DNA of 46,587 bases from a virus: the IMG/VR virus record IMGVR_UViG_2554235478_000002, positions 1 through 46,587 of that record. One strand, 5' to 3'. Positions within the stretch are counted from its first letter, which is position 1. Each line of letters begins with the position of its first letter. Shown here piece by piece: positions 1 through 46,587 of the stretch. The notes beneath the pieces are model-generated. The model saw only the letters and a list, made by a program, of their open reading frames with translations, was not told the origin of the DNA and did not search any database. The position numbers and the translations under genes were made by a program.

Positions 1-89
1 CACCTACCAGCAGGGCGGAGCCGTCACCCTCGATCTGACGATGATCTACGGCGACGAACCGGACCTCTCGACGAGCATAACGCCGTCGA
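1..89. repeat. Terminal direct repeat, copy 1 (circular overlap)
   Basis: Bases 1-89 (CACCTACCAG...CGCCGTCGA) are identical to 46499-46587, and the tail tube ORF reads in frame across the junction. Confidence 0.95.
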
Positions 90-523
90 ACGTCCAGAAG
101 CCCACTGACAGCGACGTTGTCGCCTTCCATGGCTTCGATGTCAGCGTCGACGGGGCGACAGTCACGAAGCTCCAGAACGCGACGCTGCAGTTGTCGCCGA
201 ACGCTCGCTTCCATCGTGGGAACGGTCGCCATCCCGTCGACGCCGTCATCGGTGACGTCACTCCGACGCTCTCGACGACAGGCATCTACAGTGGCCCCGA
301 AGAAATCGAGCGGGCGTACGGGTCGACTGGAGCGACGACACCCGCCGACCGTCTCGACGCAGTCAACGGGACGGTCACGACCACGAACGGCTCGGGGACG
401 ACCGACACGTACAATCTGACCGGTCTGAAGCCGCAGGGGTACAACTGGCAGGACCTCATCGCAGCGGACACGGACCTGACTGACCCGGTGACGTACAACA
501 TCAACGACGTGACGGTGGCCTAA
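1..523 (+). CDS. Major tail (tube) protein, 3' part
   Basis: Continuation of the 46101 ORF across the circular junction; beta-rich Thr/Asp composition. Confidence 0.78.
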   Translation, partial: TYQQGGAVTLDLTMIYGDEPDLSTSITPSNVQKPTDSDVVAFHGFDVSVDGATVTKLQNATLQLSPNARFHRGNGRHPVDAVIGDVTPTLSTTGIYSGPEEIERAYGSTGATTPADRLDAVNGTVTTTNGSGTTDTYNLTGLKPQGYNWQDLIAADTDLTDPVTYNINDVTVA

Positions 524-525
524 TC

Positions 526-1074
526 ATGCCGCTTCGAACCAAACGCTACAACTTCACCGACGAGATCGACCGCATCGCAGACGAAATTGCCGACCTCCAA
601 GCCCGGCTTGACGACCTCGACGAGGCTGACGGAGACACGGACCAGGCCATCAAGACGGTCCGGGGACAAATCACTTGGCTCGAAGCCCAGCAGCGAGGCG
701 CTCGCTGGGCGCGCGACGAGGCACACCTCTCGGCCGACGAGGGCGGGGTTGTCTCGTGGGACCATCAGGTCGACAGCGTCGAACTTGCCGGGCTGACCGG
801 CGGCGAGCTCGCCCGCGTCTCCAAAGAGGTCACCGACCCGATTCCTGCTGTCCGGCGCATCCACATGGTCGCTTTGGGGACCGAGGACGCACCGTTCCAC
901 GACGAAACAGCCCCCTACGGCGACCGCGTCGCCACGGTTGGTGACCTCCCGGCGGCGTACATCAAGTGGGCGTACGGCCGCGTCGACGACCTCTCAACAG
1001 TGGGAAACAGCGGCGGGACCGCCTCCAAGCACTCGCCCACGGCGACGCGGTCCCAGACGTCGACGAACAACTGA
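526..1074 (+). CDS. Tail assembly chaperone (lambda gpG-like)
   Basis: Lies between tail tube and tape measure genes and carries an in-phase slippery site near its 3' end. Confidence 0.7.
   Translation: MPLRTKRYNFTDEIDRIADEIADLQARLDDLDEADGDTDQAIKTVRGQITWLEAQQRGARWARDEAHLSADEGGVVSWDHQVDSVELAGLTGGELARVSKEVTDPIPAVRRIHMVALGTEDAPFHDETAPYGDRVATVGDLPAAYIKWAYGRVDDLSTVGNSGGTASKHSPTATRSQTSTNN
1002..1008 (+). promoter_or_regulatory. Programmed -1 frameshift slippery site G GGA AAC
   Basis: Codons GTG(1000) GGA AAC give X XXY YYZ in the correct phase; the -1 frame stays open to 1205. Confidence 0.8.
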
Positions 1075-1205
1075 TTGCTGACTATCGTATCGGCCTCGCG
1101 ATGGTTCACGGCCACTCCCCGGAGCAAGCCCGCGAGTACTCGATGCGCGACCTCGAACTGATGGAGATCGTGAGCAACGCAACCGGAGGGCTGCTAAATG
1201 GCTGA
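1008..1205 (+). CDS. Frameshift extension of the tail chaperone (gpGT-like, about 226 aa total)
   Basis: The -1 frame (QRRDRLQALAHGDAVPDVDEQLIADYRIG...) ends overlapping the tape measure start. Confidence 0.7.
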   Translation, partial: QRRDRLQALAHGDAVPDVDEQLIADYRIGLAMVHGHSPEQAREYSMRDLELMEIVSNATGGLLNG

Positions 1206-2487
1206 AGACCAGGAGTTCGGAGCGGGTGCGACCCTCGCCGTCGAGGTCGACCGGCAGTCACTCCGCCACACTCGTGAGGTCATCCAAGATGGTATCGGCG
1301 ACGTTGAGGTCGCAGTCCGGCCGGGTGCAATGTCGCCCAGCGTTCGGATGGATGGCGGTACGGCGTCTGCTGGTGGCGGTGACGCGACTCTGTCGATGCT
1401 TGCCGACGAGGTCCAACGCCACGGCGAGCGCCGGTCGAAAGAGGCTGCGCTCGGTCGTCAGTTACAGTCCAGCCAGCTCGAAGTCCAGAAGGCCATCTGG
1501 GAGACGCTCGACGATATCGCCCATGACGTCGACGGCCTCGAAGGAGGTGGTATCCTCGGTGGCGGTATCGCCGATCTCTTCCTCGAGGGCGGCGCAGGTG
1601 CTGCTGGCGAGGTCGTCGGTGAGCTGGCGGGCGAGCTGCCGGACACCCTCGGCGACGTGTTAGGGACGGCTGCCGGGGAGGTCCTCGGGCGAGCTGTCAG
1701 CGACTTGCTCCCGACGGGTGATGCGTCTAGCGTGTCGGTCGAAGAGCCCGAGTGGACGCCGCTGCAGGTCGAGACTCCCGGCGACGTCGGCGTCGACCAA
1801 CCACAGTGGGGAGTCGAGGTTGAAAAGCCAGGGTGGAAAATATCGGTTGAAGAGCCGCCTGGGAATGAACCTGCACCGCATGACCGCGGGATAAACCCTG
1901 ATCCACTCCTCGACCCGATTTCCAACCTCTTCGACGATAACGAGTTGCAAATTCCCAAGCCGGACTGGATTCCAATCTCGGTGGATGACCCGTCGCCACT
2001 TTCCGTCGAGGAGGTCGACCCACTTCAGGTCGAAGAAATCGAGCCGATTAGCGTATCGGTTAGCGTCTCAACGACACCCGGCGATACATCGTCGACGACC
2101 GATCCGTCCCAAGATGGAGAGATGGTCGCCGTCGACACCGGGACGCTTAGGGCAGGCCCAGAAGGTGCTGGAATCAACTTCACCGGGCCGTCTGTCAACA
2201 GTGACGGCGAACTCGACCTCGGCCGGTACAACATCGGCGGCGATAATGGCATCTCCTACGATGGCGCGCGTGTCCGAAACGTCCCACGGAACAGTTCGTC
2301 GCCATCGACAGCATCGTCGGAACCAGAAACGGTCAACAAAGAGACGACCGTTGACGTGACGATTGAGCAAGGGGATATCACCGTCGAAGCATCCTCGATT
2401 GACAAACTCCAGCGCAAAATGGAACGGAGAAGCCAGAAGCAAGTCGATGACGCGATTAACGAGCTCCGGCGGAAGCTCTCGCTGTAG
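1198..2487 (+). CDS. Short tape-measure-like protein (429 aa) with V-x-x-P-x-W repeats
   Basis: Position after G/GT; Gly-rich amphipathic segment and repeated SVEEPEW, VDQPQW, VEKPGW, IPKPDW. Confidence 0.55.
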   Translation: MAEDQEFGAGATLAVEVDRQSLRHTREVIQDGIGDVEVAVRPGAMSPSVRMDGGTASAGGGDATLSMLADEVQRHGERRSKEAALGRQLQSSQLEVQKAIWETLDDIAHDVDGLEGGGILGGGIADLFLEGGAGAAGEVVGELAGELPDTLGDVLGTAAGEVLGRAVSDLLPTGDASSVSVEEPEWTPLQVETPGDVGVDQPQWGVEVEKPGWKISVEEPPGNEPAPHDRGINPDPLLDPISNLFDDNELQIPKPDWIPISVDDPSPLSVEEVDPLQVEEIEPISVSVSVSTTPGDTSSTTDPSQDGEMVAVDTGTLRAGPEGAGINFTGPSVNSDGELDLGRYNIGGDNGISYDGARVRNVPRNSSSPSTASSEPETVNKETTVDVTIEQGDITVEASSIDKLQRKMERRSQKQVDDAINELRRKLSL

Positions 2488-3123
2488 TCACTTATGCAGC
2501 AACCTCAACCGCCCGGCGATGAGGCCGAGAAGGGCACCCGTGAAGTGAGTGTATAAAGCACTACCGGGGGCACTGTAACTCGAAGTTAGAAGTGCTGAAG
2601 CTCCTAATAATGCGAGTATACCCAACCACATCGGCAGCCCAAGGCGGTCCAATACGTACTTCGAGAAGAGGTTAGAGGCTAGCACGTACCCCATTAATCC
2701 GAAGGTTGCACCACTTGACCCAAGTGTCCCTGCGATCACGTACCCGCGGAAGGACATCGAAACGATCTGCACGGACCCAGCAACGACGCCTGTCACCAGA
2801 AAAAATAGGTGAAATCTGAGGGGTGTAGACGCCAGAGCGACGATACTACCAAATATCAACACCATCACTGCATTGCTTGCTAAGTGCCCTAGGCCTGCAT
2901 GGGCGTAGATACTCGTCACGAGCGTCCATGGGTTGTCAGCCAACGGCGCACTTAGGACGAAGAACTCTCGTCTGAGTCCGAATGGCGTAGAGGCCCACGT
3001 CGCGACCGAGACGACGACCATTACGGCGAGCGTCTGTACGACCGGATTCCTCAGTACTGCACCGACGAGCGTCTCGTCCGCCCCCGGATGAGACTCCTCA
3101 AACCCGCTCCACTCTCCTGACAT
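2488..3123 (-). CDS. Rhomboid family intramembrane serine protease
   Basis: About six hydrophobic segments, PWTLVTSIYAHAGLGHLASN (HxxxxHxxxN), catalytic GSSG, catalytic H in HFTGALLG. AT-richer than its neighbours. Confidence 0.9.
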   Translation of the reverse strand: MSGEWSGFEESHPGADETLVGAVLRNPVVQTLAVMVVVSVATWASTPFGLRREFFVLSAPLADNPWTLVTSIYAHAGLGHLASNAVMVLIFGSIVALASTPLRFHLFFLVTGVVAGSVQIVSMSFRGYVIAGTLGSSGATFGLMGYVLASNLFSKYVLDRLGLPMWLGILALLGASALLTSSYSAPGSALYTHFTGALLGLIAGRLRLLHK

Positions 3124-3200
3124 ATTCTGAAACTGTCTCCTCCGACGAAATAAGCGTAGCCCCGCAACCGACTACGATTTTTCAGTACCCAACCACAATC

Positions 3201-3851
3201 ATGACCACACGACTCACCGGCTGCGTCCTCGAAATCGACGCAAACCTCGGTGGACAAGAGCGCACAGGAGTATTCGAACTCGCCAAAGACTACGGCTGTG
3301 TCAGCGGAATCATCCGCGAATTCATCATCGGCCCAACTGGCGAGATTGGGGCCAGACTCGTCGGCAAGCTCGATGAGGAATTCGACACAGATGCGCTCGA
3401 TGGGACCGGGAAAAACCGACGAGCGTTCGTCGTCGACGCCGGCGGAGGGACGCGCTCGTACGAGATCACCTGCACACTCTCAGAGACGCCATTCGGCGAC
3501 CGGGGACACTTGCAGATGGGCACCACGGGGTCGCAGTCAGAGCTGACAAAGTTCGACGCGACCGGTGCGGGACCGAAAGACCAGGGAGATGTATTTTCGA
3601 AGTTCGCGACCGAGGCGACCACCGACTCGCTCAACCCCGCACGCCTTCATATCGGTCATCACCACGACGGCACGTACACAGTAGATAGCGAGCCGGGGCT
3701 GTACGAAGAGCCGCGACGCGTCTATCTCCCAGAGGGTCCTCGAATCACCGAATCGGAGGACACACCCTCGACCGTTGAAGTGCAGTTCACGTGCGTTCTG
3801 GCGGGGTCGTTCGAACGAGCACTCGATAGCGTCATCCAGGAGGAGTTCTGA
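3201..3851 (+). CDS. Putative distal tail/baseplate protein
   Basis: Position after the tape measure; stop overlaps the next start; no motif recognised. Confidence 0.5.
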   Translation: MTTRLTGCVLEIDANLGGQERTGVFELAKDYGCVSGIIREFIIGPTGEIGARLVGKLDEEFDTDALDGTGKNRRAFVVDAGGGTRSYEITCTLSETPFGDRGHLQMGTTGSQSELTKFDATGAGPKDQGDVFSKFATEATTDSLNPARLHIGHHHDGTYTVDSEPGLYEEPRRVYLPEGPRITESEDTPSTVEVQFTCVLAGSFERALDSVIQEEF

Positions 3852-5032
3852 TGCGACGGAAGCTCTACACTTTGGCCACTCGCGATGAGGTGACACTCGC
3901 GCTGGGCAGTGAGTCGCGGCGAAACACGGCCGCCCAGTCGGCACTCTCGGGCGGTGTCTCAGTCTCCAAACCGGTATCGCTCGACCCGGGTCAGATACGA
4001 TTCGAGTTCCTCGTCGCCGGCGACGGTGCAGACCGTGTCGCGTCGCAGTTCGAGGAGTTGCTGAACTCCGATTACCAGTACGTTCCGTTCTTCGGCGTCG
4101 GTGAACAGACTGACTTCGACGGTTACTACGTCATGAAATCGGGCTCGACGAAGCCACTTGACGCACAGTCGTCGGGGTCGATCCATCGCGTCGACAGTGT
4201 TCTCGAGAACGCCGGAACGCGACGGTCGCACTTCCGTTCGGCTGCACTCAACACTCAAGACGTTGACAACGACTTCGGGACTGGCACAGCGGCCGAGGTA
4301 GCCGTCCCGTCGGCCGCTTCACTCGTCCGGTGGTTCGACCCTGCATCCAACGTGGTCACCACGGCGGATTCGACGGCGACTCGACAGACACAGTTCGACC
4401 CGGTGGACGTCTTCGACGCCACGGCCGCGCCGACCACGCAGTCGGAACTCATCTACGACCTGCCGTTCGACGAGGTCGGAAAGACGGACGTCCGGGTGTG
4501 GGACTCGCGAGGCACGACGAAGGTCTCTGCAGAGGGGACGGGCAATACCATCGGCGTCGATTTCACGATCGGGAGCGCGACCATCGGCCAGCAGCAGCGG
4601 GTCGTCCAGTGGCAGCGCGTATTCGTCGAGAACCACGAGTTCGTGGGTGACATCGTCATCGAGAACGGCCTCCTTCGTCTCACGCTCGACGACATCAACC
4701 AGACAATCGCCGCCGAGGAGTGGGACGACACCAACGAGGCATGGAACCCGGTCTCGCTGGGCTCATCGTCCTGGACGCTCGTCGACGTCGACCTCACCCA
4801 CGTCGGCCCAGTCGCCGTCGAGGCGCAGCTCCTCTTTGAGGACTCCGGGAGTTACCAGGCACTCGATATGCGCCTGTCGAGAGGTTCGACGGACGCGCTG
4901 TTCGCGACGCCGGCCAACGAGACGGCGCCGTCGACCGGTCTCAAGGACTTGCTATCGCCCATCGCGTTGACGAGCGATAAGACGGCGATGGAGTCACTCG
5001 GGCTCCGCAAACGGAGGGATGTGCGCCGATGA
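3851..5032 (+). CDS. Putative tail tip/baseplate protein
   Basis: 393-aa acidic beta-rich ORF coupled to both neighbours in the tail operon. Confidence 0.5.
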   Translation: MRRKLYTLATRDEVTLALGSESRRNTAAQSALSGGVSVSKPVSLDPGQIRFEFLVAGDGADRVASQFEELLNSDYQYVPFFGVGEQTDFDGYYVMKSGSTKPLDAQSSGSIHRVDSVLENAGTRRSHFRSAALNTQDVDNDFGTGTAAEVAVPSAASLVRWFDPASNVVTTADSTATRQTQFDPVDVFDATAAPTTQSELIYDLPFDEVGKTDVRVWDSRGTTKVSAEGTGNTIGVDFTIGSATIGQQQRVVQWQRVFVENHEFVGDIVIENGLLRLTLDDINQTIAAEEWDDTNEAWNPVSLGSSSWTLVDVDLTHVGPVAVEAQLLFEDSGSYQALDMRLSRGSTDALFATPANETAPSTGLKDLLSPIALTSDKTAMESLGLRKRRDVRR

Positions 5033-7188
5033 GTGCCGCTGCAGGCCGCGTTCCTTCCTCGGGATGGTACGTCGAAATCGTGCATCCCGATGGAAACGTC
5101 CTCTCGCCACAGGTCGACGATGGGGCAACACCACGGCCGAAACTCAAGGGGCTTCCAAAGGTCGAGTTACCGGTCGATCGCGACGACAAGTGGCTCGACG
5201 ACGCCTTCGACCGCGCGACTATCCGGGTGTGGCAGGACGGCACGCGCGTCCCTGTCGAGACACTCATCGACCGGACACACCGCGATGACTCGACGGTCCT
5301 CACCGCCCGTGGGGGCGACGAGCTCACCAAACGTATCGAGCGCAACGTCGTCGAGCAGGAGTCCCACACGTTCGTCGGGAACCTCGTGAGCTCGGAGACA
5401 TCGCTTGCGACGCACGTCGACACGCCGATCAACACGACGATTGTTAATTCACCGCTGCTGTCAGCCGATACGTCGACGGAACTCACGGACGCACTTCAGG
5501 AGGCCATTGCACCAACTGACCCCATCGAGGCGTCGGGTAGCGAAATCCGGTTGCTGGACTCGTGCTGGGTGTTTGAGGGAGAGGATTCGATTATCACCGG
5601 CGAATTCAGCGATGCCAGCTATTCTGGCGGAAAAGCGACTGGGATAGACTCTGGCATCTCATCAGCGGGTGACAAAGGCACGTGGTCGTTTACGCCCGAA
5701 TACGATGTCCCAGCGAGCGCGGTCGCAGTCAATATCCGTGCGGACTTCCGCGACGGCGACGGTACAGGAACAGTCGAGCCTCCGGAATTCGAGATTCGAC
5801 TGAACGGAAGTGTCCTCTTCAATGGTCAGTTCCTGACGTCGACGACGGGGATAGAGTGGAACGATTTTTCGACAGATAACGAGTACAACGGCCCAGACCT
5901 CCAAGCTGGGAGCGAGTATACGCTCACGATCGAAGTCACAGACGGCACAGTCGGCGACGCTGACGACCGCATCAATTTCGACGTACCAGTGGTCTACGAT
6001 AATCGCTTCTCGTACACTTGGGACAACAGCGTCGACGCGAATGGCTATCTGAGCGGACCAGAGCGCAAGCCCGACCAGTGGGACGTCATCTTCGGCGAGA
6101 TTCCGGCTGTCCAGTCTGTCTCCGGTGGACGTATCGAAGTCACGATGGACGACACAAGTGGAAATCAGCAACTCGCGCTCTCGGTTGACGATGGGTCGAC
6201 GTGGTCAACAGCTTCGAACACATCGACGTTCGAGACGGACTTCGCGAGTTTGGGTAACGGCCTCACAGCCCGGGTTCGTTTGTCGAGATACGGCTCGCAA
6301 AGCGGTTCGACGCCCACATCGGGCGTCAGTGGCCAGTCGCTCGACGTGCTCGATTTGTTTGCGGACCTCGACACGACACCGTTGGTCTCGAACCAGGCGT
6401 TCGACGGCGAAATCGTCGACGTCGTCAACACAGTTGCGGATGATGCCAACGCAATCTGGGAGCTCGTCTGGGACGACTCTATCGGCGGGCTCGCGTTTGA
6501 GTGGACTCAGCCAGGCCAACGAACCGCTTCTGGAGACCCGTCCATCATCGACTTCGAAGTTGCTATTGACTCCTCGAGCGTCAACGAAAAGGCCGTCGTC
6601 TACGGCACATCAAGAGCAGTGCGCGACGAGGAGATTACTGCTGATCTGGGGACTCCGGCCGCTCTCGACAACCAGTACAACCAACCCGGCCAGGTCTCGA
6701 TCCGTTCGAAGTCCGATGGCACAGAGTACACGCTCGGCGTTGACTACGAGTACAACGCTCTCGCCGGCAAGGTGACCGCACTCTCCGGCGGTGCGATTGC
6801 CGACGGCGAGACGCTTCTCGTCGACTATCAGGCGCGGGTTCGCGGTGAGTACTCGCTTCCGTCGTGGTCCGGAGACGAGACGCTCGCGACGACAAGGACG
6901 ATACCCAACGCAACCACTGACCAGTCAGCGGCACAGGCGGCGTACGTGCTCGTTCAGCAGACTCACGAGCCAATCACGACTGCGACAGTAACTATCGATA
7001 AGCGGCCTGCTGGGTGGTCGCTCATCGACGCAGTCTCGCTCGCTGACCTCCCAGCACCGGCGATGGAGATCTGGTCACTCAAAGACAAAGACGGTCAAGT
7101 CATGTTGCAGTTGGGGAGTCGCGACCGGGTTGAGGATGTTGTTTCCCGACTGCAAAGCCGACTCGAATCCACCGCCAACAAGGTCTGA
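5029..7188 (+). CDS. Putative baseplate hub/central tail protein
   Basis: 719-aa beta-rich ORF at the expected hub position, with an AT-richer internal segment around 5550-6020. Confidence 0.55.
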   Translation: MSAAAGRVPSSGWYVEIVHPDGNVLSPQVDDGATPRPKLKGLPKVELPVDRDDKWLDDAFDRATIRVWQDGTRVPVETLIDRTHRDDSTVLTARGGDELTKRIERNVVEQESHTFVGNLVSSETSLATHVDTPINTTIVNSPLLSADTSTELTDALQEAIAPTDPIEASGSEIRLLDSCWVFEGEDSIITGEFSDASYSGGKATGIDSGISSAGDKGTWSFTPEYDVPASAVAVNIRADFRDGDGTGTVEPPEFEIRLNGSVLFNGQFLTSTTGIEWNDFSTDNEYNGPDLQAGSEYTLTIEVTDGTVGDADDRINFDVPVVYDNRFSYTWDNSVDANGYLSGPERKPDQWDVIFGEIPAVQSVSGGRIEVTMDDTSGNQQLALSVDDGSTWSTASNTSTFETDFASLGNGLTARVRLSRYGSQSGSTPTSGVSGQSLDVLDLFADLDTTPLVSNQAFDGEIVDVVNTVADDANAIWELVWDDSIGGLAFEWTQPGQRTASGDPSIIDFEVAIDSSSVNEKAVVYGTSRAVRDEEITADLGTPAALDNQYNQPGQVSIRSKSDGTEYTLGVDYEYNALAGKVTALSGGAIADGETLLVDYQARVRGEYSLPSWSGDETLATTRTIPNATTDQSAAQAAYVLVQQTHEPITTATVTIDKRPAGWSLIDAVSLADLPAPAMEIWSLKDKDGQVMLQLGSRDRVEDVVSRLQSRLESTANKV

Positions 7189-7293
7189 TGCAGGAGAATT
7201 TTCTCATCATATATAAATATGGGTGTAGTCCCCCACCCCTTAATGCCAATATAAGTGAATGTACGTTCTCATCAACTGTAAGGAGGTGATGAC

Positions 7294-7440
7294 ATGAACA
7301 CACGACCTGCTCGTTCGCAAGTCGAGATTGACTGGCTTCCGCCGTTCGGACAGCCAGAGGTCACAGTTGTCGGACGGGTTGCGCTGCCAGTCGCCATATT
7401 TGCGGCTGGATTGACTGCGTGGCTGGCTTCACGTAACTGA
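7294..7440 (+). CDS. 48-aa small membrane protein with its own promoter (moron-like)
   Basis: Strong AAGGAGGTGAT site before the ATG, C-terminal hydrophobic helix (VALPVAIFAAGLTAWLA), AT-rich upstream with TATATAAA near 7210. Not in the supplied ORF track. Confidence 0.65.
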   Translation: MNTRPARSQVEIDWLPPFGQPEVTVVGRVALPVAIFAAGLTAWLASRN

Positions 7441-7542
7441 GCAACCACTCTCAATTTCTCATCACCAGTTTTCGCGCGATGACCCCACTTGGGGCGAGCG
7501 CCTGCCGGACGTAACACCGCGGTTTCCAGTACTCACAGACTC

Positions 7543-8115
7543 ATGTTTGACACAGTTCCACCAGCAGTTGCATCGATCATCGCCCTCGCGATGACCGCAC
7601 TCGGCGCGTTCCTTGCCGGTCGGAAGGGCCGTGCCCATGACCTCGCAGTCGACGTCGAAACCGAACTTCGTGAACTCTTCGACGAACAGGGCGTCTTTCC
7701 GTCGCCCGCAACGGCAGAGGTCGACCGTGACGACGTCGACGCGGCGCTCGCCGAAGCCATTCCGCGCTACGAGGAGTCGACGACCATCGAGACAGTGTTC
7801 TCGGACGGGACGTACCTCGCACCAGTGGCGGCCGACGTCCCGCTGTTGCGCACGCTCGCCGGCGGCGTGTCGTGGCTCCCCTACCGCCCAGAAAGGTTCG
7901 ACTGCGAACAATACGCACAGGCCTTCGCGGTCTTCACGGCGTTCCTCGCCGGCACGAACACAGTGGGTATCGTCCTTGACTGGTCGGGGAACCATGCCTA
8001 CAACGTAATCGTCACCGCAGCAGGTGGCGTCCGGTTCTACGACCCGTACGAAGACACATTCGTCGCCATCGGCGAAGGCAAGTACCGACTCGAGAACGCA
8101 CTCATCATTTTCTGA
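7543..8115 (+). CDS. Membrane-anchored papain/transglutaminase-like protein (MOA agglutinin C-terminal-like)
   Basis: N-terminal hydrophobic helix, then FDCEQYA, GNHAYNV and FYDP motifs suggesting a Cys-His-Asp triad. Confidence 0.6.
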   Translation: MFDTVPPAVASIIALAMTALGAFLAGRKGRAHDLAVDVETELRELFDEQGVFPSPATAEVDRDDVDAALAEAIPRYEESTTIETVFSDGTYLAPVAADVPLLRTLAGGVSWLPYRPERFDCEQYAQAFAVFTAFLAGTNTVGIVLDWSGNHAYNVIVTAAGGVRFYDPYEDTFVAIGEGKYRLENALIIF

Positions 8116-8118
8116 CCC

Positions 8119-8700
8119 ATGGCTGACGAAATCTTCTACGAGCAGGGCGATGACGCCACCGAGGACAACTTCGGCCGGGTGTGGGGGCGGCCGAACATCA
8201 TGGATTACGTCGTCCGTGGACTGTCGCTGTCAGATAACGGTGACGGAACGGCGACCCTCACCGCTGGCTATGCGACCATTCTCGACGGGATTCGTGGGTA
8301 CCACGTCTACCCTGACTCGCGGACGGTAACACTCGTTGACTCCGGTGGGGTGAACCACATCTACCTCGCCATCGACGTCGACCACACGACGACGTCGAAA
8401 AACAACCAGGTGAGCGTCCACGTCGACGCCGACGACACACCGCCGTCGCTCCCAAATCTCAAGCTCGGGACAGTTGACGCCAGCGCTGGCACAGCCACCG
8501 AGACCAACCGTAACCCAGACGGAACATTCGAGAACCTCGAGGCGACGCGGAAGCTCGACATGCGGGGCAACCCCATCGACAACCAGGGTGTCACCTCGGT
8601 CGCCGACGAGACGGCGCTCGCCGACGGCGAACCCGGTCTTTATCGGCTCGAAGACACGGGCGACGTCGTCTACTTCGACGGCGATACGAGCACGAACTGA
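8119..8700 (+). CDS. Putative tail fibre base protein
   Basis: Beta-rich 193-aa ORF upstream of the adhesin genes. Confidence 0.45.
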   Translation: MADEIFYEQGDDATEDNFGRVWGRPNIMDYVVRGLSLSDNGDGTATLTAGYATILDGIRGYHVYPDSRTVTLVDSGGVNHIYLAIDVDHTTTSKNNQVSVHVDADDTPPSLPNLKLGTVDASAGTATETNRNPDGTFENLEATRKLDMRGNPIDNQGVTSVADETALADGEPGLYRLEDTGDVVYFDGDTSTN

Positions 8701-8779
8701 GCCATCTCCGATGAACCCAGCTGCGCCGCGGCGGGTGGGTGAGGGGACGACCGCGGGACATCCTGCAGGAGACTTTTCC

Positions 8780-9124
8780 ATGCCACGAAAGCAATCGACA
8801 GCCAGACGCACCGATGAGCCAATTGAGACCGCCGACGCGGTCCTGTTGGCGACCAACACGCCGGGAGACGCACTTGTCTCGCTCAACATCGAGGCGACCG
8901 CCGACGCCAGCTACGCCGTCGACGTCCACCACGATGTTGGCAGCCGCACCACCCCCACAACCGGGTGGTTCGAAGACGAGATAGTCTACGACCAAGCCGA
9001 CGTCGACGACCCACAAGACATCCGTGACACGTTCTACGTGGGTGACGCGTGGCTTCGAGTGCGCGTGACGGACCCCGCGGGAGCGGGCGAAACAGCAGAC
9101 GTGACTATCCAGGAGGCACACTAA
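8780..9124 (+). CDS. Hypothetical virion protein (114 aa)
   Basis: ATG at 8780 (MPRKQST...); stop overlaps the next ATG. Confidence 0.55.
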   Translation: MPRKQSTARRTDEPIETADAVLLATNTPGDALVSLNIEATADASYAVDVHHDVGSRTTPTTGWFEDEIVYDQADVDDPQDIRDTFYVGDAWLRVRVTDPAGAGETADVTIQEAH

Positions 9125-10959
9125 TGGGAATTTTCAGATTCCTTCGAGAGTGGAAAGAGAAGGCAAACGGCGTCCTGACGGGACCGACGCTCGAGGCTGG
9201 TGAGGTGACTGCCGAAACGGCGACGCTGACCGACCTCATCGCCTCCGAGTCAATCAAGATCCCACAGTACGACGCGACCGCGAACGCCCCCCGGCAGTCG
9301 GGTATCATCGAGGTCCCGCCGAGCGGGTCCGATACGGCGGGATTCTACCGCTACGACTCGTCGAGCGACAGCTACGAGCTGCTCGACCAGTCCGGTGGGG
9401 TGTCGGCCGGTGATCTGTCTGGACTCAACATCGATACGGACAAAGACTGGGGCGGTTTTGAAATCACGAACGTTGGACCGAATGGGAGAGACGTGCCCGC
9501 AAGCGTGGAGCAATTAACCGTCACGGATTGGTCGGACCCGGTAGAAGACGAGTTCTACCGCCTGTTTGGCGGTGAATCAGATTTCACTACACAGGATAGT
9601 GTCGCTCTTAGCGGCAACGCGCTCAAAATGGATGTTGCCAGCGGAGCCCGCCGAATCGTCGGCACGGACCTCAACGCGGTGCCTCAAATGCGTGACGTGG
9701 TGGAGGTGCCGTTTTACTTCACCGACACGTCCGACATCCTCGAAATCGACATCGGTCGGCAGGGTAGTGAAGTCAAAGGGAGAATCCAGTTTGACGCGAA
9801 GAGCGACGTTATCGACGGCTTCGCGGAGGACGGAAACACGACTTACACGACACAGGCGGATATCAGTTCACACTTAAATGAGTGGTTGGTCGCACGGTTT
9901 GAGTGGTTAGACACTGGGCAGGTCAACATTCGGTTATTGGTCAATTCAGACGGCACCGAACTCGCGTACCGCGAAATGGCCGATTTTTCGACCATGGACG
10001 GCCTGTTCGCAATCGGCGGGTTCAACAGAGACAACCCCTCCACTATCTACGTCGAATCCCCGGTTATCACCAACCGACACGTGAGCGACCACGTGAACGA
10101 GGCTTCGGCGGGAGTGGTGGAACTCGGCGGCGACGTGGTCCGCCCACAGGGTGCGCTCGACGCGGGTCCGCATGAGGCGGTCGTCTCGGACACGACCGTA
10201 CACGGCCACCTGCGAACGGACAACGCGCTCTTGTCGGGTGCCGACGTTTCGTTAGTCGAGTGGGACGGAGGCTACGGACAACGTCGCCTCGAAGCGCAGG
10301 CGGACGGTGAGGGAGGGTTTTACGGCCTTCGGCGACCTCTCGCAGACAGGATTAACAACCGCCTCTTGTGGCAATACGAGAGCCTCTCGGACGTGCCGGA
10401 GTTAGTCACGGGTGCGGATGTTACGAGCGCATCGTTCGCACTCACGGGGTACCCTCGCCGGTTGCAAATTGCACACGACGGTTCCGACGCAGGAAATCTT
10501 GGCGCGTTCTTCAAGCCGATAATCTCCCCGGCGTCGGTCGGGAGCTTCCGCCTCACGTTCCACAACGTCATATACAGCAGCAACGACCTCAAAAACCAAA
10601 TTTCGATTGGGTTGTCCGATATTGACCCAACAACGTCAACCGTCCACGACTCGGGAAATGCCCTCATTTATAACCGACGACCGGACGGAAGCGGCGGAAA
10701 ATACGAAGAACTCCAACTAAACGACGGTACAAAAACAGCCGGAGGGATGATTGTCGATTGGTCTACTCCTCACGACATCTCGTTTGAGTACGACGCAAAT
10801 CAGTCTGTGGGGCGCGGGTTAGTCGATGGAGAACTCGCAGAAGAACTATCAAAGGAGCTACCAGACAAACCGATGCACCCAGTGATTCAATTAGTCGATA
10901 GCTCAGCCTCTACGGGAGAAACGCTTGAGTGCGAGCTTATTACGGTGGAGGTGATGTGA
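9124..10959 (+). CDS. Tail fibre/adhesin (611 aa)
   Basis: DLSGLNIDTDKDWGGFEITN segment resembling halovirus adhesins as I recall them, followed by beta-sandwich-like domains; mosaic base composition. Confidence 0.65.
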   Translation: MGIFRFLREWKEKANGVLTGPTLEAGEVTAETATLTDLIASESIKIPQYDATANAPRQSGIIEVPPSGSDTAGFYRYDSSSDSYELLDQSGGVSAGDLSGLNIDTDKDWGGFEITNVGPNGRDVPASVEQLTVTDWSDPVEDEFYRLFGGESDFTTQDSVALSGNALKMDVASGARRIVGTDLNAVPQMRDVVEVPFYFTDTSDILEIDIGRQGSEVKGRIQFDAKSDVIDGFAEDGNTTYTTQADISSHLNEWLVARFEWLDTGQVNIRLLVNSDGTELAYREMADFSTMDGLFAIGGFNRDNPSTIYVESPVITNRHVSDHVNEASAGVVELGGDVVRPQGALDAGPHEAVVSDTTVHGHLRTDNALLSGADVSLVEWDGGYGQRRLEAQADGEGGFYGLRRPLADRINNRLLWQYESLSDVPELVTGADVTSASFALTGYPRRLQIAHDGSDAGNLGAFFKPIISPASVGSFRLTFHNVIYSSNDLKNQISIGLSDIDPTTSTVHDSGNALIYNRRPDGSGGKYEELQLNDGTKTAGGMIVDWSTPHDISFEYDANQSVGRGLVDGELAEELSKELPDKPMHPVIQLVDSSASTGETLECELITVEVM

Positions 10960-11655
10960 ATGTCACAAAGCAATAATCAGGGCGGTTTGGAGGCAATCTA
11001 CCTGTTTGAAAACGAAGATTACGACGGCGGTCGTGGCGCGTACCGTGACCGGAGCGGACATGGGCGGAACCTCTCACTCAATGGTGGCGTTGGTGTTCGC
11101 CAACCGTCGCCACTCGGGAGTAGTGCATTGTTTGACGGGGCCGACGACTATGGTCGAGCGGCCCCTCCAAACGGCGGCGACCACTTACTCGTGTCTGCGT
11201 TCCTTCGGTACCAGAAACCGACCGAGGACCCAAACGACTACGGCACGATTGTCTCGAATGGCCGCGAACCGGGGAGTGGTGAGGGGCCGAGCAAAGGCTG
11301 GTTCTTGGGAGTCAAGGGTGAGAACGTCCGACATGGCTTCGGAGACGGGTCTTCTGGCGAATACTACTACGTCCTCTCTCCGGGCTATGATAGGTGGTTC
11401 TGGACAACTCTAGCCATAGACACCGACACCGGAGTAGTTTCGATTTGGGTAGACGGCGAGGTAGAGCTATCTCAACAAACGACACTCACAGACTTCTGGG
11501 ACCTAAATGATGAGTTATCTGTGGGGGATGCGCTCGGGCTATCTAAAGCAATCCCGGCGACAATAGCGGCGGTCGTTGTCAGCCACTCTAAACCGACGGC
11601 ACGCCGGATTAAGCGGATGAAAGACATGGCTGCCCGGGGGGTGAGCTACCTGTGA
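10960..11655 (+). CDS. LamG/concanavalin A-like lectin domain protein
   Basis: YLFE...DRSGHGRNLSLNG...ALFDGADDY and W..T.....YVDG-type (IWVDG) LamG signatures. Confidence 0.75.
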   Translation: MSQSNNQGGLEAIYLFENEDYDGGRGAYRDRSGHGRNLSLNGGVGVRQPSPLGSSALFDGADDYGRAAPPNGGDHLLVSAFLRYQKPTEDPNDYGTIVSNGREPGSGEGPSKGWFLGVKGENVRHGFGDGSSGEYYYVLSPGYDRWFWTTLAIDTDTGVVSIWVDGEVELSQQTTLTDFWDLNDELSVGDALGLSKAIPATIAAVVVSHSKPTARRIKRMKDMAARGVSYL

Positions 11656-12110
11656 CTCTCTGTGCCCGCCACGTCGTCCGTTGCATGGTCACTGGTCCCC
11701 CGGACACGCTGGACGCTATCGCGTCTGACCTCCCGGACGGCGACGCGCCGTATATCGGCCCAGAATACGACGGCCCGCCCCGTCTCACGCCCGATGACGA
11801 CCCAACACTCTCCGACGGCGAGGAGCGCCTCACGGCCCGTGTGTCGTTCGTGAGCGACACGGTGGAGGCCGACGGCACGACCTACGACGGGAGCGCCGAG
11901 GCAACAGCACTCTTCGACGCCCTCACGTCGCACGACCTCCCGAAAGACGCGACCGTTCGCCACTACCGCTCGCCGACTGGCGGGGTGACGTCCGCCGAAG
12001 TCCAGGCGTGGTACGAGGCGCATCCTGACGAACAGCCGGTCAACGACGATGGCGAGGCGTTCGTGCCCTCGAGTTGGGACCCGAGTCGGCACGTCGTCAG
12101 TGAGTTCTGA
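11652..12110 (+). CDS. Hypothetical protein (possible fibre chaperone)
   Basis: Coupled GTGA overlap; acidic composition. Confidence 0.55.
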   Translation: MTLCARHVVRCMVTGPPDTLDAIASDLPDGDAPYIGPEYDGPPRLTPDDDPTLSDGEERLTARVSFVSDTVEADGTTYDGSAEATALFDALTSHDLPKDATVRHYRSPTGGVTSAEVQAWYEAHPDEQPVNDDGEAFVPSSWDPSRHVVSEF

Positions 12111-12113
12111 GGC

Positions 12114-12209
12114 CTATTTGTCAGTCCTCCGCTTCCGGAGCTCTTGATACAGCGATACCACAGTCTGAAGAACTCTAGCGGCTATTTCGAGTGCTACCAA
12201 TTCGTCCAT
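12114..12209 (-). CDS. Possible 31-aa amphipathic peptide (MDELVALEIAARVLQTVVSLYQELRKRRTDK)
   Basis: Short antisense ORF in an AT-richer intergenic gap; not in the ORF track. Confidence 0.3.
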   Translation of the reverse strand: MDELVALEIAARVLQTVVSLYQELRKRRTDK

Positions 12210-12390
12210 GGTCCGACCAAACCATGACGCGGACATAACCACCCGTTACGCTCCCACTCAACCCCTACTCTCGTGATGACCTCCGCTCGACGAGCGCCGA
12301 CGCCGTCGACGAGCGAGCACGACCAACAATACCGGGCACCCGTGACGCGAGAGGGGCCGTCGCGGCAACCGAAATCCCTCACACCCATGA

Positions 12391-12642
12391 ATGCGACTCC
12401 AAAAAGCACGGGCGTTAGCGGGGCTGATCTTCGCGGCGGCGTTCGCCGTCGCGTTGCTCGCCGACGTCCTCTTCCCGACGACAGCACAGCTCACAGGCAA
12501 CCACATCACCGTCTTCGCGTCAGTTCTTTCGGCGCTGTTCGGCGTCGAGATTGCCCGCGCACGGTGGGGACAGCTCGCCGCCGCAGCGAGCGGCGCACTC
12601 TCGGGATGGCACGCCGCCGACCAGGAGGACAGTGATGACTGA
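12391..12642 (+). CDS. Holin-like membrane protein 1
   Basis: 83 aa with two to three hydrophobic helices, at the end of the late region. Confidence 0.5.
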   Translation: MRLQKARALAGLIFAAAFAVALLADVLFPTTAQLTGNHITVFASVLSALFGVEIARARWGQLAAAASGALSGWHAADQEDSDD

Positions 12643-12904
12643 CGTCCTCACCCTCGTCAACTACGTCATGCTCTTCGCCGGCGCAGCGGGCTTTCTCGCC
12701 TACCCCGTCCTCGAGCACTTCTACGAACCCGACGTGAGTGGGTGGAAGCTCTTGGCCCTCGTCGCCATCTCGTTGGCGCTCGTGTTATTCGGCGCTGGTG
12801 CGTGGACTGGCGGTGTCGACCTCGTCCCAGTCCGGGCCCTCGCAGCGCTCTGTCTCGTCGCTGCCGAAGTCGGGGTGATCCGAGAGACTGTCACAGCAGC
12901 GTAG
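12635..12904 (+). CDS. Holin-like membrane protein 2
   Basis: AGGAGG site, ATG at 12635, 89 aa, three hydrophobic helices. Confidence 0.5.
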   Translation: MTDVLTLVNYVMLFAGAAGFLAYPVLEHFYEPDVSGWKLLALVAISLALVLFGAGAWTGGVDLVPVRALAALCLVAAEVGVIRETVTAA

Positions 12905-13322
12905 CCGTTGGACCACCTCTCAGAGTACTTTCGTAGTTGCACGTGTACTTGTAGTGAGTCCGCTCTTTCAGTTCGTTAAGGCTAGCGCTGCGACGACGTC
13001 TTCTACGTTGGCGGGGAAGGCGAGCGTTCGCAAACTCCGACCCACCGGCCGCTACTTTTGAGTGGAGTCTCTAAAACCACTATCAGTTTTCAGGATAAAA
13101 GCCGCTATCCTGACGAGTGCCACCAGTGTCAACGCTGGAATGCCGTTTTCGACCGTCTCACCCCCTGATTCGACGCCCGAAGATGTGGTCCTAGCACACC
13201 GAATAGGTCGAAAAGTACAACCAGACCGACTACAAACCGTATCTCGCTATACGAATATCAACGTCGCCTGCGTGCCTGCGTCCTCCTGGGCTTCCTCAGC
13301 CCACTCACCGAGGTGCTTGATG

Positions 13323-14006
13323 TCAGCCATCAAGTATCAAATCATCCACCGGTATGTCATCGAGCTTTATTCGGTCAGATGATGTGCTGTGGACCGATTG
13401 AATCGGCAGTCGGTCTTCGGGCACTCGGTCAATGACGTTGAGAGCAGCTGCGTATCCTGACCCGGACCAATCATCTTTTGATTCAATATTAATAGCCGAG
13501 TCGGTAGAGAGCGTGGCCTTCGCTGTCTCAAGTTTTTGCTTCACTCGTCCAACTTTCCCTCGGTAAGTTCCTACTGAAACCTCGAGTGCATCTGCTGCTT
13601 TCCGTTCACTTTGGTATGGGTTGCGGTAGGCAATTAGTGTAGCAAATTCTTTTGGCGAGAATAGTGTGCTCTCTTGTTCCTCTTTGATAATGGAAACAAT
13701 CTGCTGCATCCACGCATTGAAAAAGTGCGTGCACAACTCTTCACTGTCATCTCGCTCTATGAACTGGGGGTCGAGGTCTGGCGCAAAGTAGTACCCCGTG
13801 TCGTATCCATTTTCACCCAATCCGGAGGGATAAGTGTGGTATCCCACAGCGACGCCGACAGGCGACTCATCGACAATAAATTCGTACCATTCCGACCGTG
13901 TCTGAGCCCAGTCTCTAAGGACCCGATGGACGCCTTTCTGGTGCCATTCCGCTCTCTTTTTCCCAGGAGCGATATTCATGATGTAGGCTGCTAAGCTAGA
14001 CTCCAT
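13323..14006 (-). CDS. Accessory protein with a central sigma70-r4/LuxR-like HTH
   Basis: SERKAADALEVSVGTYRGKVGRVKQKL resembles an HTH; lies in an AT-rich island. Confidence 0.55.
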   Translation of the reverse strand: MESSLAAYIMNIAPGKKRAEWHQKGVHRVLRDWAQTRSEWYEFIVDESPVGVAVGYHTYPSGLGENGYDTGYYFAPDLDPQFIERDDSEELCTHFFNAWMQQIVSIIKEEQESTLFSPKEFATLIAYRNPYQSERKAADALEVSVGTYRGKVGRVKQKLETAKATLSTDSAINIESKDDWSGSGYAAALNVIDRVPEDRLPIQSVHSTSSDRIKLDDIPVDDLILDG

Positions 14007-14196
14007 ACAACTATCTCTTTCTGAGGAATAGTAAATCTATCTCTCCATTGGGGATTGTTCTGCCTCTGTAACTTAACCACCGCCAGCGTCACGGCGTTCG
14101 ATAGTGTGAATTGCTGGCTCTGTTGAAGTCCTCAGAAATTCACAGGGGGTGCATTGCGTCAAAACATCTAATATACAAGAAGATATGAAATAAGCA

Positions 14197-14367
14197 ATGG
14201 CTGACAAAATTGAGGTCCATGTAAGCTATGGCGCTGGCTTTGAGAACATAGTCGTAGACGAAATTAAAGAATCTGCCTCAGGGATTTTACTCCGCAATGA
14301 AGTTGAACAAACTGTTGGCTTTGTGACGTACGAGAACCTTGCCTACGCAAAACCAGTCGAAGAATAA
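14197..14367 (+). CDS. 56-aa hypothetical protein (probably leaderless)
   Basis: MADKIEVHVSYGAGFENIVVDEIKES...; TAATATA about 25 nt upstream; not in the ORF track. Confidence 0.6.
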   Translation: MADKIEVHVSYGAGFENIVVDEIKESASGILLRNEVEQTVGFVTYENLAYAKPVEE

Positions 14368-14540
14368 GGCTGCCAGAAACCTCAGTTTTCCAAACACCCA
14401 ATTGTCCACTTTTCCAGAGAATTTCTAAACACTAACCAACTCTAATTTAGATAAACTACTTCTGATTACCAGAGTAATCATGAGTAGCCGCCCCTATGAG
14501 ATCAGAAATTGTGTGTTTGTCAAATTCGACATGATGTGAG

Positions 14541-14927
14541 TTAGGCATCAGTCTGTTCGATCGAGTAGCGTCGCTCGAGGTCGTCGAGTGCCTCCTGGAC
14601 GTCGTCGGGTTCCATCTCCTCGACGGCGTCGAGACCGTGCTCAACGACGAGAGGTTTCAGGTGCCGGTCTTTCAGGACCTCGAAGTCGCACTCGTAGTTG
14701 AGGCGGTCGTACTGCTTGTCGAGGCGGTCCTTCATCGCGTCGGGTAGATAGACAGTCACGCCGTTCCATGCGCTCTTGACGCTCTCTGCGTCCCATGGAT
14801 TCCTAACCGTCACTGCGTTCTCTGCGTTCATGTCGTTCTCTGGATTCTCTGTCGTGTCGTCCTGGTCGTCGGCGCTGTCGCCGCCGAACCGCCGGGAGAG
14901 TCGGTCGTTGATCTCGTCGTCGCTCAT
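14541..14927 (-). CDS. ParA partner, probable ribbon-helix-helix centromere-binding protein
   Basis: Coupled downstream of parA; unstructured acidic N-terminus, then VTVYLPDAMKDRLDKQY (strand-helix). Confidence 0.6.
   Translation of the reverse strand: MSDDEINDRLSRRFGGDSADDQDDTTENPENDMNAENAVTVRNPWDAESVKSAWNGVTVYLPDAMKDRLDKQYDRLNYECDFEVLKDRHLKPLVVEHGLDAVEEMEPDDVQEALDDLERRYSIEQTDA
14760..14849. repeat. 9-bp-period repeat array C (inside the ParA partner gene)
   Basis: GCCGTTCCA TGCGCTCTT GACGCTCTC TGCGTCCCA TGGATTCCT AACCGTCAC TGCGTTCTC TGCGTTCAT GTCGTTCTC TGGATTCTC. Confidence 0.7.
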
Positions 14928-15691
14928 GGTTCCACCTCAGCCGCAATCGCGGCGTAGACATCGACCATGTCGGTCTCCTCGGCTTCGGGTCCGAAGATGG
15001 AGCAGTGAGCGTTCACGGTTCGCTCGATGGCGGCACGGTGGCGAACAACCCACACCGGAACTCGCCCCTCGAAGCGCTCCTCGTACCACTGCAGCATCCG
15101 CTTCTGTTCGTTGTCGAGCGGATAGTGGACGTCGGAGACGATGATGCCCGAGATGGCGATGTTCGTCCCGTAGTTCTCGTCGAGCGTGTCCAGCTGGCGC
15201 AGCAAGTGCTGGACGGCGAGCTTCGAGGACTCGTCGGCACGGACGGGGACGAGGAGGTTCTCGGTCGCGAGGACGACGTTGTCGTTGATCGGGCCGAGCG
15301 AGGGCGGGGCATCGAACAGGATGACGTCCCAGTTGTCAACGCCGTCGAACAGCATCTGCAGGCGCTGGCGGGGACGCATCCCGCTCGCAATGAGGTCCTG
15401 CTCAAGGGCGAACATATCGATGCTTCCCGGGAGAACGTCGAACTCGTCGTGAGCGACGACAAGGTCGTGAACGTCGTGGTCGTTCGGGTTCGCGAACGCA
15501 TCGTAGAACGTCGGTGGTTCGCTGGTGTAGTAGTCCTCAAACCCGAGGCGATGCGTGAGGTATCCCTGAGGGTCGGCGTCGACGGCGAGGACGTCGAGGC
15601 CGCGGTCGGCGAGGGCGCCCGCGACGTTGATCGCGTTCGTCGTCTTCGCGACACCGCCCTTCTGGTTCGTGATTCCTATCCTGACGGTCAT
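14924..15691 (-). CDS. parA: ParA-family partition ATPase
   Basis: Deviant Walker A NQKGGVAKTT, VLAVDADPQG, ILFDAPP. The ATG at 15691 (MTVRIGITNQKGG) is the likely start. Confidence 0.92.
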   Translation of the reverse strand: MTVRIGITNQKGGVAKTTNAINVAGALADRGLDVLAVDADPQGYLTHRLGFEDYYTSEPPTFYDAFANPNDHDVHDLVVAHDEFDVLPGSIDMFALEQDLIASGMRPRQRLQMLFDGVDNWDVILFDAPPSLGPINDNVVLATENLLVPVRADESSKLAVQHLLRQLDTLDENYGTNIAISGIIVSDVHYPLDNEQKRMLQWYEERFEGRVPVWVVRHRAAIERTVNAHCSIFGPEAEETDMVDVYAAIAAEVEP

Positions 15692-15727
15692 GGCATTCCT
15701 ACCGCGCACGACGTTCCATGCGTTCAA
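15683..15727. repeat. 9-bp-period repeat array F (parA promoter/start)
   Basis: GACGGTCAT GGCATTCCT ACCGCGCAC GACGTTCCA TGCGTTCAA, directly downstream of a TTATTT box on the minus strand. Confidence 0.6.
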
Positions 15728-15761
15728 ATAACCACGTCAGACGCTTGAGAAAGAGATTGAG

Positions 15762-15902
15762 TCAGAACTGCAAGAGAACTACGACGCCGACAACCCACGC
15801 CCCAAGAGCAACGCCGATGAAGATACCCACGGAGAGGTACCACAGTCGCGATTTGTGTGGCGAGTAGGGCGAGTTGGACATCTGCAGGCCCCAGTCGCTC
15901 AT
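15762..15902 (-). CDS. 46-aa membrane peptide
   Basis: MSDWGLQMS...LSVGIFIGVALGAWVVGVVVLLQF; ATGA overlap with the upstream gene. Confidence 0.5.
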   Translation of the reverse strand: MSDWGLQMSNSPYSPHKSRLWYLSVGIFIGVALGAWVVGVVVLLQF

Positions 15903-16108
15903 CGCGACCAGAGCTCCCGGAGTGTCTCACGAATCTCGCCAGGGCGCCAGCCGCGCATCCACGGGTGCAGCGCGCGGTCGTAGCCCTCGAAGATGGGGAT
16001 GGCGTCGACGGGCGCGCCCTCAACAAGCGCGTGGTTCTGTCCGGCCTGGAGGCGTTGGTTGAGATCCCACATGACGCCCGAAAGGGCTCCGTCAGGACGC
16101 TCGGTCAT
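15899..16108 (-). CDS. Hypothetical protein (69 aa)
   Basis: ATGA-coupled ORF. Confidence 0.5.
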   Translation of the reverse strand: MTERPDGALSGVMWDLNQRLQAGQNHALVEGAPVDAIPIFEGYDRALHPWMRGWRPGEIRETLRELWSR

Positions 16109-16263
16109 ACAGCCCTCGCTGGCGGGTACATATCGTCCCACCCTGGCCGCGTCCAGCACCCGCACTCGGGACACTCAAGGACGAGTTTCCCCGGGAGTTC
16201 GACGACGTCGGCGTCGGAGCCGCACCCCGTGCAGATTTCTCGCCAGTCGGAGCGATCAATCAC
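16105..16263 (-). CDS. CPxCG zinc-finger micro-protein (52 aa)
   Basis: CTGCG...CPECGC; GTGA overlap. Confidence 0.55.
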   Translation of the reverse strand: MIDRSDWREICTGCGSDADVVELPGKLVLECPECGCWTRPGWDDMYPPARAV

Positions 16264-16751
16264 GTCGCCCACCCCGCCGACAGGCTCGACTGGTAGTCGA
16301 CGTCGATTTCGTCGTAGCCGTGAATTTCTACGACATCGTCGTTGTGCCAGAACAGCGACCGTATCTCGCCGTCCTGCTGGACCAAGTACTTCACATTCCG
16401 TCCCTGGTACCGCTTCGGCATCCCGTCCTCTCGGGCAGGCGTCGACGGGTCACCCAACGCAAATGACCATGCCGGAATCCCGTAGTACTCCCGTTCACGC
16501 ACCGCGAACACCTTTTGAATATCTCCATACGCAGTTTCGATTAGCGTACCGGGAGTGACTATGTCTGCAACTGTTGGCTGTTCGGGCGGTGTCACCCGGA
16601 CGAAAATCCCGTCAGGAAGGACCGCCAGACGGTCGGTTATGCGCTCGGCGATGTCGTCAGCGCCTCCACACAGCCAGTCCCAGCCATCTCGCTGATATGG
16701 GTTGTTGGGAGGCCACTCTTCCCCAGATGCTGTTGGTGGTTCGTAGCTCAC
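16260..16751 (-). CDS. Hypothetical protein
   Basis: GTG start overlapping the upstream stop; acidic. Confidence 0.55.
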   Translation of the reverse strand: MSYEPPTASGEEWPPNNPYQRDGWDWLCGGADDIAERITDRLAVLPDGIFVRVTPPEQPTVADIVTPGTLIETAYGDIQKVFAVREREYYGIPAWSFALGDPSTPAREDGMPKRYQGRNVKYLVQQDGEIRSLFWHNDDVVEIHGYDEIDVDYQSSLSAGWAT

Positions 16752-16987
16752 GACTCGACCACCATCCAGTCGGCCGTCGAGCTCACTGAGTACAGCATCC
16801 CGGGATGGACTTTTGAACACGATGACTCAGTACAGCGAACGAGCATCCGGCCGCCGTAACTCGTGGCGGCGACGTCCTCGACGACACCGGCGTACGACCC
16901 CGACTCGTTCGACCGGTCGATACGAACGACGTCGTCCACGTCTGGGAGCTCCGAGATACGTGCCTCGTGTTGTGCAGAGTCAGTCAT
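16748..16987 (-). CDS. Hypothetical protein (79 aa, SH3-like beta)
   Basis: MTDSAQHEARISELP...; coupled to neighbours. Confidence 0.5.
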   Translation of the reverse strand: MTDSAQHEARISELPDVDDVVRIDRSNESGSYAGVVEDVAATSYGGRMLVRCTESSCSKVHPGMLYSVSSTADWMVVES

Positions 16988-17118
16988 GCAGACCACTCGT
17001 GCGAACACTCTCTGCAGCGGAGGATTTGGAGCGCTCCGAACTCGCTCATCGATTCTCTCGCCCTGACGAGTAGCTCCGCGTGGCCCGCTCCGCACTCTGG
17101 ACAGACTGGCCGCGTCAT
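16984..17118 (-). CDS. Zinc-ribbon micro-protein (44 aa)
   Basis: CPECG...CRECSHEW, TFIIS-like ribbon pattern. Confidence 0.55.
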   Translation of the reverse strand: MTRPVCPECGAGHAELLVRARESMSEFGALQILRCRECSHEWSA

Positions 17119-17438
17119 CCCGACACCTCCTCGGTCTCGGCCGCCGACAGCTTCGAGTACCGACACACCTCGCAGTACTCCCGGTCGGTCGTCGGGGAAA
17201 GCGTGCCGTACAGAGCGTCTTCGTCGCGCCACAGATACCACACGCCGCCCTCGAAGTCCGGGCATAGTGGTGTCTCGTGGACGTCGCCGTCGTGGGCGAC
17301 AACTCTCACAGCCCCGCCACCGAGCCAGCGCTCGCGACGGTCGAAGCACTCGACGCAGATGTCGCCGTGCGTGATGTGGGCCATGAGCCCGCAGCCGGGA
17401 CAGACTGGGACGTCGTCGACGGACGCGACGTTAGGCAT
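17115..17438 (-). CDS. Zinc-binding protein (107 aa)
   Basis: CPGC...CVEC and H...C...CEVC motifs. Confidence 0.55.
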   Translation of the reverse strand: MPNVASVDDVPVCPGCGLMAHITHGDICVECFDRRERWLGGGAVRVVAHDGDVHETPLCPDFEGGVWYLWRDEDALYGTLSPTTDREYCEVCRYSKLSAAETEEVSG

Positions 17439-17589
17439 CGTCAGCCTCCTGGCTCCCACGCCACTGCGAACAGTGGTGTGCGTGGTCGTGGTCGCTCACG
17501 ACGTGCCGGTCGCACTCGCCGCAGTACCTGCGGGCGAGGACACTTTCGTCGGCCGGGAGTTCGGGTGCGAGATCTTCGTGGTCAGTCAT
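17431..17589 (-). CDS. Small Cys/His-rich protein (52 aa)
   Basis: CGEC...HDHAHHC. Confidence 0.45.
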   Translation of the reverse strand: MTDHEDLAPELPADESVLARRYCGECDRHVVSDHDHAHHCSQWRGSQEADDA

Positions 17590-18289
17590 CACTACCCTCC
17601 ATGCACGTCGTGCGTTCATTCCGTTCCATGCGCCCACTGCGAGTCGTGCGTTCATGGAACGCATCGCCCGAAGCAAACGACAGCCGCACGGCGAGGTTGG
17701 TAACCTGCTCGCGAAGCGCGTCGACGCCCCACTCGTTGCGGAGCTTCGCGTCGGCCCAGAACGCCCACTCGGGCGTCCCCCACATGGACTCGCGGCCGTC
17801 GCGACGGACGAGGTCGTCGGCGTCGAAGTCGCTCTCGTCCTGGCGGCCGCGGCCCTGGAGTCGGTCAAGGCGCTCGTCGAACGGGGCGTGGACCCACACC
17901 GTCGCCAGCGAGTCGAACCAAAGTTCGAGCGCTGGGATGGCCTCGGTGTCGCGCATCCCGATTACCACGACGGGCTTCGCGGGGACCGCGTCGGCGGCCT
18001 CGAGGCGGTCGATGATGTCCTGAGCGACGTAGTCCCCGCCGTCAACGTCGCGACGCATCGTCGAGTAGTCGCCGAGTGCGTCCGAGGAGAGGTCGTCCGT
18101 GGAGTCGACGTCGAAGTGGTCACGTGCGCCCTCGCGGACGATGTCACCTGTTTCGAGTTCGATAGCGTCGAGTTCGTCAGCGAGCATCTCGCCTGCGGTC
18201 GACTTCCCAGCGCCGGGCAGTCCGATCACGACGACGCCCTTACGGAGGTTCTTGGTGGGTGCCTCGTATCTATCGCGAGACTCACTCAC
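17582..18289 (-). CDS. P-loop nucleoside monophosphate kinase-like protein (CoaE/UPF0200-like)
   Basis: VVIGLPGAGKST, GDIVR, GMR, VWVHAPFDERLDRL..RGR. Confidence 0.75.
   Translation of the reverse strand: MSESRDRYEAPTKNLRKGVVVIGLPGAGKSTAGEMLADELDAIELETGDIVREGARDHFDVDSTDDLSSDALGDYSTMRRDVDGGDYVAQDIIDRLEAADAVPAKPVVVIGMRDTEAIPALELWFDSLATVWVHAPFDERLDRLQGRGRQDESDFDADDLVRRDGRESMWGTPEWAFWADAKLRNEWGVDALREQVTNLAVRLSFASGDAFHERTTRSGRMERNERTTCMEGSDD
17602..17673. repeat. 9-bp-period repeat array A with perfect palindrome TGCGTTC-ATG-GAACGCA
   Basis: Six phased units from 17602 to 17655, palindrome at 17647-17663, followed by TCGCCCGAAG. Confidence 0.8.
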
Positions 18290-18819
18290 AGTTCATCACC
18301 GTCCCATTCCGTCGGAATAGCGTCTTTCGGTTGGTAGAGCGGGTGGTTCGGGTGCCCGTCCATCGTGGTGTCGAGCGCCCACAGTACCGGCTCGTCGAGC
18401 ATCGAGGCGACTTCTTCGGCACGACCGTGGAGCGAACCCTTCGCTCCCCACGCGACGATAACCTGTTGTGCGTTCTCGCAGACGTTTCGAAGGTGCTCGT
18501 CGTTGTCGGGGCCGATTGGGTCCGGGTGGTCTTCGAGTTGTGACGGGTCCGTTGCTCGCAGGCCAAACAGATTGGCGACGACGAGCGAACCGTATCCCCA
18601 GTCACGGGCGTAGTTGATGCAACGCCGAATCGTCGGGTCATCTTCCGTCGCGTCCGCCGTACTCGGGTTGAGCATCACGAACGCCAGAGTTGGTTTGCCC
18701 GAGTCCCACGTCCGCGAGAGTCGATAGCGGTACTGTCCGTCTTCGCTGATGACGGCACCAGCAGAGTTGGAACCGGCGAGCGTTTGCTGAGTACCGGATG
18801 CACATTGCTCACTCGGCAT
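18286..18819 (-). CDS. DUF1643 family protein
   Basis: YRYRLSRTW, FVMLNPSTAD, DDPTIRRC, NLFGLRATDP, VIVAWG, HPNHPLY. Confidence 0.85.
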   Translation of the reverse strand: MPSEQCASGTQQTLAGSNSAGAVISEDGQYRYRLSRTWDSGKPTLAFVMLNPSTADATEDDPTIRRCINYARDWGYGSLVVANLFGLRATDPSQLEDHPDPIGPDNDEHLRNVCENAQQVIVAWGAKGSLHGRAEEVASMLDEPVLWALDTTMDGHPNHPLYQPKDAIPTEWDGDEL

Positions 18820-19042
18820 CGTCGAACACCTCTGGGAAGTCGTCGACGTGGAACGTGAGTTCGACAGTCACCGTGTGGTCCGAACCGTGGGCACACTTCG
18901 ACTCTGCTACCTTCGCGCGAGACGAATCGAGAATCTCGTCTAACTCTTCGTCGAGGGCGTCACTGGTGAGCAACTTTCCGTCCGGGTTGAGAGTGCCGTA
19001 CTCTTCCCGAAGTTCATCGTGGCGTGAAGTTCCTGTGCTCAT
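18809..19042 (-). CDS. Hypothetical protein
   Basis: Coupled acidic ORF. Confidence 0.5.
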   Translation of the reverse strand: MSTGTSRHDELREEYGTLNPDGKLLTSDALDEELDEILDSSRAKVAESKCAHGSDHTVTVELTFHVDDFPEVFDDAE

Positions 19043-19398
19043 TCCCAGAGGTCCTCCCAGTCCCAGTAGATGATTTCGAGCGTCGTCTCGGGCGTGATCT
19101 CTTCGTCCGGGTAGTAGCCTTCGAGTTCGTCGATGAGTTCCGCCGTGCTTCGGTACGTCCGGTGGCCGTCGATGTTTTCTCGTGCGGCCTGCTCGACGGT
19201 GATGTAACCAGTATCGGCGATGTGAACAGAGGCAAAGCGTTCACCTGACTCGTCGATTAGCTGGACGCGCTCGCCGGTCCTCGGCACATCATCGGTGATG
19301 CGGTAGGTGAGCGTCTTCCGGCCACCCAGAATCGCGTCGATGTGCTTGTCAGCGAAATTGAGTTTCCGGATTTGCTGAGTCCCCGTGCTCAAATCCAT
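19039..19398 (-). CDS. ASCH (PUA-superfamily) domain protein
   Basis: LNF...IDAILGGRKTLTYR...GE.V, the ASCH GxKxxxxR signature. Confidence 0.8.
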   Translation of the reverse strand: MDLSTGTQQIRKLNFADKHIDAILGGRKTLTYRITDDVPRTGERVQLIDESGERFASVHIADTGYITVEQAARENIDGHRTYRSTAELIDELEGYYPDEEITPETTLEIIYWDWEDLWE

Positions 19399-19760
19399 CA
19401 GTCGTCACGCTCCTTCGGCACGCGTCGAACATCCGTGTGAGTCGTCTGGATGAGTTCTCCACGGTACGTTCGCTCTGAGTCTGCCGATTCCTTCGCGTAC
19501 TCTTCGTTCGGTGCCTCGACGACAACGGTTTCTCGGTGTTCCGTATAGAACGTGAACTCGAAGTGTGCCGGTTCGCTGTTCTGATAAGGACCGTCTACGT
19601 GGTAGACTTCGTCGTACTCTGAACTATCGAGAGCCTTCTCACGGGCGTCTTTCTCCGTGTCGGCAGTGACGGCTTTGCACTCGCCGTCGCGGTGGGTGCC
19701 TACCCAGACAGCCCACGCCGCACCTTCGACGAGCCTCTCAATCTTCGTGTTCGAATCCAT
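19398..19760 (-). CDS. Hypothetical protein with an internal duplication (V.A..E..A.E.A...)
   Basis: AVTADTEKDAREKA and VVEAPNEEYAKESA repeats. Confidence 0.55.
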   Translation of the reverse strand: MDSNTKIERLVEGAAWAVWVGTHRDGECKAVTADTEKDAREKALDSSEYDEVYHVDGPYQNSEPAHFEFTFYTEHRETVVVEAPNEEYAKESADSERTYRGELIQTTHTDVRRVPKERDD

Positions 19761-20122
19761 CACTCACTCACCTCAAAATCAGTGTCACACGTGTAGCATC
19801 GGTATGCGTCGTCGGTAGATGATACTTTGTCTGAGCCACAGTGCGGGCACTCGTCAACGTCTCTTTCGTCTTCGATCTTGTAGAGCCGCCCCTGAATTTT
19901 GATGTGTCCTTCGGGCACATCTCCGTTTCCGCTCTTTCCCGTCGTCGGGAAGACAGTGAGTTCACTGTACTCTTGCACACCGTCGCCAGAGTAGGTGAAC
20001 TCAATCTTCATGTGCGGCTTCTCGACGACAACCACGCCGGTTTTTCCAACGACGTGCGACGGAGTTTCGAGGCCTTCGTCGGTGAGTGCGAGTGTCTGGA
20101 TAGCTGATTCCGTGTCTTGCAT
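19760..20122 (-). CDS. Hypothetical protein with C-terminal zinc ribbon
   Basis: CPHCGS...CYTC; GAGGTG site before the ATG at 20122. Confidence 0.55.
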   Translation of the reverse strand: MQDTESAIQTLALTDEGLETPSHVVGKTGVVVVEKPHMKIEFTYSGDGVQEYSELTVFPTTGKSGNGDVPEGHIKIQGRLYKIEDERDVDECPHCGSDKVSSTDDAYRCYTCDTDFEVSE

Positions 20123-20123
20123 A

Positions 20124-20579
20124 TCAGTACACCTCAGATTCGCTTTCCGTGACAGTCGTTTCACCATCGGGTGACGTGCTTACGACCGTCTTCACACGCT
20201 TGTCTCCCGGCGTGTAATAACTCAGGCAAGCCTCAGGGACACCATCCTGTTCAACTGCTACGTCTGCGGTTTTCTCTATGTCGAGAGTGCAGTAACTGCA
20301 CGGGCGAACAGGATTCAACCACGAGGTCATTACGCTTTCCAGCTCGTGCGCCTGAATGTATCTGATTTTGTCGCCGTCGTATTCGAGCGGCTCAGTCCGG
20401 TGAAGTCGGTGACAGTGTTTGTCGGCGTGGAAGACTTCGCTGTTTCCAGAGGTGAACACCGTCGTCGATGCCGAGTGGTCCGAGTATGCGAAGGGCCTCG
20501 GACGGACTTCTACACCGTCTTGCATGAATGGTTGAATACGGTTCCATCGCTCGTCTTGCTGAGTACCAGCGTCGCTCAT
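20124..20579 (-). CDS. Zinc-binding protein (HxxxxC...PCxxC)
   Basis: FHADKHC...PCSYC. Confidence 0.55.
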   Translation of the reverse strand: MSDAGTQQDERWNRIQPFMQDGVEVRPRPFAYSDHSASTTVFTSGNSEVFHADKHCHRLHRTEPLEYDGDKIRYIQAHELESVMTSWLNPVRPCSYCTLDIEKTADVAVEQDGVPEACLSYYTPGDKRVKTVVSTSPDGETTVTESESEVY

Positions 20580-20719
20580 TGGTTAACAGCCTCGTAGTTG
20601 AATGCCGCAACACGGCAGTCTCGGTTCTGGCAGACGAACGAGATTCCGTTCCCGTTCCCCTTGCCGGTCTGTTCACAGCCTGGACACTGTTGAGTACCAG
20701 CGTCGGATGTTTCACTCAT
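20576..20719 (-). CDS. Zinc-finger micro-protein (47 aa)
   Basis: MSETSDAGTQQCPGC...CQNRDC. Confidence 0.5.
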   Translation of the reverse strand: MSETSDAGTQQCPGCEQTGKGNGNGISFVCQNRDCRVAAFNYEAVNQ

Positions 20720-21003
20720 CAGTAATCGTACCCCGTTCCACACCGCGTACACCGAACGCGGTGCTCAGTTTGTTCCCACTCGATCGATAGTCGATACTCG
20801 TCGGCGTCGAAGTCCGTCGCATCCCACATCCCGACGACCATGCGCCCGGTCGCGACCTCTTCGTCGACGAGGTCGCCGCCACAGTCGCAGGTGTCGACGC
20901 GCTCAGTCGCGACAATTCTCGAACCCTTCTCCGTCGGGTAAGTGGTCTGGTCCGTCGGCGGGACTGGGGGCGTCGGTTTCTGTTCGCCGGTACTTTCAGC
21001 CAT
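20719..21003 (-). CDS. Zinc-ribbon protein (94 aa)
   Basis: CDCGG...CTRCG. Confidence 0.55.
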   Translation of the reverse strand: MAESTGEQKPTPPVPPTDQTTYPTEKGSRIVATERVDTCDCGGDLVDEEVATGRMVVGMWDATDFDADEYRLSIEWEQTEHRVRCTRCGTGYDY

Positions 21004-21015
21004 CGTAAGTCTCCG

Positions 21016-21087
21016 TACGCTCCATGTGTTCATGTTTTTCAGTGCATTCAATGCGCCCCATCCGTTCATGGAACGCATCGCTCGAAG
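21016..21087. repeat. 9-bp-period repeat array B (intergenic)
   Basis: TACGCTCCA TGTGTTCAT GTTTTTCAG TGCATTCAA TGCGCCCCA TCCGTTCAT GGAACGCATCGCTCGAAG; same layout and 3' end as array A. Confidence 0.8.
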
Positions 21088-21104
21088 AGAACAACATCAC
21101 GGTT

Positions 21105-21380
21105 TCAGACATGGAATGTCACCTCGACGCCGTTGACTTCCAAAACACGGTCACCGCACTCGGGGCATTCGGTAGTGACGTGATCTGGGAAATGCAGCTT
21201 CCCATACCCGTCCGCCCGAACAGCAGTCTTCTCGGTTTCGAACTCCTCGACCCACCCATCGCAGAACTCAGGCTCGATATCCGGCGTCATGCACCGGACA
21301 ACGAGTTTCTCCGAGACGAGTGCTGCAGGGACGTGGTCGAAGCCGTCGGGAATCACTTTTGAATCGTTCGACTGGCTCAT
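21105..21380 (-). CDS. Zinc-finger protein
   Basis: C...C...CPECG. Confidence 0.55.
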   Translation of the reverse strand: MSQSNDSKVIPDGFDHVPAALVSEKLVVRCMTPDIEPEFCDGWVEEFETEKTAVRADGYGKLHFPDHVTTECPECGDRVLEVNGVEVTFHV

Positions 21381-21643
21381 CGTCGTGAATCCACCTCCAG
21401 TATCTCGTCGAGCGTGTCCCGCAGTTCCTCCGTCGCCTCGCGGTCCATCGAGATGATTTGAACGCAGTCACGACCGGCGTAACTGTACCGAGCCGAGAGT
21501 TCAGTGCCGAAGCTTCCGCCAGGGACGTGCTGCAGTTTGAACTCGACATCGTCGTCGTCGAACACCCTCATCTCGATTTCGGCCGGCTCAATCTGCATGA
21601 AGAACCGGTCGGGAGCCGGAAGGTCGGTGAAACGCTCCGTCAC
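21377..21643 (-). CDS. Hypothetical protein
   Basis: Coupled ORF with GAGGTG at the 3' end. Confidence 0.55.
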   Translation of the reverse strand: MTERFTDLPAPDRFFMQIEPAEIEMRVFDDDDVEFKLQHVPGGSFGTELSARYSYAGRDCVQIISMDREATEELRDTLDEILEVDSRR

Positions 21644-22218
21644 GACAACATCGCCTCCTTCGCGTTCTGCAGCTTCTGAAACTCCGCGTGGCTGCCACCC
21701 CTGTCGGGATGCACTTCGTGGAGTTTCTCGCGGTACGCGTCCTCGACCTCATCTTCCGACGCGTCGGGGTCAACGCCGAGAACGTGGTGCGGTGATCGCG
21801 ACGCCGGCGCTGCAACGACGTCGTCTGCCGAGGGAAGCCTCGCTGCGGCGAACTCGTCCTCACCGGTGACGACACCGCGCTGTGAGCGCATGCGCGTCTC
21901 GTGAATCCACTTGTAGACCTCGCGAACGTTGTCACGAAGCCGGGAGTAACGATCACACGCGACCGCGAATTGCTCGCCGTTTTTCGACCACCGCATCACG
22001 AATCCAGGGTCGTCGGGCCGGGCGTTGTGCCGCGGCAGGCTGTTCGAGAGCGTGTGTTGGTTCCCGATCGAGGCCCCCCAGTCGTCGACGTCCATCCGGC
22101 CCATCTCTGTCTCGAGGTCGGACGTCGTCTGGCCGAGGCTCGCTCGGTAGTTGTTGTTCTTGGTGCGTTCGTGCGCTGGCGTGCGCTCGAAGCCTGGCAG
22201 CCAATCGAGGTCGCTCAC
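21640..22218 (-). CDS. J-domain (DnaJ-type) protein
   Basis: C-terminal PHHVLGV...EVEDAYREKLHEVHPDRGG..EFQKLQNAKE with the HPD motif. Confidence 0.88.
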   Translation of the reverse strand: MSDLDWLPGFERTPAHERTKNNNYRASLGQTTSDLETEMGRMDVDDWGASIGNQHTLSNSLPRHNARPDDPGFVMRWSKNGEQFAVACDRYSRLRDNVREVYKWIHETRMRSQRGVVTGEDEFAAARLPSADDVVAAPASRSPHHVLGVDPDASEDEVEDAYREKLHEVHPDRGGSHAEFQKLQNAKEAMLS

Positions 22219-22251
22219 AGTGCGAGCACCTCCAGACACTGTTCAGTCGGT

Positions 22252-22572
22252 CTAAGAGTGAGTTGTTGAGTCGTCATCTGTTTCCTCCTCGCGAGGGTCC
22301 TCGACGAACTCGTAGAGTCCGCGAGACACCTTGCGAATCCACCCGGCGTCGTTCAAACGCCGAAGATGGTACTCGACGTTGGATTTCGAGATGCCGGTTT
22401 CGTCGATGATGAACCGCGGGTTAGCGCGCCCCCACGGATTGCCGTTCTCACGGCCGCGTTTGAAGATGTCCAGCACCTCATCGGTCCCATCGCTGGGAGC
22501 GAAACTTCGATTTATGTCGTCGTTCGCCATCGCGCTACTCATCGAGTACCACATGACATAGTTCGTTGCCAT
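22252..22572 (-). CDS. Winged-helix transcription regulator (repressor-like)
   Basis: RANPRFIIDETGISKSNVEYHLRRLNDAGWIRKVSRGLYEF. Confidence 0.8.
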   Translation of the reverse strand: MATNYVMWYSMSSAMANDDINRSFAPSDGTDEVLDIFKRGRENGNPWGRANPRFIIDETGISKSNVEYHLRRLNDAGWIRKVSRGLYEFVEDPREEETDDDSTTHS

Positions 22573-22650
22573 ATGTAATAAATAGTGTGTTGCATTAAGC
22601 TAAGCACTATGCAAAGCATAGCTTTATAGTAGTCGGCCTCGAAGTAGTAA
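22573..22650. promoter_or_regulatory. Divergent promoter/operator region 1
   Basis: AT-rich; TTTATA at 22623-22628; inverted repeat CTATGC-AAA-GCATAG at 22607-22621. Confidence 0.6.
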
Positions 22651-22657
22651 CTGTGAG

Positions 22658-22718
22658 GCGCGGACCGTCGCAGAAAGCGACCGGCGTTGCACCGCCGACC
22701 GCGCTTCGGGAAAGAAGC
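22658..22718 (+). ncRNA. Predicted three-way-junction 5' leader RNA
   Basis: GCGCGG/CCGCGC closes GTCGC-AGAAA-GCGAC and CGGCG-TTGCAC-CGCCG; a competing GCTTC-GGGAAA-GAAGC hairpin sits just before the ATG at 22720. Confidence 0.5.
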
Positions 22719-22719
22719 A

Positions 22720-23175
22720 ATGTCAACTACGACTCCAACCGTTGAAAACGGTACTGACTGCACGGCGCTCAACAGGCCCGACGACGTGGACCTGTCTGAG
22801 CCCATCCGCTGCATCGTCACCCTCCAAGAGGGTACCCAAATCGCGACGCTCTACGACGCCCCCACGCTCATGGGCCCGAACGACGAGCGTCACATGGTCT
22901 CGTCGGACCGCGGTATCTCGGCCGCTACGTGGGCACTCCCCGACCACGTCTTCAACGACAACTACGTCGAGCTCGGCGTCGACGCCGACGGTTCGATCCA
23001 CGTCTGGAACGTCTGGGACAACGTTGTCCACGTCGTCGACGCCGACGGCCGTCGCGAGCGCGTCGAGCGCCTCAACGACTACGGCGGCAAGGACGTCCTC
23101 ACGTGGGTCGAGTTCGTCGCTGGCCGCCGTGGTTGGGCCGACCTCGACCCCGTCTTCGAGGAGGTGACCGCCTGA
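22720..23175 (+). CDS. Hypothetical early protein
   Basis: Acidic ORF ending in GAGGTGA. Confidence 0.6.
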   Translation: MSTTTPTVENGTDCTALNRPDDVDLSEPIRCIVTLQEGTQIATLYDAPTLMGPNDERHMVSSDRGISAATWALPDHVFNDNYVELGVDADGSIHVWNVWDNVVHVVDADGRRERVERLNDYGGKDVLTWVEFVAGRRGWADLDPVFEEVTA

Positions 23176-23615
23176 TGCCACGCCGCCGTCTACGGAAGGC
23201 TGAGAAAATGCAGAACTCGTTCGCCCACGACCTCGGTAACGACATTGAGGCGGAGGTGCTGCACAACCTCGTCCACGACGATCTCAACCAGGACGACCAG
23301 CTCACGCACTACTGCGACGCCGCCGCAGAGGCCGACGCGGCAGCCGACATTCGTGAGAGCTACGAGAGCCGTGACGCAGAGTTCGTCGACGAACTCGAGC
23401 ACGCGTGGGACTCCATCGCGACGGTCGCCCACCAACGGGCGTTCGAGGTTGTCGCCGAGTCCTGCGTGACGGTTATCAGCGACGGCGATGAATGGGCTGA
23501 CGAAGGTCACTACGACGTCGACGCTGTCGACAACGCCAAACACGAAGCTCGGGAGTGGTTGCAGACGCACACCGATATCGCCGAACGCGTCGGTGCGCTG
23601 GAGGTGCTCGCCTGA
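23175..23615 (+). CDS. Hypothetical early protein
   Basis: Coupled acidic helical ORF. Confidence 0.6.
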   Translation: MPRRRLRKAEKMQNSFAHDLGNDIEAEVLHNLVHDDLNQDDQLTHYCDAAAEADAAADIRESYESRDAEFVDELEHAWDSIATVAHQRAFEVVAESCVTVISDGDEWADEGHYDVDAVDNAKHEAREWLQTHTDIAERVGALEVLA

Positions 23616-23953
23616 TGTCGGCACCCCAAACCACCACGGTTCCCGAGACGCACATGGACCTCTCTGCGCGTGACGCGAAGGCACTCACTGAACCGATGAA
23701 GGTCGTCGAGTGCGACCCAGGCGTGTGGAACGACTCCGAAATCGCGGTCTACAGCGAGGACCGACGCTACATCGTCTCGCTTCCGGCGGGGTACTGCGAG
23801 TGCGAGGACGCTCACTACCGCAACTCGAAGTGCAAGCACCAGCGCCGCGTCGAGTTTGCGCTGGGACTTCGTGACATCCCTTCGTGGGCGAACCCAAACG
23901 CCATCGACGACCAACTACTCCGCCGCCTCGAGGAGCGTGAGGACGATGAGTGA
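23615..23953 (+). CDS. SWIM zinc-finger protein
   Basis: CECED...CKHQRRV (CxC...CxH). Confidence 0.75.
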   Translation: MSAPQTTTVPETHMDLSARDAKALTEPMKVVECDPGVWNDSEIAVYSEDRRYIVSLPAGYCECEDAHYRNSKCKHQRRVEFALGLRDIPSWANPNAIDDQLLRRLEEREDDE

Positions 23954-24137
23954 ATCCGTTCCTGATTTCAAGAGCCGCGCGCGGGAGTGTGCACACGCCG
24001 CTGCAGCGTATCGATACTGCCTCGGACCGACGCCACAGGAACACGTCGCGGAGCTCGACGCCAAACGGCGAGCCTACCGCCAGGCTGCTCGCGATGCGCA
24101 GTCCACAGTGGAAGTGAAGGGGGTCATCCATGCTTGA
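23946..24137 (+). CDS. Hypothetical protein
   Basis: Overlapping coupling with both neighbours. Confidence 0.45.
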   Translation: MSESVPDFKSRARECAHAAAAYRYCLGPTPQEHVAELDAKRRAYRQAARDAQSTVEVKGVIHA

Positions 24138-24312
24138 CGACGTGCGGCGTCGTCTTCGGAAGGGAGCGTTCGGCGTCGGAAGCCTCGCGGTCGTCGTCGG
24201 CGTCAGCGGTTCATCTGACGTTGCGTTTGGCCTGGGCTTCGTCGCGGTCGCACTCTTGCTTATCGACGAGAAGCTGACGACGTCCACGTGGCTCCCGTGG
24301 GGTGGCTGGTGA
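24130..24312 (+). CDS. Small membrane protein
   Basis: Two hydrophobic stretches. Confidence 0.5.
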   Translation: MLDDVRRRLRKGAFGVGSLAVVVGVSGSSDVAFGLGFVAVALLLIDEKLTTSTWLPWGGW

Positions 24313-24551
24313 TGGTGCGGTCGTTCTCTAGCTCGGAGACGCACTTTCGCCTCATCAAGAGCGAAACGTCCGTTGGCCAGGATGGCTACCGAAAGGGAGA
24401 GCCGAAGGCGATGGAGTGCGCCTCCTGTGGGGCCAAAGTGCCAATTACAAGAGAGCCTTCGGTTAGCATTGAGGAGCTGCCTCACTGCTCCAATTGCGAC
24501 CAGCGGGATGTCAAAAGTGAGTACTGGATCGAGCGCTTCCTCGACGACTGA
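24312..24551 (+). CDS. Zinc-finger protein
   Basis: CASCG...HCSNC. Confidence 0.55.
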   Translation: MVRSFSSSETHFRLIKSETSVGQDGYRKGEPKAMECASCGAKVPITREPSVSIEELPHCSNCDQRDVKSEYWIERFLDD

Positions 24552-24652
24552 CGGCTAGCCGATTTTCTGCGTTACTGCTTTTGGAACGGTGTTTCTCTTG
24601 GTCGGATTGTCAACTACGTTGCGTTTTATAGTCGTCACTGGACGACATTCTC

Positions 24653-25657
24653 GTGATGATCCTTAGTCGCCGCGTCCTCGACCCGACCTGGATGCCGTCA
24701 GGGGAACTCATCGTGCATCGCCACGACGAGATTGAGATTCTCACATCTGCTCTCTCCCCCGTTCTCGACGGCGAGAGCGGATGTCCGATGTTCATGTTCG
24801 GCCCGACCGGCGTTGGGAAAACGCTCGTCGCGACCACTGCACTCGACATGCTCGACGAGCACGCCGACTACCACCGCGCCGTCGTGAACTGCTGGCGGCA
24901 CTCCTCGCGCCACGACGTCACCGTCGAGATCGCGAAGCAAGTTCTCGGCGGGACAGTGAATCCGGAGGACTCCCAGACGGATCTGATGGACCGCATTCAA
25001 GACCGCCCAGACAAACCTCGCGTCGTTCTCCTCGACGAGGTCGACCAGCTGCACGACGACGGCGTCCTGTATGACCTGTACCTCGCTCCCGAGCTCACGG
25101 TGATCGGCATCGCTAATCGCGAGCAAGAGTTCTTCGCCAGTCTCGACCAGCGGACGCAGTCGCGCTTTGTCGGGAGTCGACGTATCAACCTCTCGGGATA
25201 CCTCGTCGACGAACTCGTAGAGATACTTAACCCGCGAGTCAAGCACGCCCTCGAACCCGGGTCGATCTCCGAACACGAGATCGAGACTATCGCGACGCTC
25301 GCGAACGGCGACGCCCGCGCCGCGATCACCATTCTCCGGGCCGCCGCCGAAGAGGCAGAGTCTCAGAATGCAGACCACATCGACGACCGGATTCTCGAAG
25401 GAGCGGGTCCAGTTGCGCGTGAGGACCTCCGACAGACGCACCTCGGTCAGCTGCACTCGCACCAGCGCACGGTGTTCGACATCGTCGACGACGCCGATGG
25501 TCCTCTTGCACCCAGCGAGATTTTCGACCGGTACGCCGAGCGCGTGTCCAACCCACGGACGTCGCGAACGGTGCGCAACTACCTCGCGAAGATGGTCGAC
25601 TATCGCCTCCTGGAGGCGACCGGCGAGACGTCCGAGCGGCAGTACAAATCTATCTAA
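24653..25657 (+). CDS. cdc6: Orc1/Cdc6-family replication initiator
   Basis: HR..EI, Walker A GPTGVGKT, VNCW, Walker B LLDEVD, sensor IGIAN, GDARAAI, C-terminal winged helix. Confidence 0.93.
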   Translation: MMILSRRVLDPTWMPSGELIVHRHDEIEILTSALSPVLDGESGCPMFMFGPTGVGKTLVATTALDMLDEHADYHRAVVNCWRHSSRHDVTVEIAKQVLGGTVNPEDSQTDLMDRIQDRPDKPRVVLLDEVDQLHDDGVLYDLYLAPELTVIGIANREQEFFASLDQRTQSRFVGSRRINLSGYLVDELVEILNPRVKHALEPGSISEHEIETIATLANGDARAAITILRAAAEEAESQNADHIDDRILEGAGPVAREDLRQTHLGQLHSHQRTVFDIVDDADGPLAPSEIFDRYAERVSNPRTSRTVRNYLAKMVDYRLLEATGETSERQYKSI

Positions 25658-25668
25658 ATGTTGAAATG

Positions 25669-25756
25669 TTTTCCGAAGATTTCCGAAGATGGAGGACAGT
25701 TCGAGTGTTAGGAGTCTTCTACCTCCGAGATACAAATCTTCGGAAACTTCGGAAAC
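25669..25756. repeat. Inverted pair of tandem TTTCCGAAG repeats; candidate origin
   Basis: TTTCCGAAGA twice (25670-25689) faces ATCTTCGGAAA-CTTCGGAAAC (25736-25756), with inner GGAGG/CCTCC arms. Confidence 0.65.
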
Positions 25757-25876
25757 GTGCGCGTTGAGATTAAGTATTGATAGTGACGACAGAATTGTGT
25801 GCAGGCCGACATTCAGGGATGGGAGGATGCGCTCGCAACCCCTCAGCGGCAGCATTCGCGTCCTGCACACTCTCCA

Positions 25877-26155
25877 TCAGGAGTCCTCAATGACTTCCAG
25901 TTTGGAAGCATCCAATTCCTCATCGAGGTACTGCTCGCCCAGCTCGGTGATACCGTACAAACCCTTGTCGACGCGTTCGAGAAGACCGTATTTAGTCAAT
26001 TCCCGACACCGGACACCCGCGTACTGACGCCCGATGTCAATACGCGGGACCAAACCATCTCGACTCAGTGCGACCGGGGTCAAGTTCCCATCCTGGCGGA
26101 TAATCTCAAGGATCCGATCGTCAATTCGTTTCATCCAGTCCGCCCGCTTGCGCAT
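25877..26155 (-). CDS. PhiH1-repressor-like winged-helix protein
   Basis: WMKRIDDRILEII...RCRELTKYGLLERVDKGLYGITELGEQYL. Confidence 0.82.
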   Translation of the reverse strand: MRKRADWMKRIDDRILEIIRQDGNLTPVALSRDGLVPRIDIGRQYAGVRCRELTKYGLLERVDKGLYGITELGEQYLDEELDASKLEVIEDS

Positions 26156-26236
26156 GGGTCAGGAGAAACTCCCCAACCTGATATTACCACCGAACGGGAA
26201 TATACAGATTGCCAACAAGTGTCTGTAGATGTTCAT

Positions 26237-26300
26237 TGGCTAACTGTGGTTAGTTATTGGTTAACCACAGATTCACAATGGTAGTAAGTTATTAGTGGGA
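26237..26300. promoter_or_regulatory. Divergent promoter/operator region 2
   Basis: Perfect 9-bp inverted repeat CTGTGGTTA (26244-26252)/TAACCACAG (26262-26270), palindrome TGGTTAACCA, related TGGCTAACT copy, GTTATTA box near 26290. Confidence 0.65.
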
Positions 26301-26320
26301 CTGGATACACGACTGACATA

Positions 26321-26401
26321 GAAGCCGAAACCGTGGTTCACGCATCGTACAAGTGTGTGAAACGCCGGGTGTAAGGGCACCCGGCCTACGGGATTGGCTT
26401 C
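26321..26401 (+). ncRNA. Predicted three-way-junction 5' leader RNA
   Basis: GAAGCCGA/TTGGCTTC plus CCGTGG/CTACGG close TTCACGCA/TGTGTGAA and GCCGGGTG-TAAGGG-CACCCGGC. Confidence 0.55.
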
Positions 26402-26469
26402 CACGACGAATCTCAACAGTGCCTCTAGACGAGGGCTGTTTCGGTAGTGATCAGGCTACCGTGAAAGCC

Positions 26470-26874
26470 ATGAGTACAAAAGACAACTCTCCGGATAAAT
26501 CAACCGGCACGAACTGTCGCAACGCTCGCAACCAACCCCACGCCTCGGACCTGACACACTTCCAGGTCAACATCCTCATCATCCTTGCCGAGGAGGACAA
26601 GTACGGACTCGCCATCAAACGCGACCTCGAGACCTACTACGGCACCGAAGTGAACCACGGGCGCCTGTACCCCAACCTCGACGACCTTGTCGAGATGGGC
26701 CTCGTCGAGAAAACGGAACTCGACAAGCGCACGAACAACTACTCGCTCACGAGCGCCGGCGAGCACCTGCTTCGTAACCGTGCGCAGTACCTCGTTGGTT
26801 CTCTCGACTTAGAGGTTTCCCCACGCGGGGAGTCAGAGTCGAACGCTGTCGCGACCGACGGAGGTGAGATGTGA
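26470..26874 (+). CDS. PadR-family transcription regulator
   Basis: LTHFQVNIL...YGLAIKRDLETYYGTEVNHGRLYPNLDDLVEMGLVEK...DKRTNNYSLT. Confidence 0.88.
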   Translation: MSTKDNSPDKSTGTNCRNARNQPHASDLTHFQVNILIILAEEDKYGLAIKRDLETYYGTEVNHGRLYPNLDDLVEMGLVEKTELDKRTNNYSLTSAGEHLLRNRAQYLVGSLDLEVSPRGESESNAVATDGGEM

Positions 26875-27152
26875 TGGAGCGTACAGACCTTGCAACAGTA
26901 GGAGTCAGTGACTCTCGCGGAGCTAGCATTTTCCTCGGGGAGCGTGACACAGAATGGGAAAATCTCGAAATCGGCGGTGAAGAGGGACTGACAGAGGTAT
27001 ACTGGAACCGCCGGATGCTACTCACACTCCCAGAGCCGATGGACAGTGATGAGTTCCGGCAGTTCGTCGAAGAAGCTGGCCACATCCGCAACATCCTCGA
27101 CAAGTGCCTGCCCGGAATCGACGTGATCGACGGGGGCGAGGATGCCCAGTGA
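26874..27152 (+). CDS. Hypothetical protein
   Basis: GGAGGTGA site; ends in DGG. Confidence 0.55.
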   Translation: MERTDLATVGVSDSRGASIFLGERDTEWENLEIGGEEGLTEVYWNRRMLLTLPEPMDSDEFRQFVEEAGHIRNILDKCLPGIDVIDGGEDAQ

Positions 27153-27711
27153 TGCCGTCGAAGGCCTCACGCGCGAGGACGTTCTCGGAACGACGGTGAA
27201 GTCCTCGGCAGGGCACTGGTACGAAGTCACGGAGACAGACAACGGGGGTCGCCTTGACCTCGTCGCCGTCGACAGCGACAACGTCGGGCACACGATGGAC
27301 GCCGACGACCTGCTCGACCGGTTAAACGACGGCGAATGGGAGACCGTCTACGAGGGCACGACCCGGGAAATAGTCACCGACGGTGGGCACAACCAGTGTT
27401 CCAACTGCGGGAGCCACCTCCCCGAGGAGATCGACGAAGGGACGGGCGTTTATTGTCCTGACTGCGGCCTCGGCCAACTTGTCACCGACGGCGGGTGGAA
27501 CGTCGACGGCGAGGCGCCGCCGCGAGGCTGCGACCACCCCGAACCGGCCGTCCTCGAGGACGACCACGCGTGGGACCTAGTCAAAGGCGTCATGCTCGTC
27601 CGGGGAACCTGTACGTCCTGCGGTCGCGACGTCGAAGAGACCTACCACATCTCGCGTGAGTCTGTGAGCGACGAGCCGGTGGCCCTCACTGACGGGGGTG
27701 ACCGCACATGA
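27142..27711 (+). CDS. Composite protein with zinc fingers and three TDGG motifs
   Basis: CSNC..CPDC and C.H...CTSC motifs separated by VTDGG. Confidence 0.6.
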   Translation: MPSDAVEGLTREDVLGTTVKSSAGHWYEVTETDNGGRLDLVAVDSDNVGHTMDADDLLDRLNDGEWETVYEGTTREIVTDGGHNQCSNCGSHLPEEIDEGTGVYCPDCGLGQLVTDGGWNVDGEAPPRGCDHPEPAVLEDDHAWDLVKGVMLVRGTCTSCGRDVEETYHISRESVSDEPVALTDGGDRT

Positions 27712-28406
27712 TTCGCGCCATTTTCGGACTCGTCGAGGGCGAGCCGTCGACGACCGAAATCCCCCGCCGACTCGGCAAGGGTCTCCCCGCGTTCGAGACA
27801 GAGTCGACGCAGTATCTCGACGGCAAGGAGATCTACCACGGGACGGCCGCCGACCAGGTCGACACAACGGTCCAAGAAGTCCACGTCGACGACGACGGGA
27901 TCTACACCGAGCGCGTTGAAGGTCAGGAGGAGTCAGTTACCGACTTCGTGGCTGACCTCGAGTCGGGGTTCGTCGGTGTCGACTCTTCGAACGGCGAGTG
28001 GTTCTTCGAACGACTCATGCCCATCGCGAAGGCCGGCGTCCACCGCGCGATGATCGACGTCACGGCGTTCGCAGCTCACGTCGACGACCAGGACGGCCGG
28101 TGCTGGCAGGTCAGCTACAAGCACGCCCTCGACGACGACGAAGACGACGACGGGCAGGCCAAGTCCGGGACCATCTTCCACCGCGATGCCCACTTCGGCG
28201 CCGGGAGCGGTAAGTACAACCAGTACGGCTTCGCCTACCACTGGGACGGCGAGTTCATCCGCGGAACTATCGCCGAGTCGGGCTACGTCGCCGTCTTCTC
28301 GACCGACCGACCCGAGGTGTTCGGCCGGTGGGTCCTCGACGAGGTGCTTCCGTACGCATCGCTCCTCGAAGACGACGTCCAGACCACACTCTCGGAGGTG
28401 CGGTAA
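27708..28406 (+). CDS. Hypothetical protein (232 aa)
   Basis: Coupled acidic ORF. Confidence 0.65.
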   Translation: MIRAIFGLVEGEPSTTEIPRRLGKGLPAFETESTQYLDGKEIYHGTAADQVDTTVQEVHVDDDGIYTERVEGQEESVTDFVADLESGFVGVDSSNGEWFFERLMPIAKAGVHRAMIDVTAFAAHVDDQDGRCWQVSYKHALDDDEDDDGQAKSGTIFHRDAHFGAGSGKYNQYGFAYHWDGEFIRGTIAESGYVAVFSTDRPEVFGRWVLDEVLPYASLLEDDVQTTLSEVR

Positions 28407-28407
28407 G

Positions 28408-29325
28408 ATGGCGATGTCAACGCCCACGCCCACGCTCGCGGGCTATCGCGAGGACATCGACGACGAGGGCACCGACCTTCGCGTCGAAGTGACGGCGGGC
28501 GAGCAGCACATCGCCTTGGAAGCACGCGCCGTCGACGGCGTCGCGACGGTCGAGATGATCAACCCGAAGGGCGACATGGTCCTCCGACGGAAGACGTTCG
28601 ACATCGTCGCGACGGCGGTCGACGAACTTCGCGACCGTGGGTTCGAGGTTGACCTCGGTGCGCTCGGCGCACTTGGTGTCAATCCGGTTGACGACCTCGA
28701 CCTCAGTTGGGGCGGCGATTACACAGGATCGCTGACGCTCACGGGGACTTCCGTCGACCCTGAAGACAGCTCCACGAACGAGACGCACTCTGTGAGCTCC
28801 GTCGTCGACAGCTGGGGCGACGACCTGGACGGCGAGGACGGCGAAGTCTGGTGTGGCATCTGTGGCAAGGGCCCGTACCAGTCGCTCGGGATTCACCACG
28901 GACAGATGCACAAAGGTGAGGACAAAGTCGCTCTCGACCACGAACCAGATCCAGGCGAGCTCGGCGTCCACGTCGGCGACCAGGACGAGGACGGTGGCGA
29001 CGCCGTCGACGGAGACGAACAGGAAGACGTCGACGACGAGGACGACGACGTCCCGCTGCCGCCGTGGCTCGACGAGCACCCAACGGACGTCATCGAGGAC
29101 TCGAGCATCAACCGGTCGCTCGAAGATGTCCTTCGCGAGGTCGAACGCCAAGACAGCATCCTCGGTATCCAGCAGCGCCTCGCCGCCGGCACGACCAAGA
29201 AGACCAAAGAGTTGCTGACGCGTCTCGGGCTGACTGCGCCGGGCGATAACGAACTCATCGGGGAGGCACAGCGTGCAACGCGGGTCCCCATCCTCCGGGC
29301 AATCGCCAGTGATGGCGATGCATGA
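28408..29325 (+). CDS. Hypothetical protein with C2H2-like finger
   Basis: CGICGKGPYQSLGIHHGQMH; acidic linker. Confidence 0.65.
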   Translation: MAMSTPTPTLAGYREDIDDEGTDLRVEVTAGEQHIALEARAVDGVATVEMINPKGDMVLRRKTFDIVATAVDELRDRGFEVDLGALGALGVNPVDDLDLSWGGDYTGSLTLTGTSVDPEDSSTNETHSVSSVVDSWGDDLDGEDGEVWCGICGKGPYQSLGIHHGQMHKGEDKVALDHEPDPGELGVHVGDQDEDGGDAVDGDEQEDVDDEDDDVPLPPWLDEHPTDVIEDSSINRSLEDVLREVERQDSILGIQQRLAAGTTKKTKELLTRLGLTAPGDNELIGEAQRATRVPILRAIASDGDA

Positions 29326-29428
29326 ACCCACGGTCACCGAGGCGAAGTGCGACATCTGCGGGACGGACTTCGACGCCGACGTCGACGCGCTGCTCGACCA
29401 CGACTGCGACGGGGGTAACGAGCTGTGA
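29318..29428 (+). CDS. 36-aa zinc-finger micro-protein
   Basis: MHEPTVTEAKCDICG...HDCDGGNEL; overlaps both neighbours. Confidence 0.5.
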   Translation: MHEPTVTEAKCDICGTDFDADVDALLDHDCDGGNEL

Positions 29429-30120
29429 GCGTCGGCCCTGAGCAGTATGCCACGACTTCGAACGGGGATGTTCAGTTGAGCACGTGGTGTGGCAAGCACC
29501 GCGTTTTGCCCCACCTGCTTCCGTTCAAGTACCGGAAGACGACGCCAATCGAGTTCCTCGACGCCGTCGTCGAAGGGCTGGACGAGCTTCCCCAGACGGC
29601 CGCGACGTTCACGCCGGCACAGATGGACGACATCGACGTCCGACCAGCCGCAGGAGCAAACATCATGACCGATATGCTCGGGACGCTCGGCGCCTGGAAG
29701 GTCGACCGGTCGAGCTCAGCCCGGTGGGTCAACCCGAACTACGTGCACCTTCGGAAACTCGACAATATGATCGAGTCCGGCGACCGGAGGGAGATCGTCG
29801 AGCGGTGCGCGTCGTACGGGACGCTCACGGTCGCTGACGTCGCGCCCCGGTTCGGAATCTCCGAGATGGGGCTTCGACGGTGGCTCACGCGCAAAGGCAT
29901 CACGTGGAGTGAACTTCGCCAAGAAGGGATCACTCGCCTCGCGCGGACGATCCATACTGCGTCGGCGTGGGGGCACTCGGAACTCCGGTACGCCCGTGTC
30001 CTGCCCCGGCCAGAAGGGACGATCCGGTCGTGGGTTCAGAAGTACGCTCGCGATGTCGACTTTGAACCGCCTGCCGACCCGAGCGGGAAGCAGTGGTTCA
30101 TGGGAGGGCAGGTCAGATGA
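29425..30120 (+). CDS. HTH-containing protein
   Basis: TVADVAPRFGISEMGLRRWL and PEGTIRSWVQK. Confidence 0.6.
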   Translation: MSVGPEQYATTSNGDVQLSTWCGKHRVLPHLLPFKYRKTTPIEFLDAVVEGLDELPQTAATFTPAQMDDIDVRPAAGANIMTDMLGTLGAWKVDRSSSARWVNPNYVHLRKLDNMIESGDRREIVERCASYGTLTVADVAPRFGISEMGLRRWLTRKGITWSELRQEGITRLARTIHTASAWGHSELRYARVLPRPEGTIRSWVQKYARDVDFEPPADPSGKQWFMGGQVR

Positions 30121-30200
30121 CCTCCCGCCGCTTCGCCGGCTGGTGGGCCGTCGTGTGCGCTGCAGTGCTCGTCACCGCGTACCTGGGGGTAACCTGGTGA
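30117..30200 (+). CDS. 27-aa membrane peptide
   Basis: WWAVVCAAVLVTAYLGVTW; ATGA overlap. Confidence 0.4.
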   Translation: MTSRRFAGWWAVVCAAVLVTAYLGVTW

Positions 30201-30677
30201 TGAGCGTGCAGCCACCAACCAATGGATCCGTGAACGCGTGGGTACAGCAGGACGGCCAGGTCGTCGACGGCGACGAAAGTGCCGCCCGGCCGCATTTCCC
30301 GTACGGTGGGAGGCCAGCGATGAGTGACGATAACCCTGTGGCGTCAGACATTCAGCCAAAGTATAAGAACCACGTCCGCGAAAGAACGCGATATGCAACG
30401 CTGACGCTCATCGGCAGTGAGGTCCGGGGACATCCCCGGCGACCTCGCGGCCACCGGGGACGGTCCACCAGAAGGAAGTTGACACTTGCCTCTTCTCGTG
30501 GATTCGTCTTAACGTTTGCCCACTCGAAGAGTCGTGACTCTGTCACGTGCGACTCGACGGCGACGACGGTGACCTCGACGAGCGTCTCGACCAGCATCGG
30601 CACCCAACCAGCCACAACAACCACCACGATGCACGAGATCTCCACGATAGTTGACCAAGCCCGCCCTGAACCCCAGA

Positions 30678-30695
30678 GAGAATTTTTTTCTTCGC
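30678..30695. repeat. 18-bp inverted repeat, arm 1 (GAGAATTTTTTTCTTCGC)
   Basis: Exact reverse complement at 31132-31149. Confidence 0.8.
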
Positions 30696-30826
30696 GACCT
30701 GCCCTCCGAGAGTACACCAGGGGGACAGCCAGAACACCAAACGGACGCTACACCCCATCCAAACCCACGAATAGCCAAGCAACCATGAGGGGACCGGTAG
30801 TTCCACAGGAACCGGCCCCCTCCCCT

Positions 30827-30881
30827 GCCTCACATCAGTGTGATGTGAGTGGTAGGTGTAGAGACGGCCGCCTCACATCAG
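30827..30881. repeat. CTCACATCA palindrome and direct repeat upstream of the Rep-like gene
   Basis: CTCACATCA-GTG-TGATGTGAG (30829-30849); GCCTCACATCAG at 30827 and 30870. Confidence 0.75.
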
Positions 30882-30914
30882 ACTGCTGTGACTGCATCCG
30901 TGGGGGTGAAATCA

Positions 30915-32069
30915 ATGCGTGACCGTACTCTCCTCGACTGGCGAGTCCCCAAATCCGAGTGGGAACGGTTTGTCGAACACGTTGAAACCGAATTTGGCAG
31001 TACTGAGGGATATCTCGGCCGCGAGGCGGAAGCTGCGATGCGAGAGTATGCAGACACCGACGGCTACGCTGGCGTCGAGGAACGCGTCGACCGTCTCGTT
31101 CAGGCAGCTGGTCGTTCCTCTGGGGGGGACAGCGAAGAAAAAAATTCTCAGTTCAACGGGGAGCCAACGACTCGAGTCACAGTCCGTGTCGACCCTGACG
31201 TGAAAGACGAATTCCGGAAGGAAGCCAAGAAGAGCGACCAGTCGTACGGCGTCACGTTCGCCCGTGCAATCCAGACCTACCGCAACGGTGGCCGCGCCGC
31301 TCGTCTCGAGCGTCGTCTCGACCGCGTCATCGACGACGCCGAGAAGATGCTCGAACATGTGGCGAACGAGGGCGACGACGAGGTCTCGATGGGGAAACAC
31401 CAACGGTGTGTGATCACGATTGCGGCAGACCTGGGCGACGAGTTCGTCGACGACGAGCTGGAGCGCAAGATTCGGGATGTCGCGAACGTCCACTCCCGGA
31501 AGCAGATTCGCGAGTACCGCCGCGACGTCATCGAACACAAAGGCGTCGAACCTCACCCGAAGGTCCCGCATCTGTGGGTCCAACCCGAGGAGGCCGAACG
31601 GCTGTGCCCAGGCGTTCCGAAAGAGTGCCGCCGCCCGGTCGAACATCTCGACTCGGACGCTCGCGTGAAACGACTGAAACTCGCGGCTGGCCGTCGAGCT
31701 GCGGCTACCGACGCGGGGAAGGTCCGCGTCACTGCCACAGAGATTCGTGAACACGTCTTCGACAACGAAACGTCGACGAAGACGACGCGTGAGCTGATGC
31801 GCTCTGCCGCCCAGGTCACAGGCATCGGTTTTGACGGCTCGACGTCGCCCGCGGCGCTGCAGGTCAACCTCCGAGTCTTAGGGGAGACAGAGTTCGACCT
31901 GTTTGACGAGATCATCGACTACCGCGACAACACTGACAGCGGACTCCTGACGTCGTCGACGCCGACGACAATGGATGACTTCGTGAGAAAACCGAGCGAT
32001 GCAACATCCGGCGGCGCGACCGCAGCTTCCGACGGCGGCGAAGACGGCCCGTGGGGTGGGGACAAGTGA
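30915..32069 (+). CDS. Multi-RHH/winged-helix DNA-binding protein; candidate second replication protein
   Basis: GGGGGTGA site; LLDWRVPKSEWERF and VTVRVDPDVKDEFRK strand-helix repeats; flanked by origin-like repeats. Confidence 0.5.
   Translation: MRDRTLLDWRVPKSEWERFVEHVETEFGSTEGYLGREAEAAMREYADTDGYAGVEERVDRLVQAAGRSSGGDSEEKNSQFNGEPTTRVTVRVDPDVKDEFRKEAKKSDQSYGVTFARAIQTYRNGGRAARLERRLDRVIDDAEKMLEHVANEGDDEVSMGKHQRCVITIAADLGDEFVDDELERKIRDVANVHSRKQIREYRRDVIEHKGVEPHPKVPHLWVQPEEAERLCPGVPKECRRPVEHLDSDARVKRLKLAAGRRAAATDAGKVRVTATEIREHVFDNETSTKTTRELMRSAAQVTGIGFDGSTSPAALQVNLRVLGETEFDLFDEIIDYRDNTDSGLLTSSTPTTMDDFVRKPSDATSGGATAASDGGEDGPWGGDK
31132..31149. repeat. 18-bp inverted repeat, arm 2 (within the Rep-like gene)
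   Basis: GCGAAGAAAAAAATTCTC. Confidence 0.8.
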
Positions 32070-32338
32070 GGCACGTCTGTCCGCACTGCGGCGCTGACTC
32101 CGAACGCCACGAGGCTATTGAACGTCGTCGCGATGGATTCCATGAACGCACTGAACGCCATCACTGCAGGGAATGCGGCTACTCGTGGGATGGCGACCGA
32201 AAACTCTCCGAAGACGCCGACAATCCCCTGTGTCCGAACTGCGAGACGAACCTACTCGTTCATCAGGCCAAAGGCAACGGCAACGACTGGGCCTGTGAAG
32301 GCTGCAACACGAAATGGTCTCGAACGGAGGTCGCGTAA
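32066..32338 (+). CDS. Double zinc-ribbon protein
   Basis: CPHC..CREC..CPNC..CEGC. Confidence 0.6.
   Translation: MRHVCPHCGADSERHEAIERRRDGFHERTERHHCRECGYSWDGDRKLSEDADNPLCPNCETNLLVHQAKGNGNDWACEGCNTKWSRTEVA
32102..32177. repeat. Repeat array D (opposite orientation)
   Basis: TGGATTC-CAT-GAACGCA at 32134-32150, then GAACGCC at 32153 and GAATGCG at 32171; also GAACGCC at 32102 and GAACGTC at 32120. Confidence 0.6.
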
Positions 32339-32626
32339 ATGCCATCGGAGTGGCAACCAGCAGGGAAGGGAGACCGTCCACAGTTCCCCAGAATCGAGGA
32401 AGACGAAGGCGAAGACCCGGCCAGGTTCCTCGCCGAGCCTCTCGAAGCGGACTACGGCGACGGCGCCAGTGGGATGCTCGCCCTCGCCCGCATCCGCGGT
32501 ATCGAGTCGCTCTCACTCCTCAACGCCTACCGGTTGGTCGAGCGAGAACTGCATGGGGGCGAACGAAAGACGATCAAGGAAGCGCTTGACGAGCGCGAGC
32601 AAGAGCTCTCGAACGAGGTTCAATGA
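32339..32626 (+). CDS. Hypothetical protein
   Basis: GAGGT site; helical acidic ORF. Confidence 0.6.
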   Translation: MPSEWQPAGKGDRPQFPRIEEDEGEDPARFLAEPLEADYGDGASGMLALARIRGIESLSLLNAYRLVERELHGGERKTIKEALDEREQELSNEVQ

Positions 32627-32672
32627 ATTCATGCCTTCCATTACACAACAAGAACGCATTGAACGCATAGAA
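32611..32672. repeat. Repeat array E (opposite orientation)
   Basis: GAACGCA at 32652 and 32661 (9-bp spacing), with TGCCTTC at 32632. Confidence 0.5.
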
Positions 32673-33128
32673 GAAGACGACGGCGACCCAAACGACATCG
32701 TCTACCTGTCGAGTTACTACAACCAGCAGGCGGCCTACCACGAGGATCGCGACTGTTCGTGGTTCAACGTGGATGACGACAACGTCAAGGAGAAGACTCG
32801 AGCATGGGCACAGAACCGCCTCCGCTACCCGTGTGGTTTCTGCGTCCTTGACCGTTACCAGGAGGGCGCGTCGAACGTCCATCGCGACGTCGACGCTGTC
32901 GGAGTTCCCGACGCCATCGAGAGCTCCGAACCCGTGACAAAACTCGTCTGGCTGGCTCTCCTAATTAACGGCCCGATGTCGACCGTCGAACTCACGGAAG
33001 TGACATCGATGTCGCGGTCGGCTGTCAAACGCGGAATCGACACTCTCGCGGACGAGGAGCTGGTCGAGTCGCGGATCGACCCTCGCGATGCCCGTCGCAA
33101 ACGACACACTCCCCTTCCCATCCCCTAA
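32631..33128 (+). CDS. Zn-binding domain fused to a MarR-like winged helix; candidate late regulator
   Basis: YHEDRDC...PCGFC plus MSTVELTEVTSMSRSAVKRGIDTLADEELVESRIDPRDARRK. Confidence 0.7.
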   Translation: MPSITQQERIERIEEDDGDPNDIVYLSSYYNQQAAYHEDRDCSWFNVDDDNVKEKTRAWAQNRLRYPCGFCVLDRYQEGASNVHRDVDAVGVPDAIESSEPVTKLVWLALLINGPMSTVELTEVTSMSRSAVKRGIDTLADEELVESRIDPRDARRKRHTPLPIP

Positions 33129-33155
33129 TTATGCGTCATTCTACAGGGTATCTAT

Positions 33156-33233
33156 CCCCGTTAAGTGCGTGGGCGAAGGTTTAAATGGTAAGTAAGGGCA
33201 CCCGGCCGACCGAGGCGTCTTGCGGGGGACGCC
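33156..33233 (+). promoter_or_regulatory. Putative late promoter 1 with downstream hairpin
   Basis: GTTTAAAT at 33179-33186, GTAAGGGCACCCGGCC at 33192-33207, hairpin GGCGTC-N8-GACGCC at 33214-33233. Confidence 0.5.
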
Positions 33234-33275
33234 GATGACGGAGTCCGTGCTAGCCCTGCCTGTATCCTGAAACCC

Positions 33276-33848
33276 ATGAGAGGCACCTGTAAGTTCGACC
33301 CGAGCAGCGGCGCTGCTCTCGGGGAGACCCAGTACCTACCAGACGGGACGACCGGCCGCGAGGTCGTTTCGGACCCGTGGGGCGTCCACTGGACGGCAGC
33401 GCGTGAGGGCGCGCTTACCCACGGCGAGCATCGTTCATCGACGACGGCACTCACCAGCTACTTCCGACGCGTCCAGCGTGAGGTGCGCGGCGGCGACGAA
33501 GACGCCAGTCTCACACGAGCTGCGTCGCTCGCCATCCGTCGCGTCAAGGCGGCCGCCACCGACGAACTCGATACGTTCGTCTGGCTCGCCGTCGCCGAGC
33601 GCCTCGCCGAGAAGGGCCACTGGACGGCGTGGATGCTCAACCACTACGTCCCGCGCTGTCCGCACTGCCACTCGGAAGCGAAGTTCCGAGCCGGCGTCCA
33701 GATGCACGAAGCAGTATGCGCATCATCGCCCGACCGCCACGGCGCCGTCGACGCTGCAATCGAGGCACGCGTCCGGTCACTCCTCGAAACTGCGTTCGAC
33801 GACGTTGCTTTCGACGAGGACGACCCGTCGGATCTCGCGCTGTTCTAA
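33276..33848 (+). CDS. Hypothetical protein with CPHC finger
   Basis: ORF after the putative promoter. Confidence 0.55.
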   Translation: MRGTCKFDPSSGAALGETQYLPDGTTGREVVSDPWGVHWTAAREGALTHGEHRSSTTALTSYFRRVQREVRGGDEDASLTRAASLAIRRVKAAATDELDTFVWLAVAERLAEKGHWTAWMLNHYVPRCPHCHSEAKFRAGVQMHEAVCASSPDRHGAVDAAIEARVRSLLETAFDDVAFDEDDPSDLALF

Positions 33849-33861
33849 GCCCATCTCACCC

Positions 33862-34224
33862 ATGGCTGTCCAGAACCCACCTGCCGAGTTCTCGGCGTAC
33901 TCAGCATCGATCCACGTCATCCAGCACGCTAAGGGGCTGTCCAAAGGCCCCAACCGACACATCTCGGGGGACATCATCCGCGAATGCATCGAGGACGGGA
34001 CGCCGCGAAAGGTCAACCGCCACACCTGGCGCTTCGAGACGGACATCGACGGCGTCGAGTTCGCCACAGTCGTCGCGACCGACGAGCACGAGATCGTGAC
34101 CGCACACCCTGTTTCCGTCGACCACGACGTTGCATCGGACACGGGACGGTGGACGCCGGACGACCTCGCCGACATCGAGGCGGCCATCCGCTACCACGAG
34201 CGCAAAGAGCCCTACGACCCATGA
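33862..34224 (+). CDS. DUF4258/RelE-fold-like protein
   Basis: S.HVIQH...RHISGDIIRECIEDG...WRF...VV....EIVTAHP pattern. Confidence 0.45.
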   Translation: MAVQNPPAEFSAYSASIHVIQHAKGLSKGPNRHISGDIIRECIEDGTPRKVNRHTWRFETDIDGVEFATVVATDEHEIVTAHPVSVDHDVASDTGRWTPDDLADIEAAIRYHERKEPYDP

Positions 34225-34355
34225 TGCTGTGTGCCTCGCGCGTCTCCCCAGCGTGTGAGCGCCGACTCCCACTCGACGACGTCGCCTGGCGCGAGCCCGA
34301 CGGCGCGTGCATCTGTGCCGAGTGTGCCGACGTCCTCGACCTCCCGAACCCATGA
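34221..34355 (+). CDS. Zinc-finger micro-protein
   Basis: C..C..CICAEC; ATGA-coupled. Confidence 0.45.
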   Translation: MMLCASRVSPACERRLPLDDVAWREPDGACICAECADVLDLPNP

Positions 34356-34591
34356 GCCGGACAACCTTCACTGTCGACGAGGACCTCGGCGACCGAATTC
34401 GTGAGTACAAGCGCTCAGGCGAGACGACAGACGAGTTCTTCGAGCGCATCGAGGCACTCCTATCAGACGGCGAATTCAATCCGAATTCAGACGTTCCGGA
34501 CGACGTCCTCACCGTCGACCACATCCCTGACATCGCGAACGCCGTTTCGAGGCAGACCACTCGCGACATCAAAGAGACCCTCCGCCGATGA
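34352..34591 (+). CDS. RHH/antitoxin-like small protein
   Basis: MSRTTFTVDEDLGDRIREYKRSGETTDEFFERI. Confidence 0.6.
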   Translation: MSRTTFTVDEDLGDRIREYKRSGETTDEFFERIEALLSDGEFNPNSDVPDDVLTVDHIPDIANAVSRQTTRDIKETLRR

Positions 34592-34728
34592 GCTTCGTCT
34601 GTAGTGCCCAGACCGACGCCGACTGTGTCGGCGAGGGTCTGTTTAACGCCGCTTACGAGGACGACGCCGGCGAGCCGGTGTGCGTGATGTGCGCTGTCTC
34701 GCTTGGTCTCACTGACCGCGACATCTAG
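34588..34728 (+). CDS. Zinc-finger micro-protein (46 aa)
   Basis: C...C...CVMC. Confidence 0.4.
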   Translation: MSFVCSAQTDADCVGEGLFNAAYEDDAGEPVCVMCAVSLGLTDRDI

Positions 34729-34783
34729 CTGAACCTGATACATCCACGCCGACAGTATCGACGTTGACGCCTGCCCTGTCTGA

Positions 34784-34802
34784 CCCCGTTTAAATTATAA
34801 GT
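34784..34802 (+). promoter_or_regulatory. Putative late promoter 2 (packaging/head operon)
   Basis: CCCCGTTTAAATTATAAGT about 35-50 nt upstream of terS; shares GTTTAAAT with 33179. Confidence 0.55.
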
Positions 34803-34834
34803 ACCATCTGGACGCCACAGGACGAATTCAATCC

Positions 34835-35542
34835 ATGTCTACTCGCGAACGCAGAGTCACCCTCGCTCTCAAGTGGCACCATCTCGACAATCTCTCAGCG
34901 AGAGAGATTCGGGACCGCTTCGAGGAGGAGGGTATCGGCGACTACACTCGGTCGACAATCCGGAACTACCTCAACGAGAAGCCAAAAGACGAGGTTCTCA
35001 AGCAAATCGAGAAAAAGCACGCCGACGTCCGGCTGCAATCTGCCGAGCGCTACGAGGAGCTCTACCAGGAGGCCCGTCGTGACCTCGAAACACTTGCTGT
35101 CGGCGACGACCCTGTCATTGCGATGGTTCCAAAGATGGAGTTGCACCAAGGCGATGAAGACAAACGCGTCTCAAACTGGACGTTTCTTGCCGAAGACGAT
35201 CCACGCCGACCCGAGTGGGCAACCGAGCACGACCGACCGATTGCGTTCGTTGACGGTGTCAAACACATCCAGTCTGGCGACGAGTATCCAGCGGGTGCTG
35301 ATCGTGGTGGGCCACCGGAGTACCGGGAAGCGGTCGTCGGCCTCCGCCGCGACCAACCAGACCTACAGAAACGACAGTTTGCCCGGCGCGAGATGGCTGG
35401 GTATCAAGACCAGAAGGTCGAGGTTCTCGGCGGCCCGGACGAACTCAACGTCAACGTCGACGGCGAAGTCGACCACAACCACGGCGTCGACGAGGCCACC
35501 CAGGAGATCATCGAAGACCTCGCGGACGACCTCAAAGCGTAG
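34835..35542 (+). CDS. Terminase small subunit
   Basis: N-terminal HTH (LSAREIRDRF...YTRSTIRNYL), coiled coil, position before TerL. Confidence 0.65.
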   Translation: MSTRERRVTLALKWHHLDNLSAREIRDRFEEEGIGDYTRSTIRNYLNEKPKDEVLKQIEKKHADVRLQSAERYEELYQEARRDLETLAVGDDPVIAMVPKMELHQGDEDKRVSNWTFLAEDDPRRPEWATEHDRPIAFVDGVKHIQSGDEYPAGADRGGPPEYREAVVGLRRDQPDLQKRQFARREMAGYQDQKVEVLGGPDELNVNVDGEVDHNHGVDEATQEIIEDLADDLKA

Positions 35543-35550
35543 ATCAACCG

Positions 35551-36171
35551 ATGACCCCTCTCGCCTTCCACATCGCTGCTCGTTTCGTAAGGGACAGCGC
35601 AAGCGCCGGCACTACCGCCGACCAGAAGGCGCGGTTCGGTCGGTATGTGAACGAGCAACCGGCGTTCGCTCGCTCGCAGTATATGCCCGACTTGGTCCGG
35701 GACAATATCGTCGACGTCGTCCGCCTCGAGTTCGCACTCACTCCACCCGAGACACCTACTGAACACGACCCCATCCGAAAGCACGCTTACCAAGAGTTCT
35801 GGCTCGACGCTCTCGGGAGTGAGCCGTGGGACATCTACTCCATCTCCGAGGACATGGCCGACCGGTTCGACCTCAACCCTGGCTGGGCGTTCAAAACCGC
35901 ACGGCAGCACCTCAACCAACTCGTTCTCCAAGCACGGATGCGGGGCTACCGCCAACAGCGGCTAGCAGGACGTCGCTTCCGATGGGGTGGCCCCGACCCC
36001 GACCACCCAGCGTGCGCGTGGATTCGTGACCAGATCCCCGATGAGGGCTTGCCGTATCACGAAGTGGTCGATCTGATGCAGGAGGCAAAGCGTCGCTTCG
36101 TCGAGGACCCACCGGCGTCGACGCACGTCGTCCATGACTGGTGCCGGCACGAACTTCGGGAGGTGCAGTAG
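35551..36171 (+). CDS. Mu gpF/SPP1 gp7-like head morphogenesis protein
   Basis: RWGGPD...C...HDWCRH C-terminal pattern. Confidence 0.55.
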   Translation: MTPLAFHIAARFVRDSASAGTTADQKARFGRYVNEQPAFARSQYMPDLVRDNIVDVVRLEFALTPPETPTEHDPIRKHAYQEFWLDALGSEPWDIYSISEDMADRFDLNPGWAFKTARQHLNQLVLQARMRGYRQQRLAGRRFRWGGPDPDHPACAWIRDQIPDEGLPYHEVVDLMQEAKRRFVEDPPASTHVVHDWCRHELREVQ

Positions 36172-37833
36172 ATGGCGACGACATCGTCGACACCGGCGGT
36201 CACGGAGTCACTGGCGAAGCTCGTACGGGACCGGCCGACGGCCCACCCGCTTAGCTTCTCGATCAAGCATCTGGGAACCGATGGCATCCTCGCCCCGCCC
36301 CGCCACCTCCAAGACTGGTACCACCACATCTGGGAGGCTGTTTACGACGACCACGCACCGAAGAACCTCGCGTTGTTCGCACCACGGAACTACGCGAAGA
36401 CTGTCTCGACAATCGAGGTCGTCCCGGCATGGCTCGCGGTCAACTTCCCGAGCATCCGGATGGCCATCGTCTCCCACAAAAAGGACCACGCCAACAAGCG
36501 GGCGAAAACGGCGGTTGCGTCCATCGAGGCGGCGTGTGAGCGCTACGGCGTCGACATCTACGACGAGTCGAAGACGACGATCCAGCTCGACGCCGGCCGC
36601 ACGAACATCGAGCCGACGCTCGAGCCCGTGTCGATTCGGACCTCTGACACCGGGTCGCACTACGACGTCATCATCTACGACGACATCGCAACGCTCGCGA
36701 ACCAGACGACGGCGCTTCGAGGAACCATCTCGGAGAACTTCGAGGAGTTCGCCGACAACGTCGCCGCCAAAGAGGGCGCGACGGTCCTCCCGCACAAGTC
36801 GATCAACATCGTAATCGGGACGCGCAAGACGCCCGAGGACGTCTACCGCGAGCACATTCTCACGACGAACAATCCCGAGTGGGACGACTTCATCGCCCGG
36901 AACGTCTCACGGCCGGGGTGGGCCGCTCGCGTCTGGCGAGCCACGCCCGACTGGCAGGTCATCGAGAACGAGGCGTTCGAAGTCCACGGAACTGACGGCA
37001 ACGTCTACGAGACCATCCGCGACGTCCCCGCCGAAGTCGAGATCATCGACGACGGTATCCAACCCGCCAACGACACGGAGTTCCGAACCCTGTGGCCCGA
37101 GTTCGAGCGCCCCGAGACGGTCCTGACAAAGGTTGTCTCGAAGGCCGGGAGCGCAGGGCTGTGGCGCGCGGAGAACCAACAGAACCCCGAAGCCGCAGTC
37201 GGCCGCGTTCTCGACCTCGACTGGCTCCGGTTCGTCGATCCCATCCCACGGGACGACTACGACGCCCTGGAGTGGTACGCTGGCCTCGACTTCGCGAACC
37301 CGAACAACCTCGCTGCCGAGCAGCGGGGCGAGACCGACTTCTGGGCGCTGGGCGTCGTCGCGTACGACCGTGAAAACGACCAGCAGTACGCCGTCGACGT
37401 CTGGCGTGACCGCGGGTTCATGTGGGAGGAAGCGGCGACCGACTTCGTCGCCGCGAACCTCTCCGGACTCCCAATCGGTGAGCTCTTCGTCGAGAGCAAC
37501 TTCTCCGGCGAGGAGATTGCAGAGGTCATCGCGGACCCCGAAACGTACGACGACGCCGCCGTCGACGTCCCCTCGTACCGTGTGACGCCGACGGCGTCGA
37601 GCGGCGAGAAGGAAGACCGCTTGCACCGCCTCGCGAATCGCTTCCAGCAGGGGAAGATCAAGGTCGCGTCTGAGGAGAACGAGCGCTGGGAGTCGTTCAT
37701 CCGCGAGGAGTGGCTCCCCTTCCCAGACGCTGCACACGACGACCGCTTCGACGCGCTCGAGATCGCGTCACGCGGCCCAGAGGGGACGGTCGACCACGTC
37801 TCCGGAGACGACTTCGAACATCTTGACTGGTGA
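36172..37833 (+). CDS. terL: Terminase large subunit
   Basis: Walker A-like APRNYAKT, Walker B YDVIIYDD, IVIGTR, YAGLDFA and HDDRFDA nuclease motifs. Confidence 0.92.
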   Translation: MATTSSTPAVTESLAKLVRDRPTAHPLSFSIKHLGTDGILAPPRHLQDWYHHIWEAVYDDHAPKNLALFAPRNYAKTVSTIEVVPAWLAVNFPSIRMAIVSHKKDHANKRAKTAVASIEAACERYGVDIYDESKTTIQLDAGRTNIEPTLEPVSIRTSDTGSHYDVIIYDDIATLANQTTALRGTISENFEEFADNVAAKEGATVLPHKSINIVIGTRKTPEDVYREHILTTNNPEWDDFIARNVSRPGWAARVWRATPDWQVIENEAFEVHGTDGNVYETIRDVPAEVEIIDDGIQPANDTEFRTLWPEFERPETVLTKVVSKAGSAGLWRAENQQNPEAAVGRVLDLDWLRFVDPIPRDDYDALEWYAGLDFANPNNLAAEQRGETDFWALGVVAYDRENDQQYAVDVWRDRGFMWEEAATDFVAANLSGLPIGELFVESNFSGEEIAEVIADPETYDDAAVDVPSYRVTPTASSGEKEDRLHRLANRFQQGKIKVASEENERWESFIREEWLPFPDAAHDDRFDALEIASRGPEGTVDHVSGDDFEHLDW

Positions 37834-39518
37834 TTACTATGCCTCCACGAACAACGAAACTCGGCGAAGATGAGAACGGCGAGCTGGTCGCAATCGACTG
37901 GCCCGACGGCGACGTCGAACAAATGCTCCAATCTCACATCGCTGCGACGCCAGAGTCGTCCGGCGGTCGCTCCGGTCGACGCCAAGGCGATATTGGACCC
38001 GCCCCCCGCGTATCCGATACCGGAGGCCTCTGGAGTGCAATCGACCTACAGACGTTCACGTTCAACTCGACGGAACTCGCGACGACGGTCAAGCGCTTCC
38101 GCGACGAGATGTACCGGAATCAGTTCCCGGTCCTCATCCCTGCGTTCACGCATCGGTGTACAGCGTGCGAAACGACGTACGGCGAAGAGCGCGACGTTTG
38201 TGAAGTCTGTGGAGAAACAGAGTTCGAGACGCCATCACGAGCACAGCGTCAACACCTCGAGGAGCGCTTCGCCTCGGTCAACGAGGACGACCAGTCGTTG
38301 GCGTCGCTGATGAAGTACGAGGAGGATTTCCAGTCGTTCTACGGTGTCTCGACGATTCTCGCCCGTCTTCGGTATCAGCACGTTAACCGAGAAACACACG
38401 TCGCTGGTCGCCCCGTCACCGCATCGGGGCGGTGGGAAGCAGTCGAGATCGAAGAACTCGTTCACGCCGACCCGCTGCGCGTCCGTCCGGTTGTCGACGA
38501 GAACAACCGCCACGGTGGCTGGTGGACGTGCCCTGCCCACCGCGAACAGTACTGGGTGAAAACTGCTCTCACGTTCGAGGACGGCGCTGACCGGCCACTC
38601 GAAGTCTGTCCGGAGTGCCACGCCGAACTCGCCGAAGTTGGGTACGTCGAAACCGGCGGTCGCGACGACGATGTCGAGCGCCTCTTTCTCAAGCACGAGG
38701 TCATCGACTGGGCACGGCACTTCCCCGTGCTGAACGGTCTTGATGGTCGGTCACCGGTGCTGCCACTCGTCAAGCTGCAGGCGATTCTACAGTGGTCGCG
38801 CAACTACGAATTGCAGTACCTCAACCCCCAGAACGACCAGCAACTCCCCGACAAATTCCTCGTCGCCTACGGAAAGAACATCCGCGAGTCGCTGCGGGCA
38901 TCGCTCCAGGAGGAAGAGAAAAAGAACCCCTGGGAAGAGGGCCGGCTGATGTACGAGGGGAACCCAGACGACGTCAAGCTGGAACTGCTCGACCTCTCGA
39001 GCGACGCGGGAATCAACGGCCGCGAACCGATGGTCGAGCGCCTCATGTCGCAGATTCGGGCAATGTTCGGCGTTTCAGACGCCTTTGAGAACGAACTCTC
39101 TGACACGGGCGGGCTCAACGCCGAGGGGACACAAGTCGAGATTACAAACTCGGCGGTCGCGAGCGCGCATCAGGACACTATCGACAAGGCCCTCAACACA
39201 CTCTGCCGACTCATCGAGCGCGTCGAAGGTCACTGCGACTGGGAGCTCGGGTACGTCAACCCCGAAAAAGAGGACGCGTCGCTGTCAGCGCTCGACGTGC
39301 TGCAGGGCATCGACCTCGCGCAGCAAACTGGGACGAAAGTGTCGGTCGAAGACGGCCAACTCATCATCCCCGACCAGCAGATCGACCCGGCCGAACCAGC
39401 GAGCAACACTGCGCCGGCGGACCCCCCGCCTCCTGATGGAACAATCTCCGGAGACGAATCCGGACTCAACGCCGAACACCCCCGACAGAACACCTCCCGA
39501 CCAAACTCCTCCCAGTAA
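37830..39518 (+). CDS. Portal protein with zinc-finger insertions
   Basis: Follows TerL; 562 aa; DGRSPV..L, IRAMFGV; inserted CTAC..CEVC and CPAH..CPECH. Confidence 0.85.
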   Translation: MITMPPRTTKLGEDENGELVAIDWPDGDVEQMLQSHIAATPESSGGRSGRRQGDIGPAPRVSDTGGLWSAIDLQTFTFNSTELATTVKRFRDEMYRNQFPVLIPAFTHRCTACETTYGEERDVCEVCGETEFETPSRAQRQHLEERFASVNEDDQSLASLMKYEEDFQSFYGVSTILARLRYQHVNRETHVAGRPVTASGRWEAVEIEELVHADPLRVRPVVDENNRHGGWWTCPAHREQYWVKTALTFEDGADRPLEVCPECHAELAEVGYVETGGRDDDVERLFLKHEVIDWARHFPVLNGLDGRSPVLPLVKLQAILQWSRNYELQYLNPQNDQQLPDKFLVAYGKNIRESLRASLQEEEKKNPWEEGRLMYEGNPDDVKLELLDLSSDAGINGREPMVERLMSQIRAMFGVSDAFENELSDTGGLNAEGTQVEITNSAVASAHQDTIDKALNTLCRLIERVEGHCDWELGYVNPEKEDASLSALDVLQGIDLAQQTGTKVSVEDGQLIIPDQQIDPAEPASNTAPADPPPPDGTISGDESGLNAEHPRQNTSRPNSSQ

Positions 39519-39521
39519 CCA

Positions 39522-39941
39522 ATGACATCTGACGACACCATTCATCCGATAACGAACAGTTCAATCACTCTCTCAGCACTCGTCCGCGCTCTCGCAGACG
39601 ACGTTGAGCGGGTCTCGGGTAGCACGGAACTGCAGCAACACGCTCCGACCGAAGGGCGCGTCGCAGAGATCTCTGCAGGAACTCCTCCGTACGACGTCTA
39701 CATCGGGACCGGCGATGCGTGGGTCGCAGTGGCGTCCGATTTGGGTTTGACCACGGCCATTTCTCGAACGACACCGCAAGACCTCACTGCAGGGGATGCA
39801 CCCGCACCGGCTGAAAATGGTGTCGAAGCAGTTCATGACGGGACTGGGACGCCGGTAGCAGGCTCGTACGTGTCCGACCCGGCAAACAACCAGTGGGTCG
39901 GTGCTGACGACCTCACGACCGGAACCACAATCGCCTACTGA
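39522..39941 (+). CDS. Hypothetical head-region protein
   Basis: Position; beta-rich. Confidence 0.5.
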   Translation: MTSDDTIHPITNSSITLSALVRALADDVERVSGSTELQQHAPTEGRVAEISAGTPPYDVYIGTGDAWVAVASDLGLTTAISRTTPQDLTAGDAPAPAENGVEAVHDGTGTPVAGSYVSDPANNQWVGADDLTTGTTIAY

Positions 39942-39946
39942 TACTC

Positions 39947-40261
39947 ATGCCTCACCCTGACCTTTCAAACACTATCGAGCGTGCTCTCGAAAGCAGCGAG
40001 GGCGCCGTCGTCGGCGAAGAGTTCGGCGTCGATATCCACCGCATCATCGCACCTGACGAACCCCACGACTTCGTCCACCCAGTTCTCGCCATCGTCGTCG
40101 AGTTCGACAACGGCGCTGTCTTCGCTGACTGGAACATCGACGCGTGGCCGGACGACGAACAACTTGATGCGCCTCATGTGAGCATCTACGGCTCGCTTGA
40201 TGACCTCGGCCGAGTGACCGAGGGAACGCTCGAACACCTCACGCGGGTGACTGGCCGATGA
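39947..40261 (+). CDS. Hypothetical protein
   Basis: ATGA-coupled to the protease. Confidence 0.55.
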   Translation: MPHPDLSNTIERALESSEGAVVGEEFGVDIHRIIAPDEPHDFVHPVLAIVVEFDNGAVFADWNIDAWPDDEQLDAPHVSIYGSLDDLGRVTEGTLEHLTRVTGR

Positions 40262-41010
40262 GCATTCAGGTCCTCAACCACCCGTCCGGCGGAGTCGACT
40301 CCAAGGCCGCGGTCGGCGAATCCATCTCGGACACGTCGGGGCGCGTTCGCGACCGACGACTCACACGTGAGGACGTCCCCGACGAGTGGGAGTTCGCTAT
40401 CTTCGAGGCCGAGAACTTCATAATCGAAGGCCCGGCGTCGGTCGAGATCGTTGACCGGTCGGGTCAACAGATCCAGATGGAGGCCGTACGGGAAGCGCTC
40501 GACCGCTTCATGCTGTCCGACCGCGAGCCGGGGATCATCTCCGACAAGCACGACGACGTCCCGGTCGGAGTTCCTCTGTGGGACTGGACAACCGACGACG
40601 GCCAGCGCTACCAGACGGTCGTCGACGGCGACACGTTCCAGCTGGTCGCAAACCTCGGCAACGAGACGACGATGAGCAAGCTCGCCCGGCTCCGTTGTCT
40701 GAACGGCGACTACGGTGGCTACTCCATCACGGTCTACTCAAATCAAGAGGTCGCGAAGCCGGACGGGACGCGCGTCACCACTGATTGCGACCTACACGCG
40801 GTCACCATCGGTCACGAGGATCTCGTCATGAACCCAGCGGCGGACTTCGACGTAGTCGACTTCAAACACGGCGACGTTCTCGAAGCGTCGATCCGTCGTC
40901 GTCTCCGGCGACGAAACTCGCTGACTGGTCAGGTCGAGCAGAAGCTCCAAGGTGCGACGTCCACGGACGACGGCCTCTCCTGTGCGGTACTCGACCGCCT
41001 TCGTGACTGA
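40258..41010 (+). CDS. HK97-type prohead maturation protease
   Basis: IEGPASVEIVDRSGQQI, H...PVG, GYSI (catalytic Ser region). Confidence 0.8.
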   Translation: MSIQVLNHPSGGVDSKAAVGESISDTSGRVRDRRLTREDVPDEWEFAIFEAENFIIEGPASVEIVDRSGQQIQMEAVREALDRFMLSDREPGIISDKHDDVPVGVPLWDWTTDDGQRYQTVVDGDTFQLVANLGNETTMSKLARLRCLNGDYGGYSITVYSNQEVAKPDGTRVTTDCDLHAVTIGHEDLVMNPAADFDVVDFKHGDVLEASIRRRLRRRNSLTGQVEQKLQGATSTDDGLSCAVLDRLRD

Positions 41011-41087
41011 GACTACGACAGACTGCAGCCCCCTGATGACCGAGCGCCTGGCCAGGCTCTCGAGGGGGAACGTGGCCATGTTCTACG

Positions 41088-42113
41088 ATGCCATTTTTCC
41101 GAAGTAATAGCTCGGTCGACGCCAAAGCCCGGGCCGTTTTGGATGACCTACCGGAGGGTGCCTCGCCGTTCGAGATCCTCCGTGCGGTCGACCAAAAGGC
41201 AGGCGACGACGTCGACCCCGACGAAGTTGTACAGAAACTGCGCCAGATAGACGCGACGGTCGACCAGAAGCTCGCCGACATCGACGGCGACGGTGTCGAC
41301 CAGAAAGAGATGCGCGACGCGGCCGGTGCGGTCGCCTCGCAAACGTCACTCTCCACCGAAGACGCGATGTCTCTACTCTCGGCAACCGTCAACGCCAGCG
41401 AGCAGCAAGACTCGTCAGCGCTCGTCGACGCGTTCGACGACGTCCACAGCACCACTGCCGGCGCTGGCGTTGACCAGAACGGTGGAGCGCACGAACCAGA
41501 TTCGGATGCAGACACGAACACGAACCCTACTCAGATGAGTGACAACCAGCCAAACGGAGGTACCGACATCGACCAAAAACAGACCGACAACGACCAGATG
41601 GACCCAATCGACCTCGTCGAAGAAATCGGAGGGTCGGACGCCCGAGACGTCGTCGAGAACTACGCGGAGTCCGTCAACAAGGACGTCCAGGACGCGGCCG
41701 CCGAATGGGTCGCTGAGAACGTCCCTGGCGTCACTGTCGAAGGCTACGGCTCGGACAACGGCTCGGACAACGGCGCAGCCAACGCAAACAATGGCACGCC
41801 TGCTGACCAGAACGGCCAGACAGCAGCGCCCGACCAGACGAACGTCGACCAGATGCTCGAGGATCTCAACCTCAACGAGCGCGTCGCCGACGCCGTCACG
41901 AGCGACGCCGTCATCGACGAGATGGCTGACGCCGTCGCCCCGGCCGTCGCGCAGAAGATGACCGACGACGACGAGCTCGCCGATCAGCTCGTCCAGACTG
42001 TCGACCAGAAGGGTGACTTCGCAACAACCGGCCAGACGACGACGCCGGCGCCAGGCAACGAGTCCGAGACTGTCGGCGAGTCTGGCGCGATTACTGGGGG
42101 TGAGGGCGAATGA
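41088..42113 (+). CDS. Capsid scaffolding protein
   Basis: Very acidic low-complexity helical ORF between protease and capsid genes. Confidence 0.65.
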   Translation: MPFFRSNSSVDAKARAVLDDLPEGASPFEILRAVDQKAGDDVDPDEVVQKLRQIDATVDQKLADIDGDGVDQKEMRDAAGAVASQTSLSTEDAMSLLSATVNASEQQDSSALVDAFDDVHSTTAGAGVDQNGGAHEPDSDADTNTNPTQMSDNQPNGGTDIDQKQTDNDQMDPIDLVEEIGGSDARDVVENYAESVNKDVQDAAAEWVAENVPGVTVEGYGSDNGSDNGAANANNGTPADQNGQTAAPDQTNVDQMLEDLNLNERVADAVTSDAVIDEMADAVAPAVAQKMTDDDELADQLVQTVDQKGDFATTGQTTTPAPGNESETVGESGAITGGEGE

Positions 42114-43351
42114 GCGCGGGCGCAAGCGGGCATCCGCTGATGACCTACGGTGGCGGGAATTCTCCCGAGCGCTTCATCGAGTCCAACCTCGTCGGCGACG
42201 TCCCGCTCGACTGGGACGGCGGCCTGCTCCAGCGGGCACAGTACGACACCACTGTCGAGGGTCACATCAACTCCATCTTCACGGCGACGCTGTATGCGCA
42301 GTACAACGCCGAACACGAGTGGTACAACGCCCTCACGCAGGTTGACCGATTCAACGCCTCGCTCGAAGGCCCGGTCACCGCCAAGGCGTTCCGTGCTGCG
42401 ACCGACCCAGTCGACCTCCAGACGCACTCTGAGGGCGGATCGGTCTCGTCCGGCCAAACCTTCGGTGTCAAACCCATCGAGTACGACCCGAAGCGCTCCG
42501 AAAGCGTCATCGAAGTCTCCGATCTTCAAGAGATTCGTGCGGCCATCGAGGACGCTGTCGGCTTCGAGGAGTTCTGGGCACTCCAACAGGAGCAACTCGA
42601 CCTCGCTATCGACCGCGACGGAATTGCGTCGGCGGTCTTCCAGGGCGACACTCAGTACGCCGACGAAGACCAGATCACGACGCTCGACCGCGTCATCGCG
42701 TCGAGTGACGAGGAAGCCAACGCGGTTGACCCCAACGGGAACACCTACAACGACGGCGATCTCGACTACGGGAACATCGACCGAACCTCGGATACGTTCG
42801 CCGACTCGTTCGTCGACCACAACGGTGCGAGCGGCGTTCGGCAACTCACCAACAACCTGTTCAGCTCGTTCCTGAATTCGTTCAACGAGTTCGCCGACGT
42901 CGACGTCTACAACGACGTCGCAATCCTCACCGGTCACGACACCGCTGGCGTCCTGTCTGACCTCGCTGCTGAGCGCAACGGCGTGCGCAACGTGGCCGCG
43001 ATGTCGGACTACCGCTCCGAAAACGTCGGCGATGCGTCGACGATTCGCGGCCTCTCGGGAACCGCCCGGTACCGTGACTACGATGGCATCCCGATCATCG
43101 GCAACCAGCACGCCATCAAGCACGGCGACATCTCGTCGATCTTCCTCGTGCCAACCGACACGATCCGTGGCCAGCCGCGACTCTCTATCGAGCAGTTCGC
43201 GCAGCCGTACGTCGAGACAGCCGGCCGTGGCCAGTCGCAGGGCTACCTCGCGACCGGCAACTACCGCGATGAAGCGCTGATGCTCCTCCACCACGAGGTC
43301 ATCAACCGCGACTTCGCGTCCTGTGGTCTGCTCCGCGACCTCTCGGAGTAA
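42110..43351 (+). CDS. Major capsid protein (HK97 fold)
   Basis: 413 aa after the scaffold; halovirus MCP-like, with YDGIPI near the C-terminus. Confidence 0.85.
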   Translation: MSAGASGHPLMTYGGGNSPERFIESNLVGDVPLDWDGGLLQRAQYDTTVEGHINSIFTATLYAQYNAEHEWYNALTQVDRFNASLEGPVTAKAFRAATDPVDLQTHSEGGSVSSGQTFGVKPIEYDPKRSESVIEVSDLQEIRAAIEDAVGFEEFWALQQEQLDLAIDRDGIASAVFQGDTQYADEDQITTLDRVIASSDEEANAVDPNGNTYNDGDLDYGNIDRTSDTFADSFVDHNGASGVRQLTNNLFSSFLNSFNEFADVDVYNDVAILTGHDTAGVLSDLAAERNGVRNVAAMSDYRSENVGDASTIRGLSGTARYRDYDGIPIIGNQHAIKHGDISSIFLVPTDTIRGQPRLSIEQFAQPYVETAGRGQSQGYLATGNYRDEALMLLHHEVINRDFASCGLLRDLSE

Positions 43352-43387
43352 TCATGACTCGACTGAGCACCCTCATCGCGTAAATCG

Positions 43388-43696
43388 ATGACCAACACCA
43401 CTACCACCACTACCGAGACCGACGGCGCAGAGACCATTACGGTCACCATCCTCATCGACGGCCACGAGTACATCCGGCAAGTTGAGGGGACGCACTGGGC
43501 TCGAGACGACTCTCGAACACTCTACGTCTACGACGGCCCCCAAACCGTCCTCGAAGCTGCTGACCAGCACGTTGTCGAAGTGTTCCGTGAGGATCGCGTC
43601 GATACTGTCGGAATGATCGACCGCAGCACCGAGCTCGAACACGGGCAGTCAGACGACGAGGCGCCCGCCTCTACTACCACTACTAGGAGCGACTAA
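43388..43696 (+). CDS. Hypothetical protein
   Basis: Coupled to the next ORF. Confidence 0.5.
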   Translation: MTNTTTTTTETDGAETITVTILIDGHEYIRQVEGTHWARDDSRTLYVYDGPQTVLEAADQHVVEVFREDRVDTVGMIDRSTELEHGQSDDEAPASTTTTRSD

Positions 43697-44469
43697 TGCC
43701 AATCAGCACACTCCCGAGCGCAAAGAAATTCGAAGAGAAAGGCCACGCTGAAGTCGAGTTCGTCGGCTTTCAATATGTGGGCGACCAGTCGACCAAGACC
43801 GACCACGACATCCGTCGACGCGTCGGGTACTCCGGTCCTCCAAAGTTCCAACAGGGCCAGGTCTACTTCGCTCTCCTACCGACGTTCCTCGATTCGGACC
43901 ACGTTGCGAACTCGAACATGGGCGTGCACGCTCTCGAAGCTCGCAACGACTTCGAGGTCATCTACGACGCCGAACGCCTCGCTGAGGCCTTACTCGAACG
44001 GAACTACCTCCCACCAGAGGTCTTCTACGAAGGATTCGACCGCTACAAGCGCCGAAAGGTTCTCGAAAAGCTCGACCTGGACGACGCCGGTCGCGTCTTC
44101 GCCAAGGACGACGAAGAACCCTATCGCGACCAACTGCGTGCTATCGCAGGCATCGAACGCGATGAGGCCGCAGACGTCTCCCAACAGCGTGCGGACGAGT
44201 ACGTCTCTCGCTTCTCGCGGTCGGGGGCCTCGGAGATCGTCAAGCTCCTCCGGCAAGACGCCGACGAGATTGACCTCCGAACTGCCGGTCTCACAGACAT
44301 GGCGAAGTACCTCACGCGATTCGACCCGGCTGTCGTCGAGACAGCTGTGGACGTCGTCGACGGCGAGGCCGATGCGGACGACCTCGACCGAGTGCGTGCT
44401 GAGGCAGCAGACAAAAATGAGGACGAGGACGAAGCCGACTCTGACGCCGACAGCGACGGCGAGGAGTAA
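43696..44469 (+). CDS. Hypothetical virion/head protein
   Basis: Position after the capsid gene. Confidence 0.55.
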   Translation: MPISTLPSAKKFEEKGHAEVEFVGFQYVGDQSTKTDHDIRRRVGYSGPPKFQQGQVYFALLPTFLDSDHVANSNMGVHALEARNDFEVIYDAERLAEALLERNYLPPEVFYEGFDRYKRRKVLEKLDLDDAGRVFAKDDEEPYRDQLRAIAGIERDEAADVSQQRADEYVSRFSRSGASEIVKLLRQDADEIDLRTAGLTDMAKYLTRFDPAVVETAVDVVDGEADADDLDRVRAEAADKNEDEDEADSDADSDGEE

Positions 44470-44475
44470 GCTCCC

Positions 44476-45177
44476 ATGTCGACCGCGCCAGATGACGTCC
44501 GGTACGCGAGCGTCGACGCGGTTCTCACCGCTGCGACCGACTCCGACCCGTCGAGTGCCCAACAGTGGGAGCGCGACCGGGCGAAACGCCGGGCGGCCGC
44601 CGCGACTGAGACATGGATTAACCAGACAGGGAAAGCGTTCCACGAAGTTCGTGTGGGTAACCCCAGCGACCCACGGACATGGCCAGTCTTCGACGTGCAT
44701 GACGCCATCTCGTGGTCGCCAGCGACGGTCATCCTCGACGAACAGCCGCTCCCAATCGACGCGGCTCAAAGTGACGCGGTCGAAGTCCGCGACGGCCGCG
44801 ACTCGTGGGATGACATCACCAGCGAGGAGGGAGATGAGTGGACGCTGGACTACCGTCGCAAGCGCCTCCGTATTCACCGCCGGCGGTTCAGCCGCAAGCC
44901 GTGGGACAACCCAAACACTCGATTCTGTCGGCTGACCTACCGGTACGGGCCGATCGACGAAGACGTCACGATCACTGATGGCCTCGTCGAGAACGTTCCG
45001 AACGATGTCGCCGAAGCAGTCGCGGCGAGAGCGGCGATGCGCCTGACACTCGATGATAACGCTCAGCGTGGCGTCCCCGACAACGGGCAGCAGACGAGTC
45101 GCGGGTCAAAGCGAGCTGCGCTCAAAGAAGAGTGGGAAGAGACAGTCGCCGATTACACCGGCTTCTCGACCCTGTGA
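44476..45177 (+). CDS. Head-tail adaptor
   Basis: YASVDAV N-terminus and TYRYG...VP.DV.EAVA..AA C-terminus typical of connectors. Confidence 0.7.
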   Translation: MSTAPDDVRYASVDAVLTAATDSDPSSAQQWERDRAKRRAAAATETWINQTGKAFHEVRVGNPSDPRTWPVFDVHDAISWSPATVILDEQPLPIDAAQSDAVEVRDGRDSWDDITSEEGDEWTLDYRRKRLRIHRRRFSRKPWDNPNTRFCRLTYRYGPIDEDVTITDGLVENVPNDVAEAVAARAAMRLTLDDNAQRGVPDNGQQTSRGSKRAALKEEWEETVADYTGFSTL

Positions 45178-45179
45178 CG

Positions 45180-45599
45180 ATGGAGCTTGAATCTGACTTC
45201 GAGGCTCTTGCAGAGCAGGCACTCCTGGCCAACGTCGCCACCACCCTCCGCGACGAGCATGGCCCACTCCTGAAAGATGCCATCGAAGACAACTTCAAAG
45301 CGTACGCCGCCGCGAACGACTACGACATTTCGTTCATCTGGGAAGCCGCTGAAGACCCTGTCGTCAAGCGCTCTCAGCAGTCGGTCCAGCTCCGCATCGA
45401 GTGGCCTGGCTTGACAGCGCTCTTCGAATTGGGTGTCGAGCCCCACACGATCACCGGTGATCTGCACTTCTACTGGGAGGCGAAGGACATGTGGATTCAA
45501 ACCGATTCCGTCAACTGGGGAAGTGAGACCGGCGGCATCCCCGAATCCCGGGCAATCCGAAACGGGATCGAGGACCTCCGTCAGGAGATCCAGCGATGA
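45180..45599 (+). CDS. Tail completion protein (HK97 gp10-like)
   Basis: LFELGVEPHTI...V.WG...GI...R pattern and position. Confidence 0.6.
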   Translation: MELESDFEALAEQALLANVATTLRDEHGPLLKDAIEDNFKAYAAANDYDISFIWEAAEDPVVKRSQQSVQLRIEWPGLTALFELGVEPHTITGDLHFYWEAKDMWIQTDSVNWGSETGGIPESRAIRNGIEDLRQEIQR

Positions 45600-46066
45600 C
45601 GCTCGTCGATGACGTCCTCGGATGGATTCAGGCCGACTTTGCGGGCGGTTTTCCCGACAATCTGGAGCGTATCAATCGCGACGACTCGAACAAGCTCGAC
45701 GGCGGGATTCGGTCCCGGAAGCAGGACCTCGCACGCTCGAACCTCGTCGGCGTCGGCTCGGTTCGAACGAACCCCACCGCTGTCGGGACCGAATACGAAC
45801 ACAAGCAAGACGCGATACTCTCTTGCCGCATCGAAGCACTCCACGAAGACCAGCGCGGCCATATCGCGGACGGCGACGCGTTCGAGGCCCTCGTCCGAAA
45901 CGTCAGGCTCGCCATTCTCGCCCACCGCAAGTATCCCACAACGTCGACGCCGGCGACGTACCACACAGTTCTCATCGAGAACGAGCGTAACGACTCGAAG
46001 AACTACCGCGATTTCTACCAGTACTCGTTTGACATCCGCTTCCGCGGATACGACGACCTCAGCTAA
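45596..46066 (+). CDS. Tail terminator-like protein
   Basis: Immediately upstream of the tail tube gene. Confidence 0.55.
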   Translation: MTLVDDVLGWIQADFAGGFPDNLERINRDDSNKLDGGIRSRKQDLARSNLVGVGSVRTNPTAVGTEYEHKQDAILSCRIEALHEDQRGHIADGDAFEALVRNVRLAILAHRKYPTTSTPATYHTVLIENERNDSKNYRDFYQYSFDIRFRGYDDLS

Positions 46067-46100
46067 CGACCATGATACCAATACACATCGGAGGTGAGCG

Positions 46101-46587
46101 ATGAGCGCCGGCGCCGGTAGCTCGACCGTCGCGTTCACGCCCGAGCCGTCGTTCGGGACCGATCCGGACACGGATACGGCGACGTTCTACCTCCCGTTTA
46201 AGAACCCGACCATCGGAGAAGCATCGCTCTCGAACGAACTGCGCCGTCTTCGCGACCCCGACTCGGCCGTGAGCGTTGGCTCGCTCGCTCAGAACTTCGA
46301 GGGAGCGCTCAACATCTCGGGTGAACTCTCGACGAACGACTGGCATCAGCTCGTGTTCAACAACGACTCGAACACTGGCTGGGAGCCCGGTCGCATGCCC
46401 TCGTCTCGCTGGTACCTCGGCGTCGACTACCTCAACGGCGCGGGAACCGGGACGACCGAACGTGAGCTGGCGATGTGCATCGTCACGAACGCCCAGATCA
46501 CCTACCAGCAGGGCGGAGCCGTCACCCTCGATCTGACGATGATCTACGGCGACGAACCGGACCTCTCGACGAGCATAACGCCGTCGA
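46101..46587 (+). CDS. Major tail (tube) protein, 5' part; continues through 41-523, 306 aa total
   Basis: ATG at 46101 after GGAGGTGA (MSAGAGSSTVAFTPEPSFG...). Frame is open to the end and in phase with the ORF at 41-523 (46539 equals position 41). Lies between the tail terminator and tail chaperone. Confidence 0.8.
   Translation, partial: MSAGAGSSTVAFTPEPSFGTDPDTDTATFYLPFKNPTIGEASLSNELRRLRDPDSAVSVGSLAQNFEGALNISGELSTNDWHQLVFNNDSNTGWEPGRMPSSRWYLGVDYLNGAGTGTTERELAMCIVTNAQITYQQGGAVTLDLTMIYGDEPDLSTSITPS
46499..46587. repeat. Terminal direct repeat, copy 2 (circular overlap)
   Basis: Identical to bases 1-89. Confidence 0.95.

What the first reader, a model, noticed from the sequence alone, without database searches (positions are those of the whole stretch)
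14760..32672. Six dispersed 9-bp-period repeat arrays linked to a ParA-RHH operon: candidate centromere system of a haloarchaeal plasmid prophage
Seen: a half-site TGCGTTC (or GAACGCA) with variants recurs at exact 9-bp spacing in clusters at 14760-14849, 15683-15727, 17602-17673, 21016-21087, 32102-32177 and 32611-32672. The arrays at 17.6 and 21.0 kb have the same layout: six phased units, then an inverted half-site making TGCGTTC-ATG-GAACGCA, then TCGCYCGAAG. One array sits on the parA promoter/start, one inside the partner gene, one is intergenic, and three are in unrelated genes where they read in different frames (NAENA, ERNER, ERTER, ERIER). That points to selection on the DNA rather than the protein. 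All six show GAACGCA on the transcribed strand. Established: small RHH centromere-binding proteins (ParG, omega type) bind phased short repeats and autoregulate their operon, and phage-plasmid N15 uses dispersed centromere sites. Inference: these arrays are the cis sites for the 14541-14927 protein. I am not aware of such sites being defined for haloarchaeal ParA systems.
Basis: partly seen in the sequence, partly recalled or inferred. Interest (0 to 1): 0.85.

Follow-up and report, generated by a model that had tools for sequence, protein, structure and literature searches.

The report
Partition-protein binding arrays on a halovirus plasmid
Six clusters of a 9-base repeat on a circular virus-plasmid of a salt-loving archaeon are most likely the docking sites of the small protein that works with its ParA segregation ATPase, and the same layout recurs next to this gene pair across haloarchaea, so it points to the DNA sites of a widespread, unstudied partition family.

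Summary
A matrix trained only on the 17.6 and 21.0 kb arrays picks out the other four clusters (scores 22-30; other periods reach 18 at most). In the 3.95-Mb genome only one unrelated array elsewhere scores above 20. Synonymous recoding of the host genes rarely or never reproduces the arrays.

The window is a whole circular contig of about 46.5 kb: a tailed halovirus with ParA, Orc1/Cdc6, a phiH-like repressor and no integrase.

The partner (14541-14927) belongs to DUF8160 and has a ribbon-helix-helix-like (RHH-like) model. Family matches occur in 158 of 301 sampled Halobacteria genomes, and parA lies directly upstream in all 30 loci examined. Phased arrays sit at the parA start, in the partner's linker codons and at its 3' end. 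Their motif changes together with the partner's predicted DNA-reading strand. In five complete genomes, 69 of 70 array matches lie on the replicon carrying the operon, including dispersed sites.

The closest characterised system is HpaAB/hpaS3 of Haloferax volcanii pHV3 (2026), whose adaptor is not detectably homologous. This is a new member of the type Ib-like kind. Earlier scan notes reported related arrays on other DNA.

The parts
14924..15691 (-). parA: 255-aa Walker-type ATPase with KGGVAKT and no N-terminal DNA-binding extension
   Evidence: Pfam AAA_31 at E 1.5e-33 and CbiA at 1.5e-17. It is 52% identical to the phiH ParA-domain protein and 26% identical to HpaA.
14541..14927 (-). Partner (candidate centromere-binding protein), 128 aa, DUF8160. 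It has a conserved N-terminal helix (residues 3-14), a disordered acidic linker (about 15-50) and an RHH-like C-terminal domain (54-126).
   Evidence: Precomputed PF26492. phrog_29165 at E 2.6e-78. The AF2 model has pLDDT above 90 for residues 60-120. RHH chains dominate the fold hits: TraM N-domain Z 5.1 (rmsd 1.3 over 49 residues) and Z 4.7 (rmsd 1.8 over 51). The gene overlaps parA by 4 nt.
14760..14849 (-). Array A1: about 10 phased 9-bp units inside the linker codons of the partner gene, read as x-N-A
   Evidence: The same position carries an array in relatives and across the family.
15674..15727 (-). Array A2: 5-6 units between the TATA-like box and the parA ATG (15691). Predicted operator and promoter-proximal centromere part.
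   Evidence: Arrays lie at -36 to +8 of the parA ATG in related loci. The phiH T7 transcript start is mapped 5 nt upstream of its parA ATG.
15726..15742 (-). Predicted parA promoter: TTATTT (15726-15731) preceded by the conserved GTCTGACG (15735-15742)
   Evidence: Read from the sequence. The same arrangement occurs in phiH and in nearly all C20-like loci.
17602..17673 (-). Array A3: six direct units, one inverted unit, then TCGCCCGAAG. It lies in the last ~30 codons of the AAA-kinase-like gene 17582-18289 and 13 bp upstream of the ATG at 17589.
   Evidence: An array sits at the same place in V2 (21037) and V3 (33020).
21016..21087 (-). Array A4: same layout as A3, between gene 21105-21380 and the ATG at 21003
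32102..32177 (+). Array A5: two phased sub-blocks and one inverted unit in the 5' part of the zinc-ribbon gene 32051-32338
32611..32672 (+). Array A6: an inverted pair followed by phased units, spanning the stop of 32339-32626 and the start of the MarR-like gene 32631-33128
   Evidence: It is conserved at the orthologous gene start in V2 (38999), V3 (50624) and the Haloferax mucosum contig (8157).

Best explanation
The window is a circular ~46.5-kb tailed halovirus that can persist as a plasmid. It encodes a type Ib-like partition cassette. One gene is a small ParA ATPase. Overlapping its end is a 128-aa DUF8160 protein with a conserved N-terminal helix, a disordered linker and a C-terminal ribbon-helix-helix-like (RHH-like) domain.

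The six arrays are this protein's binding sites. I infer that one dimer binds per 9-bp unit through its beta-ribbon, so that neighbouring dimers coat each array cooperatively.

The array between the TATA-like box and the parA start (A2) would autoregulate the operon. A2 together with the array in the partner's own linker codons (A1) would form the core centromere. The four dispersed arrays (A3-A6) would be extra attachment sites, as in N15, pHV3 or RK2. They may also dampen transcription of the operons they sit in.

Shown here: the arrays, their specificity to this replicon, selection at the DNA level, family-wide positional conservation, and co-variation of motif with the partner. Inferred: binding, stoichiometry, ParA stimulation by the N-terminal helix, and partition itself.
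For: - The arrays are real, 9-bp phased and confined to this contig.
- Codon choice preserves them beyond what the protein sequence requires.
- ParA is of the small type.
- The partner's model has an extended segment plus helices, and RHH proteins dominate its structural neighbours.
- DUF8160 matches occur in 158 of 301 sampled Halobacteria genomes and 62 of 80 genera.
- parA is directly upstream in 30 of 30 loci.
- Arrays recur at the parA start, in the linker codons and at the partner's 3' end, 67 of 70 in the same orientation. At the score threshold used, 24 of the 30 loci carry such arrays.
- The unit motif differs between clades: GAACGCA, CACAGAA, AACGAAC, AAGAACG, TCCAAAG, AGATAAG, AACCGTC. 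It is shared by the separate arrays of one cassette and tracks the beta-strand pentapeptide: NGVTV, NVRSF, NGRTI, TPRSI and so on.
- The host's second DUF8160 system, on contig C5, uses TGAATCAN at an 8-bp period.
- In five complete genomes, 69 of 70 triple-unit matches lie on the replicon with the operon, including sites 12-70 kb away. The reversed-pattern control gave 0.
- phiH and pNRC100 show the same arrangement.
- An unrelated haloarchaeal ParA partner, HpaB, was shown by ChIP-seq to bind six dispersed sites on its own replicon only (PMC13722703).
Against: - No binding, localisation or stability data exist for any DUF8160 protein.
- The fold matches are modest (Z 3.2-6.3). The model is a monomer, so the ribbon itself is not modelled.
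- Motif and beta-strand lie within about 1 kb and are inherited together, so part of their association is shared descent.
- A3-A6 are not at recognisable promoters, so a regulatory role there is a guess.
- A second RHH-bearing protein (30915-32069) sits next to A5 and A6.
- The uniform orientation of the arrays relative to transcription is not explained by a symmetric dimer model.
Confidence: 0.72

Rival explanations
1. Operator network only. The DUF8160 protein is a repressor that autoregulates parA and tunes early or lysogeny genes through the dispersed arrays. Partition uses only the promoter-proximal site, or does not depend on these repeats.
For: A2 lies between the TATA-like box and the start codon. 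A3-A6 lie within about 80 bp of gene junctions in the early and regulatory half of the genome. Omega of pSM19035 and KorB of RK2 act as global regulators (my own knowledge).
Against: A3, A4 and A6 have no TATA-like box and sit inside co-directional operons next to Shine-Dalgarno-type starts. In the plasmid subfamily, three arrays spread over 300 bp upstream of parA, more than an operator needs. Dispersed arrays also occur on large plasmids.
Confidence: 0.14
2. A different protein of the element reads the dispersed arrays. Candidates are the multi-RHH 384-aa protein (30915-32069) and the MarR-like protein whose start lies in A6.
For: The 384-aa protein has a weak RHH_1 hit at E 6.8e-4, lies directly upstream of A5 and A6, and is present in the three relatives that keep an A6-type array but not in phiH. 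MarR_2 matches at E 4e-7.
Against: The same motif fills the parA promoter and the partner's linker, and that arrangement exists in cassettes lacking both proteins (phiH, plasmids). V2 and V3 have identical A6-type arrays, although their 384-aa homologues are 44% and 85% identical to the window's.
Confidence: 0.07
3. Replication iterons or origin elements bound by Orc1/Cdc6 or another initiator.
For: An orc1/cdc6 gene lies at 24656-25657. Iterated repeats are typical of origins.
Against: The arrays are 3-10 kb from orc1. They travel with parA-DUF8160, not with orc or repH, in the 30 loci. They lie mostly in coding DNA.
Confidence: 0.03
4. An RNA-level or protein-level feature: a repeated element in the mRNAs, or tripeptide repeats selected for the proteins.
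For: GAACGCA is always on the sense strand. The linker of DUF8160 genes always has 3-codon periodicity.
Against: The arrays occur in non-coding promoter DNA with the same motif. Two frames and unrelated proteins are involved, and in L046 the unit recurs inverted at the 3' end. Synonymous recoding destroys them. They share no RNA fold: z-scores run from +0.5 to -2.3. There was no Rfam match.
Confidence: 0.03

Closest known systems
HpaA-HpaB-hpaS3 of Haloferax volcanii pHV3 (Premrajka et al., Nat Commun 2026, PMC13722703)
   Same: A haloarchaeal ParA with a small downstream partner that overlaps it by a few bases. The partner has an N-terminal ParA-contacting helix and a predicted RHH. It binds six dispersed, replicon-specific sites next to unrelated genes.
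   Different: HpaB is not detectably homologous to DUF8160 (hhalign probability 0.24%), and the ParAs are 26% identical. hpaS3 is described as AT-rich and upstream of genes. Here the units are GAACGCA, in 5-10-unit phased arrays, mostly inside coding DNA including the partner's own gene. The replicon here is a virus.
Type Ib partition: ParF-ParG-parH/OF of TP228, and delta-omega-parS of pSM19035 (my own knowledge; PMC9499535 listed)
   Same: A small ParA, an RHH dimer with a flexible N-terminal tail, short repeats (8-bp or 7-bp period) in direct and inverted orientation covering the promoter, the same sites serving as operator and centromere, and several parS sites on one plasmid (omega).
   Different: This is an archaeal protein family with no sequence similarity. 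The period is 9 bp. Arrays are embedded in genes. Function is untested.
Phage-plasmid N15 sopAB with four dispersed centromere sites (my own knowledge)
   Same: A temperate virus kept as an episome, with partition sites scattered through the genome, some in or near phage genes.
   Different: N15 uses a type Ia SopA/SopB (a helix-turn-helix ParB) and single inverted repeats, not RHH-type phased arrays.
KorB/IncC of RK2, and parS inside spo0J of Bacillus subtilis (my own knowledge)
   Same: A centromere-binding protein with many dispersed sites that also regulates genes. A centromere lying inside the coding sequence of its own binding protein.
   Different: These are ParB/KorB-type HTH proteins that bind palindromic single sites.
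phiH L-segment parA (PhiH1_265) and PhiH1_260 (PMC6210493)
   Same: A homologous gene pair (52% and 36% identity), with the same motif family and arrays in the linker and at the 3' end of the partner gene. The prophage is plasmid-borne.
   Different: In phiH the partner is annotated only as uncharacterised and no repeats are described. I found no dispersed arrays outside the operon.

Membership tests
Type Ib ParA partition systems | Small Walker-type ParA without an N-terminal DNA-binding domain | tested here: met
   255 aa; AAA_31 at E 1.5e-33; KGGVAKT at residues 11-17.
Type Ib ParA partition systems | Small centromere-binding protein gene directly downstream in one operon | tested here: met
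   4-nt overlap (14924-14927). The pair is conserved in 30 of 30 loci.
Type Ib ParA partition systems | Iterated short repeats at or upstream of the parA promoter | tested here: met
   A2 lies at -36 to +8 of the ATG. The plasmid subfamily has three arrays at about -300, -200 and -61 to -17.
Type Ib ParA partition systems | The partner binds the repeats, stimulates ParA, and the cassette stabilises a replicon | not testable with these tools
Ribbon-helix-helix superfamily | An N-terminal beta-strand that pairs in a dimer, followed by two helices | tested here: inconclusive
   The model has an extended segment at 56-61, helices at 63-79 and 86-104, and an extra helix at 107-126. Best matches: TraM Z 5.1 (rmsd 1.3 over 49) and Z 4.7 (rmsd 1.8 over 51); many RHH chains at Z 3.6-4.2; pCXC100 ParB Z 3.2. 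There is no sequence match to PDB or to Pfam RHH models.
DUF8160 (PF26492) | Match to the family profile | tested here: met
   The precomputed Pfam field lists PF26492 for this protein and its four close relatives. There are 130 representatives at E<=1e-3. The model is absent from the local Pfam copy.
HpaAB of pHV3 | Partner homologous to HpaB | tested here: not met
   hhalign probability 0.24%, E 0.25. The pHV4 and pHV1 partners also show no clear match.
HpaAB of pHV3 | Several dispersed, replicon-specific sites | tested here: met
   Six arrays lie on this contig only. In five genomes, 69 of 70 matches are on the operon's replicon.
Plasmid-prophage (phage-plasmid) | A complete virus genome that is circular, not integrated, and carries replication and partition genes | tested here: met
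   The contig has an 89-bp terminal overlap. It encodes a large terminase, portal and tail genes, Orc1/Cdc6 and ParA. No PF00589 match lies on this contig. The episomal state in cells was not observed.

The most novel reading that the evidence does not exclude
DUF8160 proteins with ParA are the main, so far uncharacterised, partition system of haloarchaeal plasmids, megaplasmids and temperate viruses. Their centromeres are 9-bp phased arrays written into coding DNA, including the linker codons of the adaptor's own gene, so that site and reader travel as one unit. In the viruses, the dispersed arrays would additionally couple episome partition to silencing of early operons in the carrier state.
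Probability: 0.3. Interest if true: 0.8.

Novelty: new member of a known kind. Interest (0 to 1): 0.6.

Why it matters
Genome segregation in polyploid haloarchaea was long taken to be random. One ParA system (HpaAB) has just been shown to position a replicon.

The family studied here has matches in about half of the sampled Halobacteria genomes and in the classic models phiH and pNRC100, yet it has no described function or sites. The comparative data give concrete, testable predictions:
- the site sequences for many systems;
- a candidate specificity code linking beta-strand to motif;
- an explanation for how two systems can coexist in one cell by using different motifs.

The work also adds an archaeal example of a virus-plasmid with dispersed partition sites.

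Tried and rejected
- Megablast of 22 kb against phage records found nothing. Against plasmids it found only a 470-bp hit to pHM100.
- A simple shift-9 self-similarity scan was too insensitive to detect the arrays.
- The first AF2 model, from 5 sequences, was poor (pLDDT 48).
- Foldseek against PDB gave no match with E<=0.001. The profile search against PDB sequences gave nothing meaningful.
- PF26492 is not in the local Pfam library.
- Rfam and tRNA scans were empty.
- RNA folds of the five coding or intergenic arrays share no structure.
- GC skew does not locate an origin.
- Weak candidate arrays at about 22128 and 41527 are not convincing.
- The preprint version of the HpaAB paper lacks the hpaS data, and the consensus is only in a figure. 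My guess that hpaS3 is the AGATTAT repeat is therefore unverified.
- The look-up of encoding contigs and complex prediction were closed, so metagenomic neighbourhoods and a ParA-partner contact test could not be run.

Full report
**1. Observation.**
The unit is 9 bp, TGCGTTC(A/C)(T/A), written on the strand opposite to the local genes.
- A1 has about ten units, A2 five or six, and A3 and A4 six each.
- A3 and A4 continue with an inverted unit (TGCGTTC-ATG-GAACGCA) and then TCGCYCGAAG. On the minus strand they share 63 of 101 positions ungapped, with the best-conserved stretch at the distal end. Both begin 13 bp upstream of a small gene's ATG.
- A5 and A6 are less regular. They consist of two phased sub-blocks and an inverted unit with the same 3-bp spacer.

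**2. More than chance.**
- Hits with at most one mismatch fall 9, 18 or 27 bp apart ten times. Markov shuffles give 1.0 on average and at most 4 in 200.
- A matrix trained on A3 and A4 only scores the four other clusters at 21.9-30.3 for six units at period 9. The best scores at other periods are 9-18.
- In the 3.95-Mb genome only one other place exceeds 20, an unrelated 18-bp tandem on contig C8.
Codons drawn from the element's usage never reached the observed score for A1, A3 or A5. Within-gene synonymous shuffles reached it 3, 0 and 0 times. The part of A6 inside the MarR-like gene was reached 12 and 32 times. For A3 the matrix is not independent, because it was trained on that array.

**3. 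What the element is.**
- The window is a whole contig whose first and last 89 bases are identical, so it is a circle of about 46.5 kb.
- It encodes a large terminase, a portal and tail proteins.
- It also encodes an Orc1/Cdc6, a homologue of the phiH repressor RepR and a PadR regulator.
- No tyrosine-integrase match lies on this contig.
- Two complete IMG/VR genomes with terminal repeats and a Haloferax mucosum contig share its structural genes at 80-96% protein identity.

It is therefore best read as a temperate tailed halovirus that can live as a plasmid, not as an integrated prophage.

**4. The operon.**
- parA (14924-15691) is a 255-aa Walker ATPase.
- The partner (14541-14927) overlaps parA by 4 nt. 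It has no hit in the local Pfam copy but carries PF26492/DUF8160 in the precomputed field, and it matches phrog_29165.
- With a 103-sequence alignment, AF2 gives a confident C-terminal domain: an extended segment at 56-61 and helices at 63-79, 86-104 and 107-126. The model also has a short N-terminal helix and a disordered linker.
- An exhaustive structure comparison returns mostly ribbon-helix-helix proteins for residues 52-108: TraM at Z 5.1 (rmsd 1.3 over 49), plus AmrZ, NikR, PutA, SvtR, TacA and CopA. It also returns McdB. All scores are modest.

I treat the RHH assignment as likely, not proven.

**5. Relatives.**
- The three related viruses keep arrays of the same motif in the partner's linker, at the end of the kinase-like gene (A3 type) and at the start of the MarR-like gene (A6 type). 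The H. mucosum contig also clearly keeps one on the parA start.
- phiH, the classic Halobacterium virus whose prophage is a plasmid, has a homologous pair: ParA at 52% and PhiH1_260 at 36% identity. It carries arrays of the same motif family in the linker and at the 3' end of the partner gene. A related sequence lies between its TATA box and the mapped T7 start, 5 nt before parA.
- The phiH genome paper lists the partner as uncharacterised and mentions no repeats.

**6. The family.**
- A profile of the partner finds matches in 158 of 301 sampled Halobacteria genomes and in 62 of 80 genera.
- In all 30 loci fetched, parA is directly upstream. In pHM100 only a remnant of parA is left.
- Period-9 arrays exceed the control periods in most loci, and they sit at fixed places.
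- In the virus-like subfamily the places are -36 to +8 of the parA ATG, +835 to +980 (linker codons), and +1100 to +1225 (3' end).
- In the widespread 139-aa subfamily there are three arrays, at about -300, -200 and -61 to -17.
- Sixty-seven of 70 arrays have the same orientation.
- pNRC100 shows the same design.

**7. Co-variation.**
- The unit differs between clades: GAACGCA, CACAGAA, AACGAAC, AAGAACG, TCCAAAG, AGATAAG, AACCGTC.
- Within one cassette, the promoter array and the linker array, about 900 bp apart, carry the same unit. In L046 the unit also recurs inverted at the 3' end.
- The unit tracks the pentapeptide before the conserved Tyr of the predicted beta-strand: NGVTV, NVRSF, NGRTI, TPRSI and SATSV, TGRYM.
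- The host genome's second DUF8160 system, on contig C5, uses TGAATCAN at an 8-bp period. Two systems in one cell therefore have different sites.
- Because site and reader are closely linked, shared descent explains part of this association. The concerted change of separate arrays still argues for a reader encoded in the cassette.

**8. Replicon specificity elsewhere.**
- In five complete genomes, the pattern AACGAA-N3-AACGAA-N3-AACGAA (at most 2 mismatches) occurs 70 times, 69 of them on the replicon with the 139-aa operon.
- The reversed control pattern never occurs.
- Each replicon has one or two additional arrays 12-70 kb from the operon.

Dispersed sites are thus a family trait, not a peculiarity of this virus.

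**9. Mechanism.**
- The best-supported reading is a type Ib-like partition system. Partner dimers bind the 9-bp units and coat each array.
- A2, between the TATA-like box and the start, would give autoregulation.
- A1 and A2 bracket parA and would form the core centromere.
- The conserved N-terminal helix (MSDDEINDRLSRRFGG) would contact ParA. This is by analogy with ParG, omega and the N-terminal helix of HpaB.
- A3-A6 lack promoter features and sit at gene junctions, in protein tails or linkers. That fits sites placed where a compact genome tolerates them.
- Whether they add partition capacity, act as roadblocks, or both is open.

**10. Comparison with what is known.**
- The nearest characterised system is HpaAB of pHV3. 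It comprises a ParA and a small RHH partner, ChIP-seq shows six dispersed peaks only on pHV3, and the motif hpaS3 is described as AT-rich.
- HpaB, and the partners on pHV4 and pHV1, are not detectably related to DUF8160.
- The hpaA upstream region carries TAGATTATT CAGATTATT, and that pattern recurs at four places on pHV3. This may be hpaS3, but I could not check the figure.
- Functionally the design matches TP228 ParFG/parH and pSM19035 delta/omega. The dispersion recalls N15 and RK2. A centromere inside the adaptor's own gene recalls spo0J of B. subtilis. These comparisons rest on my own knowledge.

**11. Verdict.**
Biochemical and genetic proof is missing. I class this as a new member of a known kind, with value as a family-wide, testable definition of sites. 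Earlier notes of this scan reported TGAATCA arrays in front of haloarchaeal parA operons, and a virus gene carrying a copy of the partner's DNA-binding domain, on other DNA. They agree with this reading.

Noticed in passing
window 15735-15742 (minus strand); also L005 about 6112-6119 and L018-L036, L046, L051: GTCTGACG lies 3-5 nt upstream of the TATA-like box of the parA promoter. It is conserved across cassettes whose array motifs differ. It may be a BRE-like element or the site of a second, shared factor.
   Followed up: partly
window 30915-32069 (+): A 384-aa protein (phrog_29021) has a weak RHH_1 hit at residues 87-119 and RHH-like segments elsewhere. It lies directly upstream of arrays A5 and A6 and could be a second reader of repeats.
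   Followed up: partly
G000 contig C5, about 41500-43600 (minus strand): A second parA-DUF8160 operon in the same genome has many TGAATCAN units at an 8-bp period upstream of parA and just after the partner's stop codon.
   Followed up: partly
G000 contig C8, about 76640: An 18-bp tandem, TTCGTTCAAACCGGCGAA, is the only non-C20 locus scoring above 20 with the array matrix.
   Followed up: no
L048 8340-8370 (pHV3 18348-18363) and pHV3 199606-199648, 229746-229763, 320547-320571: AGATTAT units at 9-bp spacing lie upstream of hpaA and at three other places on pHV3. They may be the published hpaS3 motif.
   Followed up: partly
L001 6366-6480 (pHM100): The DUF8160 gene is intact with its internal array, but only the last ~40 codons of parA remain. 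This is a decayed cassette.
   Followed up: partly
window 25877-26155 (-) and 26470-26874 (+): A divergent pair of a RepR-like winged-helix gene (32% identical to the phiH repressor) and a PadR gene (47% identical to PhiH1_295). This is probably the lysis-lysogeny switch.
   Followed up: no
L043 and L042, -130 to -62 of the parA ATG: In the 139-aa subfamily, a block of about 70 bp between the second and third arrays is nearly identical across genera (GTTGGTTTTAACATCGTAGTAATCCTC...CACCCTCACCGAACGCACCGAAC).
   Followed up: no
G125:C4:63854, G181:C3:149113, G035:C2:32945: A conserved dispersed site, AACGAACGAAACGAATTCACCGAG, lies far from the operon and in the opposite orientation to it on three plasmids.
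   Followed up: no
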